Shown: positions 1 to 64,000 of the stretch, piece by piece
Layout: every line of letters starts with the position of its first letter
How positions within the stretch are numbered: position 1 is the first letter of the stretch
NCBI GenBank assembly: GCA_038062115.1
Contig: JBBTXS010000004.1
Location: 69,009-133,008, forward strand
Length of the DNA stretch: 64,000 nucleotides
Source: Patescibacteria group bacterium
GTDB taxonomy: Bacteria > Patescibacteriota > Microgenomatia > Levybacterales > UBA12049
Reading direction: 5' to 3'
Notes under the pieces: generated by a model
The model's input: only the letters and a program-made list of their open reading frames with translations
What the model was told of the DNA's origin: nothing
Database searches by the model: none
Program-made: the position numbers and the translations under genes

Positions 1-171
1 TTTACCTAGCGTGCTAATTCCGCAGGCTACATCAAGTACCTTTTTGCCAGGATAAAATGAAATTGCAAGTTTAGATTTAACAATTTTTACCCACTCTTTG
101 TTTATGCGAGCTGTCGAGTCATCAATGTAAGATTTGGAATAATATTGCTGGTATGGATTTTTTGTGTTCAA
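1..171 (-). CDS. class I SAM-dependent methyltransferase, 5' part only (gene runs off window edge)
   Basis: Reverse-complement translation from TTG at 171-169 reads LNTKNPYQQYYSKSYIDDSTARINKEWVKIVKSKLAISFYPGKKVLDVACGISTLGK. VLDVACG matches SAM-binding motif I. It is absent from the ORF track because it is truncated. Confidence 0.5.
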   Translation of the reverse strand, partial: MNTKNPYQQYYSKSYIDDSTARINKEWVKIVKSKLAISFYPGKKVLDVACGISTLGK

Positions 172-271
172 GTGTTAAAAGCATACCATATCATTGATTG
201 TGCGTAAAGAAGTTCTCAAGCAAATTGCCTTTTATGCCGGCAAATGATAAACTAATTCCTACATTCATTAA

Positions 272-673
272 ATGGAATTATTAATTTCTTTCTACGACAA
301 CGCCCTAATTTATTATTCAAATATTTTTTTTGCCACATTATTCCTGATTGGAATCTTAGGAATTTTCTTAACAATGAAAGGAATAGTTTACTTAAATAGA
401 GAATTTAGGAAAATTTTCAGCGACATAAAAAACGGCATTAGCAAAATAAGAATTAACCAAATAGGAATAAAAAAAATAAAAATAGATAAAAATCTCTCTT
501 CAGCTAATGTTATAAAACAGTTCCTTATAGAAAAGTTTATTAAAAGTTTTAAAGATGTACTTAAAATCATAAAGATTATCTTTATTAGGATAAATGCTGG
601 GTTTGAGTATTTACAATTGAAGGTAGAAAAAATATTTAAAAAGATAGGAAAAGAAATTTTTATTGAGGAATAA
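272..673 (+). CDS. hypothetical small membrane protein
   Basis: 133-aa ORF with ATG start and one hydrophobic helix (IFFATLFLIGILGIFLTM) followed by a Lys/Ile-rich tail. No recognisable motif. Confidence 0.35.
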   Translation: MELLISFYDNALIYYSNIFFATLFLIGILGIFLTMKGIVYLNREFRKIFSDIKNGISKIRINQIGIKKIKIDKNLSSANVIKQFLIEKFIKSFKDVLKIIKIIFIRINAGFEYLQLKVEKIFKKIGKEIFIEE

Positions 674-678
674 TTTTT

Positions 679-1206
679 ATGATAAAAAAAGTTTTTATAG
701 TCATTATTATATTTTTTTTGCTGACCCCAAACTATGGCTTTGCAAAAACAGATTATACTCTTGCCTGGCCAGGTATTCTTCCAGACAATCCGCTTTATAA
801 ATTGAAAGTTTTAAGGAATAAGATTATTGGAAAAATAATTATAGATCCTGTTAAAAAAGTTGAATTTGATTTACTTATGGCAGATAAGACAATTTATGCC
901 AGTAAGTTATTGGTAGATAAAGGAGAAATTGTTTTGGCTAAAGATACTGCCTTAAAAGGCGAGAATTATTACAGCATTATTGTGCAGGATTATAATGGAG
1001 CTTTGTTGAAGGGTAAGAAAATACCATCCTCACTTGATCAAAAAATAACTTTGGCCGCAATAAAGCATCAAGAGATCTTTAAAAAGTTGGAGAGTGTGGT
1101 TTATGGGGAAGACAAAAAAACTTTTCGGATTGTAGATAATTTTTCTAAAATTAACTATCAATTTATTGTAGGATTAAGGATTCCTAAAAAAGAAAATGGA
1201 AAGTAA
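679..1206 (+). CDS. secreted or membrane-anchored hypothetical protein, DUF5667-like
   Basis: N-terminal signal/anchor VFIVIIIFFLLTPNYGFA. PGILPDNPLYKLK followed by a helical region resembles the DUF5667 N-terminus. GAGGA lies about 10 nt upstream of the ATG. Confidence 0.45.
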   Translation: MIKKVFIVIIIFFLLTPNYGFAKTDYTLAWPGILPDNPLYKLKVLRNKIIGKIIIDPVKKVEFDLLMADKTIYASKLLVDKGEIVLAKDTALKGENYYSIIVQDYNGALLKGKKIPSSLDQKITLAAIKHQEIFKKLESVVYGEDKKTFRIVDNFSKINYQFIVGLRIPKKENGK

Positions 1207-2467
1207 ATTTAAAAAAAGCAATATCATCAACAAAAATTCCTCTATTTTTATTGTATCATTTTCCCTTTATAAAAAGGGGAAACGATTACCCAAAAACGGG
1301 ATGATCGAGCCAATGATTTCATTTTTTGCGCCTAAGGTTAAAACGCTATTGTTAGTGGACCAGCCACATCCGCTCAGCGACACAATTAACCCGCTGATCG
1401 AGAAATACCAGAATGCCAAGCAGATTAAAAAATATTCCTTATCAGCATTTTTGTATTTTCCTATTTACCTTTATTGTTTGATGGAAAGAAAAGGGTTAAC
1501 GCGCATATCTTATAAGCTGAGAGATTTTTTCTCCGTAATCTTTATGGCTCTAACACAAAAAGGGAACTATGATTTGTTTATTGGGCTGGAAGCAATTAAT
1601 GCGCTTGCGGGTATAATTTTGAGGAAATTAGGTAAAGTTGAGATAGTTGTATATTATGTCTCTGATTATTCTCCTAATAGATTTAGCAAATTTGGGAAAA
1701 AACTATTTAATACATTATATTTGTGGCTTGATAGATTTTGTGTTTTACATGCAGATTTTACCTGGGATGTCTCTTCAGCAATGCAAGAAGGTAGGTTGAA
1801 AAATGGACTTAATTCTGAAAAGAAATATCGTGTGATTCATGTTCACAATGGATTATTCCCTTCACAAATTAGGTCTCTTCCAATATCTAAACGAACTCCC
1901 AATAGTCTTGTATATTTAGGAACTTTAGAACCGGATTTTGGTGTTGAATTAGCTATTAAAGCACTTAAAGAAGTAAAAAGGAAAAACCCAAAATCTATGC
2001 TATGGATTATCGGGGGAGGGAAAGAACTTCTAATTTTAAAAAGGTTAGTACAAAAGTTAAAGCTTGAGAAGTCAGTCATTTTTTATGGTTTTGTAGAAGA
2101 TAATAATGAAGTGGCAAGAATTGTTAGAACTTCTTATATCAGTCTTGCGCCATATAGAGCCTTTCCTGAGTCTCTTCGGTGGTATGGAGATGCAGGAAAA
2201 ATACGCCAGTATCTGGCCGCTGGTTTGCCAGTCGTAACAACTCAAGTTCCGCCGCTTGGTAGGCATATTGTAGAAAAAGGTGCTGGAATAATGACAAAAG
2301 ATACAGTAGAAAGTTTTTCTAATGGAATAATGCAATTATTGTCAAATCATACATTGTACGCTAAGCTTACAAATGCTGCAGAAAGAATAAGCAGAGATAA
2401 TACATGGGAAAATGTCTATACAAAAGCGTTTAATGATATGGAGGCAATAGATAATAGTCGGTTGTAG
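1196..2467 (+). CDS. glycosyltransferase, GT4/GT-B fold
   Basis: 423 aa. The C-terminal domain has the typical GT4 segment GDAGKIRQYLAAGLPVVTT and the LVYLGTLEP..G linker motif. Confidence 0.7.
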   Translation: MESKFKKSNIINKNSSIFIVSFSLYKKGKRLPKNGMIEPMISFFAPKVKTLLLVDQPHPLSDTINPLIEKYQNAKQIKKYSLSAFLYFPIYLYCLMERKGLTRISYKLRDFFSVIFMALTQKGNYDLFIGLEAINALAGIILRKLGKVEIVVYYVSDYSPNRFSKFGKKLFNTLYLWLDRFCVLHADFTWDVSSAMQEGRLKNGLNSEKKYRVIHVHNGLFPSQIRSLPISKRTPNSLVYLGTLEPDFGVELAIKALKEVKRKNPKSMLWIIGGGKELLILKRLVQKLKLEKSVIFYGFVEDNNEVARIVRTSYISLAPYRAFPESLRWYGDAGKIRQYLAAGLPVVTTQVPPLGRHIVEKGAGIMTKDTVESFSNGIMQLLSNHTLYAKLTNAAERISRDNTWENVYTKAFNDMEAIDNSRL

Positions 2468-2517
2468 TATTTATTTCTTGCCTGCAATTGTATATACTTA
2501 AGTCTACATAACAGCAT

Positions 2518-3483
2518 ATGGATTTCCTTCAATATTATAAAAATAAAAAAATTGTTGTACCCGGCGGAAACGGATTTGTTGGTAGTCATATAGTTGAGAT
2601 ATTGAAAAAAATTCCATGCGAAATATTTATTCCTAAAACATTGGAAGGAATTGATTTTCGAAAATACGAAGATTGTTTTTCCTATTTGGATAGTAAAAAA
2701 CCACAGATAGTTATTAATTGCGCAGCAATTCAGGGAGGAATTGCGTACCACAACGGTAAACAGGCTGATCTTTTTATCGACAACATGTTTATTGGAACTT
2801 TTCTTATGAAAGCTTCTCAAAAAGCAGGCGTTGATAAATTTATTAATGTGGTTGCGGGATGTTCATATCCGGGTTATTTGGAAATTTCGGAAATGAACGA
2901 GGAGGATTACTGGAGCGGAAAACTGCATGACAGTATTTTTAGTTATGGATTTGCGCGAAAAGCATCAACCGTATACGGTCTTGCGCTTAAAAAACAATAT
3001 AATTTTAATTCAATTCATTTAATTATGGCTAATATGTATGGTCCGGGTGAGCATTTTAATCCTGAGCAAAGCAAAGCACTTGCAGGATTGATAAAAAAGA
3101 TTTACGAGGCGAAGGAAAATAAGATTTTGGAGGCTGAAGTGTGGGGTACAGGTAAGCCAATAAGAGATTGGCTGTACGTTAAGGACGGAGCAGAGGGAAT
3201 TTTACGCGCAGGAGCTGTCTATAATGATATTGAGCCGATGAACATAGCAACAGGTGTTGGTATATCGGTAAAAAAATTGGCGGAAACAATAAAAGAGATA
3301 GTAGGATACACGGGAAATTTAACATATAACACTTCTAAGCCTGATGGAGCGCTTCGTAAAACTTTTGGAATTCATACAATGAAGAAGGAATTAAAGTGGA
3401 TACCTAAGACATCAATAGAAAAGGGCATTAAGGAAACTGTTGAATGGTTTTCGAAAAACTATAAAAAGGCAATTGTATATTAA
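2518..3483 (+). CDS. fcl: GDP-L-fucose synthase-like NAD(P)-dependent epimerase/reductase
   Basis: Collinear with Fcl: GGNGFVGS Rossmann motif, NCAAIQGGI, MYGPGEHFNPEQSKALAGLIKK, VWGTGKPIRDWLYVKD, SKPDGALRK. Confidence 0.65.
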   Translation: MDFLQYYKNKKIVVPGGNGFVGSHIVEILKKIPCEIFIPKTLEGIDFRKYEDCFSYLDSKKPQIVINCAAIQGGIAYHNGKQADLFIDNMFIGTFLMKASQKAGVDKFINVVAGCSYPGYLEISEMNEEDYWSGKLHDSIFSYGFARKASTVYGLALKKQYNFNSIHLIMANMYGPGEHFNPEQSKALAGLIKKIYEAKENKILEAEVWGTGKPIRDWLYVKDGAEGILRAGAVYNDIEPMNIATGVGISVKKLAETIKEIVGYTGNLTYNTSKPDGALRKTFGIHTMKKELKWIPKTSIEKGIKETVEWFSKNYKKAIVY

Positions 3484-3488
3484 CTTAT

Positions 3489-4256
3489 TTGAAAACACTT
3501 GTTGTTATTGGCGGAAATGGAATGTTAGGGTCGGATTTGGTCAGACACCTCTCAGCTACATTTCGTGTTACCGCTATCGATAGAAAAAATTACAGCACAT
3601 ATATTGGTAGTTCTTTTGATGTCCTCATTAATGCCAATGGCAATAGCAAACGTTTTTGGGCAAATACAAATATATTTGATGATTTTACTGCGTCTACAGT
3701 GTCTGTATACAAAAGCATATTTGATTTTAAATTTTCTACTTATGTATATATATCCTCAAGCGATGTATACGCGAATCATTCAGGTAGTCAATTTACTTCT
3801 GAAAATCAAGCGCAAGATTCAAGTAAATTATCAGCATATGGATTCCATAAATATCTAAGCGAAAGGATCGTAGAAAATAACTGCAGAAATTATATAATTT
3901 TAAGATCGTCTTTAATACTAGGAAGCAATCTAAAAAAAGGACCCTTATACGATATTCTTAATAGGAAACCTTTTTATATATCTGATTCTTCTCGTTTACA
4001 ACTGATTACTACAAAAGAAATATCTCGTATAATCAGTTTTTTGTTAAATAAAAAAATTACAAAAGAGATATTTAATATGGGAGGAAAAGGCATTGTTGAT
4101 TTTAAAAAAATACAAAAGTATTTTTCTGTTCCTGTCACATTTTCCAAAGATACAGAAATACAGATTTATGAAACTAACGTCTCAAAGCTTAATAATATAT
4201 TTCCTCTAAAAACTTCAGAACTTTATTTACAAGAATTTTTGAAAACTCTACAATAA
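3489..4256 (+). CDS. short-chain NAD-dependent epimerase/reductase (RmlD-like)
   Basis: A TTG start is needed to include the Rossmann motif VVIGGNGMLGS. SSSDVY and YGFHKY (YxxxK) are catalytic-type motifs. Confidence 0.55.
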   Translation: MKTLVVIGGNGMLGSDLVRHLSATFRVTAIDRKNYSTYIGSSFDVLINANGNSKRFWANTNIFDDFTASTVSVYKSIFDFKFSTYVYISSSDVYANHSGSQFTSENQAQDSSKLSAYGFHKYLSERIVENNCRNYIILRSSLILGSNLKKGPLYDILNRKPFYISDSSRLQLITTKEISRIISFLLNKKITKEIFNMGGKGIVDFKKIQKYFSVPVTFSKDTEIQIYETNVSKLNNIFPLKTSELYLQEFLKTLQ

Positions 4257-4265
4257 AATTTTAAT

Positions 4266-5141
4266 ATGGCAGACAAAGCGTTTGATTACGAAGAAATGTT
4301 TATGGGAGTTAGGAAAGAAAAGCCCAAAACATATTTTCGCTCTTTCAAGCAAGATTATAGACTAAGATCGTTAGTAAGGACAATTAAATTAAATAAGGGT
4401 AAATTGTTAGATATAGGCTGTGGGGGTGGAATGCTGACAGAAAGTCTTCCATATTATTTCCCAAAAGCCAGTATATTTGGTTGTGATATTAGCAAGAGTG
4501 CGATAAAATATGCCGCAAAGTTTGGAAGCGGAAAAGTAAAGTATAATCAAATACAGAATAATCGTTTTCCCTACAAAAATAATTTTTTCGATGTATGTAT
4601 TTGCTTGGATGTTTTTGAGCATATTCCTGATGCAGATTTTTTTCTAAGTGAAGTAAAAAGGGTGCTTAAAAAAAGCGGCAGTTTTTTCTTGATAGTTCCG
4701 TGTGAGGGTGAAAGATTTACTTATACTTGGTTTTTTCAAAAAACTCATTTAGGAGAAGACCTTACCTTTCGTTATCTTGGTCATATTCATCCTGAGTTTA
4801 CTCACAAAAGGGTTATCGCTCTTTTGCAAAAATACGGATTTTCAATTCAGGAAAAAGCATATAGCGAGCATATATTTTATCAGCTTATACAATTTATTGT
4901 TTTGTTCCTGCCTAAAATATTGTTAGAGATTTTCTTAGGGAAGAATAAGGCAAATGAATATACGAATAGCAGCTTGGTCAAAGCTCCAAAAAATAATAAT
5001 GATTATCTTTTGAAAGTGCGAAATCTTTGGTATAAAGTATGGGATTTTATGATGTTTTATCCCATGAACTGGGAAACGTTATTGTTAAGAAGAGTTCCTG
5101 TAACAGCATGGAAGCTACATGTTTTAAGTGAAAAAAAATAA
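4266..5141 (+). CDS. class I SAM-dependent methyltransferase
   Basis: LLDIGCGGG motif I, FDVCICLDVFEHI motif, LKKSGSFFLIVP. Confidence 0.8.
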   Translation: MADKAFDYEEMFMGVRKEKPKTYFRSFKQDYRLRSLVRTIKLNKGKLLDIGCGGGMLTESLPYYFPKASIFGCDISKSAIKYAAKFGSGKVKYNQIQNNRFPYKNNFFDVCICLDVFEHIPDADFFLSEVKRVLKKSGSFFLIVPCEGERFTYTWFFQKTHLGEDLTFRYLGHIHPEFTHKRVIALLQKYGFSIQEKAYSEHIFYQLIQFIVLFLPKILLEIFLGKNKANEYTNSSLVKAPKNNNDYLLKVRNLWYKVWDFMMFYPMNWETLLLRRVPVTAWKLHVLSEKK

Positions 5142-5164
5142 ATTCATAAATCAAATATAAAACT

Positions 5165-6130
5165 ATGAAAAAGAAATCTAAAGATAAAAATATTCTGATT
5201 ACTGGTGGTAGCGGTTTTATTGGATCTAATTTTTTAAGTTATGCTTTAGGACAAGACAATAGCAATAGCAAGAATGATTTAAACTTAAAAAAATTACAAT
5301 ACAGAATAATAGCTCCCAGTCATGGAGAATTAGACATTCTTAATATAAATCAACTAAGGAATATGTTTAAAGATCTCTCTCCGGAAATTGTAATCAATTT
5401 TGCAGCGCATAGGGATGCAAATTCCGCTGAGCTTCAAAGAGGTAATATAAATGGACCAGTTTGGAAAACTAATGTTAAAGGAGTTGGGAATATATCCAAA
5501 GTTTGCCAGGAATATGGTAGTTTTTTTATTCATATTTCGACAGATATGGTTTTTTCTGGTAATCGTGATAATCATGGTCCTTATGATGAAAAAACTAAGC
5601 CAGAGATGAGATTGGAAAATCTTTCATGGTACGGATGGACAAAAGCTGAAGGAGAACGTGTTCTCGCAAGTAATAAAAAAACTGCAATAATTAGGGTCGG
5701 AAACGTAACCAACATTCTTTATGATCCTAAGCTTGATTATGTAGGAAAAATATTGTTTTTATTTGACCACGGTAAACTGTATCCGTTATTCAATAATCAG
5801 TATCTCACGTTAACGTATATCCCTTCAATATTCGAAGTTATAGAAGTACTTATTGAGAGCAAAATAGATGGTATATTTCATGTAGCCAGCAAAAACGTCT
5901 TTACCCCTTATGGGCTGGGTGAATATTTGATTAAAAAAATACGAAATAAGACAGGTGTGATAAGAAGTATAAGTATAAATGACTATCTTAAAAAATCGCC
6001 TAATAGGTATCCCAAATATGGGGGTCTTTTGGCAGAAAAAACTGGGCAGCAATTACAAGTAAAATTATTTGATTGGGAGCAAATTGTTGATTTTTATGTA
6101 GATAAAATGGAATCATCTTTTCACGAGTGA
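5165..6130 (+). CDS. NAD(P)-dependent sugar-nucleotide reductase, dTDP-4-dehydrorhamnose reductase (RmlD)-like
   Basis: ILITGGSGFIGSN, INFAAHRD, HISTDMVFSG, WYGWTKAEGE (YxxxK). Confidence 0.6.
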   Translation: MKKKSKDKNILITGGSGFIGSNFLSYALGQDNSNSKNDLNLKKLQYRIIAPSHGELDILNINQLRNMFKDLSPEIVINFAAHRDANSAELQRGNINGPVWKTNVKGVGNISKVCQEYGSFFIHISTDMVFSGNRDNHGPYDEKTKPEMRLENLSWYGWTKAEGERVLASNKKTAIIRVGNVTNILYDPKLDYVGKILFLFDHGKLYPLFNNQYLTLTYIPSIFEVIEVLIESKIDGIFHVASKNVFTPYGLGEYLIKKIRNKTGVIRSISINDYLKKSPNRYPKYGGLLAEKTGQQLQVKLFDWEQIVDFYVDKMESSFHE

Positions 6131-6952
6131 ATAAAGAACTCCAAACACTCCAGCAATAGATTCAGCTGTTTTCATTATAATAAATAAAAAAGTGTCTTTT
6201 GGCCGCGATATGAATATTTTCCAATTCCTAATGTGCGATGCTCGAATGGGGAAATAGCCTTTTATACTTATTAGAGGTCTCTTGCGTATATATTTCAAAA
6301 CTTCCCTCTTATACATAAACTGTTTTTTTAATAAATGAATTAACGTCAACTTTCCTTCATTAGCCATTACTAAGCTCTTAATTCGTCCTACTTTATATCC
6401 TCTCTCAAGCGCCTTTTGATATAGATCCCGATCGTCTCCTCCCCCTGCTATATTTTCATCGTATCCTTTTAATGTATCCCATACTGTTTTTTTAAAAAAT
6501 CTTGGAGACTCAACTGTATCATCGTTCCAAAAAAATCTTCTTTCTAAATTTTTAGCACTTGCCCAAGGGCCTTCTCCAAATGAGTCTTCAGGAAGTATTA
6601 CTGCGTCAAATCCGTTATTGCATAATTCTATTGCTTCTTTGACAACGTTTCTGCTTAATTCCATATCTGCATCCATATGATAAATGAATTCACCCCTTGC
6701 TTTTGTAGCGGCATAATTCCTTTTTTTAGTAGCATCAAATAATCCCTTTTTTACATTTGGAATAAATATTAAAATCTTACAGCTATACTTTTTAGCAATT
6801 TCAATTGTCTTGTCCATGTCTTGAGACTTTCCATCTATAATTATAATTTCAATATCCTTATAGCTTTGAGATTTTATATGCGCCAAGCATTCATCAAGAT
6901 ATCTGGAGGAGTTTTTGGTTGGAATAATTATAGATACAAGCCCTTTTTTCAT
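6113..6952 (-). CDS. glycosyltransferase family 2
   Basis: VSIIIPTKNSSRYLDECL, IIDGKSQD, HMDADMEL (DxD-type). Overlaps the convergent 5165..6130 gene by 18 nt. Confidence 0.8.
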   Translation of the reverse strand: MKKGLVSIIIPTKNSSRYLDECLAHIKSQSYKDIEIIIIDGKSQDMDKTIEIAKKYSCKILIFIPNVKKGLFDATKKRNYAATKARGEFIYHMDADMELSRNVVKEAIELCNNGFDAVILPEDSFGEGPWASAKNLERRFFWNDDTVESPRFFKKTVWDTLKGYDENIAGGGDDRDLYQKALERGYKVGRIKSLVMANEGKLTLIHLLKKQFMYKREVLKYIRKRPLISIKGYFPIRASHIRNWKIFISRPKDTFLFIIMKTAESIAGVFGVLYSLVKR

Positions 6953-6954
6953 AT

Positions 6955-7788
6955 TTATTTTTTTTGACTAAGTATTGCTACACCGAGTCCATTTTTATTC
7001 TCTAAAAGAAAATCTAGTAATGTCAAAAGATAAAGAAAAGGGAAGATAATACCTGCAAGGACAAAGCTTTTTGAAAGAGTCAAATGGTTTAATTCCCATG
7101 ATAATTTTCCAAAGAAGCCAAAAGTGTCTTTAGATACAATTATTTTAAATCCTAATTTTTCAAGTGAATTCTCAAGGTCATGTCTCTCGATTCCTTCACG
7201 AATATGATCTTCGTGATGCCATTTCTTGAATGAGTTAAAGATACGTTTTTGATTTGGTTGGGGGGCATGAATATATAAATATCCACCGCTTTTTAAAAGA
7301 TGAGAAAAATTCTCAAGTACTGATTCATAACGATCTATATGCTCAAGCACATCAATACTTACAATAAAATCGTACGTTGTTCTCTTTTCTAACCTTGTTG
7401 CATCCATATAGATAAATTTAACATTCTTTAGCCCCAACTCTTTAGCCATTATTTGGCAGGATTTTAACTTATATTTATCTATATCTCCTCCTGTAACTTT
7501 TGCTTGAGGGTAAGTTTGCCCAAGTAAAAAAGTATATGCGCCAATTCCGCACCCTACATCAAGAATTTTTTTTAGATTTTTATTTAAAAGATTGGTAGCT
7601 AAAATTTTTTTAAAATACATACTGCGGATCTGGAATCCGCTTTCTGGTATTCCAAATAACATTATGTAGATTTTCTTAAAAAAAGAGATGCTTGAGTTAG
7701 CCTTTATTTTTTTTTGATAGTGGTTGTTAATTTCTCCGAATGACGCAATGAGAACATCAAGATGTTTCGCATATTCTTTCCCAAACAT
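6955..7788 (-). CDS. class I SAM-dependent methyltransferase with C-terminal membrane helices
   Basis: ILDVGCGIGAYT motif I, FIVSIDVLEHI, LKSGGYLYIH. Hydrophobic C-terminus. Confidence 0.8.
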   Translation of the reverse strand: MFGKEYAKHLDVLIASFGEINNHYQKKIKANSSISFFKKIYIMLFGIPESGFQIRSMYFKKILATNLLNKNLKKILDVGCGIGAYTFLLGQTYPQAKVTGGDIDKYKLKSCQIMAKELGLKNVKFIYMDATRLEKRTTYDFIVSIDVLEHIDRYESVLENFSHLLKSGGYLYIHAPQPNQKRIFNSFKKWHHEDHIREGIERHDLENSLEKLGFKIIVSKDTFGFFGKLSWELNHLTLSKSFVLAGIIFPFLYLLTLLDFLLENKNGLGVAILSQKK

Positions 7789-7789
7789 A

Positions 7790-8902
7790 TTAATGCTTTC
7801 TCCTTATTCTTTCGAGAATACTCAAGCTCTCTTTGGATGAACGATCCCAATTAAAGCCGTTTGTCCATAGTGTTGCATTTGCACTTAATCTTTCACGAAG
7901 GCTATTATTTTTCAAAATCTCACAAATTTTTTTAACAAAATCTTCTTCGTTTTGTGCAAGCAATCCCGTCTTTGTGTCCTGTATAGATTCTGTTAGTCCT
8001 GAAACATTAAACCCCACGGCTGGCGTGCCATATAGATTTGCCTCAATAACCGCTATGCTCCACCCTTCTCCTATTGATGGATTGACAAAAAGCCATGATT
8101 TGGAAAGTAATATTTTTTTATCTTTGTCGCTTACCGGACCGGCCAAGCTAATTTTTTTCCGTAACGGATTTTTCATTATTAAATCAGCGAGATTTGCCGC
8201 TTCTGTTCCCCATCCGGCAATAATCAAACGAGCTTTTGGTACTTTTTCAACTATCTTCTGAAACATGTTGACAAGCAAATCAACTCTTTTATATTTTTTA
8301 ATTCTTCCTAAATACAGAAGTGTAGGGTTTGAAAATTTCTTCATTGGAGTTTTTGATAATTGATTCAATTTACTCATTCCGCAATAAACAACAGTTATAT
8401 TATCTTTTTTAAAACCAATATCTATAAGTTGTTTTTTTGTAGTTTCTGATATAGCTATAATTGGTAAATGTCTATAGAGTAATGGAAAGATAAATTTTTC
8501 TATTGCAAATCCAATATGGCTCAGAGGGGCAGGGAATTCATAAAAGAATTGGTTGCCATGTATATGATAAACAAAGCTTATTTTGGGGGTTCTACAAAAT
8601 ATTGGAGTGAAGAATGGAATACCGTTTTCAACATCTATGACAACATCTGCTTTTCCTCTAAAGCGTGTAAGATAATACCATACTGCCCAAATGTAAAGAC
8701 TATATCTTCCTCCTTTTCTATATATTTTTATGCTATTTATTATTTCAAAAGACGGAAGATCTTTTTCTATATCTTGTCCACAGAAAACTGTAACTTCATG
8801 TCCCATTTTTACCCAGCGTACGGCTTGCTCAAAAACATAAATCTCGCCTCCACCAGCCCAACTATGCTTGAGATCTCTCCAGTTAAAGATAAGTATCCTC
8901 AT
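7790..8902 (-). CDS. glycosyltransferase family 4
   Basis: MRILIFNWRD..GGGE N-terminus, LLYLGRIKKYKR, PSIGEGWSIAVIEANLYGTPAVG (E-x7-E region). Confidence 0.85.
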   Translation of the reverse strand: MRILIFNWRDLKHSWAGGGEIYVFEQAVRWVKMGHEVTVFCGQDIEKDLPSFEIINSIKIYRKGGRYSLYIWAVWYYLTRFRGKADVVIDVENGIPFFTPIFCRTPKISFVYHIHGNQFFYEFPAPLSHIGFAIEKFIFPLLYRHLPIIAISETTKKQLIDIGFKKDNITVVYCGMSKLNQLSKTPMKKFSNPTLLYLGRIKKYKRVDLLVNMFQKIVEKVPKARLIIAGWGTEAANLADLIMKNPLRKKISLAGPVSDKDKKILLSKSWLFVNPSIGEGWSIAVIEANLYGTPAVGFNVSGLTESIQDTKTGLLAQNEEDFVKKICEILKNNSLRERLSANATLWTNGFNWDRSSKESLSILERIRRKH

Positions 8903-8931
8903 TTAATTTTAGAATATAACATTTTACCATA

Positions 8932-8959
8932 CTGACAGAATACTGTATATTATTAATAT
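8932..8959 (+). promoter_or_regulatory. candidate sigma70-type promoter, probably leaderless, for the 8966 operon
   Basis: CTGACA (8932-8937), 16-nt spacer, TAATAT (8954-8959). The ATG at 8966 is only 6 nt downstream and there is no SD. Confidence 0.25.
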
Positions 8960-8965
8960 ATCTAT

Positions 8966-10273
8966 ATGACAAAATTGCAAATATTTTTGGTAGTTTTTGT
9001 TCTTTTTATAGGGTTAGTTCTCAAACTGCATAATTACTCAATTTACCCTCAGCGAGGAGCAACTAGCGACGAATACTCCTATTCTTTTTTAGGAGTAAGT
9101 CTTTTGGCAAAACATGTTCCCATTTCATGGTCAGCAATTTCAGCATATAAACATAGGTCGGATTTAACTATTAAAAATTTGTATTTCCCAATAGTATATC
9201 CGTATTTTGACCACCCGCCTTTAAATGGATTAGTTGTTGGGGGTTGGGCTCTTCTTTTTGGGCAGGACACATTTTCAAAAATCGAATTAAAAACTATTCG
9301 GTTAGTCCCTATTTTTCTGTCAATGGTGTCATCTGTTATTGTTTTTATTTTAGGGTTTCGTCTATATAATTTTAAAACAGGCACATGGGCACTTTTGATT
9401 TATTCAACAACCGCAATTTTTGTTATGAATGGAAGAGTGGTGCTCGCTGAGAATTTATTAGCGCCCCTTTTGCTAGCATCAGTTTATCTATTTCATATTT
9501 TTAGAGCGAATATGAATTTAAAAAAAACAATAATTATAAGCATACTTTGTGGATTATCATTTTGGACAAAAGAATTGGGAATCGCTGTCTTGTTAAGTAT
9601 GATTTATCTTTTTATTGCGGAAAAAATTAAGATAAAATTTACATTAGGATTAATCGCAACTTCTTTGTTTTTCGTACTGCTTTACGCTCTCTATGGGGCG
9701 TATTATGATTGGGAAGTTTTTAAGGCTGTTGTGTCAATTCAATCAGACCGAGTGGTGGGGCCCGAAACACTATTATACGTAACATCCATTCCTATTATCA
9801 TCAATAAAATATATTATGACGGTTGGTATTTTCTAGGGTTTATTTCTTTTTTCCTAAGTTTTCTGGATTATAAGAAGCATAGGTTTATTCTCGTTCCCGC
9901 TTTTATATATTTTCTCCTAATGATTTTTTCTCTTACCGAAAGAGGAGAAATGGGATGGTATCTTATTCCTCTTTTTCCTTTTATGGCAATATTCACCGCA
10001 AATTTTCTGGTAGAGGGTTTAGAAAAGAAGAATTGGTCTATCTTTGCATTGCTAATATTTGTTGGACTATACGAAGTCCAATACTTATTTAAGAGTAATT
10101 TTGGTTTGACTTCTATGCAGTTTCGTATGATTCTTATCTTGATGTTTTGTCCTTTCCTTCTTGCCTACGCTTTTAAAAAAGAGCAGCTTTTCTCAAAATT
10201 AGGAAACGCAGCGTTTTATATACTTATTTTTGGCAATATTCTTCTAACCTATAATTACGTCCACCCGTCATAA
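8966..10273 (+). CDS. polytopic GT-C-type glycosyltransferase (ArnT/PMT family 39-like)
   Basis: 435 aa with about 11 predicted TM helices. The early loop GATSDEYSYSFLGVSLL and YFDHPPL are typical of the PMT_2/ArnT-like first periplasmic loop. Confidence 0.55.
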   Translation: MTKLQIFLVVFVLFIGLVLKLHNYSIYPQRGATSDEYSYSFLGVSLLAKHVPISWSAISAYKHRSDLTIKNLYFPIVYPYFDHPPLNGLVVGGWALLFGQDTFSKIELKTIRLVPIFLSMVSSVIVFILGFRLYNFKTGTWALLIYSTTAIFVMNGRVVLAENLLAPLLLASVYLFHIFRANMNLKKTIIISILCGLSFWTKELGIAVLLSMIYLFIAEKIKIKFTLGLIATSLFFVLLYALYGAYYDWEVFKAVVSIQSDRVVGPETLLYVTSIPIIINKIYYDGWYFLGFISFFLSFLDYKKHRFILVPAFIYFLLMIFSLTERGEMGWYLIPLFPFMAIFTANFLVEGLEKKNWSIFALLIFVGLYEVQYLFKSNFGLTSMQFRMILILMFCPFLLAYAFKKEQLFSKLGNAAFYILIFGNILLTYNYVHPS

Positions 10274-10293
10274 TGTGTTAAAATGCTTAGCAA

Positions 10294-12600
10294 ATGTTTT
10301 TATTACATTTCTTCAAGAAATATTGGGTAGTTCTTTTAATTAGTTTTTTCCTTTTCATAATTCCTTTTTTTTGGTTTAAGCCAGGAGAGGTAGATTTAGG
10401 CGGAGACGGAAATAGACTATATTTCTACGATCCGCTATCATTTATTAAAAATGTTAGCTTGTATGCTATAGATTCTGAGGGAAAGGGTAATGTTGAACAA
10501 AGACACGCTTATCTTGTATATGTTGGTTTATTAGCTTTAATAAAGCACTTTATTGACTCACCGCATCTGTTGATTAGCATATTTAACGGCATCAAACTTT
10601 CTGTTGGATTTTTATCTATATATTTTATAGTAAAAGAATTTATTCAGAGGGGTGAACAAAAAAACAAAAGAATTCTTGCAGTAGAGTTATCAGCGATTAT
10701 TGCCGGGATTTTTTATATAGTTGCTACGGGATCCGAAAAACTAATCTTTTTTTGGGTTAAAGCTCTTCATTCACATGATCAAGTATTTTTGAATCCACTT
10801 ATATTTCTTCTTTTAATGCGTTATTTTCTAACACAAAATAAGTGGTGGCTTTTGAGTTTTCTTTTTGTGAGTTTTGTATTTTCATCTAACTTTGCGCTTA
10901 TTTCCGCACCTCCACTTTTTGCATTCTATCCTATCGCAATAGTCTTTCTCTTGCTTTATGTTATTTTCATTAGAAAAAGAAAAATTTTGATTAAAGATGT
11001 AGCTATCGGAATAATACTTTTTTTGGGAATGCAATCGTTTCATCTTATAGCAGAAGCAGCAAGTCTGTTTGACTTGGGCAGTGCTGTTCATAGCGTTGTG
11101 TTTAAGGATGTAATAAATGGCGGGGTAAATTTTTTTGTTGCCGTTCACGGTGAGGGAAAGGCAAGTATTAGTTTTCTTATTCCATCACCGGAAGTCTCAC
11201 TTCGATGGACATCATTTATAGCGCCTCTTGTTATTATCCTTGGATATATGTTGCTGAAAAAAAAACAAAAAGCAATGTTGTTAACCAGTGTATTTTTCCT
11301 TCTTACATTTTTTCTCGTGACGGCAAACATAACAGATATAGGGTTAGAGTTTTATAAAAGACTTTTTTATATTCCAGGCTTTTCGACGTTTCGCCATTTT
11401 TTTGTTCAGTGGGCATTCATTTTTATATTTTTCTATGCAGTGCTATTTGGACTGTCTCTCTCTGTAATTTTTACAAGACTTAAGTCTTCTTATGTTAAAA
11501 TTTCTGCTTTTATTATTCTTCTATTTTTTATCATTGGCTTTTGGCAATTTTTAAATGGCAAACTTGTAGATGGGATTCAATGGGGATCCAATGGCGTTAA
11601 AACCGCAATGATTATGGACCCCCGTTATGAGAAGACTATTGATTTTATTAGAAAACTTCCAGATGAGGGAAAAATATTGATGCTTCCGCTTACCGATAAT
11701 TTTAATCAGGTACTTTATGGCATTAATAATGCGGCATATGTTGGACCTTCATCGATATCAATCTTGACACACAAAAAAAGCTTTGCTGGCTATCAAATTT
11801 TTGATAACTATCCTTATCTACTTTCTGAAGATATCTTGCGTCTATCTCGCGAGAAGAACTACGAAGCATTGTTGCAGATCTTTTCACTTTTTAATATACG
11901 CTATATATTTCACAACGCAGACCCTAAAGTGTATGAAGAAAAATTCCTGAACATTTTTCCATATGGTTATATGATGACTTCTCTTCCAAAAACGCAACAG
12001 GAATACAAAGAATTTGTCAAAAAATTTTCTGTACGCTTACTTTATAATAATGGCCCATTTAATCTCTTTGAGTTTGATAAGAAAGTATATCGACCAGAAG
12101 TATATATTCCTGACAGTATTTATCAAGATGATATGATACAGACTATAAGCAATCAGAAAGTATCTTACCAGTCGGCATTTATTGATAAAGATGTCTGCAA
12201 AAAAAACCGAAGTGTCTCTGATTTTTGTAAAGCAGAATATAAACCTCCCCATACAGAAATTACTGTAAAAAAAAATAATCCAGTTCAGTATGTAATTCAC
12301 GTAAAGCAATCTGGAGGCACATCTCCTTTTTTGTTAGTTTTTCAAAACAGTTATCATAAAGATTGGAAGTTATCACTTAATCAGAATTCTTCCTTAAGCG
12401 AAGAAAAGCACTTTTTAGTTAATAAATATGCGAACGCGTGGATTATTGCAGAAGATGATCGTAAAGGAAAAACTGATTATATTTTGACTCTCAATCTTGA
12501 AAAACAGAGGTACTTTCAGTACGGACTTCTTGTAACTGGTCTATCTTTATTTATTTTTTTTGGGCTTGTTGTAAAAACTATAGTAAAGAAAAAAAACTAA
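10294..12600 (+). CDS. GT-C-type membrane glycosyltransferase, AftD/DUF3367-like, paralog 1 of 4
   Basis: 768 aa. N-terminal FWFKPGEVDLGGDGNRLYFYDP, mid motif IPGFSTFRHFF, extracytoplasmic C-domain with YHKDWKL...NKYANAWII and a final TM anchor. Confidence 0.55.
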   Translation: MFLLHFFKKYWVVLLISFFLFIIPFFWFKPGEVDLGGDGNRLYFYDPLSFIKNVSLYAIDSEGKGNVEQRHAYLVYVGLLALIKHFIDSPHLLISIFNGIKLSVGFLSIYFIVKEFIQRGEQKNKRILAVELSAIIAGIFYIVATGSEKLIFFWVKALHSHDQVFLNPLIFLLLMRYFLTQNKWWLLSFLFVSFVFSSNFALISAPPLFAFYPIAIVFLLLYVIFIRKRKILIKDVAIGIILFLGMQSFHLIAEAASLFDLGSAVHSVVFKDVINGGVNFFVAVHGEGKASISFLIPSPEVSLRWTSFIAPLVIILGYMLLKKKQKAMLLTSVFFLLTFFLVTANITDIGLEFYKRLFYIPGFSTFRHFFVQWAFIFIFFYAVLFGLSLSVIFTRLKSSYVKISAFIILLFFIIGFWQFLNGKLVDGIQWGSNGVKTAMIMDPRYEKTIDFIRKLPDEGKILMLPLTDNFNQVLYGINNAAYVGPSSISILTHKKSFAGYQIFDNYPYLLSEDILRLSREKNYEALLQIFSLFNIRYIFHNADPKVYEEKFLNIFPYGYMMTSLPKTQQEYKEFVKKFSVRLLYNNGPFNLFEFDKKVYRPEVYIPDSIYQDDMIQTISNQKVSYQSAFIDKDVCKKNRSVSDFCKAEYKPPHTEITVKKNNPVQYVIHVKQSGGTSPFLLVFQNSYHKDWKLSLNQNSSLSEEKHFLVNKYANAWIIAEDDRKGKTDYILTLNLEKQRYFQYGLLVTGLSLFIFFGLVVKTIVKKKN

Positions 12601-15014
12601 TGATAAAATTTATTATTCCAACCAATTCAAAAATTCTTGTATACACTATTTGCATTATACTTTTTATTCTTCCGTTTTTTTGGCTTAAACCAGGAGAGGT
12701 AGAGTTAGGTGGAGATAGTAATCGGCTTTTTCTTTATGATCCCGGATCCTACCTGCAAGTTAATGGTTTATACAGTATTGAACCAGAAGGATTAGGAAAA
12801 TTAAGGCCAGACCAATTTATGCTTCCGTTCTTATTTGCCCTGAAACTTCTGTACGCTTTTTTTCATTCTCCCTATATTCTTATTTGCTTGTTAAATTCAC
12901 TAAAACTCGTTGGATCATTTATATTTATTTACCTTATCGTTGTTGAAATTTTAAAAAATCATACAGAAAAGAATAAATCTCTTTTTATTGATATAGCCGG
13001 TATGCTTGCCGGTCTTTTTTATACATTCTCTCCAAGCGTTGGTGAGAATATGCACGCTGCCCTTGTTACGCATAATCAAGTATTTTTAAATCCAATGATA
13101 TTCTATTTAATGTTGCGTTTTTTACTATCGCAGCAAAGTAAATATCTTTGGTTTATACTTTTGACAACATTGATTTTTTCGCCCAATTTTTCCTTGAAAG
13201 CGCCCCCTCCCCCTTTTTCTTTTTACCCTTTGGCATTTTTGTTTCTTGTCTTGTATGTAATGGTAGTCCTTAAAAAATCTTTGCCTTGGAAAAAGTTGTT
13301 TTGGGGATTAATTCTATTTTTAGGGATTCATGCTTTTCATATTATTCCCGTTTTGGCCAATATTTTTGATCCTGGTAGCGATTATAATGTGCGTGCGTTT
13401 GATGCCTATGTAAATAAAAATGAAGCCCTTGAATATTTTAATGCAACCTTAGGTCTCGGAAAAGTTAGTCATCAAGTACTCTACATATATTCTCTTCCCG
13501 AGCTACGGTGGACTACCTTTGCAGTACCGTTTGTTATCATTTTGGGAATTTTATTAAACAAGAAAAAACAAGGAGTATTGGTCCTCATAGCAGCTTTTTT
13601 CTTCATAACACTTTTTCTAGTATCTGCCAATATTACCCATATAGGTGTTGAGTTTTACAGAAAGTTGTTTTATGTTCCCGGATTTTCCATGTTTCGTGTT
13701 TTTTATGGACAATGGCAATGGGTATACACTTTTTTTTATTCGTTACTTTTTGGTTTTGCATTATTTATAGTTTTGTCAAGATTAAAACGAAGGTATGTAT
13801 ATGTTTTATCGGTTTTTCTAGCAGTCCTATTTACCTATAATAGCTGGACATTTATAAGTGGTCAGGTTTTGAAAACAATTCATTGGGGATCAAATAATAT
13901 GACTAATATTATAAAATTGAATCCAGACTACGAAAAGGCGCTAGCTTTTCTAAAAGCATTACCAGATGATGGTAAGGTTTTTAACTTTCCTTTTACAGAT
14001 TTCACTTATCAAGTTGTACCGGGAGTTAATAGAGGTGCATATATTGGTCCATCTCCTACAGCATATCTTACCGGAAGAAGAGACTTTTCCGGCTACCAAA
14101 CTATTCTTCCGTTTTCTGATATTTTCCTTAAACTAGTAAAAGAAAAAAACTATTCAGCTATAAAAAGATTATTTAGTATATTAGATGTGAAATACATCTT
14201 CTATATTGCAGATAAAAAGGCATATCAAGAATCTTTCCCTCAGTTTCCTTACTCATTATTCCTAGAGTCAATACCAAATTCTAAGTCTCTCACAAGCTTT
14301 GTTGGAAAGCTCTCTGATAGGAAAATATTTCAACAAGGAGATTACTTTATTTATCAGGTGAATAATGGAAATTATCTTCCGCATTTTTATGTTCCGACAA
14401 GTATCCTTCCGTATGATAATAAAGGTCAGAACGAGGAGGAAAATGTATCATTTTTTGTTGATAGTATCCAAGGTGACCCAAGGGTTGGATATATGGAGCG
14501 GAGTACTTGCGAGAAACTTTTTACACATTTAGATTGCAAGCAAAAGATTAAGAAGGAAAATATCCCATCAATTATTTATAAGCGAATTAATCCTATAAAA
14601 TATAGCGTAGAAGTGTCTGGCGCTAAAGTTCCATTTGTTCTAATATTTTCTGATCAATTTCATAAAGATTGGAAGGCTTATATTTCCAAAAAAGAACCTA
14701 AAAATATAGAAATTAAACAGAGTTATTTTAATGGAAGTATTCAAGAGTATAAGCATGAAGATGTTTTTTTTAACGACCGCACTTTTGAGACAAAAGACAT
14801 AAGAAGCATATCTGAAAAGCAGCATTTTACAATGAACGGATATGCAAATGTATGGTATATAATGCCAACTGACTTTTCAGGAAACGAAAATCATGAGATC
14901 ATTGTTGAAATGGTTGGGCAGAGAATATTTTATTACAGCTTAATAATATCATCGATAAGTTTATTAGTTTTTCTTTTATACGGGGCAAAACTCTTAATGA
15001 AGCAAAAGTTATGA
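12600..15014 (+). CDS. GT-C-type membrane glycosyltransferase, AftD/DUF3367-like, paralog 2 of 4
   Basis: 804 aa. FWLKPGEVELGGDSNRLFLYDP, VPGFSMFRVFYGQW, FHKDWKAY...NGYANVWYI. Its start overlaps the stop of paralog 1 by 1 nt. Confidence 0.55.
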   Translation: MIKFIIPTNSKILVYTICIILFILPFFWLKPGEVELGGDSNRLFLYDPGSYLQVNGLYSIEPEGLGKLRPDQFMLPFLFALKLLYAFFHSPYILICLLNSLKLVGSFIFIYLIVVEILKNHTEKNKSLFIDIAGMLAGLFYTFSPSVGENMHAALVTHNQVFLNPMIFYLMLRFLLSQQSKYLWFILLTTLIFSPNFSLKAPPPPFSFYPLAFLFLVLYVMVVLKKSLPWKKLFWGLILFLGIHAFHIIPVLANIFDPGSDYNVRAFDAYVNKNEALEYFNATLGLGKVSHQVLYIYSLPELRWTTFAVPFVIILGILLNKKKQGVLVLIAAFFFITLFLVSANITHIGVEFYRKLFYVPGFSMFRVFYGQWQWVYTFFYSLLFGFALFIVLSRLKRRYVYVLSVFLAVLFTYNSWTFISGQVLKTIHWGSNNMTNIIKLNPDYEKALAFLKALPDDGKVFNFPFTDFTYQVVPGVNRGAYIGPSPTAYLTGRRDFSGYQTILPFSDIFLKLVKEKNYSAIKRLFSILDVKYIFYIADKKAYQESFPQFPYSLFLESIPNSKSLTSFVGKLSDRKIFQQGDYFIYQVNNGNYLPHFYVPTSILPYDNKGQNEEENVSFFVDSIQGDPRVGYMERSTCEKLFTHLDCKQKIKKENIPSIIYKRINPIKYSVEVSGAKVPFVLIFSDQFHKDWKAYISKKEPKNIEIKQSYFNGSIQEYKHEDVFFNDRTFETKDIRSISEKQHFTMNGYANVWYIMPTDFSGNENHEIIVEMVGQRIFYYSLIISSISLLVFLLYGAKLLMKQKL

Positions 15015-15026
15015 TATAATTCATTC

Positions 15027-15398
15027 ATGAAGAAAATCCTAGCTAAAGCCCTCACATCTGAAAATATTGAAAAGATTGAGAAAATGATCTCTTTTTTAAA
15101 AGAAAATAAAAAAATAGTTTTAGCTCTTCTTGTTGTTTCCATATTTGTCGATATTTTTTTTGTAAAGACGAGTTCAGATATCGTGATTTTTAGCATCTTA
15201 TTTCTTTATGGAATTTTTATAAAAATTTTTCAAATAAAGGGCAGGCGGACTTTTTTGTTATGTCTTGCATTGCTGGTCGCTATGTTTATTAATTTTCTTT
15301 TTACCGGTCCTTCAATACCAACAGAAAAAGCAGCGGTATGGCTAGTTCTTTTTATGGCATTGGGAATTTTTCAACAATGGAGAGAATCTGCTAGATGA
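15027..15398 (+). CDS. small integral membrane protein
   Basis: 123 aa with 3 hydrophobic helices. ATGA overlap with the following gene suggests translational coupling. Confidence 0.4.
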   Translation: MKKILAKALTSENIEKIEKMISFLKENKKIVLALLVVSIFVDIFFVKTSSDIVIFSILFLYGIFIKIFQIKGRRTFLLCLALLVAMFINFLFTGPSIPTEKAAVWLVLFMALGIFQQWRESAR

Positions 15399-18300
15399 AA
15401 TATCGATTTATCCCCTCCTTTATAATTACGCTTTTTCTATTTCTTGCCCCGTTCTTCTGGTTTAAGGAAGGAAAGATGGATTTAGGAGGGGACAGTAGCA
15501 GGTTGTATTTCTATGATCCATTGCACTATCTTGCCAGTCAAGCACTCTATGCGATTTCTCACTCGGGGCTTGGAGGGGAGGGTCTAAGCTACTTTGGCAT
15601 ACCTTTTTTCTTATTTTTGGCTGGGCTTAAAAATATCCTTATCTCTCCAACACTTTTAATTGCTTTTGTTCATGGGTTTTCTTTAAGTATCGCATTCTTC
15701 TCCTGTTACCTTATTGTTAAACAGTTGCTTTTCCAAGACGAAGAAAAGAAAACAACACGCACTATCGTGATTACTGAAATCTGTGCTCTTATAGCAGGAT
15801 TGTACTATGTGTCTGCCCCGGTTTCTACCTTAATCTGGAGTCATATGCTGTTGACTGATAACCAGATATTCTTAAATCCCCTTATCTTCTTATTACTTCT
15901 TAGATATTTACTGACTCAGAATATGAGATACCTCTTTGTTGTTCTTGGGATTACATTTTTGTTCGCGGCAAACTTTAGTATTGTTGGAGCGCCGGCATTC
16001 TTTGCTTTTTATCCCCTGAGCCTTTTGTTTCTGGTTCTTTACACGATGTTTGTTGTACGCAAGCCGCTTCCGTTGAAAGGCATTGTCGTTGGAGTTATTC
16101 TGTTTTTTCTTTTACATGCGTTTCATCTTGCGCCCCAGATTGAGAGTCTTTTGACACCGGGAAGCCCTACTAACAATCTTGTGTTTTCTCAAGGAGCAAA
16201 GCTCGATAGCGGTCTTGGGTACTTTAATGCGCTTGTACCAGGTATTAAGCCGAGCATAAGTCTTTTGGGTTTACAGCAAATGGCGCCGCTCACTTTTTTC
16301 TCTTTTGTCTTTATTATCTTTCCCGTTGTGTTTGTTCTTGGACTCTTATGGAATAGCAGAAAATCAATGCTTTTAACCGGTATTTTTTTCCTCATTACCT
16401 TATTTTTTGTTACAGCAAATATTACAGCCATAGGACTCAAGTTTTATATGCTGCTCTTTCATATTCCCGGCTTTTCTATGTTTCGTGTTTTCTTCGGACA
16501 GTGGATGTGGGTTTTTCTGTTTTTTTATACACTGATTTTGGGTCAAGCGCTTTTAGTAGTCTTGGCTCGCATAAAAAAATGGCAGGGGATTTCACTTGTA
16601 TTATTCCTTATAGTGTTTTTAATAATTATCGCCTTGCCCTTCATTATAGGGAAAACCCTCCAGTATATCCATTGGCAAACGAAAGACGTAAGCGCAATTG
16701 TCGCTATGGATCCAAAATATGAAGAAGTCCTTTCATACCTTCGATCGCTCCCTATTGACGGAAAAATTCTTTCTCTTCCGCTTACAGATCCCGGCTATCA
16801 GGTGGTAAAAGGTGATAATGACGCAGCGTATGAAGGTCCTTCAATGATCACGTATCTTGCGGGAAGAAACGAGTTTATGGGTTTTGTCGAGTTTGAGTCC
16901 TTTGGCACAAGCTTTTTAAAAGCTGTAAAGGCAAGGGACTACGTTGCTATCCGTGACATCTTGGTTATGCTCAATATTAGGTACATTTACTACAACGAAG
17001 ATCCTTACATTTATGGAGATAACTTTCCAGGGCAACCCTATATTCATGTCAGCAATTTTCTTCCTGATACCCAAGCGGGTTACAAAGAGTTTATTAAAAA
17101 CTTAGGCGTCAAAGAGATAAAAACGATCGGAGATAAGTACCATATCTATGAAATCGATGATGCTTCTTATTTACCGCATATTTATGCGGCAGGGAAGATA
17201 GCGTACTGGAGTGATTATCTTGTAAATTTGCATACTCCACTCTCTTTTTATACACAAGACAAGCGAGTAGCTTTTTACGATGATAGTAAAATCTTAGAAA
17301 GACACCCAGAGATTTTTAATGACGTTCTTTTCAAAGCACAAAACAAAAGTTCTATTTTCGATTTTTTTAAGGTTAAGAAACTTCCCAGGTTTGTTTCTCC
17401 CACTGTGAAGCAAAAACTTTCTTCTGTACTGTATCCCTTCATTGTGCTGCGTGAAAAAATAGATCTTGCTCGATTTAAGGCTGTAAACGACCGCTATATA
17501 GATAGGAGCGTTTATTTTATAGAAAAACGTATTAATGAGTTGGCAAAGTGGGCAGGAGAAATACCAATATTCGGAAATGTTAAAAGTATAACTTATTTAA
17601 GCAATATTTGGCTAGAGCCAAAATTATGGGAGCTCCACAAGTATAAGGAATATAATTCATGGGAGGTTACGCTTGTTAGATACCAACAGTCAGTAGAAAA
17701 ACTTATTGATGCGTTAGAGAAAACAAAACAATCAAATTACTCAACTATTACAAATAAAGTTGAGCTGAAAAATGACCTCATAAAACATCAGAATAAGCTG
17801 CGACAAGCAATACGTGAAGATTCCGCAAAGTCAATATATGATAAAAAATATCTTCTGGATTTAGTTGACGGAATGTTTGCTGACATTCTTGATAAGCTAA
17901 ATCTTGATTTGCCGGATGATTGGATCATACCCTATGAGGTTAGAAATCCATTAGGGAATGGAATATATCAGGTTTATGTTAACAAAGATGATATAAAAAA
18001 TTTAGACATAACACTTAGTATTGATGGGAAGAGTATCTCGTCAAGACCCTTGGATACAGGTGAATGGATAAGGTTTGACGATATTCTTGTTAAGAATAAA
18101 CCTTTTTTGCGTGTTGCTATTAAGATAAATAAGATTCCAAATCTTGTTAGTGAGACAAAGTGGAAAACGGCCGAAGAAAGAAAAGGGGAGCTACTTACGC
18201 AAGCAAAAGTAGAGGGAGCTAAACAAAAAGACACTGGGGAAGGCGTAACAACTCTTACAATATCATACAGTTATTTAGGTAATACAAGCGGATTAATTCG

Positions 18301-19219
18301 CGATATCAGCAAATGGAGAGAAGATTCAATTTATGTTATTTCATTTGACTATCTCACTTATGATCAGAATTTTCTATTTACGCTATATGAGAGAGGAGGA
18401 ACAAAAAAGAACCGGTATGTGAATAATACACATAGTGAAATATTGCGTTCAAAAGAATGGAAGGAGTTTAGCGGGGTAATTCTTTCTAGGAACGATGCGC
18501 AATCTGCCTTTTTGCAAATTTCCAAAGATCAGGATGATATTCAAGGTCAAAATTACACGGAAGGCATAAAGAAAATTGATATAAGAAACTTATCGGTATT
18601 AAGAATTACCGATTCTCAGATTGCTGATCCTCGTATTGTCTTTAAAAAAGTAGTAAAAGCAAAAGAAAGATCGACTCCTCAAGTTATTTTTACAAAAATA
18701 AATCCGACCAAGTATAAAGTAACAATCCATGGCGCAAAAGATCCATACGCTCTTGTTTTGTCTGAAAGATTTAATCCAAAATGGAAGCTATTTCTTCCTA
18801 ATGGAGTCAATGAAGCAAAAACTCTAAAAGGCTTGATTTCAAGAACTTTAGGAGAGATTTTTTCATCTATTCTTCATGCGAATAATATTGTTATTTCATC
18901 AGAAGCAAGCAAAGAAATTTTGACCAGTTATTTTAATGACAATGTTATTGAAGGAATGCATAAAAATATTTTTTTGGATAGAAACACTTTTGAAACGTTT
19001 GGACAAGACCCGATTCTCGAGAAGACGCATTTGCCGGTAAATGGATACGCGAACGCTTGGTATATCAGTCCGGAAGATGTACAGAATAAGGAAGATTATA
19101 CGCTAATCATCGAAATGACTTCTCAAAAATTATTCTATGGAAGCTTGCTGATATCATTAGGGGGACTTTTGTTGCTGTTTTTTCTGTTTCTAAAATCGTT
19201 TATACAAATACGAAAGTGA
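15395..19219 (+). CDS. GT-C-type membrane glycosyltransferase, AftD/DUF3367-like, paralog 3 of 4, with a large extra extracytoplasmic region
   Basis: 1274 aa. FWFKEGKMDLGGDSSRLYFYDP, IPGFSMFRVFFGQW, FNPKWKLF...NGYANAWYI. It has about 430 more residues than paralog 2 between YLPHIY and INPTKY. Confidence 0.55.
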   Translation: MKYRFIPSFIITLFLFLAPFFWFKEGKMDLGGDSSRLYFYDPLHYLASQALYAISHSGLGGEGLSYFGIPFFLFLAGLKNILISPTLLIAFVHGFSLSIAFFSCYLIVKQLLFQDEEKKTTRTIVITEICALIAGLYYVSAPVSTLIWSHMLLTDNQIFLNPLIFLLLLRYLLTQNMRYLFVVLGITFLFAANFSIVGAPAFFAFYPLSLLFLVLYTMFVVRKPLPLKGIVVGVILFFLLHAFHLAPQIESLLTPGSPTNNLVFSQGAKLDSGLGYFNALVPGIKPSISLLGLQQMAPLTFFSFVFIIFPVVFVLGLLWNSRKSMLLTGIFFLITLFFVTANITAIGLKFYMLLFHIPGFSMFRVFFGQWMWVFLFFYTLILGQALLVVLARIKKWQGISLVLFLIVFLIIIALPFIIGKTLQYIHWQTKDVSAIVAMDPKYEEVLSYLRSLPIDGKILSLPLTDPGYQVVKGDNDAAYEGPSMITYLAGRNEFMGFVEFESFGTSFLKAVKARDYVAIRDILVMLNIRYIYYNEDPYIYGDNFPGQPYIHVSNFLPDTQAGYKEFIKNLGVKEIKTIGDKYHIYEIDDASYLPHIYAAGKIAYWSDYLVNLHTPLSFYTQDKRVAFYDDSKILERHPEIFNDVLFKAQNKSSIFDFFKVKKLPRFVSPTVKQKLSSVLYPFIVLREKIDLARFKAVNDRYIDRSVYFIEKRINELAKWAGEIPIFGNVKSITYLSNIWLEPKLWELHKYKEYNSWEVTLVRYQQSVEKLIDALEKTKQSNYSTITNKVELKNDLIKHQNKLRQAIREDSAKSIYDKKYLLDLVDGMFADILDKLNLDLPDDWIIPYEVRNPLGNGIYQVYVNKDDIKNLDITLSIDGKSISSRPLDTGEWIRFDDILVKNKPFLRVAIKINKIPNLVSETKWKTAEERKGELLTQAKVEGAKQKDTGEGVTTLTISYSYLGNTSGLIRDISKWREDSIYVISFDYLTYDQNFLFTLYERGGTKKNRYVNNTHSEILRSKEWKEFSGVILSRNDAQSAFLQISKDQDDIQGQNYTEGIKKIDIRNLSVLRITDSQIADPRIVFKKVVKAKERSTPQVIFTKINPTKYKVTIHGAKDPYALVLSERFNPKWKLFLPNGVNEAKTLKGLISRTLGEIFSSILHANNIVISSEASKEILTSYFNDNVIEGMHKNIFLDRNTFETFGQDPILEKTHLPVNGYANAWYISPEDVQNKEDYTLIIEMTSQKLFYGSLLISLGGLLLLFFLFLKSFIQIRK

Positions 19220-21291
19220 GAAAATCAAACATTTTTTATACTTTGCTTTTTTTTGGTTTTATTTTTTTTATATTTCGTAATTGGTTTCTTGCGCCTCAGA
19301 TTATTGGTGGAGACTGGCCATATCTTTTTCCTGAAATGCTGCGGGATCCTTCAATATATTTTTCTTCCTGGAATCCCGGACAAGGCAACGGTCTTGGTGG
19401 GATAAACCCTGTCTATTCTTTGAGCATGTTTTTCGGCTTCACTGTCTTTTTGGCGCACACATTTAACATTCCATGGGTATTTATTTATAAGTTTTTTTGG
19501 TTTGCTCTTCCGCTACTTTTTGGAATTTTCTCTAGTATTTATTTGGTAAAAACTATTCTCCCACAATCATCTCTATGGCAGAAATTGCTTTCTTCATCTA
19601 TTTTTATCACAAATACATATTTTCTTATGATTGTTGGAGGCGGACAAATGGGAGTTGCCTTATCTTATGCCATTGCGCCACTTGTTCTCGCTAAATTTAT
19701 AAAACTTATTGACAATCTCCTTTTAAATAAAAATTTCAAATTTCAAATTTCAAATGTCAAATACGCAATAATTAGCGGATTATTTTTGACATTACAGGTT
19801 ATGTTTGATCCAAGAATTGCTTACTTAACAATGATTGCCGTGAGCGTGTATTATGTATTTTGTATTAGGTATTACATATTGAAAAGAAATATACTTAATA
19901 CTTTATACTTAATACTTTATGCTCTTGTGATTCCTGTTAGTATTGCCTTGCTTCTTCATGCAGCATGGATACTTCCTATTTTATTTCTTCAATCAAGCCC
20001 TATCCCGCAAGGATTTACAAGTGTTGAGGGATTTCGCTTTTTTAGTTTTGCAGATGTTTCTCACGCTTTTTCTTTGCTGCATCCAAATTGGCCAGAAAAT
20101 ATTTTCGGCAAAATATATTTTATGAGAAGTGAGTTTATTTTAATACCGATATTAGCTTTTTCATCGCTGTTATTTTTAATCAATTCAACAATAAAGCAAG
20201 TCAACAATAAGGCAATATTATTCTTTGCTCTTCTTGGATTGATTGGAGTATTTTTAGCAAAGGGCGTAAGGGATCCTTTTGGGCAAGTGAATCAATGGCT
20301 CTTTATTTCTATTCCTGGAATGAGTTTTTTCCGAGATCCAACAAAATTCTACTTATTAATAATACTATCTTATTCAGTGCTCATCCCTTTCAGTTTATTA
20401 CAAATTTCAAGGAAAGTATCAAGTATCAAGTATCAAGTATTAGGCAAAAAAATAAATATGCATAATACATACTACATAATACTCGCTACTTTTTTGGTAT
20501 TCTGGTTATTTTTGATCCGCCCTGCTGTTTTTGGTGAACTTGGTGGTACATTTCAAAAACGTGAAGTACCAGAAGAATACGTAAAACTTAAAGATTTTCT
20601 ACATAGTCAGCCTGATTTTTTTAGAATTTTATGGATTCCCCGTCAGCACCGTTTTACTTACTATTCTTTAACGCATTTACCTGTTGAGGCTGAGCCGCTC
20701 TTTAAGAAAGCAAAAATTATAGATATCGTTAATCAGCTGCGGAAGCCCGGGACAAAGAAATATCTGTCAGAACTTAGTATAAAATATATCATTGTTCCAT
20801 ACGATCCAAATGGTGAAATTTTTGTAAAAGATAGAAAATACGATGAAGTTGCGTATCTTAAGGCAATCGAGCACCTAGAGGATATACCATGGCTAGTAAG
20901 ATCGAGACAATTTGAAAAAATTGCAGTGTTTGAAGCGAAGAGTTCCCCGAAAGCTCTTTTTTGGCTAGAAGAAAAAGGGAAAATTACTTATTCCACAGAC
21001 GACATTACGCATTATAATATTAATGTTGAAATCGATTCCCCGCAGAGGCTTATTTTCTCAGAAAATTTTCATCCAAAATGGCAGTTGGTACTTAGTAATA
21101 GAGTAATTCATGCACAGGAAACCGATGAAGGATTGAATAGTTTTTTATTGAGCAAGGGAAATTATCAGGGAAATATAGTATTTTCTGGAGATAAATACTA
21201 TGTGTATGGAAAAATTATATCTTTAAGTACGATGCTTTTAGTAGTTGTCTTTTTTTTTGTAATTCATAAGAAAAAAGTATACAATACATAA
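19216..21291 (+). CDS. GT-C-like polytopic membrane protein, distant paralog 4 of 4
   Basis: 691 aa, GTG start in a GTGA overlap. GGDWPYLFPE near the N-terminus, IPGMSFFRDPTKFY, FHPKWQLV C-domain motif, terminal TM. Carries two in-frame repeat arrays. Confidence 0.45.
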   Translation: MRKSNIFYTLLFFGFIFFIFRNWFLAPQIIGGDWPYLFPEMLRDPSIYFSSWNPGQGNGLGGINPVYSLSMFFGFTVFLAHTFNIPWVFIYKFFWFALPLLFGIFSSIYLVKTILPQSSLWQKLLSSSIFITNTYFLMIVGGGQMGVALSYAIAPLVLAKFIKLIDNLLLNKNFKFQISNVKYAIISGLFLTLQVMFDPRIAYLTMIAVSVYYVFCIRYYILKRNILNTLYLILYALVIPVSIALLLHAAWILPILFLQSSPIPQGFTSVEGFRFFSFADVSHAFSLLHPNWPENIFGKIYFMRSEFILIPILAFSSLLFLINSTIKQVNNKAILFFALLGLIGVFLAKGVRDPFGQVNQWLFISIPGMSFFRDPTKFYLLIILSYSVLIPFSLLQISRKVSSIKYQVLGKKINMHNTYYIILATFLVFWLFLIRPAVFGELGGTFQKREVPEEYVKLKDFLHSQPDFFRILWIPRQHRFTYYSLTHLPVEAEPLFKKAKIIDIVNQLRKPGTKKYLSELSIKYIIVPYDPNGEIFVKDRKYDEVAYLKAIEHLEDIPWLVRSRQFEKIAVFEAKSSPKALFWLEEKGKITYSTDDITHYNINVEIDSPQRLIFSENFHPKWQLVLSNRVIHAQETDEGLNSFLLSKGNYQGNIVFSGDKYYVYGKIISLSTMLLVVVFFFVIHKKKVYNT
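19732..19759. repeat. 7-nt tandem array AATTTCA x3 + AATGTCA, in-frame
   Basis: Read directly from the sequence. Translates as NFKFQISNVK inside 19216..21291. Confidence 0.85.
20416..20483. repeat. composite repeat: GTATCAA x3 + GTATTAG, A-rich spacer, TACAWAM heptamer array; in-frame
   Basis: Read directly. Translates as VSSIKYQVLGKKINMHNTYYIIL. Shares the 18-mer TACATACTACATAATACT and its overall layout with 51183..51265. Confidence 0.85.
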
Positions 21292-21297
21292 ATATTC

Positions 21298-22326
21298 ATG
21301 AAAATTATTGTTACCGGCGCTGCAGGTTTCATGGGGAGTCACTTAGTTGATTTTTTGGTAAAAAAGGGAGGACATGAGGTTTTCGCTGTTGATGACCTTT
21401 CTGGAGGATACATTGAAAATGTTAATCCAAAAGCCCATTTTACAAAACTTGACTTGAGAAATCGCGAAAAAGTGGAAAAGTATATTCAAAAAATTAAACC
21501 AGAACTTCTCTACTATTTAGCAGCAGATGCTTCGGAAGGGAGAAGTCAGTTTACTCCCCTAAGTTCTACGGAAAGAAATTATTTAGCCTATATGAACACT
21601 TTGGTTTCTTGTATTAAATATGGATTAAAAAAAGTTATAGTTACAAGCTCTATGAGCGTATATGGCGCGCAAAAGCCTCCATTTTCTGAAGATATGCCCA
21701 AAAAGCCGGAAGACATATATGGAATCGCGAAGGCCGCAATGGAAGATGCAACAGAAGTTTTAGCAAAAGTACATGGCTTTGAGTATGTAATTGTACGTCC
21801 TCATAATGTATATGGTCCAAAGCAGAATTTAGCAGATCCTTATAGAAATGTTATTGCAATTTTTATCAATTGTCTTTTAAGCAATAAGCATTTTTATATA
21901 TATGGAGAAGGAAAGCAAAAGCGAGCTTTCACCTATATTGATGATTTTACTCCATATTTTGAACAAAGCGGTTTTAGCGATAAATGCAATGGAGAAGTTC
22001 TTAATTTGGGACCTAAAGAAGAACATTCAATAAATGAGTTAGCAAATGTGGTTCTTAAGGTTTTCTTTCCAGATGGAGACATTCCAAAACTCTTATTGCC
22101 CAAGTATCTTCCCCTGCGTCCACAAGAAGTTATGGAAGCTTATTGCACTAATGATAAAGCAGCAAAATTGCTGGGTTACAAAACTACAGTAACTCTTGAA
22201 GAAGGAGTAAGGAAAATGATTGAGTGGGCAAAAACCAAGGGTCCGCAAAAATTTAAATATTTAAAAAATGGCGTAGAGTTAAAAACTAGAGACCTACCTA
22301 AGACATGGAGCGAAGAGCTAATCTGA
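21298..22326 (+). CDS. NAD-dependent sugar-nucleotide epimerase/dehydratase (extended SDR)
   Basis: IIVTGAAGFMGSHL, TSSMSVYG, YGIAKAAME (YxxxK), RPHNVYGP. Confidence 0.75.
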   Translation: MKIIVTGAAGFMGSHLVDFLVKKGGHEVFAVDDLSGGYIENVNPKAHFTKLDLRNREKVEKYIQKIKPELLYYLAADASEGRSQFTPLSSTERNYLAYMNTLVSCIKYGLKKVIVTSSMSVYGAQKPPFSEDMPKKPEDIYGIAKAAMEDATEVLAKVHGFEYVIVRPHNVYGPKQNLADPYRNVIAIFINCLLSNKHFYIYGEGKQKRAFTYIDDFTPYFEQSGFSDKCNGEVLNLGPKEEHSINELANVVLKVFFPDGDIPKLLLPKYLPLRPQEVMEAYCTNDKAAKLLGYKTTVTLEEGVRKMIEWAKTKGPQKFKYLKNGVELKTRDLPKTWSEELI

Positions 22327-22327
22327 T

Positions 22328-23356
22328 ATGCCTAAGAAGGTTTCAATAGTAGTCCTTAACTGGAATGGCAAGAAATTTCTTAAAAATTGTTTAGACTCTC
22401 TTACGCAATTAACTTATCCCCAGGTAGAGATTATAGTAGTTGACAATAATTCATCAGATGGCTCTTGCGAATTTATTAAGACAAATTATCAAAAGGTTAT
22501 CTTAATAGAAAATAAGGAAAACTACGGATTTGCAAAAGGCAATAATATTGGATTTAAGGCAGCAACAGGAAGTTATATTTTAATTCTTAATAACGATACT
22601 ATTGTTACTCCAAACCTTCTTGGGCCTCTCATAACTGATTTTGAAGATAACCCAAAAATAGCATGTTTACAGCCTCAGATCAGGCTATTTAAAAATAAAC
22701 AACTCCTTGATGGGGTTGGAGCATTCCTTACCCTTACGGGATTTTTGTACCATTTTGGTTATTTAAAAGACAGAATAGATCCAAAATATAACAAGAAAAT
22801 GAAAATATTCTCAGCAAAGGGAGCGTGCATGTTGCTTAGAAGAAAAGCAATAGAGAAGGTGGGCTTGTTCGATGAAGATTTTTTTATTTTTTTTGAGGAA
22901 ACAGACTTATGTTTTCGTCTTTGGCTTGCCGGGTATTCCGTGATGTATGAACCAGAATCTATCATATACCATTTGGGTGGAGGAGACACTACATCATCTA
23001 ATTCTTATCAGCATGAAAAAAGAGTATACATGTCATTTAGAAATATGCTTTGTTGCTACTTAAAAAATTTTGGGACATATAATCTCTTTATGGTTATGCC
23101 AATGTTTATTTTTACCCAGACAATTCTATGTTTATATTATTTAATAACCTTAAAAATAAATTTAGTAAAAGTAATTATTAAGGCATATTACTGGAATATT
23201 TGCAACTTATCTTCAACTATAAAAAAAAGAAATAATATACAACATAACATAAGAAGATTATCTGATTATAGAGTTAATGAGTATATTTTTCATAATCCGA
23301 AAGCGAACTACTATTACTATCTCTTAACTGGAAAATTAAAAGACTATCAAGATTAA
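22328..23356 (+). CDS. glycosyltransferase family 2 with C-terminal membrane helices
   Basis: VSIVVLNWNGKKFL, VVDNNSSDGS, YGFAKGNN, ILILNNDT, FFIFFEETDLCFR. Confidence 0.85.
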   Translation: MPKKVSIVVLNWNGKKFLKNCLDSLTQLTYPQVEIIVVDNNSSDGSCEFIKTNYQKVILIENKENYGFAKGNNIGFKAATGSYILILNNDTIVTPNLLGPLITDFEDNPKIACLQPQIRLFKNKQLLDGVGAFLTLTGFLYHFGYLKDRIDPKYNKKMKIFSAKGACMLLRRKAIEKVGLFDEDFFIFFEETDLCFRLWLAGYSVMYEPESIIYHLGGGDTTSSNSYQHEKRVYMSFRNMLCCYLKNFGTYNLFMVMPMFIFTQTILCLYYLITLKINLVKVIIKAYYWNICNLSSTIKKRNNIQHNIRRLSDYRVNEYIFHNPKANYYYYLLTGKLKDYQD

Positions 23357-23368
23357 CTGTCAGTGCAG

Positions 23369-24598
23369 ATGAAAAAAATAGCATTTATCACACCTAATTA
23401 TTATCCTTCAACACTTACCGGTTCCGGAATTGTTGTAATGAAGTTGGCAGAAGAATTTGCAAGATTAGGACATGATGTCTCGGTAATTACATCCAATGCA
23501 TTAACTTCGCGATACTGGTACGATCCTATATTTGGGAAAAAAATCGAGAAAAGATATGAAACGCATAATAAAGTAAAAATTTATAGACTGTCATGCTATC
23601 AATTATATTCAAGCATGTGTTTTATTTTACTAAAACTTTTTAGCAAATTTTTGCCCAAAAAATTTATTGACTATCTTAAAATAATATCAAATGGTCCTTA
23701 TCTTATTGGTCTTGATAGAATTCTTATTTACCATAATTATGATGTTATTCATTGTTCGCCTTCGCCGCTTGCTATAAACAAGCAAGTGATTGCTCTACTT
23801 AGTAAAATGAAAAAAAAACCAAAATTAATAATTACACCTTTTTTCCATTCTCAATTATCAGACTTTACTAATCCCGGATTAAAGAAAGTTTTTCAAAGAG
23901 CTGATATTGTTCATGTTATTACAAATACTGAGAAAAATGAAATTTCTGCCAGATTCTCAATAGATATAAAAAAAATTATTGTTATTCCATTATTCTTAGA
24001 TATATCTAATATGCAAACTATGGAGTATTTAAAAAAAGACATTCTGCTTTTTAAAGAAAAATACGACTTAACAGATAAAAAGATAATTCTATTTGCAGGT
24101 ATTAAAGGTGCTGCAAAAGGCGCAATTGATTTACTTTTAACAGTTGATATGCTATACAGAACTAACCCTGAATATATACTTGTGGCAATCGGAACGGATA
24201 CATTAGAATGGAGTCAAACAAAAAAAACAGTTGACAGAAAGTGTTTTTTAGATTTGGGATATAAAACAGGAAAAGAAAAAGAAATAATTTTTGGTGCTTG
24301 CGATATTTTCTGTATGCCATCAAAGAGCGAATCGTTTGGCTTAGTCTATCTTGAGGCATGGCATAAAAAAAAGCCTGTCATTGCAGCAAGCACAGAAGCA
24401 GTTAAGGAGTTTATATGCGATGATGGAGTTTTTGTGGAGTTTGGTAATACTCAGGACATAATAAAAGCAATTAAACTAATAATTAGTAATAAATCAGTTG
24501 CGAAAGAGTTAGGAGAAAAAGGGTTTAATAAGTTAATGAAAAGTTACACATTTTCAAAAGTTTTTCCTGAATACATTACTTTATTTACTGACAACTAA
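23369..24598 (+). CDS. glycosyltransferase family 4
   Basis: MKKIAFITPNYYPSTLTGSG, PSKSESFGLVYLEAWHKKKPVIA. The track ORF begins at GTG 23363; ATG 23369 is preferred. Confidence 0.8.
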   Translation: MKKIAFITPNYYPSTLTGSGIVVMKLAEEFARLGHDVSVITSNALTSRYWYDPIFGKKIEKRYETHNKVKIYRLSCYQLYSSMCFILLKLFSKFLPKKFIDYLKIISNGPYLIGLDRILIYHNYDVIHCSPSPLAINKQVIALLSKMKKKPKLIITPFFHSQLSDFTNPGLKKVFQRADIVHVITNTEKNEISARFSIDIKKIIVIPLFLDISNMQTMEYLKKDILLFKEKYDLTDKKIILFAGIKGAAKGAIDLLLTVDMLYRTNPEYILVAIGTDTLEWSQTKKTVDRKCFLDLGYKTGKEKEIIFGACDIFCMPSKSESFGLVYLEAWHKKKPVIAASTEAVKEFICDDGVFVEFGNTQDIIKAIKLIISNKSVAKELGEKGFNKLMKSYTFSKVFPEYITLFTDN

Positions 24599-24602
24599 TA
24601 TT

Positions 24603-25640
24603 ATGAAATATCTTATTACTGGAGGTGCAGGTTTTATAGGGTCAAACTTGGCTCGGTCATTGCTTGGGAGAGGTCATGAAGTTATTATCTTCGATAATTT
24701 CTCTCGGAATGGAAGTAAATCCAATAGTGAATGGCTAAAAAAAACTTACGGACATAAAGTGAAGATAGTTGTTGGTGAAGTTAGGAATGGATATAAAGAA
24801 CTTCTAGAAATAATAAAAAAAATTGACGTTGTCGTCCATTTATTAGCGCAGGTTGCTGTTACGACCTCTGTTTTGAATCCTCGAGAAGATTTTGAAACTA
24901 ATGCTGTGGGAACTTTTAATCTTCTCGAGGCAGTAAGAGTGTCTGGTAATAATCCGATCTTTATCTATAGCTCAACAAACAAGGTCTATGGAGAACTTGA
25001 TGATTTGAAGATTATTGAGACAAAGTGGCGCTATAAATTTGCTCACATGAAATGGGGTATATCAGAAAAAAGAAATTTAGATTTCCACTCACCGTATGGG
25101 TGCAGTAAGGGAGCTGCAGATCAATATGTGAGAGATTATGCGAGGATTTATGGATTAAAGACGATTGTTTTTAGGCAATCATGTATCTATGGTACTCGTC
25201 AATTTGGTATTGAAGATCAGGGATGGGTTGCATGGTTTATGATCGCACTTACTCTGGGAAAGAATATAACTGTTTATGGCAATGGTAAACAGGTAAGAGA
25301 CATTTTGTATATCGATGATCTTATTCATGCATATGATCTGGCTATTAAAAATATTAAAAAGACGAGAGGGCAAGTATATAATATTGGCGGAGGCAGTGAG
25401 AATACAATTTCTATTTGGTATGAATTTAAACCAATTCTCGAAGAACTTTTTAAAAGAAAAATTAACGCAAGTTTTTCTGATTTTCGTCCCGGTGATCAGC
25501 CAATTTTTGTATCGGATATAAGAAAAGCAAGCAATGATTTTGGGTGGAAGCCAAAGATTGGGGTGAAGCCGGGGATGGAAAAACTATTCCATTGGATACA
25601 AGATAATAAAGAGCTATTTAGTGATTCTTGGCCTAAATGA
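24603..25640 (+). CDS. CDP-paratose 2-epimerase (tyvelose epimerase)-like SDR
   Basis: Near-collinear with RfbE/tyvelose epimerase: ITGGAGFIGSNLA, SSTNKVYG, LDFHSPYGCSKGAADQY, EDQGWVAWF, GNGKQVRD. Confidence 0.75.
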   Translation: MKYLITGGAGFIGSNLARSLLGRGHEVIIFDNFSRNGSKSNSEWLKKTYGHKVKIVVGEVRNGYKELLEIIKKIDVVVHLLAQVAVTTSVLNPREDFETNAVGTFNLLEAVRVSGNNPIFIYSSTNKVYGELDDLKIIETKWRYKFAHMKWGISEKRNLDFHSPYGCSKGAADQYVRDYARIYGLKTIVFRQSCIYGTRQFGIEDQGWVAWFMIALTLGKNITVYGNGKQVRDILYIDDLIHAYDLAIKNIKKTRGQVYNIGGGSENTISIWYEFKPILEELFKRKINASFSDFRPGDQPIFVSDIRKASNDFGWKPKIGVKPGMEKLFHWIQDNKELFSDSWPK

Positions 25641-26371
25641 TTATGGAGAATAAAGTATACAATAATTACCTGACAACACATCCATTTTACTCATCCAACC
25701 CTCTCAATTTAGAAGGATCATTTCGTTTTTTTCATGCAAATTACTTAAAATTTTTACCCGTAGATAAAACCGCAAGAATATTAGACATTGGCTGTGGTAT
25801 AGGGCATTTTCTCGCATATGTTAAGAACAATAATTACAACAATTTTTTGGGAGTTGATATTGGAAAAGAGCAAATAGATCATTGTGGGAAACATATAACA
25901 AAGAATGTACGATTAATTAATAATCTCAATGCTTTTCTAAAAGAAAATAAAAACTCATTCGATTTTATTCTGATGAATGATGTAATTGAACATATAGAAA
26001 AGGAAGAAATTATAGATACACTTTCTTTTGTTCGCACGTCTCTAAAAAAAAATGGTGTGGTTGTCATTAGAACGGTAAATCTTAAAAATAGATGGGGAAT
26101 GGCTGTTCGATATATGGATTTTACACATACAGTTGGCTTTACAGAAGAGAGCATAAGACAAGTTATGCTTACCGCAGGATTTAAAAATGTATCATTAGTG
26201 TCAGAAATACACCCAATTTATGATACAAAAAGTTTTATTAGAATATTCTTAAAACGACTATTTGAGTTTATTTACCGCTTAGAATATATTGCAAGTTTTG
26301 GTGCATTTAATCCAATGTTGTCAAATATGTTAATTACGGTAGGTACAAAGAGCAATCATGATGAAAAGTGA
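25637..26371 (+). CDS. class I SAM-dependent methyltransferase
   Basis: ILDIGCGIGHF motif I, FILMNDVIEHI, LKKNGVVVIRT. ATGA overlap with the upstream gene. Confidence 0.8.
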   Translation: MIMENKVYNNYLTTHPFYSSNPLNLEGSFRFFHANYLKFLPVDKTARILDIGCGIGHFLAYVKNNNYNNFLGVDIGKEQIDHCGKHITKNVRLINNLNAFLKENKNSFDFILMNDVIEHIEKEEIIDTLSFVRTSLKKNGVVVIRTVNLKNRWGMAVRYMDFTHTVGFTEESIRQVMLTAGFKNVSLVSEIHPIYDTKSFIRIFLKRLFEFIYRLEYIASFGAFNPMLSNMLITVGTKSNHDEK

Positions 26372-26461
26372 GCCTTGTGCGTCTTTACTTCTATTTTTTC
26401 GTGTTCACTCGTCCATAGATACGGTACGGTTGAGGAATAGTTGTCGTGTATAATGTCAAAT

Positions 26462-27400
26462 ATGATTAGCATTGTAATACCCCTATATAACGAAGAAGAA
26501 AGTCTAGACGTCGTTTACAACGAAATAATTAAAGTAGTTAAAGATCATAAATATGAAATTATATTTATTGATGATGGGTCAACTGATGGATCTTTTGAAA
26601 TTTTGAAAGAACTGGAAGAGAAAAATAGTCATGTAAGGATTTTTTCGTTTCGTAAAAATCAGGGCAAGGCAGAGGCGTTAATGCTTGGGTTTCAGAAGTC
26701 AAAGGGGGACTATATTATAACCTTGGACGCAGATTTACAGGATAAACCCTCGGAAATTAGTAAATTATTAAATAAAATAAATGAGGGTTGGGAGCTGGTT
26801 TGCGGTTGGAGAAAGAATAGAAATGATAGTTTTTTCAAAATTGTATCATCAAAAATATTTAATTTTATGGCCTCTTTATTTTGGGATCTTAAATTACATG
26901 ATTATAATTGTGGATTAAAAGCCTATACTGCTGAAGCTGCAAAAAGTTTATCTTTGTACGGAGGATTGCATCGTTTTGTTCCTCTTTTGGCATATCAACA
27001 AGGTTTTAAAGTAACAGAAGTTTCTGTAGATCATGAAAAACGAAAATTTGGAAAATCAAAATATGGATTTTCAAAGCTTTGGAAAGATATGCCAGATATT
27101 TTTACCATGTTGTTTTTGAGTAGATATAGCAAAAGACCAATGCATTTCTTTGGAGTCGTTGGGTCAGTGTTATTTCTGATTGGTACTTTAATATTAGGCT
27201 ACTTAAGCGTACTACGTTTTCAGGGCGAGACCATTGGAAGAAGACCAGTTTTATTTTTGGGTATGCTTTTGGTTATTGCTGGATTACAAGTATTCTTTAC
27301 TGGATTTTTGGCAGACCTAATTATTAATATTTCTAAAGAATCAAAGAAGAGTGGTGTCTTATTAAAATACTCAAGTGAAAAAAATAATGATTCCTTTTAG
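26462..27400 (+). CDS. polyprenyl-phosphate sugar synthase, GT2 (GtrB/ArnC/DPM1-like) with two C-terminal TM helices
   Basis: MISIVIPLYNEEES, IFIDDGSTDGS, ITLDADLQD, RFVPLL, then TM helices. The track ORF starts at TTG 26441. ATG 26462 is preferred because TATAAT lies at 26449-26454. Confidence 0.75.
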   Translation: MISIVIPLYNEEESLDVVYNEIIKVVKDHKYEIIFIDDGSTDGSFEILKELEEKNSHVRIFSFRKNQGKAEALMLGFQKSKGDYIITLDADLQDKPSEISKLLNKINEGWELVCGWRKNRNDSFFKIVSSKIFNFMASLFWDLKLHDYNCGLKAYTAEAAKSLSLYGGLHRFVPLLAYQQGFKVTEVSVDHEKRKFGKSKYGFSKLWKDMPDIFTMLFLSRYSKRPMHFFGVVGSVLFLIGTLILGYLSVLRFQGETIGRRPVLFLGMLLVIAGLQVFFTGFLADLIINISKESKKSGVLLKYSSEKNNDSF

Positions 27401-27412
27401 TGAGACTTAACA

Positions 27413-28696
27413 TTATTTAATTTTTTTATTTAGGATTATACTTGCCACTTTTTTGCCTAAGTATGCACCTTGGTGAAGATTACGATCGTGCGGATACATT
27501 TGGTCAATATTTATCATGTAAATATTTGATAAAGGCGTTTTTATAGGTGGTATTTTTTTCAATGAGTTAGTTTTAAATATAGTTTGAGCGCGGGGCACCC
27601 GAGAAATATATGACTTTATTACCCATGAATCATTATAATCTTTATTTACGTTTTTTAAAAATCCAAGATATTGCTTTATAAGCTGATCGTCTGGAGTTTT
27701 GAATCTTTTATCGTTTCTATGAATATAATTTGCTAAATATACTACTGTATTTCCGTCATAATTGGATTTGTCAATCATATTTGTATGCTCGACCAAAACT
27801 AGAACAGGCGCTTTTTTGTCGCAAATATTTAGCCAATATTGAGATTGTAAAGGCTTTTTAAGTTCTACAATTAAGCAAACAGCACCTAGATGATCAATAG
27901 AGTTAAGACTTTTTTTGTATTGACTTGGGAGCTTATTTTTTATAATTTTAGTGGCAATAGAAGATACAGTTGTAATTATTACTTTATCAAAATCATGAAT
28001 ATTTTTTTCTTCTGAAACTAAAACTCCTTTTTTTGTAGATTTTATTTGTCTTATTGCCACATTAAGTTTTATTTTGCCTCCTGATTTTATAATAGACTCT
28101 GTTAGTTTATCGAACAGTATTTTTACACTTCCATCGAAATATCCGAGTTTTGGGCTTCGATCTCTGATTCTTCCCCACAACCACAGAGCAGATACATAAG
28201 AGAAGAAAGATGAAAATTTTCCTTCCAGGAGAGGCCCCCAAATTTTTTGATAAATATTTTTTCCTGCATATCTTAGAATCCATTTTTTTGCTGAGATATT
28301 GTCCAAAGAGTCAATTGCGAATGGGAGGAATTTTAGAAACCCAAAGACAATTCCACATCTAATTCTGTCAACTAACGATAGTGGTTTGAAAAATAGAAGA
28401 TTAAAGGCAGAGCTAAATTGGTAAATTCTTCCGTTTGTATAAATTCCTGTTTTTGCTTTATAATATTTTAATTTTTTGGAAATCCCTAGTTCTCGTGCAA
28501 GCTGAATAATTTCAGTATCAGTTTCAAAAAAATGATGGTAAAACCGTTCGATATAATTTCCCTTTATGCTTATATAAGTTCCAAGTCCACCTACTGTGTC
28601 TGATCTTTCAAATATAGTTACACTATGACCTTCTTTTGTTAGCTGGTAGGCAGCAGATAGACCAGAAATTCCCGCTCCAATTATTCCGATTTTCAT
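27413..28696 (-). CDS. FAD/NAD(P)-binding oxidoreductase (amine-oxidase / protoporphyrinogen-oxidase-like fold)
   Basis: MKIGIIGAGISGLSAAYQLTKEGHSVTIFERSDTVGGL dinucleotide-binding motif. ATG 28696 is preferred over 28720 because it forms an ATGA overlap with the upstream gene. Confidence 0.65.
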   Translation of the reverse strand: MKIGIIGAGISGLSAAYQLTKEGHSVTIFERSDTVGGLGTYISIKGNYIERFYHHFFETDTEIIQLARELGISKKLKYYKAKTGIYTNGRIYQFSSAFNLLFFKPLSLVDRIRCGIVFGFLKFLPFAIDSLDNISAKKWILRYAGKNIYQKIWGPLLEGKFSSFFSYVSALWLWGRIRDRSPKLGYFDGSVKILFDKLTESIIKSGGKIKLNVAIRQIKSTKKGVLVSEEKNIHDFDKVIITTVSSIATKIIKNKLPSQYKKSLNSIDHLGAVCLIVELKKPLQSQYWLNICDKKAPVLVLVEHTNMIDKSNYDGNTVVYLANYIHRNDKRFKTPDDQLIKQYLGFLKNVNKDYNDSWVIKSYISRVPRAQTIFKTNSLKKIPPIKTPLSNIYMINIDQMYPHDRNLHQGAYLGKKVASIILNKKIK

Positions 28697-29292
28697 ATTT
28701 CTCCTAAAACCATTATCCATGGAAAAGGAAATTTAACTGCTTTTATTTTTACACTATTTTTTTTAAGGAACTCTTTGAAGGAGAACAATGTCCAATGTTG
28801 GATATGTCCTGGATCATTTCCCCATCTTGAAAGATTTTTTCCTCTAAGTAAATTGCTAATCATAAAAAAAGGCTCATTTGGTACAGAAAAAATTACATAT
28901 TTTTTTGAGGTTCTTAAGACTTCTTTCAAAGCTTTAATTGGAGTATCTACATGTTCTAAAACCTCTGTGCAGACAACAAGATCAAATGAATTATCTTTAT
29001 ATGGAAGATTATAAACGCTTCCTACCCCTATTGATAGATTAGGAAAAAGTTTTTTTCCAAGAGAAATTGCATCTTTTGAATACTCTATGCCTTCAATTTT
29101 TTCCCCTATTCCGTTTTTCTTTAATCTGTCCATAGTGAAACCTTCACCGCATCCTGCATCAAGTATAGTTTTAGGATATAAAGGCTTAGCGAGGGAAATT
29201 AGAGATGAGTAAAAGTTGTTGATTAGAATTCGCTGTATAGGATTTTTGCTAGTGTGTTTTATAAAGTTTGTTGGAAGTTGAGTTTTTGTCAT
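28693..29292 (-). CDS. class I SAM-dependent methyltransferase
   Basis: ILDAGCGEGF motif I, FDLVVCTEVLEHV, SKKYVIFSVP. Confidence 0.8.
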   Translation of the reverse strand: MTKTQLPTNFIKHTSKNPIQRILINNFYSSLISLAKPLYPKTILDAGCGEGFTMDRLKKNGIGEKIEGIEYSKDAISLGKKLFPNLSIGVGSVYNLPYKDNSFDLVVCTEVLEHVDTPIKALKEVLRTSKKYVIFSVPNEPFFMISNLLRGKNLSRWGNDPGHIQHWTLFSFKEFLKKNSVKIKAVKFPFPWIMVLGEI

Positions 29293-29361
29293 CTATAAGC
29301 TATGATTTGAATGTCACAAAAGTTAATTATATAGAGGATTAAGATTAAAGTAAAGTGTGCT

Positions 29362-29574
29362 ATGAAAATACAAGACTTTATATTCTTAATTGTTTTCTTG
29401 TTTTTAGTTATCCATAAGAATCCAAAAATGATGGTTTGGGGAGGAATCACCTGTCTTGTTTTATCTATTCCACTTTTTTCTTTTTGGATTTTTTTTACTG
29501 CAGAGCGCCTCACATGGTACGCCGCAGCATTTTTTTTATTGGCAATTATTTTTTATTTATTAAAAACTAAATGA
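29362..29574 (+). CDS. small membrane protein (2 TM), hypothetical
   Basis: 70-aa ORF consisting of two hydrophobic helices. No motif. Confidence 0.3.
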   Translation: MKIQDFIFLIVFLFLVIHKNPKMMVWGGITCLVLSIPLFSFWIFFTAERLTWYAAAFFLLAIIFYLLKTK

Positions 29575-29602
29575 ACGATAAACAAAAGCTCAATATGATA
29601 AA

Positions 29603-30148
29603 ATGAGAAAGAGAATCAATAATTCAGAAACAATTATGAAAGGGAAAGGTCATTCCTTATGGCTAATGCCAACAGGCGAGGCATATGACAAGCTCTCAGG
29701 TCTTATTAAAAGACTTGTAGAAGAATATAATGCTCCATTCTTTGAGCCTCATGTAACCTTACTTGGTGAAGCTATGCAGTCAGAGGAGGATGTGTTAAAA
29801 AAAGCAGAACAGCTTGCTTCAGGACAAAAACCATTTCCAATTGTTCTCAACACGGTTGATTATCAAGATTTCTATTTCAGAGCACTTTTTGTAAGAGCAG
29901 AGAGAACAGATCCATTGCAAGCTTTGAATGATCGCGCTAAAGAGGTATTCGAGATGCAAGACATTCCTGATTATATGCCTCACTTAAGCCTTATGTACGG
30001 AAATTTCCCTCAAGCAGTTAAGGAATGTATTATAAAAGCTATTGGAAGGGACCAAGCCACAGAATTTACTGTTAATAGTTTGCATATATTCAAAACAGAT
30101 GGAGAGGTCAATGCCTGGTATAAAGTAAAAGAGTTTCCGCTTTCCTAA
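29603..30148 (+). CDS. 2H phosphoesterase superfamily protein (cyclic phosphodiesterase / LigT-like)
   Basis: Two H-x-T/S-x motifs spaced as in 2H enzymes: PHVTLLG and PHLSLMYG. Confidence 0.6.
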   Translation: MRKRINNSETIMKGKGHSLWLMPTGEAYDKLSGLIKRLVEEYNAPFFEPHVTLLGEAMQSEEDVLKKAEQLASGQKPFPIVLNTVDYQDFYFRALFVRAERTDPLQALNDRAKEVFEMQDIPDYMPHLSLMYGNFPQAVKECIIKAIGRDQATEFTVNSLHIFKTDGEVNAWYKVKEFPLS

Positions 30149-30360
30149 AATGCCGCATCTTAGCTTTTGTATTTGATCTGTGGAAGATAACCAAAATTTA
30201 ATACAATTGAGGGATGAAGATTGGTATAAATATATCTTAAAGTAATTTTGTTGTGGCAATTTATTTTACTCCATCACTATCTAGTGCTGGAGTATTGTAG
30301 GGATGCTTGTAGAATCTGGACTCAAGCTATACAATTGCTATAAATAAAATATGTATCAAT

Positions 30361-30909
30361 ATGAAAATAGGAATTGATATAAGTCAGCTTGCGTATGAGG
30401 GAACAGGGGTTTCCTCATTTGTTGCAAGATTGGTTGAGGATTTGTTGAAGATTGATAGTAAAAATGAATATATTTTGTTTTTTTCGTCCCTGCGGAAACA
30501 ATTTCTAATTTCTAATTTCAAATTTCTAAATAAATCCCAAATCCAAAACCCCAATTTAAAAATTAAGGAGTTTAGGTTTCCGCCGACCCTGCTTGATATT
30601 TTATGGAACAGACTTCATATTCTACCGATTGAGTGGTTGATTGGGGATGTTGATATTTTTATTACTTCCGATTGGACAGAGCCGCCGACAAGAAGCGCTA
30701 AGAAGGCGACGATTTTGTACGATTTAATTGTTTACAAATACCCAAACGAAACAGATAGAAAAATTGTTGAGACGCAAAAGAGAAAGCTTAAGTGGGTAAA
30801 AAAAGAAACAGATATTATATTTTGCATCTCAGAGGCAACAAAAAAAGATGCTATAGAAATATTAGGGATTGAAGAGAGTCGTTTAAAAGTTATTTATCCA
30901 GGAATTTAA
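30361..30909 (+). pseudogene. GT4 glycosyltransferase, N-terminal domain only (C-terminal catalytic half missing)
   Basis: MKIGIDISQLAYEGTGVSSF...VIYPGI then a stop. The full-length paralogs at 38270, 47727 and 59477 continue for about 200 aa after the equivalent (Y/S)(P/E/G)G(I/V) position. Its stop codon interlocks with the convergent enolase stop on TTAA. Confidence 0.6.
30500..30564. repeat. composite repeat: AATTTCT/AATTTCA heptamers + AAATAAATCCCAAATCC tail; in-frame
   Basis: Read directly. Translates as QFLISNFKFLNKSQIQNPNLKI. The 14-mer AAATAAATCCCAAA is shared with 48289-48302. Confidence 0.8.
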
Positions 30910-32171
30910 CTCATTTGGTCTAATTCTCTTTTGATCTTAAGTAAGCGATTATATTTTATTACTCTTTCCCTTGCAGGAGCCCCGAATTTCACAAAATCCG
31001 CACCAACACCAATTGCAAAATCTGCAATAAATTCATCCATAGATTCTCCGCTTCTGTGGGACACAATAATTTTTAGATTATTCAAATGCGATGTATTGAC
31101 AACATCCAAAGCCTCGCTAATTGTTCCTATTTGGTTTGGTTTTATTATTATGCTATTTATAACGTTTTTGCTTATTGCTTGTTTTAGTCTTTCTGGGTTT
31201 GTGACAGTTAGGTCATCTCCAACAATAAGCGAATTCTGAGATAATTTTTCAAAACCTTTTTGCCAAGAGCTCCAATCATCTTCCGAAAAAGCGTCTTCTA
31301 AGTAAACAATATTAAAGTCCAATATCAGTTTTTGATATAACTTAGTAAGCTCTTCTGGATTGTAAGGCGTCGCCTTGTCTTTTAGAAGATATTGTTTTTC
31401 TTTATAGAAAGACGTAGAGGCTGCATCTATTCCCAAAGAAACATCCAAAGATAACTTGTAGCCTGATTTATTAATTACATCTTTCATTAATCGTAATGCT
31501 TTCATGTTGTTAGAAAAATTGGGAGAAAAGCCTCCTTCAATGGAGGTAAGTGTTGATAAACCTAATTCCAAAAGCTTGTTTTCTAACAAGTGATAAATAT
31601 TAACGCCTATTTCAATTTTTTCTTCAAAAGTTTTTGACGAAGAGGGTATAAGAAGGATTTCCTGGAAATCTATAGAATTATCTGCATGTTTTCCTCCAGC
31701 CAGCATTACAAATAAAGGAGTTGGATTTTTGTTAACGGTTTTATTGTTAGAAGCTAATTTATTAATATAAAGATATAACGGGAGAGATGAATTTTTTGCA
31801 CCTGCTTTGGCTACTGCTTGGGAAACAGAAAGTATTGCATTAGCCCCGAGTTTGCTTTTGTCTTTTGTGCCATCAATCTCTATCATTAAATTATCTATTT
31901 TTTGCTGATCGCCAACATAAACACCTAAAAGCTTTGGAGATATTATTTTGTTTACATTTTCAACAGCCTTAAGTGTGCCATAACCCCCATAACGTTTACT
32001 TTCAGTATCTCTTATTTCGTGCGCTTCGTATTTTCCTTTTGAGGTGCCAGATGGAGAGGAAGAGGAGGCAATAATATCATTTGAAAGAATCACAGTTGTT
32101 TCTACCCCACCATAACCTTTTGAATTTAATACTTCTTCAGCGAAAATTTTTTTTATCGTAGCCATAATCAC
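30906..32171 (-). CDS. eno: enolase (phosphopyruvate hydratase)
   Basis: IKKIFAEEVLNSKGYGGVETTV, SGTSKGKYEAHEIRD, SHRSGESMDEFIADFAIG, KFGAPARERVIKYNRLL. The start is either GTG 32171 (GTGA overlap) or ATG 32165. Confidence 0.9.
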   Translation of the reverse strand: MIMATIKKIFAEEVLNSKGYGGVETTVILSNDIIASSSSPSGTSKGKYEAHEIRDTESKRYGGYGTLKAVENVNKIISPKLLGVYVGDQQKIDNLMIEIDGTKDKSKLGANAILSVSQAVAKAGAKNSSLPLYLYINKLASNNKTVNKNPTPLFVMLAGGKHADNSIDFQEILLIPSSSKTFEEKIEIGVNIYHLLENKLLELGLSTLTSIEGGFSPNFSNNMKALRLMKDVINKSGYKLSLDVSLGIDAASTSFYKEKQYLLKDKATPYNPEELTKLYQKLILDFNIVYLEDAFSEDDWSSWQKGFEKLSQNSLIVGDDLTVTNPERLKQAISKNVINSIIIKPNQIGTISEALDVVNTSHLNNLKIIVSHRSGESMDEFIADFAIGVGADFVKFGAPARERVIKYNRLLKIKRELDQMS

Positions 32172-34438
32172 CTCTTGCCCTGTTCGATATTATATATAAC
32201 CCTTCGGGTTTTATTGATCACATCCGGAGCAACAGATACACTATCAATACCCCAGCGTATCAGGTTTTTGACAAGCTCAGGATAATTTGACGGAGCTTGC
32301 CCGCATATAGAGCAAAGTATTTTATATTTGCTGCATGTTTTTACTATTTTCTCAATCGCTATTTGGACTGCTTTGTTCATTTCATTAAAAGACTCTGTTA
32401 GTTTGCTATTGTCTCTATCAACACCCAAAACCAGCATGGTTAAATCATTTGACCCAATAGACACGCCATCAATTCCTACTTTTATAAAATCTTCCAAGAT
32501 TATAAAATTCGATGGGATTTCTGCCATCATATACAATAATAAATCTTTGCCCCTTTTAAGCCCAGATGCGGCAATAATTTTTTTGACCTCAATGAGCTCA
32601 TCAACTGTTCTTACAAAGGGGAGCATGATGTTTAGATTGGTAAGTTTTTTTACGTTTCTAACGTACTTTATGGCCTCAAGCTCCAGCATGAATACATCTT
32701 TGTCATGAATATATCTTGATACGCCACGGTATCCAAGCATTGGATTTTCTTCTTGCTCTTCATATTTTTCTCCACCAATAAGACCCCTATATTCATTTGT
32801 TTTAAAATCAGTTGTCCTAAAGATTACTGGCCTTGGATAAAAAGCTCCACAAATAGTTGCTAGATCCTTTGCCAAACTATCAGTAAAAACTTTTCCCTTA
32901 CCCTCACTTATTAATTTTTTTGGATGAATTCCAATTCTTGCTACCATAAATTCTGCTCGAAGGAGTCCAATGCCATCAACATTGCCTTTTGCAACCTCAA
33001 CTGCTCTTTGGGGTTCTGCAATATTTACAAAAACTTTTGTTTTGGTTTTAAGTTTGGCTGCTTCTGTATCTTCTTTTTTCTCGCTTTTTATAGATATAGC
33101 GCCTTCATAAACTTTTCCTGTATCACCAACTACTGTAATCTTCATTCCGTCTTTTAATATAGATAAAGCATTTTGGGCACCAACTATTGCTGGAATTCCA
33201 AATTCTCTAGAAACAATTGCGGCATGGGATGTTCTTCCTCCTCTTTCTGTAACAATTGCGGATGATTTTTTCATAATAGGAACATAATCAGGATTTGTAT
33301 AAGGAGCAACAAGAATATCATGAAGCTTAACTTTATCAGCGTCTTTTATGCTTTTGACTATTTTAACCTTTCCTATTGCAACACCTGGACTTGCAGGATC
33401 GCCTGTCAGAATTGGTTCTGGAAGTTTTGATGTTGAGAGTGAAATATTGTTTTTTTGATTGTTAATTGTTAACTGTTTATTGTTAATTGTTGTCACAGGT
33501 CTTGTCTGGACGATATAGAGAGTTTTTCCTTCCTTCGCCCATTCAATATCTTGAGGATAATTGTAATGCTTTTCAATAAGTTTTCCTAAACTTGCAAGTA
33601 AAACTATATCTCCATCTTCTAGTTTTTGACGTGAACCTTTACGGCTAGTTAATCTTATATCTTTATTTTCTCCATTTTGAAGCCTTAACATATTTTTTTG
33701 CGGTTCTACTTTTTTTGCCACAATTTTTAAAGAATCCTTGTTTACTTCGTAGTGATCTGGTGTTACTTTTCCTCCAACTATATATTCGCCTAGCCCGTAA
33801 ATTGCTTCGATTGCTATAGTCTTCCTATCATGCGTTACTGGATCTATTGTAAACATTACGCCAGAAGATTTTGAATCAACCATTTTTTGGACAACTAAAG
33901 ATATAGCAACTTTATTATCGTTAAGTTTATTTTCGTGTCTGTAAAACATAGCCCGTGCCGTAAAAAGCGATGCCCAGCCACCCAAAATTGCTTTGGTTAA
34001 GTTTTGGTTGCCTGAAACGTTAAGAAATGTCGCTTGCTGGCCTGCAAACGATGCGGTTTTTGAATCCTCGGATGTTGCAGAAGATCTTACTGCCACATGC
34101 GCATTTTCTCCTAGTTTTTTATAATGCTGCAAAACTGCATCAAGTATTTTAGGACTAATTGTTCCTCTTACAATAACATCTTTAATTTTTTTTGAAGAGT
34201 TGCTTAAGGAGTTTGGATCTTTATAATCTGTAGATTTCATTATTTTTTGTATTTTTTGCTTGAGATTATTTTCTTTTATGAACGTTTGATAGGCAGTTGA
34301 TGTTATAACAAAGCCATTGGGGATTGGAAAATTTGCTCTTAGCATTTCGCCAAGATTAGCAGCTTTTCCTCCGACATATGGAGCGAGCCTTTTGTCTATT
34401 TTGGACAGCCACAAAACAAAATCTTTTTGAGCGTTCAT
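32168..34438 (-). CDS. ppsA: phosphoenolpyruvate synthase (pyruvate, water dikinase)
   Basis: 756 aa. N-terminal PEP/pyruvate-binding domain (VGGKAANLGEM), swivel domain GGRTSHAAIVSREFGIPAIVG, C-terminal TIM barrel (GIGLLRAEFM, SIGSNDLT). A repeat-derived insert sits in the linker. Confidence 0.85.
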   Translation of the reverse strand: MNAQKDFVLWLSKIDKRLAPYVGGKAANLGEMLRANFPIPNGFVITSTAYQTFIKENNLKQKIQKIMKSTDYKDPNSLSNSSKKIKDVIVRGTISPKILDAVLQHYKKLGENAHVAVRSSATSEDSKTASFAGQQATFLNVSGNQNLTKAILGGWASLFTARAMFYRHENKLNDNKVAISLVVQKMVDSKSSGVMFTIDPVTHDRKTIAIEAIYGLGEYIVGGKVTPDHYEVNKDSLKIVAKKVEPQKNMLRLQNGENKDIRLTSRKGSRQKLEDGDIVLLASLGKLIEKHYNYPQDIEWAKEGKTLYIVQTRPVTTINNKQLTINNQKNNISLSTSKLPEPILTGDPASPGVAIGKVKIVKSIKDADKVKLHDILVAPYTNPDYVPIMKKSSAIVTERGGRTSHAAIVSREFGIPAIVGAQNALSILKDGMKITVVGDTGKVYEGAISIKSEKKEDTEAAKLKTKTKVFVNIAEPQRAVEVAKGNVDGIGLLRAEFMVARIGIHPKKLISEGKGKVFTDSLAKDLATICGAFYPRPVIFRTTDFKTNEYRGLIGGEKYEEQEENPMLGYRGVSRYIHDKDVFMLELEAIKYVRNVKKLTNLNIMLPFVRTVDELIEVKKIIAASGLKRGKDLLLYMMAEIPSNFIILEDFIKVGIDGVSIGSNDLTMLVLGVDRDNSKLTESFNEMNKAVQIAIEKIVKTCSKYKILCSICGQAPSNYPELVKNLIRWGIDSVSVAPDVINKTRRVIYNIEQGKR
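33445..33491. repeat. 7-nt array (coding-strand AACAATT family, about 6 units), in-frame in the ppsA interdomain linker
   Basis: The plus strand reads TATTGTT..GATTGTT AATTGTT AACTGTT TATTGTT AATTGTT. Translates on the minus strand as TINNKQLTINNQKNN. Confidence 0.8.
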
Positions 34439-34596
34439 ATAGTATAGATTGATATAGTTTGAATAAGTCGAATTGTAGTGTATTTAACCATTAAATGCAA
34501 TGGCCAAAAACCTCTGCTTTATCAAATGCAGGCAATTTCATACCACTATAGCTTGCAGGATAATAGACTAGTTTGTCAATACAATTTTGTTTTTTT

Positions 34597-34605
34597 TGAT
34601 ATAAT
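34597..34605 (+). promoter_or_regulatory. extended -10 promoter element TGaTATAAT for the toxin-antitoxin operon
   Basis: TG at 34597-34598 and TATAAT at 34600-34605. The ATG at 34614 is 8 nt downstream with no SD, which suggests a leaderless transcript. Confidence 0.35.
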
Positions 34606-34613
34606 TTTGATTA

Positions 34614-34961
34614 ATGGAAGAGATTATCTGGAATATTGAAACTTATGAAAGTGGAAGTGGAGAAAAAATAGTTGATGAGTTCATTAAAAAACAGCAATCT
34701 CAAGCAAAAGCCAAAATCGTTCACACAGTCAAACTTCTAAGGCTTCACGGGAATAAATTAGGATTACCCCATTCAAAAGCATTAGGATCTAAGCTTTATG
34801 AACTTCGGATAAGAGGCAAAGAAGAACTTCGCATCATTTATTGTTTTTCAAAGCAAAGGACTATTTATCTTCTGCACGGTTTTAAAAAACAAACACAACA
34901 AATACCACAAAAAGAGTTAGCGATAGCTTTAAAACGCATGAAGACCTTGACAACGATATAA
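34614..34961 (+). CDS. type II toxin, RelE/HigB superfamily (Gp49/DUF891-like)
   Basis: LPHSKALGSKLYELRIRGKEELRIIYCFSKQRTIYLLHGFKKQTQQIPQKEL is the canonical Gp49/HigB-like core. The toxin-first gene order is typical of HigBA. Confidence 0.75.
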   Translation: MEEIIWNIETYESGSGEKIVDEFIKKQQSQAKAKIVHTVKLLRLHGNKLGLPHSKALGSKLYELRIRGKEELRIIYCFSKQRTIYLLHGFKKQTQQIPQKELAIALKRMKTLTTI

Positions 34962-34983
34962 CATTTATGTTATTATTTTTGCT

Positions 34984-35259
34984 ATGAGTAAATGGAAAGA
35001 TTTAGAAAAAGAATTGTTATCTGATCCTAAAGTTAAAAAGGAATATGACCGTTTAGCTCCCCGCTATGCAGTTATTTCTCAGCTTATATCTGCTAGATTA
35101 AAGAAACGTATGACGCAAAGAGATATTGCGGAAAAGTTGGGAACCAAACAGTCTGCAATTGCTCGTCTTGAATCAGGCAATGTAAACCCTTCGTTGGAGT
35201 TTTTGCAAAAAATAGCTCAAGTGATGGGATATAAACTCAGCATCCACCTATCAAAGTAA
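34984..35259 (+). CDS. XRE-family HTH antitoxin (HigA-like)
   Basis: MTQRDIAEKLGTKQSAIARLESGNVNPSLEFLQKIA helix-turn-helix. Lies directly downstream of the toxin. Confidence 0.75.
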   Translation: MSKWKDLEKELLSDPKVKKEYDRLAPRYAVISQLISARLKKRMTQRDIAEKLGTKQSAIARLESGNVNPSLEFLQKIAQVMGYKLSIHLSK

Positions 35260-35327
35260 CCATCGACGCTTTTTAGTCACGAATAAAGATACTTCTTTTC
35301 TATTAGTAACATATCGGAAGAGAAAAA

Positions 35328-35336
35328 TGCTATAAT
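35328..35336 (+). promoter_or_regulatory. extended -10 element TGcTATAAT
   Basis: TG at 35328-35329 and TATAAT at 35331-35336, 19 nt upstream of GTG 35356. Confidence 0.3.
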
Positions 35337-35355
35337 TCCTACACTGCCTATTGAC

Positions 35356-35991
35356 GTGAAAAATAGGTTTGAAGTTTTATTAATTTTATCTTTATTGCTT
35401 TATTTACTTATCGGTCCCCTTAATGTTTCTTATTATAATCTTAACGCCAATAATATTACTGCCTTTGGTACTCTTTCCGCTGTTGTAGTTGCTTTATTTG
35501 GCGACTGGATTAGAAGCAAACTTTTTCCTTCTAAAGTACGTTTGTTAGAAAAATGGCAAAATACTCAAAACAATCAAGGACACACAAGACTTTTGTTTAG
35601 AAATATTGGAAGTACTACCGCTTACGAAGTAGAAATCTATGTAAATAAAATTATTGATAATGGTCGGATGCGACAGGGCTTCTTACCTGTTCCCTTAATT
35701 TGGACTCATACAGTTGGTACAGAAACAAAACGCGATATTCATCCTAAACAGTTTGGTTATTATTTAGATATCTGCAGGATTGATGATATAACTAATTTTA
35801 GTATTGAACCAAAACTTCCTTTAATCTTTGGCGCAGGGGTTGCAAGATATGAAAACATTTATCACGGAAAAACCACACTAAAACTTCTTGTATCTCAAAA
35901 GTTTGGAGAACTAATCAACTATGATGTAGATTTAGAATGGATTAGAGGTAAAGATCAATTTGTACGTGTTTTAGATTTTAGGAAGAAATAG
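35356..35991 (+). CDS. hypothetical membrane-anchored protein (2 N-terminal TM helices + beta-rich domain)
   Basis: 211 aa with GTG start. No recognisable motif. Sits between two TA pairs. Confidence 0.4.
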   Translation: MKNRFEVLLILSLLLYLLIGPLNVSYYNLNANNITAFGTLSAVVVALFGDWIRSKLFPSKVRLLEKWQNTQNNQGHTRLLFRNIGSTTAYEVEIYVNKIIDNGRMRQGFLPVPLIWTHTVGTETKRDIHPKQFGYYLDICRIDDITNFSIEPKLPLIFGAGVARYENIYHGKTTLKLLVSQKFGELINYDVDLEWIRGKDQFVRVLDFRKK

Positions 35992-36058
35992 GATTATCAA
36001 ATTAATTTTTTGGGGAATATTAGCTAGCTGGGGTTGTGCTTAAAACTACTTTATCTCG

Positions 36059-36391
36059 CTAGTAAATTTGTAAACAACCTAAGATTATATCTTTTTCAAA
36101 CAATAAGATGTCCTGACTGTGTTTTTCCATCAGACGTTTGATGTTTTTTGTTGAAGTATTCCCTGTACGCAGCCAAATTACTTTGGGTGGGTATCCGTAC
36201 ACAAGGCTTCTTTCGTTAAAATCAGAGTCTTGAGTTACAATGGTAAAACCATTGTCGCGAGCATAACTCCAAACTTCTTCATCAGAAGCTTTGTGTAAAC
36301 CAAGAAGGTAAACGTGGTTTGATCCCGGAAATACATCTTCAAGTTCTTTAACCAGTTTGCGAGAGATGTTTTGATCCAAGAGTAATTTCAT
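36059..36391 (-). CDS. DUF5615-family PIN-like putative toxin
   Basis: MKLLLDQNISRKL...VTQDSDF is the typical DUF5615 pattern. Paired with an upstream DUF433 gene. Confidence 0.6.
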   Translation of the reverse strand: MKLLLDQNISRKLVKELEDVFPGSNHVYLLGLHKASDEEVWSYARDNGFTIVTQDSDFNERSLVYGYPPKVIWLRTGNTSTKNIKRLMEKHSQDILLFEKDIILGCLQIY

Positions 36392-36611
36392 GGCTTGCCG
36401 TAGTTAAGGAGTGTTCTCTTTCTGAAGCATAAGACAAAACTGCCTTAATATCTTTTTTGGTTAACTCAGGAAAATCATTTAAGATTTCTTTTTCGTTCAT
36501 TCCTGAAGCAAGCATCTTTAAAACATCATATACTGTTATACGCATGCCTCGAATGGTGGGTTGGCCGCCGCGTTTACCTGATTCAATGGTAATAATACCT
36601 TTATAATTCAT
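36348..36611 (-). CDS. DUF433-family putative antitoxin
   Basis: GKRGGQPTIRGMRITVYDVLKMLASGMNEKEILNDFPELTKKDIKAVLSYA is the canonical DUF433 core. It overlaps the DUF5615 gene by 44 nt. Confidence 0.65.
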   Translation of the reverse strand: MNYKGIITIESGKRGGQPTIRGMRITVYDVLKMLASGMNEKEILNDFPELTKKDIKAVLSYASEREHSLTTASHEITLGSKHLSQTG

Positions 36612-36660
36612 ACTTTCATTTTACTAAAAAGAAAAAAATAAAGCAATACACTTCGACTCT

Positions 36661-36799
36661 GACATTACCCCACTTTGTAGCTGTCATTGCGAGGAGACCC
36701 GCAAAGCGGGGCGACGTGGCAATCCCATTGTGAAAAAAGAGATTGCTTCGCTTCGCTCGCAATGACATGAGTAATTTGAAGCAAAACTGGGGTAGTGTC
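36661..36799. repeat. nested palindromic element: outer inverted repeat GACATTACCCCA / TGGGGTAGTGTC enclosing a GTCATTGCGAGG...CTCGCAATGAC unit (36683-36766)
   Basis: Read directly. The inner arms also contain the CCCGCaaaGCGGG hairpin. The track ORFs 36616..36861 and 36665..36973 are translations of this repeat. Confidence 0.8.
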
Positions 36800-36813
36800 A
36801 GCCCAGAAGGGTA

Positions 36814-36842
36814 TTGACATGGGGTTGTATTTATAATATAAG
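36814..36842 (+). promoter_or_regulatory. sigma70-type promoter for fbp, probably leaderless
   Basis: TTGACA (36814-36819), 17-nt spacer, TATAAG (36837-36842). The ATG at 36849 is 6 nt downstream with no SD. Confidence 0.45.
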
Positions 36843-36848
36843 TTGTAC

Positions 36849-37997
36849 ATGAAGGTAACACTATCCGTTCTTAAAGCTGATGTTGGTTCTATTGGCGGCC
36901 ACACAAAACCATCAATAAGGATGATAGATGTAGTAAAAAAAGAAGTTAAGGAGGCCATAAGGAAATCCCTCATTATTGATGCATTTGTATCTTATACAGG
37001 CGACGATATAGCCATTTTATGTTCCCATAAACGTGGTGTAAATAGTCCAGATATCCACATGTTTGCTTGGAATGCCTTTCTAAAGGCAACAGAGGTAGCT
37101 CGTAAATATGGTCTATATGCGGCAGGTCAAGACCTTTTGGTAGATGCCCCTTCGGGTAATATTAGGGGCGCAGGTCCTGGAGTAGCTGAGTTAGAATTTG
37201 ATCATAATCCAGTTAAAGGTAGCATAAGGCCAGCAGAGTCTTTCATGGTTTTAGCTTGTGACAAGTGTAGTGCTGGAGCTTTTAATCTACCTCTTTTCTT
37301 AGGCTTTGCTGATCCCATGTATTGCGCTGGGTTAATGTTACCAGCAATGATTCAGGGCTTTAGTTTCCGCGTCATAGATATGAGCGAGACTCAAGGCGAT
37401 AGCATATTAAAGTTAAATTCTCCAGAAGATTATTACAAGATTGCAGTCTTACTTCGCGATAATGAGCGCTTTGGTGTCGAAGCCATATTCTCTCGCAAAT
37501 TTGGAACCCAAGCCGTAGCAGCTTCCGCAACTAGACTTCATAATATAGCTGGAGTGTATACGGGTAAGGATGATCCAGTGACAATAATTAGAAATCAGGG
37601 CATCTTTCCAGCGCCCGAAGAACTTATCTCGCCTTTTTCTAAAGCCCATTATGTGGGTGGCGATGCCCGGGGGTCTCATGTAATGCCTCTTATGCCAATG
37701 CCCATAAATACCCCAGTAACAGGTATGTATTGTTTACCCTTGGTTTCTTGTGTTGGTTTCTCTATGGACAAAATGGGCAAATTTTCTGATTCTTATATTG
37801 ATTTCTTTGATAATCCCTCGTGGGATGAAATACGTCGCAAAGCACAGCAGAAAGCCTACCTAATTAGAGAACAGGGTTGGTCTGGTGCAGCCATGCTTCC
37901 ATATTCAGAACTTGAGTATAGTGGATTTAGAGAGACTATAACAGATCTTGTTAACAGGTTTTCTTTAAAGAGCGCTCGGTCTCACAAGAAAAAATAA
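36849..37997 (+). CDS. fbp: bifunctional fructose-1,6-bisphosphate aldolase/phosphatase (class V FBPase)
   Basis: MKVTLSVLKADVGSIGGHTKPS N-terminus plus length and collinearity with the archaeal/deep-branching bacterial FBP A/P family. The track ORF starts at TTG 36843; ATG 36849 is preferred. Confidence 0.85.
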   Translation: MKVTLSVLKADVGSIGGHTKPSIRMIDVVKKEVKEAIRKSLIIDAFVSYTGDDIAILCSHKRGVNSPDIHMFAWNAFLKATEVARKYGLYAAGQDLLVDAPSGNIRGAGPGVAELEFDHNPVKGSIRPAESFMVLACDKCSAGAFNLPLFLGFADPMYCAGLMLPAMIQGFSFRVIDMSETQGDSILKLNSPEDYYKIAVLLRDNERFGVEAIFSRKFGTQAVAASATRLHNIAGVYTGKDDPVTIIRNQGIFPAPEELISPFSKAHYVGGDARGSHVMPLMPMPINTPVTGMYCLPLVSCVGFSMDKMGKFSDSYIDFFDNPSWDEIRRKAQQKAYLIREQGWSGAAMLPYSELEYSGFRETITDLVNRFSLKSARSHKKK

Positions 37998-38007
37998 AAT
38001 AAAACAT

Positions 38008-38208
38008 GTGATTATTGGTGCTGTTAAAGAGATTAAAGTTGGAGAAAACCGCGTGGGGATTACTCCATATGGCGTAAAAGCGCTTGTTGATGCCAACCAC
38101 ACTCTTCTTGTTGTAAAAGGAGTAAATACTATAAATGGAAAATGTACATATAAGGCTGTCGTTGAAACATTTAAACTTCTTTATACTCCTTTGGAGAAAG
38201 CCTTGTAG
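38008..38208 (+). pseudogene. remnant of an alanine dehydrogenase (or related AlaDH/PNT-family) gene, N-terminal ~40 codons only
   Basis: MIIGAVKEIKVGENRVGITPYGVKALVDANHTLLVVKG matches the AlaDH N-terminus pattern MIIGVPKEIK..E.RV.LTP.GV..L...GH.V.VE. It then diverges and stops at codon 67. Confidence 0.55.
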
Positions 38209-38269
38209 CCCACATGTGGTATCATAATAGAGTAAGTCTGTCACCGATTTATATCGCAGGAAAGATTTT

Positions 38270-39472
38270 ATGTTGATTGGTATTGACGGCAACGAGGCTA
38301 ATGTAGAAAAAAGAGTTGGGGTTGGAGAATACTCCTTTGAACTACTTCGGCAGCTCAAAGAATCTAGAATTCAGAATCTAGAATTCAGAATCTATTTAAA
38401 AAGAAAACCTCAAGATGATTTTCCAAAAGAATCCACAAACTGGCAATATCGAATTATCGGACCGCGCAAACTGTGGACGCAGATAGGATTACCATTTGAT
38501 TTGTATTTCCATAAACCAAAACCCGATGTGTTTTTTACACCCACCCATTATGCTCCACGCTTTTCTCCTATTTCAACTGTAATTTCAGTAATGGATTTAT
38601 CCTACATCCATTTTCCTGAGATGTTTAAACCTTCAGATTTGTATCAGCTTAAGAATTGGACGGGATATTCAGTGAGAAATGCAAAAAAGATCTTAACTAT
38701 CAGCAGAGCCAGTAAAGATGATATAATCAAATTGCATCAAGTGTTAGAAGAGAAGGTGGTAGTTACTTATCCAGGAATAAAAGTCAAAAGTCAAATGTCT
38801 CCGCCAAAGGCGGATCAGCCTCTGGCTGAAAAATCCAAAATGCAAAGTTCAAAAGTGCTTAAAGAAAAATATAAGATTGAAGGGGATTATATTTTGTTTG
38901 TGGGGACGCTGCAGCCGAGGAAGAATATTGTGAGGCTTATTGAAGCATTCTCAAGGATTATACACCCCCGAGGTGTGCGTGCCGTCGCAAACCACCTCGG
39001 GGGTGGCCGAATGGACTCCCCCGAGGTGAACTATTTGGTCATTGTTGGTAAAAAGGGATGGTTATACGGGGAGATATTTGAGGCTCCTAAGAAGTTTGGA
39101 GTAGAAGATAGAGTTAAGTTTTTAGATTTTGTTCCCGATGAAGATCTTCCTCTTTTTTATCAAAATGCTCTTTGCTTTGTTTTGCCAAGTCTATATGAAG
39201 GGTTTGGTTTGCCGGTTTTGGAAGCAATGCAATACGGCTGCCCTGTAATTACAAGTAATGTCAGTAGTCTTCCCGAGGCAGGAGGAGATGCGGCACTTTA
39301 TGTAAATCCGCTGGATGTTGAGGACATTAAAAAAAATTTAGAATTCATAATTCAGAGTTCAGAATTACGTAAAAAGCTTATCGAAAAAGGATATAAACAA
39401 GTTAAAAAGTTTAGTTGGGAGAAAACAGCGAGAGAAACTTTGAGCGTATTGGAGGACGTGGCGAGAACTTGA
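38270..39472 (+). CDS. glycosyltransferase family 4 carrying four in-frame repeat-derived segments
   Basis: [42 protein letters not shown]. Paralog of 47727 and 59477. Confidence 0.85.
38363..38390. repeat. 7-nt array TCTAGAA TTCAGAA x2 (perfect 14-mer x2), in-frame
   Basis: Read directly. Translates as [10 protein letters not shown]. Only this reading frame of the array lacks stops. Confidence 0.85.
38780..38857. repeat. 78-nt composite: AAAGTCA heptamers, twin GC hairpins TCCGCCaaaGGCGGA + TCAGCCtctGGCTGA, then AAAATSC-type heptamers; in-frame (26 codons)
   Basis: Read directly. Translates as [26 protein letters not shown] in the interdomain linker. Confidence 0.8.
38963..39031. repeat. 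GC-rich 69-nt element, copy E1, in-frame (23 codons)
   Basis: CCCCCGAGGTG (38965-38975) and an identical copy (39018-39028) are both perfectly complementary to CACCTCGGGGG (38993-39003). Translates as [23 protein letters not shown]. Confidence 0.8.
39337..39364. repeat. 7-nt array TTTAGAA TTCATAA TTCAGAG TTCAGAA, in-frame
   Basis: Read directly. Translates as [11 protein letters not shown] near the C-terminus of the GT4. Confidence 0.75.
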
Positions 39473-39475
39473 ATT

Positions 39476-40042
39476 ATGAATAATGAATTAGAAATTAAGG
39501 TTAAAAACAGAATCAAGACAATTTTGCTGGAATTTGCAGTTATGAAATTGCATTTTGTTGGTTTTGTGCCTTCACATCATTTCCGTAGATTTTTCTATAG
39601 ATTAGCTGGAATAAAAATTGGTAAAGGATCAACACTCCATACAGGTACAAGATTTTATAATCCATCTAATATAGAAATTGGGCAAGATTCTATTATTGGT
39701 GAGGGAACTGTTTTAGATGGGAGAGATAAACTAATAATTGGCAATCATGTTGATATTGCCTCAGAAGTTATGATTTATAACTCCGAACACGATGTGCAAA
39801 GCGATGATTTTCGTGCAGTTACTGCACCGGTAATAATTGAAGACTATGTTTTTATCGGTCCTCGTGCAATCATTTTGCCAGGGGTTAAAATCGGTAAAGG
39901 AGCAGTAATTGGGGCTGGGGCTGTGGTTACAAAGGCTGTTAAGAGTTTCGCAATTGTTGGAGGTGTGCCTGCACAAAAGATTGGAGAAAGAAAGATTAAA
40001 GATCTTAAGTATAAATTAGGAAGAGCGGCGTGGTTTAGATAA
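39476..40042 (+). CDS. hexapeptide-repeat (LbH) sugar O-acetyltransferase, WcaF/maltose-acetyltransferase-like
   Basis: IGKGSTLHTGTRF..IGQDSIIGEGTVL..IGNHVDIASEV..IEDYVFIGPRAIILPGVKIGKGAVIGAGAVV hexapeptide repeats. Confidence 0.8.
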   Translation: MNNELEIKVKNRIKTILLEFAVMKLHFVGFVPSHHFRRFFYRLAGIKIGKGSTLHTGTRFYNPSNIEIGQDSIIGEGTVLDGRDKLIIGNHVDIASEVMIYNSEHDVQSDDFRAVTAPVIIEDYVFIGPRAIILPGVKIGKGAVIGAGAVVTKAVKSFAIVGGVPAQKIGERKIKDLKYKLGRAAWFR

Positions 40043-40046
40043 GGAT

Positions 40047-40141
40047 GATTGTTGGATTGCTCAATTGTTTCATTGTTACCTCACCCTAACCCTCTCCTAG
40101 AAGGAGAGGGAACAATTTAGCAATTTAACAATGTAGCAATT
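40047..40141. repeat. intergenic composite palindrome: 8-nt-periodic NATTGYTN arm, GC hairpin CCCTCTCCTagaAGGAGAGGG (40090-40110), inverted ARCAATKT arm
   Basis: Read directly. It fills the whole spacer between the acetyltransferase stop and the GT2 start codon. Confidence 0.8.
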
Positions 40142-41035
40142 ATGACATTTCTATCAATAGTTATTCTTTCCTATAACACAAAAGACTTAACGCTTTCTTG
40201 CTTGCAATCGTTGATAGAACAATACAGAAAGGAGTTAAAAAGTGGGACGGTTGAGATTATTGTTGTTGATAATGCGTCAACTGATGGCTCGGTAGAAAGT
40301 ATTAAGTATTATGTATTAAGTAGTAAGTATAAAGACGTTAGATTAAGGGTTATAGAAAATGACGAGAATTTGGGGTTTGCTAAGGGTTGTAATATAGGGG
40401 CAAAAAAATCAAAAGGGAAATATATTCTTTTTCTAAATTCGGATACACAAGTGCTAGACAAGGGTTTTTTGAAAATGATAGGGTTTTTAGATAGTAATCA
40501 AAAAGTTGGAATTTTGGGAGGAAGGCTTTTAAATCCAGACAATTCACCCCAACCATCTGCTGGAAAATTTTACAATCTTTTTAATTTATTTTTAATGCTT
40601 ATAGGTAGCGAAAGATTTGGATTACTCCGTAAAAGTCCCAAAAATATTGAAAGAGTTGATTGGGTAAGCGGAGCATGTTTGATGATAGGGAAAAGCGTAT
40701 TTGATCAACTAAAGGGATTTGATGAAAATTTCTTTATGTATATCGAAGATATGGAACTGTGCTTTAGAGCAAACAAACTTGGTTTTTTAACTTATTTTTA
40801 TCCAGATATCAAGATAATACATAAAGAACTTGGAAGTAGCAATCGGTCTTTTGCTATAATACACATCTATAAAGGGCTTTTGTATTTTTACTCCAAGCAC
40901 AAAGGTTACTTTCAATATATTATTGCCAAAGTAATGCTAGAAGTGAAAGCTAAAGTCGGAATTGTTGTCGGTTTCCTTATTGGCAATTCTTCCTTAAAGA
41001 AAACTTACATTGAGGCAATAAAATTTAAGATATGA
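40142..41035 (+). CDS. glycosyltransferase family 2
   Basis: LSIVILSYNTKDLT, VVDNASTDGS, LGFAKGCN, LFLNSDT, FFMYIEDMELCFR. Confidence 0.85.
   Translation: MTFLSIVILSYNTKDLTLSCLQSLIEQYRKELKSGTVEIIVVDNASTDGSVESIKYYVLSSKYKDVRLRVIENDENLGFAKGCNIGAKKSKGKYILFLNSDTQVLDKGFLKMIGFLDSNQKVGILGGRLLNPDNSPQPSAGKFYNLFNLFLMLIGSERFGLLRKSPKNIERVDWVSGACLMIGKSVFDQLKGFDENFFMYIEDMELCFRANKLGFLTYFYPDIKIIHKELGSSNRSFAIIHIYKGLLYFYSKHKGYFQYIIAKVMLEVKAKVGIVVGFLIGNSSLKKTYIEAIKFKI
40299..40333. repeat. 7-nt array GTATTAA GTATTAT GTATTAA GTAGTAA GTATAAA, in-frame
   Basis: Read directly. Translates as SIKYYVLSSKYK directly after the DNASTDGS motif. Confidence 0.85.
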
Positions 41036-44000
41036 AAATACTCAGATTTGTTTGGAACAACATTTTATTTTTTATCTCACTTTTTTTGCTTGTCTTTGTT
41101 CCTCTTTACCCAAAATTGCCAATTTTGGATGTACAAAATACGTGGGTTTATGTCCGAGTAGAAGACTTTATTATTACATTTGTAATTCTTATATGGATTG
41201 TTTTGTTTTTGTTTAAAAAAATAACGATCAATACTCCGTTAACCCTACCTATTCTATTATTTTGGATTACTGGCGGAGTATCTCTTCTTCATGCGGTTTT
41301 GGTTATTTTTCCGACCATTGCCAATGTGTTTCCTAATGTTGCATTTCTAAGTTTTTTGCGAAGAATAGAATATGTCTTTCTATTTTTTGTTGCATTTGCT
41401 GGAATGAGGGATAAACGACTCATATATTATATTATTTACGCACTGCCAATTATCCTTCTTGTTGTAGTTGGCTATGGTTTTGGTCAAAAATTCTTTGGAT
41501 TTCCAGCGTTTTTGACAATGAATGAAGAGTTTGCGAAAGGAGTACCAATTCAGCTTTCGCAGTTGTCCAGGGTTCCTTCTACGTTTGCCGGCCATTACGA
41601 TTTAGCAGCGTATTTGGTTTTACTGATTCCAATTCTTGTAAGTTTAGCATTTGGTTTTAAAAATTGGCTTATAAAGATTTTTTTGTTGGGAGTTTCTTCT
41701 TTAGGATTTGTTCTGCTTTTGGAGACGGTATCTCGAGTTTCATTCTCCGTTCTTTTACTTGCTTTGGTAATGCTGTTAATTTTTCAGAAAAAAAGATTGG
41801 TTATTATTTCTCTTTTTGTGCTGACAGTTATATTATTAATTTTATCTCCAAGTCTTTTGCAGCGTTTCGGAAGTACAGTTTCGGAAATTGATGTTTTGGT
41901 GGACGCAAAGACAGGAAGAGCAATAGGTCATGTTACAGAAGTTCCATCTTTGTACTTTGAGGATAAAATTGTTTTGAGAGATTTTGCTCAAAGTGAACAA
42001 AATCCAAAACTTGCCACATCCTCCGCAATTGTTCCAAAGCTTCTTATTCCATCGCCCGCTGTACTTGTTACAGAACCAAACGAGTCCACAGGCGAAAATC
42101 TGCCGCAAGGAACAAGCTATATAAATCTTCCGCTTTCTCCAGTTGTTAAAAAAGTTAATCAATATTTTTATCAAAAAGCAAAAGAAAACAATCCCGAGCA
42201 ATCAACAAAGATTTATATGCTGTATGGAGATTTTCTTATAAAAAAAGCCAAAGCTTACGATCTCTCTTTTACTACAAGATTTCAAGGAGAGTGGCCAAAA
42301 ACCATTACCGCGTTTATGAGAAATATTTTTTTAGGAAGTGGCTATGGGTCTGTTAGTCTTGCTGTTGACAATAATTATCTTAGAATTCTTGGAGAAACCG
42401 GGATTCTTGGGCTTGTTTCATTTCTTTCAATATTTATAGTTGCAGGAATATTCATTAAAAAAATATTACCAGTTGTTGCGTCCCCAGTTGTTAGAAGTTT
42501 TGTTTTAGGATTTGTTGCTGGAACATTTGGACTTTTTCTAAACGCCATCCTAATAGATGTTTTTGAGGCATCGAAGATCGCTTTTTCTTATTGGCTTTTG
42601 ATGGGGGTAACTCTTGGAATTCTAAACTTACACAAAAGTGTAAATGTAGATATTTATAAAGAATTTAAAAACTTGATAACTTCTACCTATGCGATTGTTA
42701 TTTATCTTTTTATTTTAACTATATCTTTATACTTCTCTCTCTCCAATTATTATTTTACAGGCGATGATTTTACATGGTTTAGATGGGTCTCTGATTGTTG
42801 TAATGGTCTTGCTAACAACGGAATTGTTGATTATTTTACCAACGCGAATGGATTTTTCTACAGGCCAGGTACAAAAGTGTATTTTTTTCTTATGCATTCG
42901 GCTTTTTGGCTTAACCAAACAATGTATCATTTGGTATCCCTAATTTTGCATTTTTCCGTTGCGGCTCTTTTGTTCTTGATCTTAAAAAGAATATTAAAGA
43001 ATTATTTTTTGTCTGCGGCAGCGGCTATTGTTTTTCTTATTTTAAGTGGGCATCATGAAGCAATTTTTTGGATTTCCGCAACAGGCTTTCTTTTTAATGC
43101 TTTTTTTGCCCTTTTGAGTCTTCTTTTCTTTATTTACTGGAAAGAGAATAAAAAAAATATATACCTTTTAATTGCTTTTGTTGCAGTTTTTTTAAGCCTG
43201 CTGTTTCACGAGCTGGGCGTTATAGCGCCTTTACTTATAATCCTTTATGATTCTGTTTTTGGGGAAAAATTCAGCCTAAGCAATTTATATAAAAAATCCT
43301 ATTATTATATTTTGATTTTTCCGATAATCCCTTATTTGATTTTACGCTTTATCGCAAAAAGCCATTGGTTTAGCGGAGATTATAGTTATAACATTTTTAA
43401 TCTTCCTTATAATTTTATTGGGAATACAATGGGTTATTTGGGACTTTCTGTTTTTGGGCCTTTGTTTTTAACAATATATAATAGCATCAGAAATTTTTCT
43501 AAAGGAAATTTAGGGATAGCATTATTAGCATCAATAGTAATAATTTTCGCAGCTTTCTTTCTATGGAAATGGCTTATGAAAGCTTTGACAAAGGATGATA
43601 GCAGGATTGTTGTTTTTGGAGTCCTGTTTTTTGCAATTTCCCTGTTACCGTTTTTGGGACTGGGAACAATAACTTCCCGCTATAGTTATCTTTCCTCGGT
43701 TGGACTTGCAATTCTTTTAGCATTTTTTATTAAAAAACTATATAAGTATTTGATATTGAGCAACGAGAAGTACATTGCTGTTTCGATAGTTACTATAATA
43801 GTAATAATATTTTTAGCTAATCAGGTTTTTCAATTACAAAAAATAAATTCAGATTGGAAAACAGCAGGCGAGAAATCTAAAAGATTTGTTGTATCTCTTG
43901 AAGAAATGTACGAAAGAGAATGGAAAAATGACTCTCTAAAATTTTATTTTGTTGATGTTCCCATACGCAATGGAGAAGCATGGATATTTCCAGTAGGGTT

Positions 44001-44187
44001 ACCAGATGCTGTGTGGCTGCTTTTTCGCAATAAAAATATTGATATTTACCAATTACGTTCGCTTAAAGAGGTGATAGGCTCTGTAAAAGATCCGCGGACA
44101 GAAAAGGTGTTTGAATTTGACGAACAGGGAGGGGTTGTTGAAAGAAAAAAAGCGCAAGATGGGAGTGTTATCCCCATAGATAAATGA
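41032..44187 (+). CDS. fusion protein: Wzy_C/O-antigen-ligase-like N-terminal half + GT-C (PMT/TMTC-like) C-terminal half
   Basis: 1051 aa. The N-half has VDNNYLRILGETGILGLVSF (Wzy_C signature region). The C-half has YFTGDDFTWFRW, HHEAIFWISA and FHELGVIAPLL, typical of PMT_2/DUF1736-type mannosyltransferase-like proteins. Confidence 0.55.
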   Translation: MKILRFVWNNILFFISLFLLVFVPLYPKLPILDVQNTWVYVRVEDFIITFVILIWIVLFLFKKITINTPLTLPILLFWITGGVSLLHAVLVIFPTIANVFPNVAFLSFLRRIEYVFLFFVAFAGMRDKRLIYYIIYALPIILLVVVGYGFGQKFFGFPAFLTMNEEFAKGVPIQLSQLSRVPSTFAGHYDLAAYLVLLIPILVSLAFGFKNWLIKIFLLGVSSLGFVLLLETVSRVSFSVLLLALVMLLIFQKKRLVIISLFVLTVILLILSPSLLQRFGSTVSEIDVLVDAKTGRAIGHVTEVPSLYFEDKIVLRDFAQSEQNPKLATSSAIVPKLLIPSPAVLVTEPNESTGENLPQGTSYINLPLSPVVKKVNQYFYQKAKENNPEQSTKIYMLYGDFLIKKAKAYDLSFTTRFQGEWPKTITAFMRNIFLGSGYGSVSLAVDNNYLRILGETGILGLVSFLSIFIVAGIFIKKILPVVASPVVRSFVLGFVAGTFGLFLNAILIDVFEASKIAFSYWLLMGVTLGILNLHKSVNVDIYKEFKNLITSTYAIVIYLFILTISLYFSLSNYYFTGDDFTWFRWVSDCCNGLANNGIVDYFTNANGFFYRPGTKVYFFLMHSAFWLNQTMYHLVSLILHFSVAALLFLILKRILKNYFLSAAAAIVFLILSGHHEAIFWISATGFLFNAFFALLSLLFFIYWKENKKNIYLLIAFVAVFLSLLFHELGVIAPLLIILYDSVFGEKFSLSNLYKKSYYYILIFPIIPYLILRFIAKSHWFSGDYSYNIFNLPYNFIGNTMGYLGLSVFGPLFLTIYNSIRNFSKGNLGIALLASIVIIFAAFFLWKWLMKALTKDDSRIVVFGVLFFAISLLPFLGLGTITSRYSYLSSVGLAILLAFFIKKLYKYLILSNEKYIAVSIVTIIVIIFLANQVFQLQKINSDWKTAGEKSKRFVVSLEEMYEREWKNDSLKFYFVDVPIRNGEAWIFPVGLPDAVWLLFRNKNIDIYQLRSLKEVIGSVKDPRTEKVFEFDEQGGVVERKKAQDGSVIPIDK

Positions 44188-45662
44188 AAAAGATTGAACT
44201 TTTGATATTATTGCTTATTTTAATTGGCGGTTTTTTGGTAAGGCTTTATAGATTTAATAATCCAATTGCAGATTGGCATTCTTGGCGACAGGCAGATACT
44301 TCGGCAGTTTCTAGAAATTTTGTTAAATTTGGGTACGATATCTTGTTTCCCCGCTTTGACGATCTGTCAAATGGCGTATCTCTTTTAGATAATCCTAAGG
44401 GGTATCGTTTTGTAGAGTTTCCTTTCTATAATATTTTGCAAGCTGGTTTTTATCAGATATTCAATCATTTTACAATAGAGCAATGGGGAAGGTTAGTCTC
44501 AATAATTTCTTCTTTAATTGCTGCTGTTTTTCTTTATTTATTGGTAAAAAAACATGTTTCAACACGTGCTGGTTTAATTGCAGCCTTTTTTTATACATTT
44601 GTTCCTTATAACATTTATTATGGAAGAGCCATTATTCCTGATTCATTAATGGTTATGAGTTTTCTTGCTGGTTTGTATTTTTTTGACCAATATCTTGATG
44701 AAAAGGTGAATATTAAGCAATACACTTATTACATCCTAGCAATATTTCTTGTTGCATTATCCCTTCTTATTAAGCCTTTTGTTTTGTTTTTCTTTTTAGC
44801 CTTTTTATATTTAGTATTTATGAAGTTTGGTTTGAAAGGCTTTAAGAAACCAGAGATATGGGTATTTTTTGTTCTAGCTTCTTTACCGTTTTTTCTCTGG
44901 AGAATGTGGATGGAAAACTTCCCAGAAGGAATTCCCAGAAATGATTGGTTATATAACTGGAACAGCATCCGTTTTAAAGGCTCATTTTACTGGTGGATTT
45001 TTGCCGAAAGAATTTCCAAGATGATTCTTGGGTATTGGGGTTTGCCTTTTGTTATTTTAGGAATACTTTTTAAACCAGGAAATCGCGAAAAGTTGCTATT
45101 CTTTACCTTTCTGATATCTTCGCTTATTTATGTTCACGTATTTGCAACCGGTAACGTTCAGCATGATTATTATCAAATTCTTATTACCCCAACTCTTGCT
45201 ATATTTTTTGCAAAAGGAGTTGATGGTGCATTAAAAGCTTCAGGAGAATATTTTAGCTTATGGACTACAAGAGCAGTTATAGTTATTAACATAGTCTTTA
45301 TGTTAATGTTTGGATGGTATGTGATTCGCGATTTTTACGGAGTTCAGCACCCCGCAATAATAGAAGCAGGCAAAGCAGTAGATGAGCTTACGCCAAAAAA
45401 TGCTAAAGTTATTGCGGTTTATAGCGGAGATACGACATTTTTATATCACACTAATCGTCAAGGATGGCCTGTGGTGGAAAGAAGTTTTAGGCAATTTGTA
45501 AATGTAGGGGCAACGCATATTGCATTTGCCAATCCAACAGAAGAAGAACTAAATCTTGCAACTTTATTCGAGCCATTAAAAATAACAGACACGTATGCTA
45601 TTTTTGACCTTAATAAGCCAACCGTCGAGGGCTTGAAGGAATTAAAGAAAAAAGAGAAATGA
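44184..45662 (+). CDS. GT-C glycosyltransferase, ArnT/family 39-like
   Basis: 492 aa, polytopic. The first-loop motif IADWHSWRQADTSAVSRNF is typical of ArnT-like enzymes. ATGA overlap with the upstream gene. Confidence 0.6.
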   Translation: MKKIELLILLLILIGGFLVRLYRFNNPIADWHSWRQADTSAVSRNFVKFGYDILFPRFDDLSNGVSLLDNPKGYRFVEFPFYNILQAGFYQIFNHFTIEQWGRLVSIISSLIAAVFLYLLVKKHVSTRAGLIAAFFYTFVPYNIYYGRAIIPDSLMVMSFLAGLYFFDQYLDEKVNIKQYTYYILAIFLVALSLLIKPFVLFFFLAFLYLVFMKFGLKGFKKPEIWVFFVLASLPFFLWRMWMENFPEGIPRNDWLYNWNSIRFKGSFYWWIFAERISKMILGYWGLPFVILGILFKPGNREKLLFFTFLISSLIYVHVFATGNVQHDYYQILITPTLAIFFAKGVDGALKASGEYFSLWTTRAVIVINIVFMLMFGWYVIRDFYGVQHPAIIEAGKAVDELTPKNAKVIAVYSGDTTFLYHTNRQGWPVVERSFRQFVNVGATHIAFANPTEEELNLATLFEPLKITDTYAIFDLNKPTVEGLKELKKKEK

Positions 45663-46831
45663 GAAAGATATTGTTTCTTACTTATGATTTTCCTTATCCC
45701 GCAAATACCGGGGGCAAGAACAGAGCGTTTAATCTCATAAAGCATGCTAACAAAAACGTAGAGATTCATTTGGCTTCTTTTGTAAGAGATGATTTTAGAA
45801 AAGAATATGAAAAAGAACTAAAAAAAGTAGGAGTTAAGACGATTACGATATTCAAAAGAAGAAAATTAAAAGACATTAGAAATATTAAATTTTTATTTTC
45901 TAAGTCTTCGATCTTTCGACTCCTGTATTATAGAAAAAGCGTTGAAGATTCTATTCTGGATATTGTGAGATCTTTGAAGATAAATGTTGTTCATTTTGAA
46001 TCCTACTACACTTCGTTTTACATTGGGAAAAAGATTAGAGATGTGGGGGCGAAGCAAATATTCGGCACAGAAAACATAGAGCATTTTTTATACAAAGACT
46101 ATGCAAAACACAGCAGTTGGTTGAAGCATTTTATTTTGGATCGCCAAATTAGAAAAATAGAAAATGAAGAGAAGGAATTCTTAAAACTTTCCGATAAAAA
46201 TATTGCTGTAACAGACGATGAGGCAAAGTTTATCCAAAGCATAACTGGTAAAAAATGTAGCATAATTCCAAATGGAGTTGATCTTGATGATTTTACATAT
46301 AATCATCCCTCCAAAAAACTCGCAAACACCCTTCTTTTTATAGGGAATTTTAGTTATTTTCCAAATATTGATGCGATAAATTATTTTTACAACAAAGTTT
46401 TCAAGAAATTGAATGAAAACATAAAACTTTTAATAATCGGAAAAAATGCAGAAAAACTGGATATGTCAAAAGACAGTAGAATTGAAACAATATCTTTTGT
46501 TGAAGACATCAAAGAAGCCTACAATAGAGCTGATATCATGGTGTTTCCAGTTAGGGTTGGAGGAGGAACTAATTTTAAGATACTTGAGGCAATGGCTTAT
46601 GGAATTCCAATAATTGCTGATCCTGCAAGAATCGATAGTTTTGGGGTTAAAGATGGACGCGAGATGTTTTTGGCGAAAACGCCTTTAGAATACGAACAAA
46701 AAATAGATTTACTGCTTAAGGATTTTAGCTTAAGAGAGAAGCTCTCAAAAAATGCTAGGAAACTTGTAGAAAAAGGTTATTCATGGAAACCAATTGGAGA
46801 CAACCTTAATGCTATATGGAAAAACATATGA
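45659..46831 (+). CDS. glycosyltransferase family 4
   Basis: ILFLTYDFPYPANTGGKNR, LFIGNFSYFPN, GGGTNFKILEAMAYGIPIIA. Confidence 0.8.
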   Translation: MRKILFLTYDFPYPANTGGKNRAFNLIKHANKNVEIHLASFVRDDFRKEYEKELKKVGVKTITIFKRRKLKDIRNIKFLFSKSSIFRLLYYRKSVEDSILDIVRSLKINVVHFESYYTSFYIGKKIRDVGAKQIFGTENIEHFLYKDYAKHSSWLKHFILDRQIRKIENEEKEFLKLSDKNIAVTDDEAKFIQSITGKKCSIIPNGVDLDDFTYNHPSKKLANTLLFIGNFSYFPNIDAINYFYNKVFKKLNENIKLLIIGKNAEKLDMSKDSRIETISFVEDIKEAYNRADIMVFPVRVGGGTNFKILEAMAYGIPIIADPARIDSFGVKDGREMFLAKTPLEYEQKIDLLLKDFSLREKLSKNARKLVEKGYSWKPIGDNLNAIWKNI

Positions 46832-47730
46832 ATAAAAAAATTGATGTATCAATTGTTGTAGTTACCTACAACTCGTTTGACACCATAAAAGAATGCATTG
46901 ATTCTATTGAAAAAACCGTTAAAAAAAACTCATTTGAAATTGTTGTTGTTGACAATAATTCATCGGATGGATCCGCAGAGGGTATTAAGTATTATGTATC
47001 AAGTATTAAGTATGAGAACGTTAGAATTATTCCAAATAAAAAAAACATAGGGTTTTCGAAGGCCAACAATCAGGGCGTCAAAATTTCACAAAAAAGCCGT
47101 TATGTTTTGTTTTTGAATCCCGATGCAATCGTTTATGAAAACACTATTGATGGGATGGTGGATTTTATGAACAAAACTCCCAACGCGGGAGCGGCAACGT
47201 GTTTTATAGAGCTTAAAAATGGCAGACTTGACGATTCCTGCCACAGAGGGTTTCCTACACCTTGGAGGTCTTTATGTTATTTTATGGGTTTATCAAAGTT
47301 TTTTCCAAAAAGTAAATTTTTTGCAGGGTATAACATGACCTATCTTGGTCTTAATAAAACTCACGAGATAGATGCTCTGGGAGGGTCTTTTATGCTGATA
47401 AGGCGCGAAATAGGCAAAAGATTGGGTTGGTGGGACGAAGACTTTTTCTTTTATGGAGAAGATATAGACTTTTGTTTTAGAATAAAAGAAATAGGGTATA
47501 AAATATATTTTGTACCCGAATATAAAGCGCTTCATTACAAAGGGGTTTCAAGCGGAATAAAAAAAGTTTCGGAGTCAATAAGCAAAGCAACAAAAGAAAC
47601 AAAACTTTTTGCAACAAAACATAGATTTAACGCGATGCGAATTTTCTACAAGAAACATTATGAAAAAAAGTATCCAAAAATTGTTACGTGGCTTGTTTAT
47701 GGGGCAATTTGGGCTAAAGAACATTTATGA
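46828..47730 (+). CDS. glycosyltransferase family 2
   Basis: VSIVVVTYNSFDT, VVDNNSSDGS, IGFSKANN, LFLNPDA, FFFYGEDIDFCFR. ATG 46828 (ATGA overlap) is preferred over the track start 46816. Confidence 0.85.
   Translation: MNKKIDVSIVVVTYNSFDTIKECIDSIEKTVKKNSFEIVVVDNNSSDGSAEGIKYYVSSIKYENVRIIPNKKNIGFSKANNQGVKISQKSRYVLFLNPDAIVYENTIDGMVDFMNKTPNAGAATCFIELKNGRLDDSCHRGFPTPWRSLCYFMGLSKFFPKSKFFAGYNMTYLGLNKTHEIDALGGSFMLIRREIGKRLGWWDEDFFFYGEDIDFCFRIKEIGYKIYFVPEYKALHYKGVSSGIKKVSESISKATKETKLFATKHRFNAMRIFYKKHYEKKYPKIVTWLVYGAIWAKEHL
46982..47016. repeat. 7-nt array GTATTAA GTATTAT GTATCAA GTATTAA GTATGAG, in-frame
   Basis: Read directly. Translates as GIKYYVSSIKYE. 37 of 42 nt are identical to 40299-40340 by my count. 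Confidence 0.85.
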
Positions 47731-48869
47731 AAATAGGAATTGATGCTAGGCTTTGGAATGAGTCGGGAGTTGGAAAATACACTAGGAATCTTGTTGAACA
47801 GCTTCAGATAATTGATCGCAAGAATGAGTACATGTTGTTTGTTTTAAGTCAAGATAGAAAAAAGATTCTGAATCAAGTTCAGAATGACAATTTTAGCATA
47901 GTAAATGCAGACATAAGGTGGCATACACTGGAAGAGCAGATGAAGTTTTCATCGATAATTAATAAAGAAGATTTGGATTTAATGCACTTTACTTATCCTT
48001 CGGTTCCTATTTTTTACAATAAGCCTTTTATTGTTACAATTCATGATTTAATTTTGCATCATTTTCCGACAGGAGAAGCCTCAACTTTGGCTTTGCCTTT
48101 ATATTATTTAAAGCACTTCGCATACAAATTAGTGATTTTGCAAGCAGCAAAAAAGGCAAAAAGAATTATTGCAGTATCAAAGGCTACAAAAAAGGAGATT
48201 ATTGACCATCTTAGAGTACCAGAAAAAAAAGTAGTGGTAATATATGAAGGGGTAAGTAACGAGATTACAAATCCAAAATCTCAAATTCCAAATAAATCCC
48301 AAAATCCTAAATACAAAATACTTAATACTAAATACTTTTTGTACGTTGGGAATGCATATCCGCACAAGAACCTAGAGCGAATGCTTATGGCATTCGCAAG
48401 TATTAAGTATAGAGTATTAAGTATAAAGTTGGTTTTTGTTGGCAGAGAGGATTATTTTTACAAAAGATTAAAAGAAAAGGTAAAAAATATGGGTTTAGGA
48501 AAATCAGTGAATTTTTTAGGAGAAGTTAGCGATGATGAATTGATCTGTCTTTATAGAGATGCGAGAGCATTAGTTATTCCATCCTTGATGGAAGGGTTTG
48601 GGCTTCCAGCGTTGGAAGCCATGGCAAATAAATGTTTAGTTTTAGCATCAGATATTCCTTCGTTGAAAGAGGTCTGCGGAAATGCGGCAATTTATTTTGA
48701 TCCTTATGGTATTGATGATATATCAAAAAAAATGATAGAGGTTTACTCTAATGACATAAATCATTATAGTAGCAATATCAACAAAGGTTTTGAAAAAACA
48801 AAAATATTTTCTTGGGAGAAAATGACAAGAGAAACTCTAAAGGTATACGAAAGCTGCGTTGGCGGCTGA
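47727..48869 (+). CDS. glycosyltransferase family 4 carrying at least three in-frame repeat-derived segments
   Basis: MKIGIDARLWNESGVGKYT, LYVGNAYPHKN, PSLMEGFGLPALEAMANKCLVLASDIPSLKE. Confidence 0.85.
   Translation: MKIGIDARLWNESGVGKYTRNLVEQLQIIDRKNEYMLFVLSQDRKKILNQVQNDNFSIVNADIRWHTLEEQMKFSSIINKEDLDLMHFTYPSVPIFYNKPFIVTIHDLILHHFPTGEASTLALPLYYLKHFAYKLVILQAAKKAKRIIAVSKATKKEIIDHLRVPEKKVVVIYEGVSNEITNPKSQIPNKSQNPKYKILNTKYFLYVGNAYPHKNLERMLMAFASIKYRVLSIKLVFVGREDYFYKRLKEKVKNMGLGKSVNFLGEVSDDELICLYRDARALVIPSLMEGFGLPALEAMANKCLVLASDIPSLKEVCGNAAIYFDPYGIDDISKKMIEVYSNDINHYSSNINKGFEKTKIFSWEKMTRETLKVYESCVGG
47875..47902. repeat. half-unit of the GTCATT/ATGACAATT palindromic family (hairpin ATTCTGAA-tcaag-TTCAGAAT + GACAATT end), in-frame
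   Basis: Read directly. Translates as ILNQVQNDNF. Confidence 0.7.
48267..48334. repeat. composite repeat: AAATCY heptamers + AAATAAATCCCAAAATCC + four reverse-orientation GTATTAA-family units (TAAATAC AAAATAC TTAATAC TAAATAC); in-frame
   Basis: Read directly. Translates as NPKSQIPNKSQNPKYKILNTKY in the interdomain linker. Confidence 0.8.
48400..48427. repeat. 7-nt array GTATTAA GTATAGA GTATTAA GTATAAA, in-frame
   Basis: Read directly. Translates as SIKYRVLSIK, at the same alignment position as the GC-rich element E1 in the 38270 paralog. Confidence 0.85.
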
Positions 48870-48874
48870 GCCGT

Positions 48875-48955
48875 ACCGCAGGTGTAATCGTATCTACACC
48901 TCGGATGGTGGCAGCCCTGAGCGAAGTCGAAGGGCATGACTCCTCCGAGGTGGAC
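48875..48955. repeat. GC-rich element, copy E2 (intergenic, chimeric)
   Basis: CCGCAGGTGTA..TACACCTCGG hairpin, then GGTGG, then AGCCCTGAGCGAAGTCGAAGGGC, then GACTCCTCCGAGGTGGAC. Starts 6 nt after the GT4 stop. Confidence 0.7.
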
Positions 48956-49183
48956 ATCAGATTGGGAATGCTATTGTGGTTTGGTAGTCGTACTTGGATT
49001 TAGTGTTTAGCGGACCGTATTTATATGTTTCAAAGACCAAGCCTCTAAGTTTTATCTTCTGGCTTTCTATATACGAAAACAGCTTTTGGTAAATGAGAAT
49101 TAAATATTTATATGGACCATTATAGTTAAATGCTAAGACTTTGGTTTTGGGGTAAGGTTTGAAATAAAAATCATTATGTTGGT

Positions 49184-49254
49184 ATTCACCTTGGAGGAGC
49201 CGAGGTCGTTGCCTCGTCACCTCCGAGGTGTTGCGGAGCGATTCTTCGAAGGTG
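49184..49254. repeat. GC-rich element, copy E3 (reverse orientation, about 71 nt, degenerate)
   Basis: The reverse complement aligns with 63288-63356 over its whole length (shared ...GAGGCARCGACCTCG.CTCCT.C.AGG.GAA). Confidence 0.7.
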
Positions 49255-49274
49255 GAGCTTAGTATAAAGGTTAT

Positions 49275-49383
49275 GGCTGGGTCATAAATACCCATTTGTC
49301 ATTCCGAGCGAGCGTGAGCGAGTCGAGGAATCTCGTTGAAGGAGATTTCTCGGCAAGCTCGAAATGACAATTGTGACCCAGTC
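49275..49383. mobile_element. MITE-like nested palindromic element flanked by an 11-bp direct repeat
   Basis: Outer inverted repeat GGCTGGGTCA / TGACCCAGTC. Inner GTCATTCCGAG...CTCGAAATGAC (49298-49368). ATAAAGGTTAT occurs at 49264-49274 and again at 49384-49394. Confidence 0.5.
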
Positions 49384-49598
49384 ATAAAGGTTATCTCAAG
49401 AGGCGTATTTTGGGATTATAGGCGTTGTTGAGATAAAAAGTTATCTCAGAGGGTTTACATTTTAGCTTTAATCTTTTTGCTTCTTGCCAAAGAGTTTTTA
49501 TATACTCAGTAATCTTTGCATATTCCCCGTGTCCTACTTTCATACAAAATAGATTGAATGGGCCAAAGTTTTTGGTTTGAAATATGTTCTTTATGCTC

Positions 49599-49636
49599 GT
49601 CATTCTGGCAAGCGAAGAATGAGCGCGTCCAGAATC
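49599..49636. repeat. half-unit of the GTCATT palindromic family (GTCATTCTGG..CCAGAATC)
   Basis: Read directly. Overlaps the putative start of the GyrI-like pseudogene. Confidence 0.55.
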
Positions 49637-49660
49637 TATATCGTTTTGGAAGAAAAATGA

Positions 49661-49885
49661 CTTAATATTTTTCAGGAACCTATAGTCGATAGAATTCAAA
49701 GAGATAACGCAATTTTTTCTATCGTATCTGTAGGTAGTCTAGATATTATTGATCCTAAAAAAGACGAAAACGGTAGATATTTCTGTGGTTACAATCAAGA
49801 AGAGTATCGTGGGCTTTTGAATAAATTAAAAGCGGATTTGCTTTTGACCATGTTTCTTCGCGGCGGCGCACCGATTGTGAAGTAG
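49661..49885 (+). pseudogene. orphan open frame without a start codon (3' remnant of an unidentified gene)
   Basis: 74 sense codons ending ...DENGRYFCGYNQEEYRGLLNKLKADLLLTMFLRGGAPIVK then TAG. There is no ATG/GTG/TTG until close to the end. Confidence 0.2.
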
Positions 49886-49889
49886 CTGT

Positions 49890-50300
49890 CTACATTTCCA
49901 ATATTGTAGTTTTGTCTTTCATGACTAAAGTTAGTAGCTCTAAACATTGCAGCCTTCCTAGTAATGCTGGAATATCATTCCTATTTAAAAATCCCACAGG
50001 AATTCTATTTTCAAAGCTTCCTATTTTCGTGCGGACACCTTTCTTGTATAGATAAATTGCCTCTTTCCCACCGACGCCATAAGTATTTTCTAAAAAACAT
50101 TCTTTTTCTAATTCGATTCCCAAAAGTTCAGCATACCTTTTTGGGAAAAGCGAATAGTCTGCTCCGGTATCAACAACCATTTCAACTGGAATCCATTCGT
50201 CAATCTGATCAGAAGTTATAAGAATTTGTAGATATGGACGGTAAATTTTACCCAAAATACCCTTCCCTCGAAAGCTAAAACGAGAAGATATTATTTTCAT
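49890..50300 (-). CDS. retropepsin-like (clan AA) aspartic protease
   Basis: VEMVVDTGADYSLFP (D-T-G active site) and a C-terminal ALLGRL motif. Single-domain size of 136 aa. Confidence 0.7.
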   Translation of the reverse strand: MKIISSRFSFRGKGILGKIYRPYLQILITSDQIDEWIPVEMVVDTGADYSLFPKRYAELLGIELEKECFLENTYGVGGKEAIYLYKKGVRTKIGSFENRIPVGFLNRNDIPALLGRLQCLELLTLVMKDKTTILEM

Positions 50301-50536
50301 TTAAAGATAAGAATGTAAGAAGTTCCAGGATGTGGGACAAATACTAGAACTGGCGACTTGCCATATTTTTCTTTTAATCTCTTGAATCTTTCAAGTGCCC
50401 TTTTGCCACGTGCTAAAGGAACAACTTCCTTATCTACTACAAATACCTGTTTTCCACCATACTTTTTAACCAGAGGATGTAAACCAGAAAGCAGTGCGTT
50501 TAATGTTTTTCCTGTTTTATCCTCTATTTTTTTCAT
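50297..50536 (-). CDS. small DUF5678-like protein, translationally coupled to the aspartic protease
   Basis: MKKIEDKTG...YGGKQVFVVDKEVVPLARGKRALERFKRLKEKYGKSPVLVFVP. ATGA overlap with the protease gene. The longer track ORF (to 50704) overlaps the divergent GT4 start region and was trimmed to Met57. Confidence 0.5.
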   Translation of the reverse strand: MKKIEDKTGKTLNALLSGLHPLVKKYGGKQVFVVDKEVVPLARGKRALERFKRLKEKYGKSPVLVFVPHPGTSYILIFK

Positions 50537-50632
50537 AACAACTTTATTGTAAACAAAATATTCAAAGATTGCAAGCGGTTGTGGGTTCGACGGGCTGCTT
50601 CTTATCATGATAAAATAGGCGGAGTATTTACA

Positions 50633-51778
50633 ATGAAAATTGCATTGGTGTATGATCGGGTAAATAAGTGGGGAGGGGCAGAGAGAGTGCTTTTGGCATT
50701 GCATGAATTATTTCCAGATGCACCTATTTACACTTCGGTTTACAATCCAATAACTGCATCTTGGGCTAAAACTTTCGATGTTAGAAGTTCATTCTTGCAG
50801 AAATTTCCTTTGGCATCTATAGCTCATGAGTTATATGCGGTCTTGATGCCCATTGCCTTTGAAAGTTTTTCTTTTGACCAATATGATCTTGTAATTTCAG
50901 TTACGAGTGAGGCTGCAAAAGGGATAATAACCAAACCAAAAACAAAGCATATTTGCTATTGTCTAACTCCAACCCGTTATCTTTGGAGTGCTTACGATGA
51001 TTACTTTAGAAATCCCTTATTGCGATTTCTATCAAAACCAGTAGTTTCGTATCTTAGGACTTGGGATAAAATTGCAGCGCAAAGGCCAGATGCGTACGTT
51101 GCAATTTCTCAAGAGGTCAAAAGAAGAATTAAAAAATATTATGGGAGAGAGTCAGTGGTTGTATACCCGCCAGTAGACATCAGTAGTATGTATCATGTAT
51201 CAAGTATTAAGTATAAAAAAAATGCAAATGAAATACATAATACAAACTACATACTACATAATACTGTCGATTACTTCCTCATCGTCTCTCGGCTTGTTCC
51301 ATACAAACGAATTGATATTGCGATTAGAGCATTTAATAAGCTTAGACTTCCATTAAAAATTATTGGCGTAGGGTCACAAGAAAAGTATCTTAAAAGCATC
51401 AGTAGCCCAACTATAGAATTCCTTGGCAACTTGACTGAAGATGAGTTAGTAAGCTATTATAAGGGATGTCGTGCTTTAATTTTTGTAGGTGTTGAAGATT
51501 TTGGTCTTACTGTTTTGGAGGCACAGAGTTTTGGAAAACCCGTGATTGCGTTTCGCGGAGGCGGTACACTGGAGACTATAAAAGAAGGAAAAACTGGTGA
51601 GTTTTTTAGTCAACAAAATCCAAAATCACTTACAGATGTGCTTAAAAGATTCGATGAAAGAAAATATAAAAGTACTGACTGCATAGAGAATGCTAAAAAG
51701 TTTTCGTTTGAAAGATTTAAAGAAAAGCTTATGGATGTCGTTGCGAGGAGTTTAGCGACGAAGCAATCTCAAATTTGA
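50633..51778 (+). CDS. glycosyltransferase family 4
   Basis: MKIALVYDRVNKWGGAERVL, FLIVSRLVPYKR, VGVEDFGLTVLEAQSFGKPVIA. Start trimmed from 50579 to ATG 50633. The last 14 codons and the stop lie inside a palindromic repeat. Confidence 0.85.
   Translation: MKIALVYDRVNKWGGAERVLLALHELFPDAPIYTSVYNPITASWAKTFDVRSSFLQKFPLASIAHELYAVLMPIAFESFSFDQYDLVISVTSEAAKGIITKPKTKHICYCLTPTRYLWSAYDDYFRNPLLRFLSKPVVSYLRTWDKIAAQRPDAYVAISQEVKRRIKKYYGRESVVVYPPVDISSMYHVSSIKYKKNANEIHNTNYILHNTVDYFLIVSRLVPYKRIDIAIRAFNKLRLPLKIIGVGSQEKYLKSISSPTIEFLGNLTEDELVSYYKGCRALIFVGVEDFGLTVLEAQSFGKPVIAFRGGGTLETIKEGKTGEFFSQQNPKSLTDVLKRFDERKYKSTDCIENAKKFSFERFKEKLMDVVARSLATKQSQI
51183..51265. repeat. composite repeat: five GTATYAA-family units, A-rich spacer, four TACAWAM units; in-frame
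   Basis: Read directly. Translates as SSMYHVSSIKYKKNANEIHNTNYILHNT. Same architecture and orientation as 20416..20483. Confidence 0.85.
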
Positions 51779-51822
51779 TGGGGATTGCTACGCCCTTCGA
51801 CAAGCTCAGGGCTCGCAATGAC
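51737..51822. repeat. GTCGTTGCGAGG...CTCGCAATGAC palindromic element spanning a gene junction
   Basis: Read directly. The left arm encodes VARSLATKQSQI. The TGA stop (51776-51778) lies in the central loop. The right arm ends 10 nt before the manC ATG. Confidence 0.8.
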
Positions 51823-51832
51823 AATTAGACGT

Positions 51833-52915
51833 ATGAAGATTGTAATCTTTGCTGGAGGGGTAGGGACAAGACTTTGGCCGCTGTCTAGGAGAAATAGTCC
51901 GAAGCAGTTTGAAAAAATACTCGGCGATAAATCTACTCTTCAGCTTGCAGTGGATCGTCTTCTTCCAGACTTTGCCTTTTCGGATATTTATATTGCAACA
52001 GGTAAAAGATATAAAGATATTGTAAGAGAGCAGCTTCCAAAAATTCCAGGCGAAAACTTTATCTTTGAGCCAGAAGTTAGAGATGTAGGACCAGCTGTTG
52101 GGATGGCGCTATCAATTATAGGTAAAGGCAATCCTAATTCTCCGATTGCGATAGTGTGGAGTGACCACTTTGTTAAGAAGGAAAGAAGATTTCGGGAAGT
52201 CCTGCATTTTGCACAAAAATTAGTTAGAAAAAACAATAATTCACTTGTTCTTATAGGACAAAGGGCTCGATTTGCCAACCAGAATTTAGGATGGATAGAG
52301 TTTGGCGATGAAACTTCTGATATAAGAGGAACAAAAGTTTTTCAATTTAAAAGATTGCTTTATAGACCAAGTCTTAAACTCGCAGAAGAATTTTTAAAAA
52401 ATGAAAATTATGCTTGGAATCCAGGATATTTTGTCACTACTCCTAGCTTTATACTGTCTCAATTTAAAAAATTTACACCTAACTTATGGAAAGGACTTAT
52501 GAAAATACAAAAATCTGTAGGGAGAAAGGAACTAAATAGAGTTATAGGAAGCGTATACCCCACATTAGAAAAGATAAGTTTTGATAATGCAATTTTGGAA
52601 AAAATAGACCCAAAACATGTGTTTGTTATAGCAGCAAATCTTGGGTGGAGCGATGTTGGAGCATGGGAGGCGTTAAAGGAAGCTCTTCAGGTATCTTCAA
52701 CAGAAAATATCACAAAAGGAAAAGTTCTTATAAACGACTCAGTTGACAATCTAGTTTTTAACTACACTGATCAGATGGTAGTTGGGATAGATTTAGGGAA
52801 AATGATTGTTATAAATACAGACGATGTTTTATTAGTTTGTCCTAAGACTTCTGCTCCAAAGATAAAAAAATTAGTCGAGAGTCTAGCTGGAACCCCAAAT
52901 GAGCATCTTACGTAG
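51833..52915 (+). CDS. manC: mannose-1-phosphate guanylyltransferase
   Basis: MKIVIFAGGVGTRLWPLSRRNSPKQF, EPEVRDVGPAV, GWSDVGAWEAL. Start trimmed from TTG 51785, which lies inside the repeat. Confidence 0.8.
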   Translation: MKIVIFAGGVGTRLWPLSRRNSPKQFEKILGDKSTLQLAVDRLLPDFAFSDIYIATGKRYKDIVREQLPKIPGENFIFEPEVRDVGPAVGMALSIIGKGNPNSPIAIVWSDHFVKKERRFREVLHFAQKLVRKNNNSLVLIGQRARFANQNLGWIEFGDETSDIRGTKVFQFKRLLYRPSLKLAEEFLKNENYAWNPGYFVTTPSFILSQFKKFTPNLWKGLMKIQKSVGRKELNRVIGSVYPTLEKISFDNAILEKIDPKHVFVIAANLGWSDVGAWEALKEALQVSSTENITKGKVLINDSVDNLVFNYTDQMVVGIDLGKMIVINTDDVLLVCPKTSAPKIKKLVESLAGTPNEHLT

Positions 52916-52918
52916 CCT

Positions 52919-53584
52919 ATGCAATATGCTAGAGTTAGAAAAAGTGAACTATATGAAGTTACAGAAAGGTTAATAGATATTGTTTTCTCTATTGCTTTAA
53001 CTATATTCTTCTTGCCAGTTATCGTAATTATAGCCATAGTAATAAAACTCGATTCAAAAGGACCCATTTTAGCAGATACACCACAACGAGTTGGAAAGAA
53101 AGGTAAGCTTTTTAAGATGTATAAATTTCGTTCTATGGTTGAGAATGCGCACGAAATGCTTCGCGAAGATCCAGAATATTCTAAATTATACGATGTTTAT
53201 AAAAAGGGCAGCTATAAATTAAAAAACGATCCTAGAATAACAAGAGTAGGACGATTTATAAGAAAGCATTCCTTAGACGAAATCCCCCAGTTTCTGAATA
53301 TTTTAAGAGGAGAAATGAGTGTGGTTGGACCAAGAGCTTACTATCCAGACGAGTTGCGACAACAGCAAAAAAAATATCCGCAAACTTTGGAATCTGTGAA
53401 AACTGTGCTTTCGGTTAAGCCGGGTTTAACAGGATATTGGCAAGTTAGCGGTAGAAGTGAAATAAACTTTGATAAGCGCATAGAAATGGACGCTCAATAC
53501 GTGGAAAAAAGTAATATATTGTATGATCTTTGGATTATAGCCAAAACTCCTTGGGCCATGATTGCTGGCAAGGGAGCGTTGTAG
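52919..53584 (+). CDS. small monotopic phosphoglycosyl transferase (bacterial sugar transferase, PglC/WecP-like initiating enzyme)
   Basis: KRLIDIVFSIALTIFFLPV, KFRSM, LDEIPQFLNILRGEMSVVGPR, KPGLTGYWQVSGRS. Confidence 0.85.
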   Translation: MQYARVRKSELYEVTERLIDIVFSIALTIFFLPVIVIIAIVIKLDSKGPILADTPQRVGKKGKLFKMYKFRSMVENAHEMLREDPEYSKLYDVYKKGSYKLKNDPRITRVGRFIRKHSLDEIPQFLNILRGEMSVVGPRAYYPDELRQQQKKYPQTLESVKTVLSVKPGLTGYWQVSGRSEINFDKRIEMDAQYVEKSNILYDLWIIAKTPWAMIAGKGAL

Positions 53585-55518
53585 TGATAAAAGCGTCTCG
53601 AATCTTAAAAGACATTGACCTTTTTGATGCTGGAATAGTTTTGTTGGTTATTGCCTTTCTAGCTCTTACTATTTTGGGAGAACTAAGCGATAACATACGA
53701 ACATATAGCGTTCTCCTTGCCGCTGTAAGCTTTTGCTCGTTAACTTTAATAATTGTAAAACACCGAGCACTTGTATTCCCCCCAATTCCTTCTATATGTT
53801 TACTCCTATTTATTGGCTGGATGTTGGCTGGTAGTTTTTTTTCGAGCTACATCGGAGAAACTATTTGGGAGATTCTAAGAATTGCTTCTTATTTTGCACT
53901 TTTTCTTACAATTTACAATTTGATAAGAAAAAATAAATTAACACAGTCTTTTCTTCTTACATGCTTCGTAATTAGTGGGAGCATTTTACTTGTGAAAGAT
54001 CTTTACAATTTCTTTTCCTGGGGCGGATTATCCAACGGTAGTTATTTAGTTGGATCTTTTTATTGGCATAATCAAATGGCCGGTTTCATAGTTGTCTTAA
54101 TTCCTCTTCTTCTAAGTTTCTTTTTAGCAAGTCGAAATCTGTATTTTAAGTTTGTTTTACTTTCAATAATTTTTCTTTCACTCGTTGCAATAGTTTTTAC
54201 ATATTCTCGGGGTGGATGGATAAGTTTAGTCGCTTCCTTAATGCTTTTTTCTGTGATCTCCTTTAAAAAAATAAAATCTCATATAAAGCCGCTTTTTATA
54301 ATATTTGGGATCTTTACGATTGCTACATTTATAGTTCTTAAACCAGCAAACGTTGGTAAGAAAGCACAAAGTATAAGAACTGAACTATCCAATCAAACAA
54401 GAAGTGTAAGTGGAAATTTGCGAACAACAGTTTGGCAAAATACTTTTAAGATGGTCAAAGATAATCCAATTTTTGGGGTAGGGCCCGGGGCTTTTGGTGC
54501 AGCTTACAATAGATATCAAACTGTGCCGTGGTTGTACGCAAAGCATGTACACAACCATTATTTAGAGTTGGCTGCAGAACTTGGAATAATTGGATTCTTT
54601 CTATTTGCCGTAATTATCTTGAGTGCGCTTTTTGGAGTTTTGGCAGAAATAAAAGGATTTGGCGATGAGACAAGATACCCTTTGCTTTTGGGAGTAATTG
54701 CAGCTCTGTTTGGTTCGGCTTTACATGCGTTTATTGATATTGATTGGTCGCGAATCTCGCTTTATTCAATATTTTGGATATTGTTGGCTATTCTTTTTGC
54801 AAACTTAACAAAAAAAGAAAAAACGATTGATGTAATTGGAATAAAAAAACTTATATATTTATTTCCATTTGTCTTACTAGTTATATCAGCCATGCTATTG
54901 ATAAGCAACAGGAATTATGATATGGCGCAAAAAAATTTAGGCGATAATAATATATCTAAAGCAGAAAAAAATATAGTAAAAGCAATTACCCTAAACCCCT
55001 ACGACTCGACTTTGTATCTTCTTTATGGGCAAATAAAAGAAATTCAAAAAAAGCAAAATGATGCAAAAGCAATGTACTATAAGGCAGCTTCTCTTGCTTC
55101 TTATAATAGCGAACCTTATTATAGATTGGGAAATATAGAATTTGTAAATAAAAACCACAAACAGGCAAAAAAATTGTTCCTAAAAGCAATTGCGCTTGCG
55201 CCCTTTATCCACCCAAAACTGTATATTGCACTTTCTGATACCTATAATGAACTTGGAGAATTTAAAGAGTCGGAAAGGATTATTAGAAATGCTATAGAAA
55301 ATAAATTTTCCCTAAACGAATCGTTTCGCGGTTTTTCGTATATATACGGATACACTGGATTCAACAAGCATCTAGCCAATCTCTATCTAAGGCTTATAGC
55401 TATAGATATCAAAAATAAGAAAACAAAGGAAGCAAAAAGATTGTTAAACGTTGTTGCAAAAGATCTTGATCCCAAAAACCCCATGATCCCTATTTTTAAG
55501 ACTCTTGTGGTACAATAG
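53584..55518 (+). CDS. O-antigen ligase/polymerase-like (Wzy_C) membrane protein with C-terminal TPR repeats
   Basis: YSRGGWISL, HVHNHYLELAAELGIIGFFLF (Wzy_C signature region). The C-terminal ~200 aa are TPR-like (AEKNIVKAITLNPYDS, YYKAASLASYNSEPYYRLGN). GTG 53584 is preferred over the track start 53530. Confidence 0.7.
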   Translation: MIKASRILKDIDLFDAGIVLLVIAFLALTILGELSDNIRTYSVLLAAVSFCSLTLIIVKHRALVFPPIPSICLLLFIGWMLAGSFFSSYIGETIWEILRIASYFALFLTIYNLIRKNKLTQSFLLTCFVISGSILLVKDLYNFFSWGGLSNGSYLVGSFYWHNQMAGFIVVLIPLLLSFFLASRNLYFKFVLLSIIFLSLVAIVFTYSRGGWISLVASLMLFSVISFKKIKSHIKPLFIIFGIFTIATFIVLKPANVGKKAQSIRTELSNQTRSVSGNLRTTVWQNTFKMVKDNPIFGVGPGAFGAAYNRYQTVPWLYAKHVHNHYLELAAELGIIGFFLFAVIILSALFGVLAEIKGFGDETRYPLLLGVIAALFGSALHAFIDIDWSRISLYSIFWILLAILFANLTKKEKTIDVIGIKKLIYLFPFVLLVISAMLLISNRNYDMAQKNLGDNNISKAEKNIVKAITLNPYDSTLYLLYGQIKEIQKKQNDAKAMYYKAASLASYNSEPYYRLGNIEFVNKNHKQAKKLFLKAIALAPFIHPKLYIALSDTYNELGEFKESERIIRNAIENKFSLNESFRGFSYIYGYTGFNKHLANLYLRLIAIDIKNKKTKEAKRLLNVVAKDLDPKNPMIPIFKTLVVQ

Positions 55519-55528
55519 GTTCTTGGTT

Positions 55529-56296
55529 ATGACAGCAAGGAAGGCAATTTATCTAAAAGACTTAACGGTTGCATTTGTAGTTAAAGAGTTAAAATCAAAA
55601 TACAAATCAGCAACACTTGGCTTCCTTTGGATTCTGATAAATCCGCTTCTGCAGATGATAGTTCTAACTATTGTGTTTTCTATTTTTTTAAAAGTACCTG
55701 TCAAAAATTATCCTCTTTTTGTCTTCTCAGGACTGCTGCCATGGATGTTTTTTTCCCTAAGTCTTCAAAATGGAACATCTTCTCTTATTGCCAATAGAGA
55801 CTTGATTAAAAAGGTTAACTTTCCTCGCGAACTTTTACCCATCTCGTCAGTTCTTGCCCATCTTTCTACTTTTATCTTGGCAATGGTGCTATTGGCATTA
55901 TTTGTTGCGATAGTTTTTGGAGTAACGTTTAGTTTTTTTCTTCTTATTCCTATTGTTGTTTTAATGACGCTTCTTGCTATTGGCATTACTCTTTTGTTAT
56001 CAAGTTTTGATATTTATTATAGAGATGTGTCTTTTATTCTTCAGTCGGCACTTTTAGTTTGGTTTTACATCACTCCAATTCTCTACCCAACCGCACTTGT
56101 TCCAGAAAGTTTTTTGTTTTTATATAATCTAAATCCAATGGTTGGTATAATAACTGCATTTCAGGCAATTTTTTTAAATACAAATATGCCTGCGTGGAAC
56201 GTATTAACTATTTCGGTTTTTGAGACTAGCATATTATTGCTCGTAGGTTTTTTTGTATTTGCAAAACGTTCAAAATATTTTGCGGATTGGGTGTAA
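55529..56296 (+). CDS. wzm: ABC-2 type polysaccharide exporter permease
   Basis: KELKSKYKSATLGFLWILINPLLQM is the typical Wzm/TagG N-terminus, followed by 6 TM helices. ATG 55529 is preferred over TTG 55505. Confidence 0.8.
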   Translation: MTARKAIYLKDLTVAFVVKELKSKYKSATLGFLWILINPLLQMIVLTIVFSIFLKVPVKNYPLFVFSGLLPWMFFSLSLQNGTSSLIANRDLIKKVNFPRELLPISSVLAHLSTFILAMVLLALFVAIVFGVTFSFFLLIPIVVLMTLLAIGITLLLSSFDIYYRDVSFILQSALLVWFYITPILYPTALVPESFLFLYNLNPMVGIITAFQAIFLNTNMPAWNVLTISVFETSILLLVGFFVFAKRSKYFADWV

Positions 56297-56299
56297 AAG

Positions 56300-56746
56300 A
56301 TGAAGAAAAGAATTGTCTATCAAATTGATCAATCAGGGAAAATTGAACAGACGAGTCTAAATACAATAATTGCTCTAGTGAATAATATACGGTATGCGGT
56401 CGTCCTACCTAAACAAGTGAAACGCCTTCTTCAAAAGATCTTCCGTAACCAACAAAGACCAAGAATGTTCATTTACGATACTTTTGCCGCCTTAATTGTC
56501 TTAGTGTTTATAAAAACCAAACCAGTAGGTAAAGTTGTGATTGATAAAGAGTATGGAAATGAAGATCTAGTTAAAGCAAGAATTCTAGAGTTTATCAAGA
56601 TGCATAAAATACATTATAATCCTGATATTGAATTTGCCTTAGTTGGGAAATCATCCCAAGCACATATACATGCAGCGAAAATAGCTAATAAGAAAATCCC
56701 ACCCAACCTAGTTCTTGCTTTAGAAGATATTAGCGCTCTTTTATGA
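56300..56746 (+). CDS. hypothetical protein intercalated between wzm and wzt
   Basis: 148 aa, starts 3 nt after the wzm stop. IDQSGKIEQT near the N-terminus and one central hydrophobic segment. No family recognised. Confidence 0.45.
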   Translation: MKKRIVYQIDQSGKIEQTSLNTIIALVNNIRYAVVLPKQVKRLLQKIFRNQQRPRMFIYDTFAALIVLVFIKTKPVGKVVIDKEYGNEDLVKARILEFIKMHKIHYNPDIEFALVGKSSQAHIHAAKIANKKIPPNLVLALEDISALL

Positions 56747-56893
56747 CCAATAAAAAAGACCGGGTATTCTGCTATTAACAGAACCGAGGGCAACTTAACT
56801 CAGGACTGGTTACCTGGAGGTCGGAAGCCATCCCAGCCTTCTATATTTAGAACATATCACGAAAGAACTAAAAAGTCAATAAGATAGGTAAAA

Positions 56894-57011
56894 ATGTAAC
56901 ATTTTACAACCCTTGACATAAACTGTCATTCTGAACTTAGTTCAGAATCTCATTAGATGCTAAAATGAATTCAGCATGACAATTTGCGTCAGTAACGGTG
57001 AAATGTTACGT
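56894..57011. repeat. nested palindromic element: outer ~31-nt imperfect inverted repeat enclosing GTCATTCTGAACttaGTTCAGAATCTC + GATGCT..AGCATGAC (56925-56980)
   Basis: Read directly. Ends 11 nt before the wzt ATG. The track ORF 56989..57228 (-) is an artefact. Confidence 0.75.
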
Positions 57012-57022
57012 AAAAATTTGCT

Positions 57023-58246
57023 ATGTCCAATTCTATTATTTTAAACGATATTTCCAAAAAATACACTCTTGTCAAAGAGCGGCCGGTGCTTTTGAAAAAT
57101 CTTTTTCTGCCCCCAAAAAAAGAAGAAGTTTGGGCGTTAAAAAATGTTTCCTTAACCATTAAAAAAGGGGAGACGATTGGAATTGTTGGCGATAATGGAT
57201 CAGGAAAATCAACGCTTCTTAAAATCATTGCAGGAATAACTACTCCTACACAAGGAAATGTAAAAGTGAACGGTCGAGTTTCATCACTAATCGAACTCGG
57301 AGCAGGCTTTCACCCAGATCTTACAGGAAAAGAAAATGTATATTTAAACGGACAACTTTTAGGTTTTACCAAAAAAGAACTCGATAAAAAATATAATGAG
57401 ATAGTCGAGTTTACAGATATTGGAGAATATATCAACCAACCGATACGAACGTATTCATCAGGAATGGTTGTCCGTCTCGGCTTCTCAGTCGCCGTTCACC
57501 TCGATCCAGAAATTCTTCTTATTGATGAAGTACTTACTGTTGGGGATGAGGAGTTTCAGAGGAAGTGTATTAGAAAAATTAATATTCTAAGAAAAAATGG
57601 CAAAACAATAATTATGGTGTCTCATGATTTGTCACTGATAAAAATTCTTTGTTCAAAGATTGTTTGGCTTGAACACGGAAAATTTCTTCTTGTTGGTAAT
57701 TCCGAGAAAGTAATCCATTCGTACTTAGATAGACTGACAGAAAAAGAAGAAATAATTTTTTTAGATGAGTCTGCCAAAAAAAACTTATATAGAGGACAAA
57801 ACGACATAGTGTCAGGCAAAATTAAATTTGAAAAAGTAGTTTTACTTAATCAAAAAGGCCTAGAAACAAATAGCTTTGAATCGAATGAGAAAATTGTTAT
57901 AAGAGCAGCATTGAAAACAAATATGCCTATTAATAATCCTATCTTTGGTTTAATAGTGTACAGCGAGAGTGGAGATTATTTAGGTGGTACTAACTCAATC
58001 GCAGACAAAATTCTTGAGCGAATAAACGGTATTAGAGAAGTCGACTATATAATAGAAAGAATCTCGTTATTACCAGGAAAATATTTTCTTGATTTGGTGA
58101 TTAACGATAAAACTGGTAAGAAAATATATAATCGATACGGCAAGATATTACCGCTTTTTGTAAAGGGCTTAAAAAATAAGGATGGCTATCCAGTCTACTC
58201 TGGCCATATTCAAATACCTTGTAAATGGAAATACTATGAATCTTAA
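57023..58246 (+). CDS. wzt: polysaccharide ABC exporter ATPase with C-terminal Wzt-type carbohydrate-binding domain
   Basis: Walker A GDNGSGKST, signature YSSGM, Walker B LLIDEVLTVGD. An extra ~160-aa beta-rich C-terminal domain is present, as in Wzt of capped O-antigen systems. Confidence 0.85.
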   Translation: MSNSIILNDISKKYTLVKERPVLLKNLFLPPKKEEVWALKNVSLTIKKGETIGIVGDNGSGKSTLLKIIAGITTPTQGNVKVNGRVSSLIELGAGFHPDLTGKENVYLNGQLLGFTKKELDKKYNEIVEFTDIGEYINQPIRTYSSGMVVRLGFSVAVHLDPEILLIDEVLTVGDEEFQRKCIRKINILRKNGKTIIMVSHDLSLIKILCSKIVWLEHGKFLLVGNSEKVIHSYLDRLTEKEEIIFLDESAKKNLYRGQNDIVSGKIKFEKVVLLNQKGLETNSFESNEKIVIRAALKTNMPINNPIFGLIVYSESGDYLGGTNSIADKILERINGIREVDYIIERISLLPGKYFLDLVINDKTGKKIYNRYGKILPLFVKGLKNKDGYPVYSGHIQIPCKWKYYES

Positions 58247-59480
58247 GCCTACAGGTGTAATCTGGGCCGGACCAGTTTACAATATTGGAGGATACGGAAA
58301 CGTTTCAAGAAACTATATAAAAGGCCTTGTTAGGATTGGCGTTTCTGTTCGTATATTCAACTTAGATCGCGTAGATTTGGAGATTGGAAAAGACAATATA
58401 AAATTCCTAGATTCTCTTTCCAATACTTATGTTGGCACAAGACCAGTCTTAATCGTCCATTCCCTTCCTCCCCATTTTGATATAGTCAAAATACCAAAAG
58501 TTTACAAAAGAATTGGCTGCACTATATTTGAAACCAACAGGATACCTAAAGTATGGGTAAAACCATGCAATAGAATGGATGAGATTTGGGTACCCTCTCA
58601 TTTTAATCTCAAAACATTTTCTGATTCTGGAGTTAAAAAAGAAAAAATAAAGGTTATCCCATACGCAGTTGATACAAATATTTTTAATCCAAAGATAAAA
58701 CCTCTTCCGTTGCTAAGTCTTAAAAAATTTAAATTTTTGTATGTCTTCAACTATTCTTATCGAAAAGCTCCGGAGATTCTTCTTGAGGCATATCTTAAAG
58801 AGTTTAAGAAAGACGAAGATGTATGCCTTATGCTAAAATCTATCAATACCGACTATCCAAACTTAAAGTTCAATAAAAATCATATAAAAAAGATTATTAC
58901 TAAAATAAGAGGTTCTGGAAACAATTTGCCACAAGTTCATCTTATCGACTCTCCTTCATCTATTGACGAGCTTGCGTCCCTTTATAAAGCAATTGATTGC
59001 TATATATCTGTTGATAGGGCGAATGGTTGGGGTATGCCATGTATGGAGGCTATGGCTGTAGGCAAACCAGCCGCAACTGTAAATTGGAGCGGAAGTACGG
59101 AATTTATGAAAAAGAATAACAGTTTTCTTATATCCCCTAAAAGGCTAGTTGCGGTTGATAAAAAAACTTCAAAAATGCTTCCAATTTATAGTGGCCAAAA
59201 ATGGGCAGACATTGATATAAACAGTCTTAGAAAACTACTAAGATATATTTACCAAAATAAAGATAAAAGGATAGAAATTGCTAGAAATGGCTACAATACG
59301 ATTGTAAACAATTTTTCTATTGAAGCCATCGCGCAAATTACTGCGAGTCAACTAGGTTTCTCGCGTATAAAAATTTATAATAAATTTCTATATTTTATGA
59401 ATAGTCTTTTCGATATCAAACACAAGGGATTGAAAAGATTATTTTTAAGATTATATCGCCAGGTGGAGATAAAGGTATGA
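58236..59480 (+). CDS. glycosyltransferase, GT-B fold (GT4-like)
   Basis: VDRANGWGMPCMEAMAVGKPAATVNWSGSTEF corresponds to the GT4 E-x7-E region. Start trimmed from 58182 to ATG 58236. Confidence 0.55.
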   Translation: MNLKPTGVIWAGPVYNIGGYGNVSRNYIKGLVRIGVSVRIFNLDRVDLEIGKDNIKFLDSLSNTYVGTRPVLIVHSLPPHFDIVKIPKVYKRIGCTIFETNRIPKVWVKPCNRMDEIWVPSHFNLKTFSDSGVKKEKIKVIPYAVDTNIFNPKIKPLPLLSLKKFKFLYVFNYSYRKAPEILLEAYLKEFKKDEDVCLMLKSINTDYPNLKFNKNHIKKIITKIRGSGNNLPQVHLIDSPSSIDELASLYKAIDCYISVDRANGWGMPCMEAMAVGKPAATVNWSGSTEFMKKNNSFLISPKRLVAVDKKTSKMLPIYSGQKWADIDINSLRKLLRYIYQNKDKRIEIARNGYNTIVNNFSIEAIAQITASQLGFSRIKIYNKFLYFMNSLFDIKHKGLKRLFLRLYRQVEIKV

Positions 59481-60625
59481 CTATTGGAATCGATATTAGT
59501 GCTTTAACAATAAAGCGAACTGGGGTTGGTAATTATTCATTATCTGTGCTTGAGTCCCTTCTTTCTTTAGACGAGAAGAATAAGTATGTTCTTTTTGCTT
59601 TTGTCTTTTCGGGAGAATCGCTTATTAAGGAAAGTTCTTTAGTTAAATTTCCAAATGTTACAGTTAAGATATATCGAATGCACAGGGGGCTTTTAAGAAG
59701 ATTGTGGCATTTTATTCCATTTATTTCTGCGGACTTTTTTTATAAAGGAATCGACTTCTTGCATCTTTCGGATATATTTTATTTACCAACCAGAAGAATT
59801 CCAACTTTAGCAACCATATACGATGTAACACCTTCTCTTTTTCCCCATTATCATTATGCTCGCAATATTGAATTCCATAAGAGAAGGAACAAGTTTGTTG
59901 CCCAAAACTCTAAGCTAGTTATCACGCTTTCTCAAAATAGCAAAAAAGATATAAACAATGTTCTTGGTATACCAACCAGTAAAATCCGCGTTATTTCTGG
60001 AGGAATAAGTGATAAGTACTATCCTATCGAAAATAGAACAATTGTTCAGAAGGTTCTTAAAAAATACGATCTTAAAGACGGTGAATATTTTCTTTTTATA
60101 GGTACTATTGAACCGCGCAAAAACATAGAAGGATTTTTGGAAGCCTATGCTAAAATTCGAAATCAATTAAAATCTCCATTTAAAGTTGTAATAATAGGAG
60201 AAAAAGCGTGGGGGTGGGAAAATATACAAAAAAATATAGCGAGACTGAATCTTAAAAAAGATGTACTTGTTACAGGCTACATTTCTGATGATGACCTTGT
60301 TGATATTATAAATGGAGCAAAGCTTTTTATATACCCTTCGTTTTATGAAGGATTTGGATTGCCTGTTTTAGAAGCAATGGCTTGCGGTATTCCAGTTATT
60401 GGCTCCAACACTTCTTCGCTTCCAGAACTTATTGGAGACAGTGGATTTATGGTTGACCCCAACGACCACAATAAATTAGCATCTTATATGTTGCAAATAA
60501 CGTATGATGCCAAACTTTATGCAAAGCTCTCTAAAAAATCCTTGGAACGCGCTAAGTTATTTAGCTGGAAAAGTTCGGCTCAAAAAACACTTAAGGTCTA
60601 CGAAGAAATGAAAAAGTTTATATGA
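59477..60625 (+). CDS. glycosyltransferase family 4 (repeat-free paralog of 38270 and 47727)
   Basis: [63 protein letters not shown]. Confidence 0.85.
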   Translation: MTIGIDISALTIKRTGVGNYSLSVLESLLSLDEKNKYVLFAFVFSGESLIKESSLVKFPNVTVKIYRMHRGLLRRLWHFIPFISADFFYKGIDFLHLSDIFYLPTRRIPTLATIYDVTPSLFPHYHYARNIEFHKRRNKFVAQNSKLVITLSQNSKKDINNVLGIPTSKIRVISGGISDKYYPIENRTIVQKVLKKYDLKDGEYFLFIGTIEPRKNIEGFLEAYAKIRNQLKSPFKVVIIGEKAWGWENIQKNIARLNLKKDVLVTGYISDDDLVDIINGAKLFIYPSFYEGFGLPVLEAMACGIPVIGSNTSSLPELIGDSGFMVDPNDHNKLASYMLQITYDAKLYAKLSKKSLERAKLFSWKSSAQKTLKVYEEMKKFI

Positions 60626-61728
60626 AGGTATTGTTACAAGGAAGAATAGATTTACTAGAGCGTTTTGGCGGAGATACGACTTTAATAACAGATATTAAAA
60701 ACGCTTTCTCTCAACAAGAGGTTGATGCGAACCTTAATACGGATAAAATTGCCGACTTTGACAAATACGATTTAATCCACTTTTTTGGCATTATGAGAAT
60801 TAACGATTTATACCCATATTTTCTACAGGCAAAAAAGCAACATAAGAAAATTGTCGTCACTCCAATTTATGAGGACTTAAGCTATCTTGATAATTTTGGA
60901 AGGACTGGATGGGAAAAAATGGCAAAGATACTTCCGGGCGATCTAAAAGAATTTGTAAAAGGGCTTATACGAGGCGTTAAAGATTCTTCCCAACTAAAAT
61001 TGGCAGTTTTACAGCTTGTGATTCCGTACTCAAGGCAACAAAAAAATCTTCTTAAGTATTCAAACCGAATAATCTCTACCTCCCGCGGGGAAAGTATTCT
61101 ACTCCAAAATAAATTCTCGTTGCCAAAATCAAAATTTGATGTTATTCTGATTGGTATTGATAAAGAAAGTACAAAAGTAGATAAAAATGATTTTATTAAC
61201 AAATACAATTTAAGAAATTTTATTCTTAGCGTTGGACGCATTGAACCTAAAAAAAACCAACTCGGCCTTTTAGAAGCTCTTAAAAACGAGACTATTCCAC
61301 TCGTATTTATCGGGAGTCTTAGCGAATACCACTCATCTTACGGAAAACAGTTTTTAAAAACAGTTAGAAAATATTCTCACGTGTACTACTTAGGACAGTT
61401 GAATAGACAAATGCTTTTGTCTGCCTACGGTGCTGCAAAAGTCCATGTCCTCCCAAGCTGGTTTGAGGTGATGGGGATTACTAGTATGGAAGCAGCTATC
61501 AATGGCTGCAATGTAGTAACAACAGATAAAGGCTATACAAGGGAATATTTTAAGGATCTTGCATGGTATTGTAATCCACAAGATTCAGAGTCCATAAGAA
61601 GATCAGTTATTGAAGCATATTACCAACCGGTGAAAAAAGGGCTTAAAGAGTTAGTGGAAGAAAAATATACCTGGGATAAAATTGTCCCAAAAATTCTGGA
61701 AGTCTATAAAGATGCGTTAAAAAAATGA
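60622..61728 (+). CDS. glycosyltransferase family 4
   Basis: LSVGRIEPKKN, PSWFEVMGITSMEAAINGCNVVTT. Confidence 0.7.
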   Translation: MKVLLQGRIDLLERFGGDTTLITDIKNAFSQQEVDANLNTDKIADFDKYDLIHFFGIMRINDLYPYFLQAKKQHKKIVVTPIYEDLSYLDNFGRTGWEKMAKILPGDLKEFVKGLIRGVKDSSQLKLAVLQLVIPYSRQQKNLLKYSNRIISTSRGESILLQNKFSLPKSKFDVILIGIDKESTKVDKNDFINKYNLRNFILSVGRIEPKKNQLGLLEALKNETIPLVFIGSLSEYHSSYGKQFLKTVRKYSHVYYLGQLNRQMLLSAYGAAKVHVLPSWFEVMGITSMEAAINGCNVVTTDKGYTREYFKDLAWYCNPQDSESIRRSVIEAYYQPVKKGLKELVEEKYTWDKIVPKILEVYKDALKK

Positions 61729-61790
61729 AAATTCTTTTTGTCACCCCTCCTCCATATCTGCATAACGAGCTGCAAAGGAGTAATGTATAA
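61725..61790 (+). pseudogene. 21-codon remnant duplicating the 5' end of the GT4 gene at 62672
   Basis: MKILFVTPPPYLHNELQRSNV then a stop, compared with MKILFVIPPPYLPNRLHRNRSF at 62672. 33 of the first 37 nt are identical. It keeps the ATGA overlap with the upstream GT4. Confidence 0.6.
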
Positions 61791-61802
61791 TCAAAATAGA
61801 TT

Positions 61803-61808
61803 TATAAT
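61803..61808 (+). promoter_or_regulatory. TATAAT box 5 nt upstream of the DUF3800 start codon (leaderless configuration)
   Basis: TATAAT at 61803-61808, ATG at 61814, no SD. Confidence 0.3.
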
Positions 61809-61813
61809 GCATT

Positions 61814-62482
61814 ATGTACATCTATCTTGATGAAAGTGGCGATTTAAGAAGAAGTGATACTAAATATTTTGTTGTTGGAACGTATACTGTAGGTGATCCT
61901 AAACGTATAGCAAAGGCTTTTCGAAAATGGCAAAAAAGTAAATTTCCCAAGAAGTTAAAAGGTCAAACTGAGGTGAAATTTAATGACTCACATATCACCG
62001 ATAAACTACGACTTAAAACGATAAAATATTTAGCAAAACAGGATATTAGAATCTTTTATACATTCCTTAAATTAACAAATATTCCTGAAAAATACCGCAA
62101 AGAAGGAAAAGTATATGAAACAGGTCTCCTTTATACTGAGATTGTTGGATATACTCTGGAGTTATATTTGCCTCTTGCCGATAAAGATTTTCGAGTGTAT
62201 AGAGATCCACGAAGTTTAAAGGGAATACGTGTAGAAAAGTTTAATAAAATGGTAAAAGCACACCTTCTCCCTTTACTTCCTATAGATGTTTTATTTGAAA
62301 TTCAAGCTCCTGATTCGACAATTACACCTCTTATTCAAGTTGCTGATTGGGTAAGCGGAGCATTAGCAAGATACCATGAGGGAAAACTTTTAGGACAAGA
62401 GTTATACAATGGACTTAAAAAGAATATTATTCAAGAGAAAGAGCTCTTCTCAGATTATTGGATAAAGAAGTGGGAAAAATAA
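61814..62482 (+). CDS. DUF3800 family protein
   Basis: MYIYLDESGDL N-terminal motif and C-terminal DSTITPLIQVADWVSGAL motif are both characteristic of DUF3800. Confidence 0.7.
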   Translation: MYIYLDESGDLRRSDTKYFVVGTYTVGDPKRIAKAFRKWQKSKFPKKLKGQTEVKFNDSHITDKLRLKTIKYLAKQDIRIFYTFLKLTNIPEKYRKEGKVYETGLLYTEIVGYTLELYLPLADKDFRVYRDPRSLKGIRVEKFNKMVKAHLLPLLPIDVLFEIQAPDSTITPLIQVADWVSGALARYHEGKLLGQELYNGLKKNIIQEKELFSDYWIKKWEK

Positions 62483-62483
62483 A

Positions 62484-62509
62484 AAGAGGTCTGCATCCGC
62501 AGTCCTCTT
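62484..62509. terminator. GC-rich hairpin AAGAGGtCTGCatccGCAGtCCTCTT immediately after the DUF3800 stop
   Basis: Read directly. An A-run lies upstream and only a weak T-run downstream, so it is a better intrinsic terminator for the minus strand than for the plus strand. Confidence 0.3.
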
Positions 62510-62671
62510 AAAATTTGGAGTGGCGGTGCTATCCGTGATTGTCCTAGACTCAGTAGCGAGTGTTCCACTCGGGAGCATCTAGGCACTAGATAGCTTATTA
62601 TTACCAACTCCGAATAAAACTATATCATTTCCTAGAGTGTTTTGCAATAGGCAAATTATTCATATTTTCAA

Positions 62672-63895
62672 ATGAAAATTCTTTTTGTCATCCCTCCGCC
62701 ATATTTACCCAATAGACTTCATAGAAATAGATCATTTGATTTAATCAAGATTCTATCAAAAAAGCATGAGGTGCATCTTTTTTGTCTGACAACCCAAAAA
62801 GAAACACCTAAAGAGTTTAGTCAAATAAAAAAAGTCTGTAAATCCATAAACATTATTTATCTAAACCCGCTAAGAGCTTTGTTAAGTTGCTCCCTTTTTC
62901 CATACCTACCAGCAGAAGTAGCATTTTGTCGATCAAATCTTGCAAAAAAAACAATCGCGAATATTATCAAAAATAAAAAAATTGATCTTATCTATGCAAA
63001 GCGGTTAAGAAGCGCCATATTTATTCCAGAATTAAATATCCCAATTATTTTGGATACCACAGATGCGATGAGTATGTTTTATAACCGATTGTACAAAGGT
63101 TCAAATTATCCAAAAAAAATAATTTATAAGTTGGAGGAAGTAAAGTATAGGATTTTTGAGAAGAAAACTATGGAAAAGTTTAGAGACTGGATAGTTTGTT
63201 CTCCTGTAGATCAAAAATACTTACAAAAATTTGGAAGGGATGTTAATATTCATCTAGTTCCGAATCCGGTAGATGCATATTACTTTTCACCTCCGAGGAG
63301 TCCTTCGGCCACCTCGAAGGTGGCGAGGCAGCGACCTCGACTCCTTCGAGGCGAACACTTTAATTCTTTGTTGTTTCGTGGGCTTATGGATAAACCAGTT
63401 AATATTGATGCCTGTTTATTTTTTGCAAAAGAAATTTTGCCAAAGATTAAAAAAGATATACACGACGTAAAACTTTTTATTGTTGGTCCCAAGCCCCACT
63501 CCTCAATAAAAAAATTAGCAAACGAAAAAGACATTTTTGTAACTGGTTTTGTAAAGGATGTAAGAGAATTTATTAGTAGAACAAGTATATCGATCTGTCC
63601 TGTTCGGATTGGATCGGGGACAAGATACAAAATATTACAAGCTTGGGCGATAGGGCAACCAGTTATTTCAACAACTCTTGGCGCCGAAGGACTTATGTAT
63701 AAAAAAGACAAAAATATTGCGATAGCAGACAGCCCCAAAGAATTTGCAGAACAAATAATCAATCTATTAAAAAATAAAGAACATTATGATACACTTGCAA
63801 AAAATGGACGCAAAACCATTGTTGCAGAATATAGCTTCAAAGTTATTGCCCAAAAACTTGAAACAGTAATTCAGAATGTCAAAATTGCTAAATAA
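62672..63895 (+). CDS. glycosyltransferase family 4 carrying a GC-rich in-frame element
   Basis: MKILFVIPPPYLPNR, GSGTRYKILQAWAIGQPVISTTLGAEG. Confidence 0.75.
   Translation: MKILFVIPPPYLPNRLHRNRSFDLIKILSKKHEVHLFCLTTQKETPKEFSQIKKVCKSINIIYLNPLRALLSCSLFPYLPAEVAFCRSNLAKKTIANIIKNKKIDLIYAKRLRSAIFIPELNIPIILDTTDAMSMFYNRLYKGSNYPKKIIYKLEEVKYRIFEKKTMEKFRDWIVCSPVDQKYLQKFGRDVNIHLVPNPVDAYYFSPPRSPSATSKVARQRPRLLRGEHFNSLLFRGLMDKPVNIDACLFFAKEILPKIKKDIHDVKLFIVGPKPHSSIKKLANEKDIFVTGFVKDVREFISRTSISICPVRIGSGTRYKILQAWAIGQPVISTTLGAEGLMYKKDKNIAIADSPKEFAEQIINLLKNKEHYDTLAKNGRKTIVAEYSFKVIAQKLETVIQNVKIAK
63288..63356. repeat. GC-rich 69-nt element, copy E4, in-frame
   Basis: CCTCCGAGG (63290-63298), CCTCGAAGG (63312-63320) and CCTTCGAGG (63343-63351), plus the CGAGGcagcgaCCTCG hairpin. 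Translates as (S)PPRSPSATSKVARQRPRLLRGEH. Confidence 0.8.
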
Positions 63896-64000
63896 TTTTT
63901 TAAATAGAAATAATATCTTAACTCTTACACTTCTTTTTTCGGATGCTTTTGCCGTAGTCTTAGCATTTTTAGCTTCTTATTTTTTGAGAAATAAAGGAAT
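63885..64000 (+). CDS. possible 5' end of a polyprenyl glycosylphosphotransferase-type membrane protein (runs off window)
   Basis: The open frame reads ..NNILTLTLLFSDAFAVVLAFLASYFLRNKG, resembling N-terminal TM regions of WbaP/CpsE-type sugar transferases. The start codon is uncertain (TTG 63885). Confidence 0.25.
   Translation, partial: MLNNFLNRNNILTLTLLFSDAFAVVLAFLASYFLRNKG

Follow-up and report, generated by a model that had tools for sequence, protein, structure and literature searches.

The STRR sequences of cyanobacteria are reportedly due to Mazel et al. in 1990, and Elhai et al. are said to have described in 2008 small dispersed repeats nested in heptamer arrays of Nostoc. In heterocystous cyanobacteria, STRR arrays lie inside the gene for RNase P RNA. 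Rickettsia palindromic elements (RPEs) are presumed mobile elements of ~100-150 bp with family consensus sequences.

Across prokaryotes, over-representation of heptanucleotide SSRs is attributed to Mrazek, Guo & Shah 2007 in PMC4679880 and PMC4692102, which give as examples of such repeats (LSSRs) GGGAATC in Xanthomonas and Nostoc and TAACTGA in Beggiatoaceae, cyanobacteria, and Bacteroidetes. A coding case is the poly-psi VNTR of neuO in the E. coli K1 prophage CUS-3, an in-frame AAGACTC repeat of which three units encode RLKTQDS (PMC3046976).

The 64-kb stretch analysed here (the window), which is the extent of our coverage of its source genome, comes from a Candidatus Levybacteria MAG recovered from Hainich groundwater, an uncultured, ultra-small bacterium, and the whole of it is a single large glycosylation cluster that includes surface-polysaccharide genes. 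The short heptanucleotide arrays it carries appear to be a known kind of bacterial simple repeat in a form that tolerates coding sequence unusually well, neither a new mobile element nor a demonstrated genetic switch. The original prediction knew of no formal description of such arrays. This was too broad, as heptanucleotide SSRs, STRRs, and the neuO VNTR were already known, but our literature searches did not find predominantly coding heptamer arrays in Patescibacteria, or their concentration in GT4 linkers, described.

Like the LSSRs treated in PMC4679880 and PMC4692102, these arrays consist of tandem 7-nt units in few copies, with many dispersed arrays per genome and an over-representation of period 7. 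They also share one-orientation translatability (TAACTGA in reverse reads LSVISYQ) and inverted pairs, which according to the same papers are occasionally seen in Xanthomonas, with polymerase slippage the proposed origin. LSSRs are described there as mainly intergenic, under-represented in ORFs, and with one dominant unit, whereas here AT-rich units of great diversity are found, and 82% of the arrays lie in ORFs and are presumably translated. The predominantly intergenic location seen in Xanthomonas, Nostoc, and Beggiatoaceae is treated here as a habit of the described LSSR cases and not as a defining feature.

As with STRRs, several tandem-heptamer families are dispersed in a genome and can occupy a permissive variable site within a functional gene, and the GC-rich hairpins nested in some arrays resemble the Nostoc repeats nested in heptamer arrays. 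STRRs, however, contain G/C, are mostly intergenic, belong to another phylum, and do not have residence in protein-coding genes as their main feature. The RPE precedent drawn in the original prediction is loose. In both cases, unrelated ORFs carry repeated DNA in frame where the protein is permissive and surface-exposed, and some arrays form palindromic hairpins, but here there is no conserved element, only microsatellites of 28-55 nt (117 units in 251 arrays), which seem to originate and be remodelled in place. The similarity to neuO lies in a stop-free, A-rich heptanucleotide in the coding sequence of an enzyme that modifies a surface polysaccharide, with every three copies of the unit encoding a disordered heptad (PMC3046976). 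In neuO, this is one long, pure array at the 5' end, of 2-93 copies, with demonstrated slippage and ON/OFF switching (PMC3046976), whereas here the arrays are numerous, short (4-8 units), frequently interrupted, and located in internal loops of many genes, and neither copy-number variation nor OFF alleles were seen in the compared assemblies.

Period-7 excess in the window and its relatives

Repeats in the window were located with TRF and with a lag-7 scan at a threshold of at least 17 of 21 lag matches, using 20 dinucleotide shuffles as the control. The scan returned 13 regions against 0.0 in the shuffles, and among lags 2 to 24 the only other one enriched in the window was 14, a harmonic of 7. 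TRF gave ~20 period-7 rows and the lag-7 scan 13-20 regions of 4-6.7 units each. The arrays that the original prediction had listed were recovered to within a few bases by TRF, lag-7 scan, and sequence inspection. The excess extends to related Patescibacteria (loci with L numbers below), with 127 lag-7 arrays against 0-26 at other lags in 80 GTDB loci, and with 251 in 2.12 Mb from 155 non-redundant loci, where no other lag, harmonics aside, exceeds 34. The heptamer arrays are thus real DNA repeats, in excess far beyond chance.

In the data set of relatives, arrays measure 28-55 nt, with a median of 5.1 and a maximum of 7.9 units. Those in the window are head-to-tail tandem 7-nt units in at least 3-4 copies, as in LSSRs and STRRs; perfect runs reach 3.9 units at most, and the other arrays are interrupted, with 66-96% matches. 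At least 6 unit families are dispersed within the 64 kb, the GTATTAA family alone occurring at ~10 sites. Because the 251 arrays comprise 117 distinct canonical units, the set is not one element. The repertoire is nevertheless narrower than that of random 7-mers, for which 208 distinct units would be expected, and the commonest unit is present 17 times instead of the expected 4.5.

Arrays and their host genes

Positions are on the plus strand unless noted. The membrane-protein ORF 19216-21291 carries three features. An AAATTTC array of ~4.6 units at 19724-19765 (TRF, lag-7 scan) reads NKNFKFQISNVKY and is stop-free on the coding strand. The inverted pair at 19846-19925 (lag-7 scan) joins GTATTAn (19846-19875, VYYVFCIRYY) to the reverse-complement-type ATACTTA (19889-19925, ILNTLYLILYA) and forms a hairpin (fold of 19843-19928, dG -21.2, z -4.06). 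At 20410-20482, a perfect AAGTATC run of 3.9 units (RKVSSIKYQVLG) is followed by the reverse-type CATAATA at 20455-20482 (TRF, lag-7 scan; fold z -2.87). Farther along, a short GT4 N-domain gene (30361-30909) contains the compound array AATTTCT (30497-30532) plus AAATCCC (30532-30554), read QFLISNFKFLNKSQIQNPN (TRF, lag-7 scan), in which two would-be TAA codons are altered; over 44 nt, an array in another GT4 gene (L018, 11657) matches it at 97.7% identity. On the minus strand, an AACAATT array at 33452-33491 (TRF, lag-7 scan) in the coding strand of ppsA reads TINNKQLTINNQK and separates the PPDK_N domain (aa 20-326) from the mobile domain (aa 373-441).

The GT4 gene 38270-39472 has arrays along its length: AGAATCTAGAATTC at 38359-38394 (TRF; period 14, or 2x7, 2.6 copies at 100%), AAAAGTC/AAAATCC/AAAGTTC at 38779-38858 (TRF) in the interdomain linker, and AATTCAG (NLEFIIQSS) at 39335-39366 (TRF, lag-7 scan) close to the C-terminus. 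A GC-rich double hairpin of 30 nt (38800-38829) interrupts the linker array in phase; this segment is absent from the L134 ortholog. Other small palindromes have clearly gone into the same loops in frame, and into arrays too. A TGAATTA-type array at 39470-39497 (lag-7 scan) bridges the stop of this gene and the start of 39476-40042; it is the sole array in the window outside a single ORF, so the claim that the arrays sit in intact ORFs stands for all but this one.

Two paralogous GT2 genes carry GTATTAA arrays at the same structural site (both lag-7 scan). In 40142-41035, the array at 40291-40334 reads VESIKYYVLSSKYK in a loop past the DNASTDGS motif, with two would-be stops altered, and at this site the L134 ortholog encodes a peptide of the AAATCTT type. 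In 46816-47730, the array at 46982-47013 (IKYYVSSIKY) is identical in three independent assemblies and shares its unit order with L005 2063-2099. The GT4 gene 47727-48869 has a CAAATCC array followed by a reverse-type AAATACT array in its interdomain linker (48268-48337, NPKSQIPNKSQNPKYKILNTKY) and an AAGTATW array (ASIKYRVLSIK) in a loop of its C-terminal domain (48398-48429; TRF and lag-7 scan for both); the latter pairs with 48302-48337, from which 60 nt of conserved coding sequence separate it (fold z -4.68). In the AF2 model of this protein (pLDDT 82.9), residues 175-195, the array linker, are the sole long stretch with pLDDT <50. A further GT4 gene (50579-51778) carries in its interdomain linker, which is hypervariable among 80 orthologs, the inverted pair GTATCAA/GTATTAA (51183-51218) plus reverse-type AATACAT (51231-51264), read SMYHVSSIKYKKNANEIHNTNYILHNT (lag-7 scan). 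This pair (dG -19.2, z -4.18) is kept in L060 9307-9397 at 89% over 73 nt.

Among relatives, 207 of the 251 arrays (~82%) lie in ORFs, taken as open stretches of at least 100 codons, where random placement predicts 229+-5; the 44 intergenic arrays compare with ~22 expected, so intergenic DNA is only ~2-fold enriched. GT4 genes make up 50 of 77 array-bearing genes (65%) against 25 of 138 array-free controls (18%; Fisher p = 1e-11), a proportion that applies to GT4 neighbourhoods, since all loci were chosen around one GT4 gene. This enrichment could reflect function instead of tolerance. LepA, MraW, PpsA, and a Mur ligase are also carriers, so the process extends beyond surface genes. The arrays occupy loops and interdomain linkers, mostly of glycosyltransferases; such in-frame placement at permissive sites of unrelated proteins is a trait of RPEs as well. 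One unit, CAATTTT, is found in two gene families and reads FSIFNFQ in PMT_2 membrane proteins, while soluble GT4s have A-rich readings.

Reading frame, turnover, and stability

The original prediction inferred selection for open frames from stop codons and from reading phase, and neither argument survives. A perfect array was said to contain a stop in every frame whatever its unit, yet AAATTTC (19732), GTATCAA (20416), AATTCAG (39335), and the AAAAGTC/AAAATCC units have no would-be stop on the coding strand. Deviant units do fall on all 12 of 12 would-be in-frame stops in the window, but this is uninformative because any array within an open ORF must have that property, and other codons deviate too (29/123 in window arrays; 28% over 109 in-ORF arrays). 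The common phase of the five GTATTAA arrays is likewise forced: 7 = 1 mod 3, and all three frames give one cyclic heptapeptide. What does bear on selection is orientation. For units stop-free on one strand only, arrays in ORFs have the stop-free strand as the coding strand in a ratio of 95:13, compared with 12:9 for intergenic arrays (Fisher p = 0.002), a bias which shows that selection filters arrays for openness, as had been proposed.

Orthologs differ in the units they carry. In one GT4 linker, different species carry AAATCCC+AAATACT, AAATATC, GCAGTTA, AAATTGG, AAATTTC x5, CGTATCA, or CTACCAG x5, and distant orthologs have short, non-repetitive linkers; a second GT4 linker ranges from 12 to 60 aa with units likewise changing. 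L100 and L101 are ~91% identical overall, yet their arrays are unrelated in both linkers. Since the units differ at one site and distant linkers are non-repetitive, the arrays are DNA-level repeats, as originally predicted. The competing idea, that heptads of the SIKY or KFKIQNS type are an old protein motif kept for function and the DNA period is incidental, draws on the recurrence of QNTKYKILNT at the GT4 linker in more than 10 orthologs and on arrays kept between species. It is scarcely credible, as selection on a 7-aa peptide cannot yield a 7-nt DNA period, unrelated peptides occupy that site elsewhere, and the segment is predicted to be disordered; the ortholog comparisons effectively refute it.

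Between near-identical strains, the arrays are stable: 21/21 are unchanged, with no copy-number change, in assemblies at least 98.8% identical, and 2/3 are unchanged at 94-95%. At or below 94% identity, in-ORF arrays differ in length by net 3, 15, and 3 nt, all multiples of 3, whereas L100 and L101 differ by exactly 7 nt in an intergenic array. None of the 251 arrays lies at a frameshifted allele or split gene in these consensus assemblies, which are blind to low-frequency variants; among the first 140 arrays, all 31 outside ORFs are ordinary intergenic arrays. Perfect-run lengths show no clear 21-nt quantisation.

Inverted partners within 130 nt accompany 28 of 248 arrays (~11%) and none of the control flanks. 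Four inverted pairs in the window fold significantly (z -2.9 to -4.7). Hairpins of differing sequence recur at one interdomain position in ~12 of 80 orthologs (L115, dG -42, z -7.6; L023, z -5.2; window, z -4.6); most orthologs have none there, and the folding of many linkers does not exceed that of shuffles.

Origin and possible functions of the arrays

The arrays are probably AT-rich heptanucleotide microsatellites of the LSSR/STRR kind, made by slippage, tolerated in permissive loops, and filtered by selection. A DNA-level process would make and remodel them; replication slippage combined with local template switching is the likeliest candidate, and in Candidatus Levybacteria, as in some neighbouring Patescibacteria, the process would strongly favour units of 7 nt. 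Most arrays land in genes because these genomes are nearly without intergenic DNA. They would persist only where a protein tolerates an arbitrary low-complexity insert, in disordered interdomain linkers and surface loops, chiefly of two-domain GT4 enzymes. Survival would depend on a unit that is stop-free on the coding strand, or on mutation of the would-be stop (one codon per 21 nt), and on a heptad-periodic peptide that fits its context, K/N/Q/S/F-rich in soluble enzymes and F/I/L-rich in membrane proteins. The arrays are probably translated, and most are probably near-neutral passengers, not switches. Some observations sit less easily with slippage or in situ origin. Birth of a 7-nt array within an ORF in the absence of frameshifted intermediates is not accounted for, pure slippage does not predict the significantly folding inverted partners, the unit repertoire is narrow, and the match between 30497 and L018 hints at inter-site transfer or a sequence-specific process.

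The arrays could instead be NeuO-like contingency loci for phase variation or tuning, in which one 7-nt unit more or less would turn a glycosyltransferase off or on and three units would change linker length, giving these episymbiotic bacteria a variable surface glycan. The close neuO analogy (AAGACTC, one disordered heptad per three units, a polysaccharide-modifying enzyme; PMC3046976), a unit length that is not a multiple of 3 in ORFs of a surface-polysaccharide cluster, the strong GT4 enrichment, and perfect 5-unit arrays in GT4 linkers of relatives (AAATTTC in L056, CTACCAG in L045) make this possible. We nevertheless consider it unlikely: phase variation is unsupported because near-identical strains showed no copy-number variation and none of the 251 arrays a frameshifted allele, window arrays of at most 3.9 perfect units are not long, pure, slipping tracts, and housing in LepA, MraW, PpsA, and the Mur ligase does not suit a surface switch. 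Mobile palindromic mini-elements (RPE-, MITE-, or REP-like), with inverted array pairs inserted in frame, possibly by a hairpin-recognising enzyme, could explain the folding pairs and the excess of partners, the ~10 GTATTAA sites, the near-identical compound arrays in non-orthologous genes, and the small palindromes, whose in-frame insertion into the same loops and into arrays is clear. The L018 match and the occurrence of CAATTTT in two families are candidates for dispersal but may equally reflect unit preference or convergence. Such mobility is quite improbable, given that the 117 unit types share neither consensus nor termini and form no family of defined length, that linker hairpins of different species are built from different units, and that the 48302 and 48398 arms cannot have been inserted as one piece with 60 nt of conserved coding sequence between them; a non-exhaustive look at the window noticed no transposase-like gene. 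The recurrence of differing hairpins at one position resembles covariation and, like the placement of arrays at domain boundaries, might point to functional RNA or DNA structures, such as REP-like mRNA stabilisers, processing sites, or ribosome pause sites at domain boundaries, housed in the only free space of compact genomes. With ~89% of arrays lacking an inverted partner and most orthologs lacking the hairpin, this is highly improbable.

Beyond slippage and its filtering by selection, a more speculative and distinctly unlikely reading is that the arrays are the footprint of an active, lineage-specific sequence generator, producing direct and fold-back heptamer arrays by reiterative or template-switch synthesis, which Patescibacteria exploit as evolvability cassettes. 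Such a generator would make and retune interdomain linkers, provide in-frame microhomology among paralogous glycosyltransferases, and cause rare frameshifts, and would thus be a built-in source of surface-glycan diversity in episymbiotic ultra-small bacteria.

Period-7 arrays in a glycosylation cluster

By domain annotation, the window (G+C 33%) is a single very large glycosylation cluster of many GT4 and GT2 glycosyltransferases, PMT_2-type membrane transferases, sugar epimerases and Wzy/ABC export genes, with ppsA, enolase and an FBPase_3 gene placed mid-cluster. Exact protein matches come from Hainich groundwater metagenomes, and the nearest named homologs are from Candidatus Levybacteria. 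Each lag from 2 to 24 was scanned for 21-nt windows in which 17 or more positions match. Lag 7 gave 13 regions and lag 14 gave 8 (0.0 in 20 dinucleotide-preserving shuffles), with no comparable excess at any other lag in the window. Tandem Repeats Finder returned ~20 period-7 rows at 19.7-51.3 kb. Arrays are confined to this interval within the 64-kb window, the sole part of the source genome examined, and the GT4 and GT2 genes on either side of it (1-19 kb, 52-64 kb) are without them. The array positions in the original prediction all check out against the sequence. Every window array sits within an intact ORF except the one at 39470-39497, which bridges a stop/start junction. An assembly artefact is ruled out, since the window arrays are base-for-base identical in independent assemblies of other wells and arrays are found in ~100 MAGs of unrelated studies.

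For comparison we collected loci centred on orthologs of GT4 47727-48869, an array-bearing two-domain glycosyltransferase gene, 80 from GTDB and 80 from metagenomes; the non-redundant set of 155 loci (2.12 Mb; individual loci and contigs carry L numbers) was scanned with the same criterion. It holds 251 arrays at lag 7, or ~118 per Mb, and 182 at lag 14. Array density peaks in Levybacteria-like loci (~135 per Mb, L005-L038) and occurrence is patchy beyond them (6-11 arrays each in L045, L083 and L072), with none in the 74 kb of four loci labelled Gottesmanbacteria. The arrays are 4-8 units long (median 5.1). Certain units are favoured (AAAATTC 17, AAAATTG 13), and there are 117 distinct canonical units, against 208 for random 7-mers in 251 arrays, which is far too many for one mobile sequence.

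Lag 8, with 34 arrays against 1-14 at each remaining non-harmonic lag of 4-15, is mildly enriched in this set; one example is GGTACAAA x4 in a GT4 linker (L068, 2671-2721). Many GTDB records, among them L005, L007 and L010, clearly have Patescibacteria content and the titles 'uncultured Gammaproteobacteria' or 'Bdellovibrionales' (binchicken/SRP co-assemblies); titles of such co-assembly records are unreliable for taxonomy.

Interdomain linkers and turnover of units

With an ORF defined mechanically as an open stretch of 100 codons or more, 207 of the 251 arrays (82%) lie in ORFs. Random placement would put 229±5 there, which leaves intergenic DNA with no more than an approximately two-fold excess. 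In the first set, all 31 arrays outside ORFs occupy ordinary stop-to-start spacers, with no frameshift or broken-gene junction at any of them. Among 77 array-bearing genes, 50 are GT4 (Glycos_transf_1), 8 PMT_2 and 7 GT2; the GT4 share is 25 of 138 in array-free control genes of the same loci (Fisher p = 1e-11), an enrichment that applies to glycosylation neighbourhoods because the comparison loci are all centred on one GT4 gene. Further array carriers are LepA (3), MraW (2), PpsA and a Mur ligase.

At the protein level, the arrays map to variable loops or to the gaps that separate Pfam domains. Those of GT4 47727-48869 encode residues 181-204, where Glyco_transf_4 runs to residue 177 and Glycos_transf_1 begins at 199. 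In the AlphaFold2 model of this protein, with a mean pLDDT of 82.9, only one long stretch is unstructured and of low confidence: residues 175-195, the array linker. Arrays occupy the interdomain gap of GT4 50579-51778 (residues 202 to 230), and PpsA has them in the stretch that separates PPDK_N from the swivel domain.

Orthologs of these linkers differ greatly in their repeats; homologs of the two GT4s number about 7000. The linker of GT4 47727-48869 carries AAATCCC and AAATACT units in the window, AAATATC in L005, GCAGTTA in L006, AAATTGG x4 in L007, CAATTMA and GAATMAC in L009, a perfect AAATTTC x5 in L056, CGTATCA in L058 and AATTCCA x4 in L144, and distant orthologs have plain linkers of 13-22 residues. 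The linker of GT4 50579-51778 is likewise variable, ranging from 12 to 60 residues across 80 orthologs, and L100 and L101, at ~91% overall identity, have unrelated arrays in both GT4 linkers. Some arrays are inherited: the GT2 array of L005 shares its unit order with the window array at 46982, and the inverted pair at 51183/51231 is matched in L060 at 89% identity over 73 nt. Different units at one orthologous linker and plain linkers in distant orthologs decide the original prediction's own refuting condition in its favour: these are DNA-level repeats, which by sequence comparison appear to arise and turn over in situ; an ancient protein motif is ruled out by the same orthologs.

Some further gene arrangements were seen around these genes. 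A stand-alone gene at 30361-30909 encodes an N-terminal GT4 domain only, its product stopping precisely where the interdomain linker would lie (...VIYPGI*). In L134 an N-domain-only GT4 gene (168-701) is kept directly 5' of the ortholog of another array-bearing gene, GT4 38270-39472; in the window ~7.4 kb (enolase, ppsA, FBPase_3 and small ORFs) lies between 30361-30909 and 38270-39472. Two small ORFs at 49890-50704 (-) sit between glycosyltransferase genes, one with weak matches to the retroviral-type aspartic protease families PF13650 and PF13975 (precomputed table, L001). Orthologous intergenic arrays of TTAACAA/TTGACAA units in L047 (14656-14697) and L058 (13876-13920) place repeated TTGACA hexamers just upstream of a ~662-aa ORF, and might be promoter-associated.

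Reading frame, selective filter and the question of phase variation

Variant units were predicted to fall exactly at would-be stop codons, and five arrays to share one reading phase. Both descriptions are accurate (of the would-be stops, 12/12 in the window arrays and 54/54 across the first 109 arrays within ORFs carry a variant unit), but both are logically forced: an open ORF cannot hold an in-frame stop, so the unit supplying it must deviate, and because 7 ≡ 1 (mod 3) all three frames give the same cyclic seven codons, making a shared phase unavoidable. Deviation is not limited to stop codons, as 28% of the remaining codons in those 109 arrays, and 29/123 in the window, depart from the unit as well, and the supposition that every unit contains a stop in its coding-strand frames fails for the AAATTTC, GTATCAA, AATTCAG and AAAAGTC arrays, which have none.

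The proposed selection for openness is upheld by a different measure. For units that are stop-free on one strand only, with intergenic arrays scored relative to the operon strand, the stop-free strand is the coding strand by 95:13 in ORFs versus 12:9 in intergenic DNA (p = 0.002), and this orientation bias is non-circular evidence for a selective filter. The reading of the arrays also fits protein context, with CAATTTT arrays read as FSIFNFQ in PMT_2 membrane proteins and A-rich readings such as NSKFKIQ, NWKLEIG and SSIKYQV in soluble GT4s. Between related genomes, in-ORF arrays differ in length by net 3, 15 and 3 nt, all multiples of three; in an intergenic array the difference is precisely a single 7-nt unit.

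The arrays could instead be phase-variation switches (contingency loci), for which neuO is a close precedent: in this gene for a polysaccharide-modifying enzyme, the AAGACTC unit encodes a disordered RLKTQDS heptad per three units and varies from 2 to 93 copies, with slippage demonstrated (PMC3046976). The present evidence speaks against switches: the tracts here are short and interrupted, and arrays are also present in housekeeping genes. In assemblies at least 98.8% identical, 21/21 compared arrays are unchanged, as are 2/3 at 94-95% identity, with changes only at ≤94%, and there are no OFF alleles among the 251 arrays. The arrays fail two defining tests of a contingency locus, and we regard switching as improbable, retaining it at that level because minority variants are invisible in consensus assemblies. 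Perfect lag-7 runs in ORFs, examined for 21-nt quantisation, range from 12 to 31 in length without any distinct peak.

Candidate array changes were traced individually. A GT2 gene split on contig L001, considered as a frameshift at the 46982 array, is interrupted by a scaffolding gap of Ns and its array is identical; the split gene of protein P0135 (L086) results from a point difference elsewhere. Length variants among cluster members of eight array-bearing proteins are only contig-end fragments. Contig L085 (2430-2655), from another Hainich well, matches window 19650-19900 exactly until midway through the AAATTTC array at 19731, after which the two sequences are unrelated. A unit-number change in its protein, P0136, was rejected, the departure lying at a coverage-3 contig end, and the breakpoint may be an assembly chimera or a structural variant.

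Fold-back pairs, other inserts and known repeats

A reverse-complement partner array within 130 nt accompanies 28/248 arrays, against 0 in control flanks. Four inverted pairs in the window have fold z from -2.9 to -4.7, and fold-back arrays with different units occupy the GT4 50579-51778 linker in about a dozen species (dG -42 kcal/mol, z -7.6 in L115). The arms of the pair at 48302/48398 flank 60 nt of conserved coding sequence, so it was not inserted as one element. Near-identical compound arrays also occur in different genes of different genomes. Fold-back pairs, nested palindromes and shared compound arrays go beyond simple slippage; local template switching is their probable source, together with other small insertions that would exploit the same permissive A-rich sites.

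GC-rich palindromic inserts of 21-60 nt lie in frame within heptamer arrays at window 38800-38829, L097 10529-10618, L100 1650-1748 (a 21-nt insert absent in 91%-identical L101), L111 6016-6138 and L146 10469-10549; their removal restores array phase. They look like a separate mini-insertion class that targets or tolerates the same sites. A GC-rich hairpin at 38960-39030 (CACCCCCGAGGTG ... CACCTCGGGGGTG) is an in-frame insert in GT4 38270-39472, at a position that is a short, AT-rich loop in the L134 ortholog. It is probably part of the reason why G+C is raised to 0.39 at 36-40 kb. The 23-nt palindrome ATTCTGAAyNAAGTTCAGAATGA occurs twice in the window (47865-47887, +; 56926-56948, -; 0 expected). 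It encodes ILNQVQND in GT4 47727-48869, orthologs of which carry its opposite reading (CHPELVSGS...) at another loop, and two have an SFPRKRESR...IRSGMT-type element. Several kinds of repeat therefore lie in frame within the GT4 family.

Among known systems, an RPE-type element, the suggested precedent, does not fit, as the arrays have no consensus and are not of RPE-type size. Cyanobacterial STRRs are mainly intergenic heptamer repeats. As summarised in PMC4679880 and PMC4692102, heptanucleotide SSRs are over-represented in many prokaryotes and the 7-nt length is suggested to reflect polymerase contact length (Mrazek et al. 2007), and the GGGAATC repeats of Xanthomonas and Nostoc and the TAACTGA repeats of Beggiatoaceae are mainly intergenic; repeats within coding regions mostly have units that are multiples of three (summary in PMC4679880). 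The arrays here share the tandem 7-mers, the specific period-7 excess and the dispersion of such SSRs, whereas described cases are mainly intergenic and these lie mainly in genes. They are a known kind of heptanucleotide repeat with its usual location inverted. Literature pairing heptamer or SSR terms with Patescibacteria or CPR yielded nothing relevant.

In genomes nearly without intergenic DNA, a simple repeat usually deemed non-coding is thus carried mainly within genes and presumably translated. Length differences between CPR glycosyltransferase orthologs are in large measure explained by the arrays, which will also mislead homology searches, domain annotation and assembly (one contig, L085, leaves the window sequence inside an array). 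Levybacteria hold ~100-200 potential frameshift hotspots per megabase, glycosyltransferases foremost, a concentration that makes phase variation in uncultured episymbionts directly testable via existing metagenomic reads. If the arrays are neutral passengers, they would be a tidy case of mutation bias combined with a purifying filter; presuming translation, they offer enzymes an inexpensive supply of new, disordered linker sequence.

Follow-up and report, generated by a model that had tools for sequence, protein, structure and literature searches.

Rickettsia palindromic elements are reportedly short palindromic repeats that lie in frame in unrelated genes, at permissive surface positions. They are said to be 100-150 nt long, to be translated as part of the host protein and to have a family consensus without an internal 7-nt periodicity. 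Small dispersed repeats have reportedly been seen nested in the heptamer arrays of Nostoc. On pSM19035, the dimeric ribbon-helix-helix repressor omega binds upstream of genes to adjoining 7-bp sites, some of them direct and some inverted. Heptanucleotide repeats are stated to be the commonest long SSR class in prokaryotes (Mrazek 2007, as cited in PMC4679880). TAACTGA repeats have been described in Beggiatoaceae, Cyanobacteria and Bacteroidetes (MacGregor 2015, PMC4679880), and the cyanobacterial STRR also belong here. In Haemophilus, Neisseria and Campylobacter, the SSR contingency loci of glycosyltransferase (GT) genes consist of mono-, tetra- or pentanucleotide runs that are long, perfect and close to the 5' end (PMC2651432, PMC11868660). 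Our literature search found no description of heptamer arrays of the present kind in CPR bacteria.

The window, 64,000 nt of a 375-kb contig, comes from a tiny groundwater bacterium in which heptamer arrays sit within flexible stretches of the sugar-transferase genes. Ten arrays of a GTATTAA unit were found at six sites, A to F, in five genes; the preliminary description had reported two copies of one module, here sites B and F, and that count was too low. The consensus GTATTAA occurs with the variants GTATCAA, GTATTAT and GTAGTAT and as the reverse complement. The usual layout is a plus array, an A-rich centre and then a minus (reverse-complement) array. Inverted arms were found at A, B, E and F, while C and D are lone arrays. 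All are short (3-5 units) and imperfect, with 80-100% matches in TRF.

Site B lies in the gene of a GT-C-like membrane protein (19216-21291, plus strand), the fourth of four tandem paralogues, for which a Pfam search returned no match. Its plus arm (20414-20443, plus strand) consists of three GTATCAA units and one GTATTAG, is translated as VSSIKYQVL and has a TRF period of 7 with 3.9 copies and 100% matches. The A-rich centre, GCAAAAAAATAAATA (20444-20458), is 100% identical in the orthologue L412, and the minus arm (20459-20483, minus strand) is made of reverse-complement units and terminates in the 17/18-mer TACATACTACATAATAC(T). Site A is in the same gene (19847-19920), with its plus arm at 19847-19875 and its minus arm at 19890-19920. 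A GT4 glycosyltransferase gene (50633-51778, plus strand) is the host of site F, which fills the gap between two Pfam domains. Site F has a plus arm of GTAGTAT, GTATCAT, GTATCAA, GTATTAA and GTATAAA (51183-51217, plus strand), an A-rich centre (51218-51232) and a minus arm (51233-51265, minus strand) whose 18-mer end is common to B. Sites C (40292-40334) and D (46982-47016) are lone plus-strand arrays at the identical codon position of two paralogous GT2 genes; C follows immediately 3' of the VDNASTDGS codons, and both sites add 4-5 aa after DGS. At site E, in a GT4 gene (48302-48429), the minus arm (48302-48338) precedes the plus arm (48398-48429), and the two stand 61 nt apart around the conserved core FLYVGNAYPHKN.

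Every copy of the unit in the window is within an ORF, which differs from the extragenic position of REP/REPIN sequences. The locations are all permissive, being domain linkers, loops and gene ends, and at site B the protein has about 14 aa more than its three tandem paralogues, which are without B. The TAA of the unit survives in 13 of the 29 unit positions where it falls out of frame and in 0 of the 14 where it would fall in frame.

The preliminary description had placed B and F at 20416-20483 and 51183-51265 as collinear copies, each with a GTATYAA array, an A-rich centre and an inverted array. Both the collinearity and the coordinates held, and the 18-mer TACATACTACATAATACT is exact in both copies (20466-20483 and 51248-51265). 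Allowing up to 3 mismatches, TACATACTACATAATACT had 11 matches in the window compared to 0.10 expected; for GTATCAAGTATYAAGTAT, 20 matches were found compared to 0.24 expected. A global alignment of 20410-20490 with 51177-51271 was identical at 66 of 96 columns and scored 97.5, compared to 45.8 +/- 6.1 for shuffles. B and F differ in plus-units (4 vs 5), in the minus arm (26 vs 33 nt) and in the spacer (14 vs 15 nt). The bookkeeping of a net +15 nt is thus self-consistent, but its split into units is partly arbitrary and the alignment gaps are distributed otherwise (3+2+3+7). The argument that this net difference keeps both frames open is invalid because the frame of each host depends on the length of its own insert. 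The plus arm has an equal codon phase in both genes (VSSIKY), but the 18-mer has phase 2 in one host, giving TYYIIL, and phase 0 in the second, giving YILHNT. As had been proposed, the likeness is therefore at the DNA level and not the result of peptide ancestry; an antisense copy in another phylum agrees with this. The hosts are indeed unrelated, one being a GT4 enzyme and the other a Pfam-less GT-C-like membrane protein.

Period 7 is in excess throughout the window. The total is at least 19 arrays of period 7, the number that TRF listed with three or more copies, and a unit-agnostic detector found 9 arrays of period 7 compared to 1, 0, 0, 0 and 0 of periods 5, 6, 8, 9 and 10. The same detector found 12 period-7 arrays and 0 of other periods at four orthologous loci. 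The additional arrays include (AAATTTC)4.6 in the GT-C-like gene (19731-19762, plus strand; TRF, with orthologues compared) and (ATTGTTA)4.9 in a PPDK/PEP-synthase gene (33458-33491), in the stretch that links PPDK_N to the mobile domain. TRF also detected AATTTCT x4.3 and AAATCCC x3.3 (30500-30554), an AGAATCT/AGAATTC array (38359-38394) near the N-terminus of the GT4 encoded at 38270-39472, and a CAAATCC-type array that continues into site E (48268-48312). Further heptamer arrays at 39335-39488 occupy the 3' end of the GT4 gene 38270-39472 (39335-39366) and its junction with the gene that follows (39470-39488).

In orthologues, the identical codon positions are occupied by heptamer arrays of unrelated units. 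Site D holds GTATTAA, (CAATTTC)5 or (AAATCTC)5, and the position of site F is a hypervariable linker with AGCGTTC, GAAGATR or AAATTCG units; the nearest orthologues have other heptamer arrays at the site, not an empty site. Among the orthologue arrays are perfect tracts of 4-5.5 units, the unit being specific to the lineage. Arrays keep their position and a length of about 5 units, even though the sequence of the unit changes. Local array turnover would suffice for such differing units without mobility. Core-gene identity was 72.7% within and 71.8% between linker types, the nearest neighbour was of equal linker type in 12 of 68 cases, and pairs with 88-94% core identity had unrelated linkers. 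By these sequence comparisons, linker type is uncoupled from the host-gene tree. Other copies are well kept: element B is identical to that of L412 at 62 of 68 positions (91%), compared to 64% for the gene and 73-79% for the flanks, and array C matches that of L387 at 44 of 47 positions, with flanks at about 68%. Small GC-rich palindromes were also found nested within heptamer arrays, as read from the orthologue peptides.

A change of array length was observed directly in a Levybacteria population. The GT4 orthologue of site F is full length in L411 (379 aa), while L409 and L410, from other samples, are missing exactly one 7-nt plus-arm unit and have the gene split into ORFs of 211 aa and 132 aa. 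The rest of the gene differs from L411 by only 6 SNPs. This minus-one-unit allele shows slippage directly; it is the sole such allele found, and it belongs to an orthologue rather than to the window genome. A 60-nt loss of the hairpin centre was observed within one cluster of at least 90% identity. Because 7 does not divide by 3, gaining or losing a single unit puts the following codons out of frame and truncates the enzyme; when one unit was added to or removed from each of the 10 arrays in silico, a stop followed within 2-53 codons. No array-length difference was seen in L001, an assembled 21-kb stretch from the window's own population that is 99.9% identical to it. An apparent split of the L001 GT2 gene, considered as an array D frameshift, was actually an N run (assembly gap) at 47115-47133. 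Candidate slippage alleles in other protein clusters were rejected too, the short members being contig-end truncations or generally degraded genes with no breaks at arrays.

Arm sequences are dispersed well beyond the window. The 32-mer of site D was found in 19 metagenome stretches of 28-48% GC; some copies are in GT2 genes or in genes of other proteins, and others are at gene boundaries or in plus-spacer-minus hairpins between genes. The 17-mer of sites B, F and L040 is invariably at the outer end of the minus arm; the right end of the elements is fixed (the 17-mer), and the left end varies. One copy of this 17-mer/18-mer is antisense to a PFOR-alpha gene in a Moraniibacteriota MAG, and identical 17- to 32-mers were found in other genes, intergenic spacers and other phyla. 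Outside GT genes, arrays were found in LigA linkers, between genes, in a PFOR gene and, within the window, in the PPDK gene. Inverted pairs in other genomes were plus-then-minus in 10 of 10 cases. No direct repeat, as a target-site duplication would leave, was present in the flanks of B, F, L040, L411 and L413; a candidate duplication at F (GTAGAC / GTCGAT) was weak, absent in L386 and L429, and rejected. The two arms of L040 agree at about 25 of 29 positions (read by eye), and a PF05635 (bAvd-like four-helix-bundle) gene lies between them. A general link between arrays and PF05635 was dropped since tblastn found the gene at 2 of about 120 loci, and only L040 was clearly array-flanked.

GTATYAW x3.5 was found in at least 120 genome stretches. 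Viral contigs held 77 GTATYAW stretches, compared to 57-59 for two independent permuted units; the reversed pattern gave 91 stretches, partly at the same loci as GTATYAW. Permuted units are about as frequent, and therefore much of the taxonomic spread of GTATYAW is generic microsatellite background. Wide spread was accordingly rejected as a sign of a special unit. Carriage by phages was rejected too: the 17-mer occurred in viral contigs in unrelated non-array contexts, and the 32-mer had no match in them.

What became of the discrete inserted module of 70-80 nt? The idea of an inserted or transferred DNA module stands insofar as arm sequences recur in many unrelated contexts. The discrete insert itself is not supported: no target-site duplication or fixed left end was found, and there are lone arrays (C, D) as well as a pair with 61 nt between its arms (E). 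Moreover, site B is old, its array being carried by about 18 of 59 orthologues, and the linker at site F has other heptamer arrays in orthologues. From the preliminary interpretation, the likeness at the DNA level, the unrelated hosts and the extra length at B are retained. We lean slightly towards a family of heptanucleotide fold-back repeats, dispersed over many sites, which would evolve like microsatellites prone to slippage. The lone arrays, the variable spacing at E and the missing duplication and left end count against such a family as well, as do the differing units in orthologues, the frequency of permuted units, the unchanged array lengths in L001, the single slippage allele and the short, imperfect arrays.

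A purely local origin is less likely, although it deserves serious consideration. Each array would then be an independent microsatellite that slippage created on the spot, in a linker free of constraint; intrastrand template switching (quasi-palindrome formation) would account for the inverted arm, and an AT-rich genome under a no-stop constraint would have a small unit vocabulary, giving the likeness of B and F. The differing units at the same orthologue positions fit this explanation, as do the slippage allele, the near-equal abundance of permuted units elsewhere and the rank of heptamers among long SSRs; the perfect, lineage-specific arrays of 4-5.5 units point to ongoing homogenisation. 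However, the 17-mer and the 32-mer each have a particular succession of unit variants and are shared by unrelated sites and by other phyla; some of these copies are in non-coding DNA, where no reading frame constrains them. Element B, spacer included, is also far better conserved than its host gene, and the 10/10 plus-then-minus polarity is not predicted by template switching alone. That the arrays are selected contingency loci, in which reversible +/-1-unit frameshifts toggle glycosyltransferases and vary surface glycans in the manner of the tetranucleotide and homopolymer tracts of Haemophilus, Neisseria and Campylobacter, seems improbable. In its favour are the unit length, the truncation of the protein by every +/-1 change in silico, the presence of several arrays in several GT genes of one glycosylation cluster, a natural one-unit-loss off allele in two or more assemblies, and position and length (about 5 units) that are kept while the unit turns over. 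On the other hand, the tracts of the window genome are short and imperfect, many arrays are mid-gene, the window's own population has no length heterogeneity, and arrays are also found in the PPDK and PFOR genes, in LigA linkers and in intergenic DNA.

The paired arrays (A, B, E and F) fold better than shuffles: site A forms the strongest hairpin (-25.2 kcal/mol, z -6.0), site E folds at -35.7 kcal/mol (z -5.5), and B and F have z values of -2.9 and -4.2. Such folds, the nucleotide-level conservation of element B and array C, and terminator-like intergenic copies between convergent genes could point to a functional nucleic-acid element. This might be an mRNA or DNA hairpin acting in pausing, processing or termination, or a row of 7-bp protein-binding sites, for which omega-type ribbon-helix-helix repressors or cold-shock proteins would be candidate binders by analogy. 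Nevertheless, we regard such an element as very improbable. In an alignment of seven composites, pairing was limited to the GUA/UAC cores, the consensus energy was -1.6 kcal/mol and there was no real covariation, so that a selected RNA hairpin was rejected despite the significance of the single folds. The changes between the window and L412 in element B break inner pairs, the lone arrays (C and D) have no fold, and arms and centres are freely replaced in orthologues. An Rfam search of the window gave no match to the arrays, the sole match being DUF3800-V at 62516-62612. Least credible of all is convergence or common ancestry of a VSSIKY...HNT peptide motif, or plain chance. Both hosts share VSSIKY, but their reading frames differ over the minus arm, which elsewhere lies on the opposite strand, so that the peptide explanation is refuted by the frame analysis; non-coding copies exist as well, and chance predicts 0.1-0.24 matches where 11-20 were observed.

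Under the dispersed fold-back family, copies would survive only where the protein tolerates 10-30 extra residues, that is, in inter-domain linkers, membrane-helix loops, surface helices and gene ends. They would be read in whichever frame they land in, and units placing TAA in frame would always be altered. Resident arrays would then behave as heptanucleotide microsatellites and quasi-palindromes: whole units may be gained or lost by replication slippage, centres may be lost through hairpin-associated deletion, and arrays may be replaced by other heptamer families. Spread between sites would require a copy mechanism, possibly MITE-like transposition or recombination between arrays. The arrays are probably mostly selfish or neutral DNA, with frameshifting as a side effect. 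A bolder and rather unlikely extension is an undescribed superfamily of heptamer-armed fold-back mobile elements, with several families of unrelated arm units that would colonise gene boundaries and permissive linkers in CPR and other phyla. Such elements would occasionally carry a PF05635 gene, as at L040, and would serve ultra-small CPR bacteria as switches that act on surface-glycan genes by frameshift.

These arrays would explain many low-complexity, lineage-specific inserts in CPR proteins as translated DNA repeats rather than evolved peptide motifs, and interdomain linkers of conserved enzymes can rank among the fastest-changing DNA in these genomes. Now that slippage has been seen to split a GT gene, read-level metagenome data can directly test whether surface glycans are phase-variable in uncultured episymbionts. 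The arrays will also yield split or 'pseudo' genes in MAG annotations and are possible strain markers.

The arrays share features with several known systems. Their geometry is similar to that of omega-type operator arrays, an analogy against which their location within ORFs argues. Like MITEs and REPINs (PMC3116915), they have inverted arms, a variable centre and many dispersed copies; unlike them, they are not extragenic, have no target-site duplication and do not keep their arms complementary beyond the GTAT core. With prokaryotic heptanucleotide SSRs (PMC4679880), they share tandem 7-nt units, stops in all three frames in the forward orientation, ORF copies at the protein periphery or between modules, and a scattered distribution across phyla. 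They differ in being mostly coding, usually in inverted pairs around an A-rich centre, and short and degenerate, with conserved codon positions but differing units in orthologues. The GC-rich palindromes nested in orthologue heptamer arrays recall the small dispersed repeats of Nostoc. As in SSR contingency loci, the tract lies in GT genes, the unit length does not divide by three, gain or loss of one unit leads to truncation by frameshift, and a natural off allele exists; in contrast, the tracts here are 3-5 imperfect heptamers, often mid-gene and hairpin-paired, and switching is only putative. Finally, they resemble Rickettsia palindromic elements as in-frame palindromic repeats in unrelated genes that are translated with the host protein, but they differ in having no whole-element consensus and in having arms that are microsatellite arrays slipping by whole units.

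The preliminary description of two segments with a common layout and a common 18-mer agrees with the sequences. At site B (20414-20483), a plus arm of GTATYAA-type heptamers (AAGTATCAAGTATCAAGTATCAAGTATTAG), an A-rich centre (GCAAAAAAATAAATA) and a minus arm of reverse-complement units (TGCATAATACATACTACATAATACT) follow one another; at site F (51183-51265), these parts are GTAGTATGTATCATGTATCAAGTATTAAGTATAAA, AAAAATGCAAATGAA and ATACATAATACAAACTACATACTACATAATACT. The 18-mer, which ends the minus arm, is exact in both. When three mismatches are tolerated, the window contains 11 matches to it where 0.10 are expected; for the 18-mer of the plus arm, the figures are 20 and 0.24. Global alignment of B and F gave 66 identical columns out of 96 and a score of 97.5, compared to 45.8 ± 6.1 for shuffled sequences. 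Long ORFs enclose both segments. B lies in a GT-C-like membrane protein of 691 aa that has no Pfam match; the host of F is a GT4 glycosyltransferase, in which F exactly fills the gap between the two Pfam domains. Both hosts read the plus arm in one and the same codon phase, as VSSIKY, and the 18-mer is in phase 2 in B (TYYIIL) versus phase 0 in F (YILHNT). The likeness is therefore one of common DNA, not common peptide, as had been proposed.

The element was not confined to two copies, however. Period-7 GTATNNN arrays, or their reverse complements, were found at six sites in five genes, the others being A (19847-19920), C (40292-40334), D (46982-47016) and E (48302-48338 and 48398-48429). TRF detected 19 period-7 arrays of at least three copies in the window, including other units (AAATTTC, AATTTCT, ATTGTTA, AGAATTC, AATTCAG and CAAATCC). 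A unit-agnostic detector found nine arrays of period 7 in the window and 1, 0, 0, 0 and 0 of periods 5, 6, 8, 9 and 10; applied to four orthologous loci, it counted 12 versus 0.

The arrays occupy permissive places in proteins. F lies in the GT4 interdomain linker, and B in a loop that exceeds its counterpart in three paralogues by 14 aa. C and D belong to two GT2 paralogues, where they add 4-5 residues to the helix that follows VDNxSxDGS, and E flanks a conserved FLYVGNAYPHKN core on both sides. Further arrays are in a PEP-utilising enzyme, where a linker joins PPDK_N to the mobile domain, and at gene ends (39335-39488). Any perfect (GTATTAA)n contains a stop in all frames. Since TAA survives only at out-of-frame unit positions in the window ORFs (13/29, versus 0/14 in-frame), array imperfection is partly imposed by the reading frame. 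The B host is the last of four tandem large membrane-protein paralogues at 10294-21291 (768, 804, 1274 and 691 aa; ~23% identity), which are almost without Pfam assignment, one having a weak TMEM260-like match; only the fourth carries heptamer arrays.

Orthologues have arrays at the same positions with other units. Among 120 GT4 orthologues (59-75% identical), the segment from VVYPPV to YFLIVSRL, conserved flanking residues included, varies from 28 to 84 aa, a range of 56 aa, and sorts into discrete types. A lag-7 autocorrelation peak (0.42-0.75) was present in every linker at the DNA level in five loci, with differing units: GTATYAW in the window and L386, AGCGTTC/TAAACGC in L387, GAAGATR/ATCTWCC in L388, AAATATC plus AAAATAC in L389 and (AAATTCG)3 in L429, the nearest relative. 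Linker type is almost independent of the remaining gene: identity was 72.7% within versus 71.8% between types, the nearest neighbour was of the same type in 12 of 68 cases, and pairs with 88-94% core identity have unrelated linkers. GT2-site orthologues carry arrays of ~5 units at identical codon positions, either GTATTAA-type, (CAATTTC)5, (AAATCTC)5 or (ACATCTC)4, and one has no array. The site-B composite recurs in ~18 of 59 orthologues (50-68% identical), the remainder having other heptamer-type peptides or nothing. In alignments A4 and A6, peptides of some orthologues (e.g. P0166, P0053, P0043 and P0212) show small GC-rich palindrome-like inserts inside AT-rich heptamer arrays, such as FPPIAGSRFGGT, FGPSFHSDESSERAGRG and IPALPAGRSN.

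Slippage was directly evident in the GT4 gene. L411, from a Levybacteria GW2011-like cluster (at least 90% identity), encodes a full-length 379-aa GT4 with AGCATCAAGCATCAAGTATCAAGTATCAAGTATAAAG. Two stretches from other samples, L410 and the 23.9-kb contig L409, have exactly one 7-nt unit fewer, besides six SNPs, and their gene is broken into ORFs of 211 and 132 aa. In a second cluster, members of 371 and 391 aa are distinguished by the deletion of 60 nt at the hairpin centre. The window is part of a 374,945-nt contig in a Patescibacteria MAG (MEK7533892.1 and neighbouring proteins). Array lengths did not differ between the window and Hainich groundwater contigs 99.9% identical to it. The nearest named relatives are Levybacteria.

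We lean towards heptanucleotide fold-back repeats that form a dispersed family in permissive coding segments. Once lodged there, such repeats would change in the manner of quasi-palindromes and slippage-prone microsatellites, with frameshifting as a side effect. A purely local microsatellite origin of each array is possible, though doubtful. In viral contigs, permuted units (two independent) matched 57-59 stretches versus 77 for GTATYAW, and the reversed pattern 91, partly at the same loci; with permuted units about as common, much of the wide taxonomic spread of GTATYAW arrays is generic microsatellite background. Several sequence comparisons, however, point to copying between sites. With two positions left degenerate, the site-D 32-mer matches 19 metagenome stretches of 28-48% GC. 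The 17-mer TACATACTACATAATAC invariably occupies the outer end of the minus arm: at B (window and L413), at F (window and L409-L411) and, in a Moraniibacteriota MAG, within a PFOR-alpha gene that lies on the opposite strand to it. Element B and L412 are identical at 62/68 positions, with an identical spacer, compared to 64% for the gene and 73-79% for the flanks; array C and L387 match at 44/47, with flanks at ~68%. Inverted pairs in other genomes were plus-then-minus in 10/10 cases. Against a classical mobile element, arrays can occur singly, and the copies examined showed neither a target-site duplication nor a fixed left end nor a transposase.

It is unlikely that the arrays are contingency loci selected for phase variation of glycans. 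SSR frameshift switches do occur in GT genes of Haemophilus and others (PMC2651432), and changing each of the ten arrays in silico by one unit either way gave a stop within 2-53 codons. Functional hairpins or protein-binding heptad rows are quite improbable. Folds beat shuffles at A (-25.2 kcal/mol, z -6.0), B (-12.2, z -2.9), E (-35.7, z -5.5) and F (-19.6, z -4.2), and the single arrays tested gave no fold. Across seven aligned composites, pairing was limited to GUA/UAC cores (consensus -1.6 kcal/mol) with no real covariation, and the arrays had no Rfam match; a selected RNA structure thus had no support. Peptide-level selection or chance, set beside the shared VSSIKY and the unequal 18-mer phases, is barely credible as the source of the likeness.

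Other arrangements were seen in the matched stretches. In L040 (Moraniibacteriota JBAQUL010000035), the stretch 5351-5775 begins with a plus GTATYAW array (to 5382) and closes with a minus array (from 5751). Between them lies, cargo-like, a 125-aa PF05635 gene on the minus strand (E 2e-35; 23S rRNA intervening-sequence protein, bAvd-like four-helix bundle). A second PF05635 gene, in L005, sits between gatC and gatA with weaker, heptamer-like, inverted flanks. This Saccharibacteria MAG stretch also has two GTATCAA arrays of equal orientation ~190 nt apart in one ORF (3121-3343). Ending ...KIFVLTGSLESMSRDEAK..., the ORF was read from its sequence as a putative NAD-dependent DNA ligase, with the arrays taken to be in inter-domain segments; several further contigs of the MAG (L036, L086) have more in-ORF arrays. 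In L391, L398 and L407 (human-gut metagenome contigs), L392 and L408, intergenic plus-spacer-minus GTATTAA fold-backs lie exactly between convergent genes and provide the last codons and stop codon of both.

The window also holds a perfect palindrome, ATTCTGAAC-nnn-GTTCAGAAT, twice (four strand-matches versus 0.01 expected): at 47864-47886, within the N-terminal part of the GT4 at 47727-48869, and at 56927-56949, in intergenic DNA upstream of a gene starting at 57023. An operator and a further small palindromic repeat are both possible readings. The sole Rfam match, on the minus strand at 62516-62612, separates ORFs 61814-62482 and 62672-63895; it is a DUF3800-V RNA and scores 49.3 bits, for a gathering score of 37.4. 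Just before the F host, a minus-strand two-gene cassette (49890-50704), comprising a 136-aa retropepsin-like protein (weak Asp_protease_2 match) and a short upstream ORF, breaks the otherwise co-directional glycosylation cluster; it is not at the corresponding position in L387 or L389.

Inverted heptamer pairs inside coding linkers and arrays fixed in position but variable in unit among orthologues are new, as is their presence in CPR bacteria; a literature search for SSRs or phase variation in this group gave no hit. Rickettsia has palindromic repeats that are in frame, and in Nostoc small dispersed repeats are nested in heptamer arrays, resembling the GC-rich inserts described here. Among the long SSRs of prokaryotes, heptanucleotide repeats are the most frequent class (PMC4679880). 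TAACTGA repeats share both the three-frame stop logic and the peripheral protein position of the window arrays (PMC4679880).

Follow-up and report, generated by a model that had tools for sequence, protein, structure and literature searches.

Within 64 kb of DNA from a CPR-like (Patescibacteria-like) groundwater genome (hereafter the window, i.e., the whole stretch of 64,000 nucleotides that was analysed), a family of short palindromic elements recurs at several sites, and some of its members lie inside larger inverted repeats. The question raised by this locus is to what these outer repeats belong, to the elements themselves, to hairpins in which the elements have landed, or to other mobile DNA that carries the elements along, and which enzyme is associated with the elements.

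A structure-aware detector, built to recognize GTC plus a 5-mer followed further on by the reverse complement of this 5-mer plus C, returned 9 hairpin arms in the 64-kb window vs 1.15 in shuffles. The terminus GTCRTTSYGA, already held to be conserved in a preliminary description of this DNA, occurs there in 7 exact matches for 0.37 expected, with no shuffle reaching 7. The coordinates given in that description for the four full units were confirmed (cores A to D in Table 1), but the half unit placed at 47875-47902 corresponds in fact to an arm located at 47864-47888 on the minus strand. Similarly, AATT had been reported to follow ATGAC in four of five cases, which is accurate for B, C, D and the first half unit and false for A. 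AATT was considered as a target duplication and abandoned, the left flank being merely T-rich and the bare cores (n=129) lacking direct repeats whatever the offset. On anatomical grounds, namely the absence of arrays and of regular spacing and the wrong core motifs, integron attC sites and CRISPR repeats were dropped as well.

Table 1. Coordinates of the cores, arms, outer repeats and direct repeats in the window.
Feature	Position	Strand	Remarks
Composite A, 143 nt (terminal inverted repeats, spacers and core)	36659-36801		92% to E; folds into a single long hairpin (z -7.1)
Left terminal inverted repeat of A, CTGACATTACCCCACTTT	36659-36676	+	Pairs with 36784-36801, score 12, P ~0.001; kept in E
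Core A	36683-36766		Arms 36683-36724 (+) and 36741-36766 (-), loop CCATTGTGAAAAAAGA
Right terminal inverted repeat of A, CTGACACTACCCCAGTTT (minus strand)	36784-36801	-	Equals the left end of E
Single arm (half unit 1), GTCATTCTGAACTTGATTCAGAATC	47864-47888	-	In the 5' part of glycosyltransferase ORF 47727-48869
Direct repeat ATAAAGGTTAT, 11 bp, left copy	49264-49274	+	Target-site duplication of B; exact match, directly adjoining the outer repeat
Composite B, 109 nt, outer repeats GGCTGGGTCA / TGACCCAGTC	49275-49383		Fold, flank score, duplication
Core B	49298-49368		Arms 49298-49332 (+) and 49344-49368 (-)
Direct repeat ATAAAGGTTAT, 11 bp, right copy	49384-49394	+	
Single arm GTCATTCTGG…CCAGAATC	49599-49636	+	Detector match; fold alone weak, z -0.9
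Core C, bare (outer repeat and duplication both absent)	51737-51822		Arms 51737-51768 (+; GTCGTT, one stem mismatch) and 51783-51822 (-)
Direct repeat GTAAAAAT, 8 bp, left copy	56888-56895	+	Target-site duplication of D; exact, abutting
Composite D, 114 nt, outer repeats GTAACATTTTAC / GTGAAATGTTAC	56896-57009		Fold, flank score, duplication
Core D	56925-56980		Arms 56925-56949 (+; stem ATTCT/AGAAT) and 56956-56980 (-; stem ATGCT/AGCAT)
Direct repeat GTAAAAAT, 8 bp, right copy	57010-57017	+	

In each full unit, two arms with the structure 5'-(Y)GTC-[ATTxy … y'x'AAT]-C lie in inverted orientation to each other. What had been presented as alternative flavours of the internal arms turn out to be the covarying stems of a hairpin formed within each arm, the GTC and the C staying fixed while the stems covary. 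In a set of 123 elements taken from GTDB genomes, the partner of GTCATTGC is GCAATC (25/43), that of CC is GGAATC (18/27) and that of CT is AGAATC (32/48), and there are almost no off-diagonal pairings. Right arms are accompanied by a cognate partner in 54% vs 1% for a non-cognate one. The residue at position -1 of GTC is C or T in 97%, conservation ends within 4 nt of GTC, and the core is kept across more than 12 phyla, but the ends are not. The arm family as a whole extends over more than 12 phyla and more than 120 IMG/VR contigs.

Such strong hairpins, located in intergenic regions between co-directional genes or directly past stop codons, and clustered within 29 kb of the 78 kb examined (P ~0.011), could be viewed as terminators, mRNA stabilisers or regulatory binding sites which the host has selected in its glycan gene cluster, rather than as mobile DNA. 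This explanation appears very unlikely, in view of the near-identical arms present at unrelated loci, the distribution of the elements on both strands, within some coding sequences and on so many IMG/VR contigs, and the target duplications reported below. In addition, Rfam gave no match at the units at gathering scores, nor at E<=1 over 36-58 kb, so that they do not belong to a known RNA family. Searches of the literature full text with the terminus strings and with the encoded peptide LRFARND returned primers and noise only.

The frame of the arms is that of the repeats recognized by SsnA, a single-domain GIY-YIG nuclease of ~95 aa that binds the NTS, given as CGTCATTCCCGCGMAVGCGGGAATCYRG, and cuts it as ssDNA, on one strand only, just upstream of GTC (Chenal 2025, PMC11893778). 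The 3 nt upstream of the NTS palindrome govern cleavage and the C after the palindrome governs binding, the NTS contains the Neisseria dRS3 repeat, and ssn genes are flanked by NTS-type motifs (PMC11893778). With this system (NTS/SRM and SsnA) our repeats share the frame Y-GTC-AT…hairpin…AT-C, the conserved 5' GTC and 3' C at the very positions governing SsnA cleavage and binding, a multi-copy and mostly intergenic distribution, and arms that bracket ssn genes. However, they differ by the stems of the window (ATTGC, ATTCC, ATTCT, ATGCT and ATTTC, with GAG/GAA-type interiors), which leave the published pattern unmatched, by the arrangement of the window arms chiefly in tight inverted doublets, by the CPR-like host, a group absent from the main text of PMC11893778, and by the position of three of the four full units within apparent composites with terminal inverted repeats and target-site duplications, which are not described in PMC11893778. 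A further difference is that no ssn homolog was found in the region examined, i.e., the window and 14 kb around it. The published SRM pattern, HGTCWYN(0-2)YYVSBRHN(0-5)WNVSBRGN(0-2)RNCYNB, which is its authors' search tool and not a biochemical definition, gives 0 matches in the window and matches the NTS used as a control.

The association of the arms with ssn genes was followed in 80 metagenomic ssn loci, the assignment to the Ssn family being based on Pfam GIY-YIG, protein size and flanking strict NTS-like motifs, which flank the same protein family in 11 cases. An arm lies at most 300 bp from the ssn gene in 71 of the 80 loci, with arms on both sides in 57, and the density of arms reaches 4.7 per kb near ssn vs 0.39 per kb farther off, a 12-fold difference. 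The GTC ends point outward (upstream, 74 arms on the plus strand vs 30 on the minus strand; downstream, 79 on the minus strand vs 37 on the plus strand), and the flavours encountered (ATTGC 121, ATCCT 23, ATTCC 21, ATTCT 15 and ATGCT 3) cover most of those of the window. ATTGC, the commonest flavour at these loci, is missed by the published pattern, which matches 13 of the 80, so that census figures based on this pattern are probably too low. GCGAG-type arms occur on either side of ssn in L115 and L186, and on a low-GC contig from the same aquifer ssn lies between AATTGTCATTGCGAG-type arms; the association of ssn with arms is also seen in L278. Both L278 and L286 are ssn-containing contigs of the Hainich aquifer which are not assignable to this organism, and the closest relatives of the Hainich Ssn occur on short contigs or in unrelated contexts. 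The partner supported by these data is an Ssn GIY-YIG nuclease and not a RAYT. Since the arms bracket ssn genes elsewhere with their GTC outward, the geometry of the doublet is that of an arm-ssn-arm cassette minus the gene, and a mobile element linked to a GIY-YIG nuclease thereby becomes a testable proposal.

Another explanation regards the doublets as REPINs whose movement depends on a REP-associated tyrosine (HUH/Y1) transposase acting in trans from elsewhere in the genome, their occurrence around ssn being parallel or secondary. As in the REPIN-RAYT system (PMC3116915; bioRxiv 10.1101/2021.07.10.451892), they are imperfect palindromes organized in inverted doublets, each folding into a single long hairpin, their singlets resemble decayed remnants, no target duplications accompany them, in agreement with the definition of REPINs, and their geometry equals that of both ends of a small gene cassette. 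In addition, the Neisseria ATTCCCGCGCAGGCGGGAATC, which has the same frame, has been counted among the REPINs, with a Group 2 RAYT (Bertels and Rainey). This origin is nevertheless decidedly improbable, as the gene associated here is that of a GIY-YIG nuclease rather than of an HUH/Y1 transposase, and the 12-fold enrichment of the arms around ssn is ordered in orientation. A crude motif screen revealed no Y1/HUH-like ORF in ~330 loci, and none was found among the main ORFs of the window. The absence of a RAYT/IS200 gene from the window, as initially described, was borne out among its ORFs, and no ssn, RAYT or transposase gene was found in it; the ORFs adjoining paired copies on three IMG/VR contigs offered no candidate mobilising gene either. 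Finally, classical REPs possess a conserved 5' GTAG-type tetranucleotide adjoining the hairpin, whereas the conserved 5' element is here GTC followed by AT.

With respect to the outer inverted repeats, which the preliminary description regarded as locus-specific, they do exist above chance around A, B and D, but they are not locus-specific, at least for A. Compared with window controls, the best flank-to-flank scores are 12 for A (P ~0.001), 11 for B (P ~0.002) and 9 for D (P ~0.015), and C has a score of 7, which is not significant; the nested units A, B and D fold into long hairpins (z -7.1, -7.5 and -3.7, respectively). Copy E, located just outside the window at 12600-12750 of L126, 28 kb from A, is 92% identical to A over 153 nt, outer arms and spacers included, and A and E behave as one family. 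It ends in CTGAC…GTCAG and is surrounded by a perfect 9-bp target duplication, which is absent around composite A at 36659-36801. Copy F possesses the same core as A and E, with one arm identical to an arm of E, and is devoid of outer arms; the three-way alignment of A, E and F sets the boundary of the core at TGTCATT…AATGACA. The CTGAC end and the 9-bp duplication of A/E presumably resemble the ends of the IS4 family, such as those of IS50, and are retained as a lead. The search with the peptide encoded across E matched only E itself and F.

Just beyond their outer repeats, B and D are bordered by exact direct repeats of 11 and 8 bp, respectively, a feature absent from the preliminary description. 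By chance, a flanking direct repeat of k>=8 is found in 0.003 of controls, one of 9 bp in 0.0008 and one of k>=11 in 0.0002. These duplications, together with the conservation between A and E, support for the nested units the earlier proposal that the elements extend beyond their core. Of the four full units, three (A, B and D) have the appearance of composites bearing terminal repeats and target duplications, A itself being without duplication, and the embedding elements of this genome measure 109-151 nt. Owing to their own terminal inverted repeats and their 8-11-bp target-site duplications, the outer repeats would represent the ends of MITE-like composites, moved whole, and would be distinct both from hairpins of the landing site and from the conserved core.

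Bacterial MITEs, e.g., Correia, RUP and Nezha, are mobilised in trans by DDE transposases. The composites are similar to them in size, terminal inverted repeats, target duplications and, at least for A/E, multi-copy occurrence, but the part conserved across phyla is here the centre and not the ends, and we know of no parent IS for them. No transposase with ends matching the composites was found. A DDE-type transposase encoded elsewhere may have moved the composites; as the three outer-repeat sequences differ, one transposase cannot account for all three. No empty A site was encountered, the three contigs with the A locus being identical, as are the seven contigs of different samples with the D locus, so that no presence/absence polymorphism exists among them. 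It could be argued that the composites are ordinary MITEs and nothing else, i.e., internal-deletion derivatives of a DDE insertion sequence in which the core has no separate biology. The terminal repeats and target duplications of B, D and E and the single family formed by A and E speak in favour of this reading, which is nonetheless extremely unlikely and largely refuted: the core, unlike the ends, is shared by more than 12 phyla, with nothing kept more than 4 nt from GTC, no duplications accompany the bare cores (C and F, as well as about 80-94% of the copies gathered from elsewhere), the stems covary, and ssn genes are bracketed by arms.

Comparable shells exist in other phyla, where outer repeats scoring >=10 surround 20% of 91 elements vs 1% of controls. 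The same kind of core occurs there within at least ten unrelated terminal-repeat families, with family-specific ends and duplications, e.g., of 7 bp (two copies in one MAG), of 9 bp (a Nostoc copy) and of 3 bp, ANT (five cyanobacterial genomes). Across shell families the duplications measure 3, 5, 7, 8, 9 or 11 bp, and the cores are located off-centre between unequal spacers. Core and shell are therefore separable, considering that F and C are bare, that bare cores lack duplications and that at least ten unrelated shells are known. The possibility that the outer repeats simply belong to one longer element family holds for A and E, which share their outer arms, but fails for the bare F and C and for the unrelated shells. 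Around arm-ssn-arm units outer repeats are weakly enriched (3.8% vs 1.1%), which indicates that ssn cassettes are generally not within such shells. A literature full-text search with the cyanobacterial end sequence again gave primers and noise only.

How the cores became nested is a matter of origin only, for which a structure-directed landing, compatible with the existence of two layers, may be envisaged: the cores would insert preferentially between inverted repeats, in the loops of hairpins or MITEs in ssDNA, and the composites would then spread via the MITE transposase. The diversity of the shell families, in their number, in their excess over controls and in their duplication lengths, the off-centre cores with unequal spacers, the related cores with (A, E) and without (F) outer arms, and the cores lying within or adjoining other family copies all point in this direction. 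On the other hand, no empty shell was found, the scan of viral contigs for the cyanobacterial ends yielding 0 cases with a short gap and 1, filled, with a long gap, numbers too small to decide. Furthermore, the ends of A/E, B or D have no other copies in the 78 kb and all the collected loci, nor was a second copy of B or D found in the 78 kb examined, and about 80-94% of cores lack an outer repeat. Landing of this kind is thus possible but on the whole doubtful. A bolder form of it, in which the cores are a distinct hairpin mobile DNA with Ssn as partner in place of a tyrosine or DDE transposase, inserting by structure into ssDNA hairpin loops before the composites hitch-hike on other transposons, appears improbable; if such Ssn-linked insertion were true, both the transposition chemistry and the mode of target choice would be new, and it would explain the nesting of cores in at least ten unrelated terminal-repeat families across phyla.

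The explanation that we consider the probable one distinguishes two layers, an Ssn-type hairpin-pair core and a MITE-like outer shell. The core is an inverted pair of small DNA hairpins with an NTS/Ssn-related motif architecture. By analogy with the relation of REPINs to RAYTs, the doublet may be a non-autonomous derivative that propagates without generating target duplications and that might serve, in the cell, as a strand-specific Ssn site on ssDNA during uptake, replication or recombination. An argument against this view is that, of the two arms of a doublet, a given strand presents only one in the orientation that can be cleaved. In this respect, CPR bacteria depend on DNA uptake, a process modulated by SsnA in Neisseria. 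It was not until 2025 that the enzyme partnering this repeat frame was described, and then for the Neisseria-type motif; the repeats are present in a CPR-like groundwater genome and many IMG/VR contigs. The capacity of the cores to travel inside other miniature transposons is relevant to repeat annotation and to assembly breaks around ssn genes.

Some copies of the family also enter coding sequences. The first half unit, which over 27 nt shares 93% identity with the left arm of D, is read in frame as KKILNQVQND. The glycosyltransferase ORF upstream of C enters its left arm and ends there, its C-terminus being encoded by C, and the called ATG of the next gene lies within the AATGACAATT end. The Rickettsia palindromic elements (RPE) are likewise palindromic and can be read in frame within genes; by description, our repeats resemble them in having one arm inside a glycosyltransferase ORF and providing the C-terminus of another glycosyltransferase, but differ in that most copies are intergenic. 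Rickettsia is among the SRM-rich genomes (Chenal et al., PMC11893778).

The palindromic repeat family recognised in the preliminary description is real, and its core, an inverted doublet of hairpin arms, is best filed as a variant of the recently described Ssn-related hairpin repeats, arranged in REPIN-like doublets. The terminal motif GTCRTTSYGA occurs 7 times in the window against 0.37 expected, a number reached by no shuffle, and a detector built on GTC, a 5-mer, its reverse complement and C retrieves 9 arms compared with 1.15 in dinucleotide shuffles, the left arm of unit C (GTCGTT) being missed through a single stem mismatch alone. The unit positions proposed earlier hold, except for half unit 1, whose actual arm lies slightly to the left and on the minus strand. 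No Rfam family occurs at the unit sites in the window.

Coordinates of the repeat units and neighbouring features (window coordinates)
Feature	Position	Description
Composite A	36659-36801	core with outer repeats
Half unit 1	47864-47888 (minus)	single arm
Composite B	49275-49383	core with outer repeats
Half unit 2	49599-49636	single arm
Unit C	51737-51822	bare core
Composite D	56896-57009	core with outer repeats
Copy E	65271-65421	relative of A beyond the window end, same contig (L126, 12600-12750)
Ends of the window's composites		CTGACACTACCCCAG, GGCTGGGTCA, GTAACATTTTAC
Shell (outer repeat) end pair		CTGACMYTACCCCAN … TGGGGTARKGTCAG
Toxin-antitoxin-like pair 1	34614-35259	Gp49 + HTH
Toxin-antitoxin-like pair 2	36059-36611	DUF433 + DUF5615/PIN-like
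Stretch of raised G+C	36843-39500	G+C 0.38-0.42
Degraded-looking region	48870-50710	surrounds unit B and half unit 2
Glycosyltransferase ORF	50579-51778	terminates in unit C
G+C-rich stretch	56765-56850	GACCGGGTATTCTGC…GGTCGGAAGCCATCCCAGCC
DUF3800 gene	61814-62482	
DUF3800-V RNA	62516-62612 (minus)	Rfam, 49.3 bits (gathering score 37.4)
Heptamer runs	19847-19923, 20415-20440, 40298-40330, 46981-47013, 48304-48424, 51182-51265	AGTATTA/AGTATNA

Each full unit consists of two inverted arms around a short loop; the arms are hairpins in their own right and follow the pattern GTC-[ATTxy … y'x'AAT]-C. What had been described as different flavours of internal arms corresponds in fact to compensatory changes in the stem of each arm, as seen in 123 elements from a scan of GTDB genomes with a pattern fixing the termini alone. 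GCAATC follows GTCATTGC in 25 of 43 elements, GGAATC follows CC in 18 of 27 and AGAATC follows CT in 32 of 48, with almost no off-diagonal combinations; a right arm is matched by its cognate partner in 54% of cases, and by a non-cognate one in 1%. Together with unit D, which combines a left-arm stem ATTCT/AGAAT with a right-arm stem ATGCT/AGCAT, this covariation indicates that the arm hairpin with its single-stranded GTC and C flanks is conserved, and the stem sequence is not. Conservation of the flank ends some 4 nt outside GTC; C or T occupies position -1 in 97% of cases, and AATT is present in one subfamily. The arms also behave as modules: A and E have one 42-nt arm exactly in common, the other is common to E and F, another relative located outside the window, and the differences consist of small hairpins inserted within the arms.

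The distribution of these doublets is wide. The GCGAG-type doublet with exact termini was found in at least 120 IMG/VR contigs, and the AATT-flanked type occurs, among the matches listed in the GTDB scan (of which about 30 of 126 are chance matches), in Alpha-, Gamma- and Deltaproteobacteria, Flavobacteriia, Bacteroidales, Chloroflexi, Planctomycetes, Nostocales, Clostridia, Ignavibacteria, Elusimicrobia, Rickettsiales, Legionellaceae and Patescibacteria.

The window's arms match exactly the frame of the Neisseria Transformation Sequence (NTS), CGTCATTCCCGCGMAVGCGGGAATCYRG, in which the dRS3 repeat is contained (Chenal et al. 2025, PMC11893778). The NTS is bound by SsnA, a 94-aa single-domain GIY-YIG protein which cuts it only as single-stranded DNA and on one strand only, and such motifs flank ssn genes, encoding small GIY-YIG nucleases, across phyla (PMC11893778). 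Using an Ssn profile seeded from an Ssn-like protein adjoining arms in another locus (L115), the association was tested for the arm types seen in the window on the 80 best metagenomic ssn loci. An arm lies within 300 bp of ssn in 71 of these 80 loci and arms occur on both sides in 57, with a density of 4.7 per kb near ssn versus 0.39 per kb further off. The arms (ATTGC 121, ATCCT 23, ATTCC 21, ATTCT 15, ATGCT 3) are oriented with GTC outward, 74 plus versus 30 minus upstream, and 79 minus versus 37 plus downstream. Strict NTS-like motifs, such as TGTCATTCCCCGACTCGATCGGGGAATCCAG, also flank ssn genes of the profiled family, which connects this family with the system described in Neisseria. The degenerate search pattern published for the Ssn-related motif (SRM) matches nowhere in the window and in only 13 of the 80 ssn loci; the window's arms thus represent a variant missed by the published search tool.

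Hainich groundwater contigs account for 2 of the 80 ssn loci, and in one of them, of 35% G+C, ssn is framed by AATTGTCATTGCGAG… and …CTCGCAATGACA arms and lies beside a small membrane protein. The doublet has the geometry of an arm-ssn-arm cassette without the gene, the same relation as that of REPIN to RAYT (REP-associated tyrosine transposase) or MITE to IS. As noted previously, the window contains no mobilising gene of the RAYT/IS200 type, and neither ssn, RAYT/IS200 nor DDE transposase genes were found in the window and 14 kb around it, so that the organism is linked to Ssn by family membership. By analogy with the Neisseria biochemistry, on which this functional reading rests, the arms would be strand-specific Ssn sites acting while the DNA is single-stranded in uptake, replication or recombination.

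Among the ssn homologs listed, most reside on contigs of 0.5-3 kb, and many called proteins start with a peptide translated from the flanking arm, e.g., LVIARRYDEAI in P0008; it seems that the repeats interrupt assemblies and misdirect start-codon calls. Of the relatives of the Hainich Ssn on longer contigs, the closest (L333, 553-4435) adjoins a second GIY-YIG gene as well as a diversity-generating retroelement with bAvd and a reverse transcriptase.

The outer repeats had been regarded as locus-specific and possibly as pre-existing target hairpins. They do exceed chance within the window, but locus specificity fails for A, which shares its repeats with copy E. Aligned with window 36659-36803, copy E shows 92% identity over 153 nt, a stretch that takes in both outer arms and both spacers. 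CTGAC…GTCAG and a perfect 9-bp direct repeat (GCTGATTGG) enclose copy E; around the outer repeats of B lies a perfect repeat of 11 bp (ATAAAGGTTAT) and around those of D one of 8 bp (GTAAAAAT), lengths of 8, 9 and 11 bp being reached in 0.003, 0.0008 and 0.0002 of control trials, respectively. No flanking duplication occurs around A. Given copy E and the duplications, the outer repeats are best read as MITE-like composite ends rather than local target hairpins, shared ends and duplications being the marks of miniature transposons moved whole.

Core and shell are separable. Element F, located between two transketolase subunit genes of another Hainich contig, has one arm identical to the other arm of E and a nearly identical loop, and its homology to A and E ends at TGTCATT … AATGACA; unit C is likewise bare. 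No direct repeats were detected at any offset in 129 bare cores from IMG/VR contigs. The nesting may have arisen by insertion of cores into existing shells or by assembly of shells around cores; no coreless shell was found in a very small sample.

Nesting also occurs in other genomes, outer repeats scoring at least 10 in 6% of IMG/VR copies versus 0.8% of controls, and in 20% of 91 AATT-type copies versus 1% of controls. The outer sequences are family-specific: two copies in a Bacteroidetes MAG have the ends ACTGAAGTTACGCAA in common and differ in their 7-bp duplications, a duplication of 9 bp accompanies one Nostoc copy, and a cyanobacterial family of 123 bp with ends AGACCTCTTGCA shows 3-bp ANT duplications in five genomes. 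The same kind of core is thus carried by different transposition systems. In a Microcoleus MAG (L166, 2991-3038), a scan-pattern match with one recognisable hairpin arm lies within a tandem ATTAGTC run which itself makes up the outer inverted repeat.

Nearly all of the window, of 34% G+C, is a cell-surface glycan gene cluster comprising 11 GT1-type and 5 GT2-type glycosyltransferases, epimerases, methyltransferases and an ABC exporter. Stretches identical to it occur in Hainich groundwater metagenome contigs, among them one of 375 kb, and in the NCBI MAG GCA_964361775.1. In gene content and base composition the window is compatible with a CPR/Patescibacteria-type organism. Of the 78 kb analysed, the seven sites occupy a span of just 29 kb (P about 0.011 if sites are uniformly distributed, intergenic space being ignored), reminiscent of the clustering of the NTS around surface-antigen genes.

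Around the units, the two small toxin-antitoxin-like pairs lie directly left of composite A, and the stretch of raised G+C (0.33 elsewhere in the window) spans the genes for a class V fructose-1,6-bisphosphatase and for the glycosyltransferase that follows. In the degraded-looking region lie a GyrI-like fragment, an ORF for a retropepsin-like aspartyl protease and a weak match to DUF5678; another local repeat there, AAAGGTTATCTCAAGAGG / AAAAGTTATCTCAGAGGG, overlaps the right duplication of B. In the region 51737-51835, the glycosyltransferase ORF enters the left arm of unit C to end there (…VVARSLATKQSQI*), and the called start of the next gene is an ATG within the AATGACAATT end of the element, which accordingly provides a C-terminus and a possible false start. 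The G+C-rich stretch, located shortly upstream of composite D in an AT-rich spacer, recurs with the same sequence in 7 contigs and matches no Rfam family. The DUF3800-V RNA lies immediately downstream of the DUF3800 gene. A second repeat family consists of short tandem heptamer runs, often as inverted pairs within coding regions (46 matches versus 14.8 expected), in several glycosyltransferases and a 691-aa ORF, translated as KYKILNTKY / SIKYRVLSIK-type peptides.
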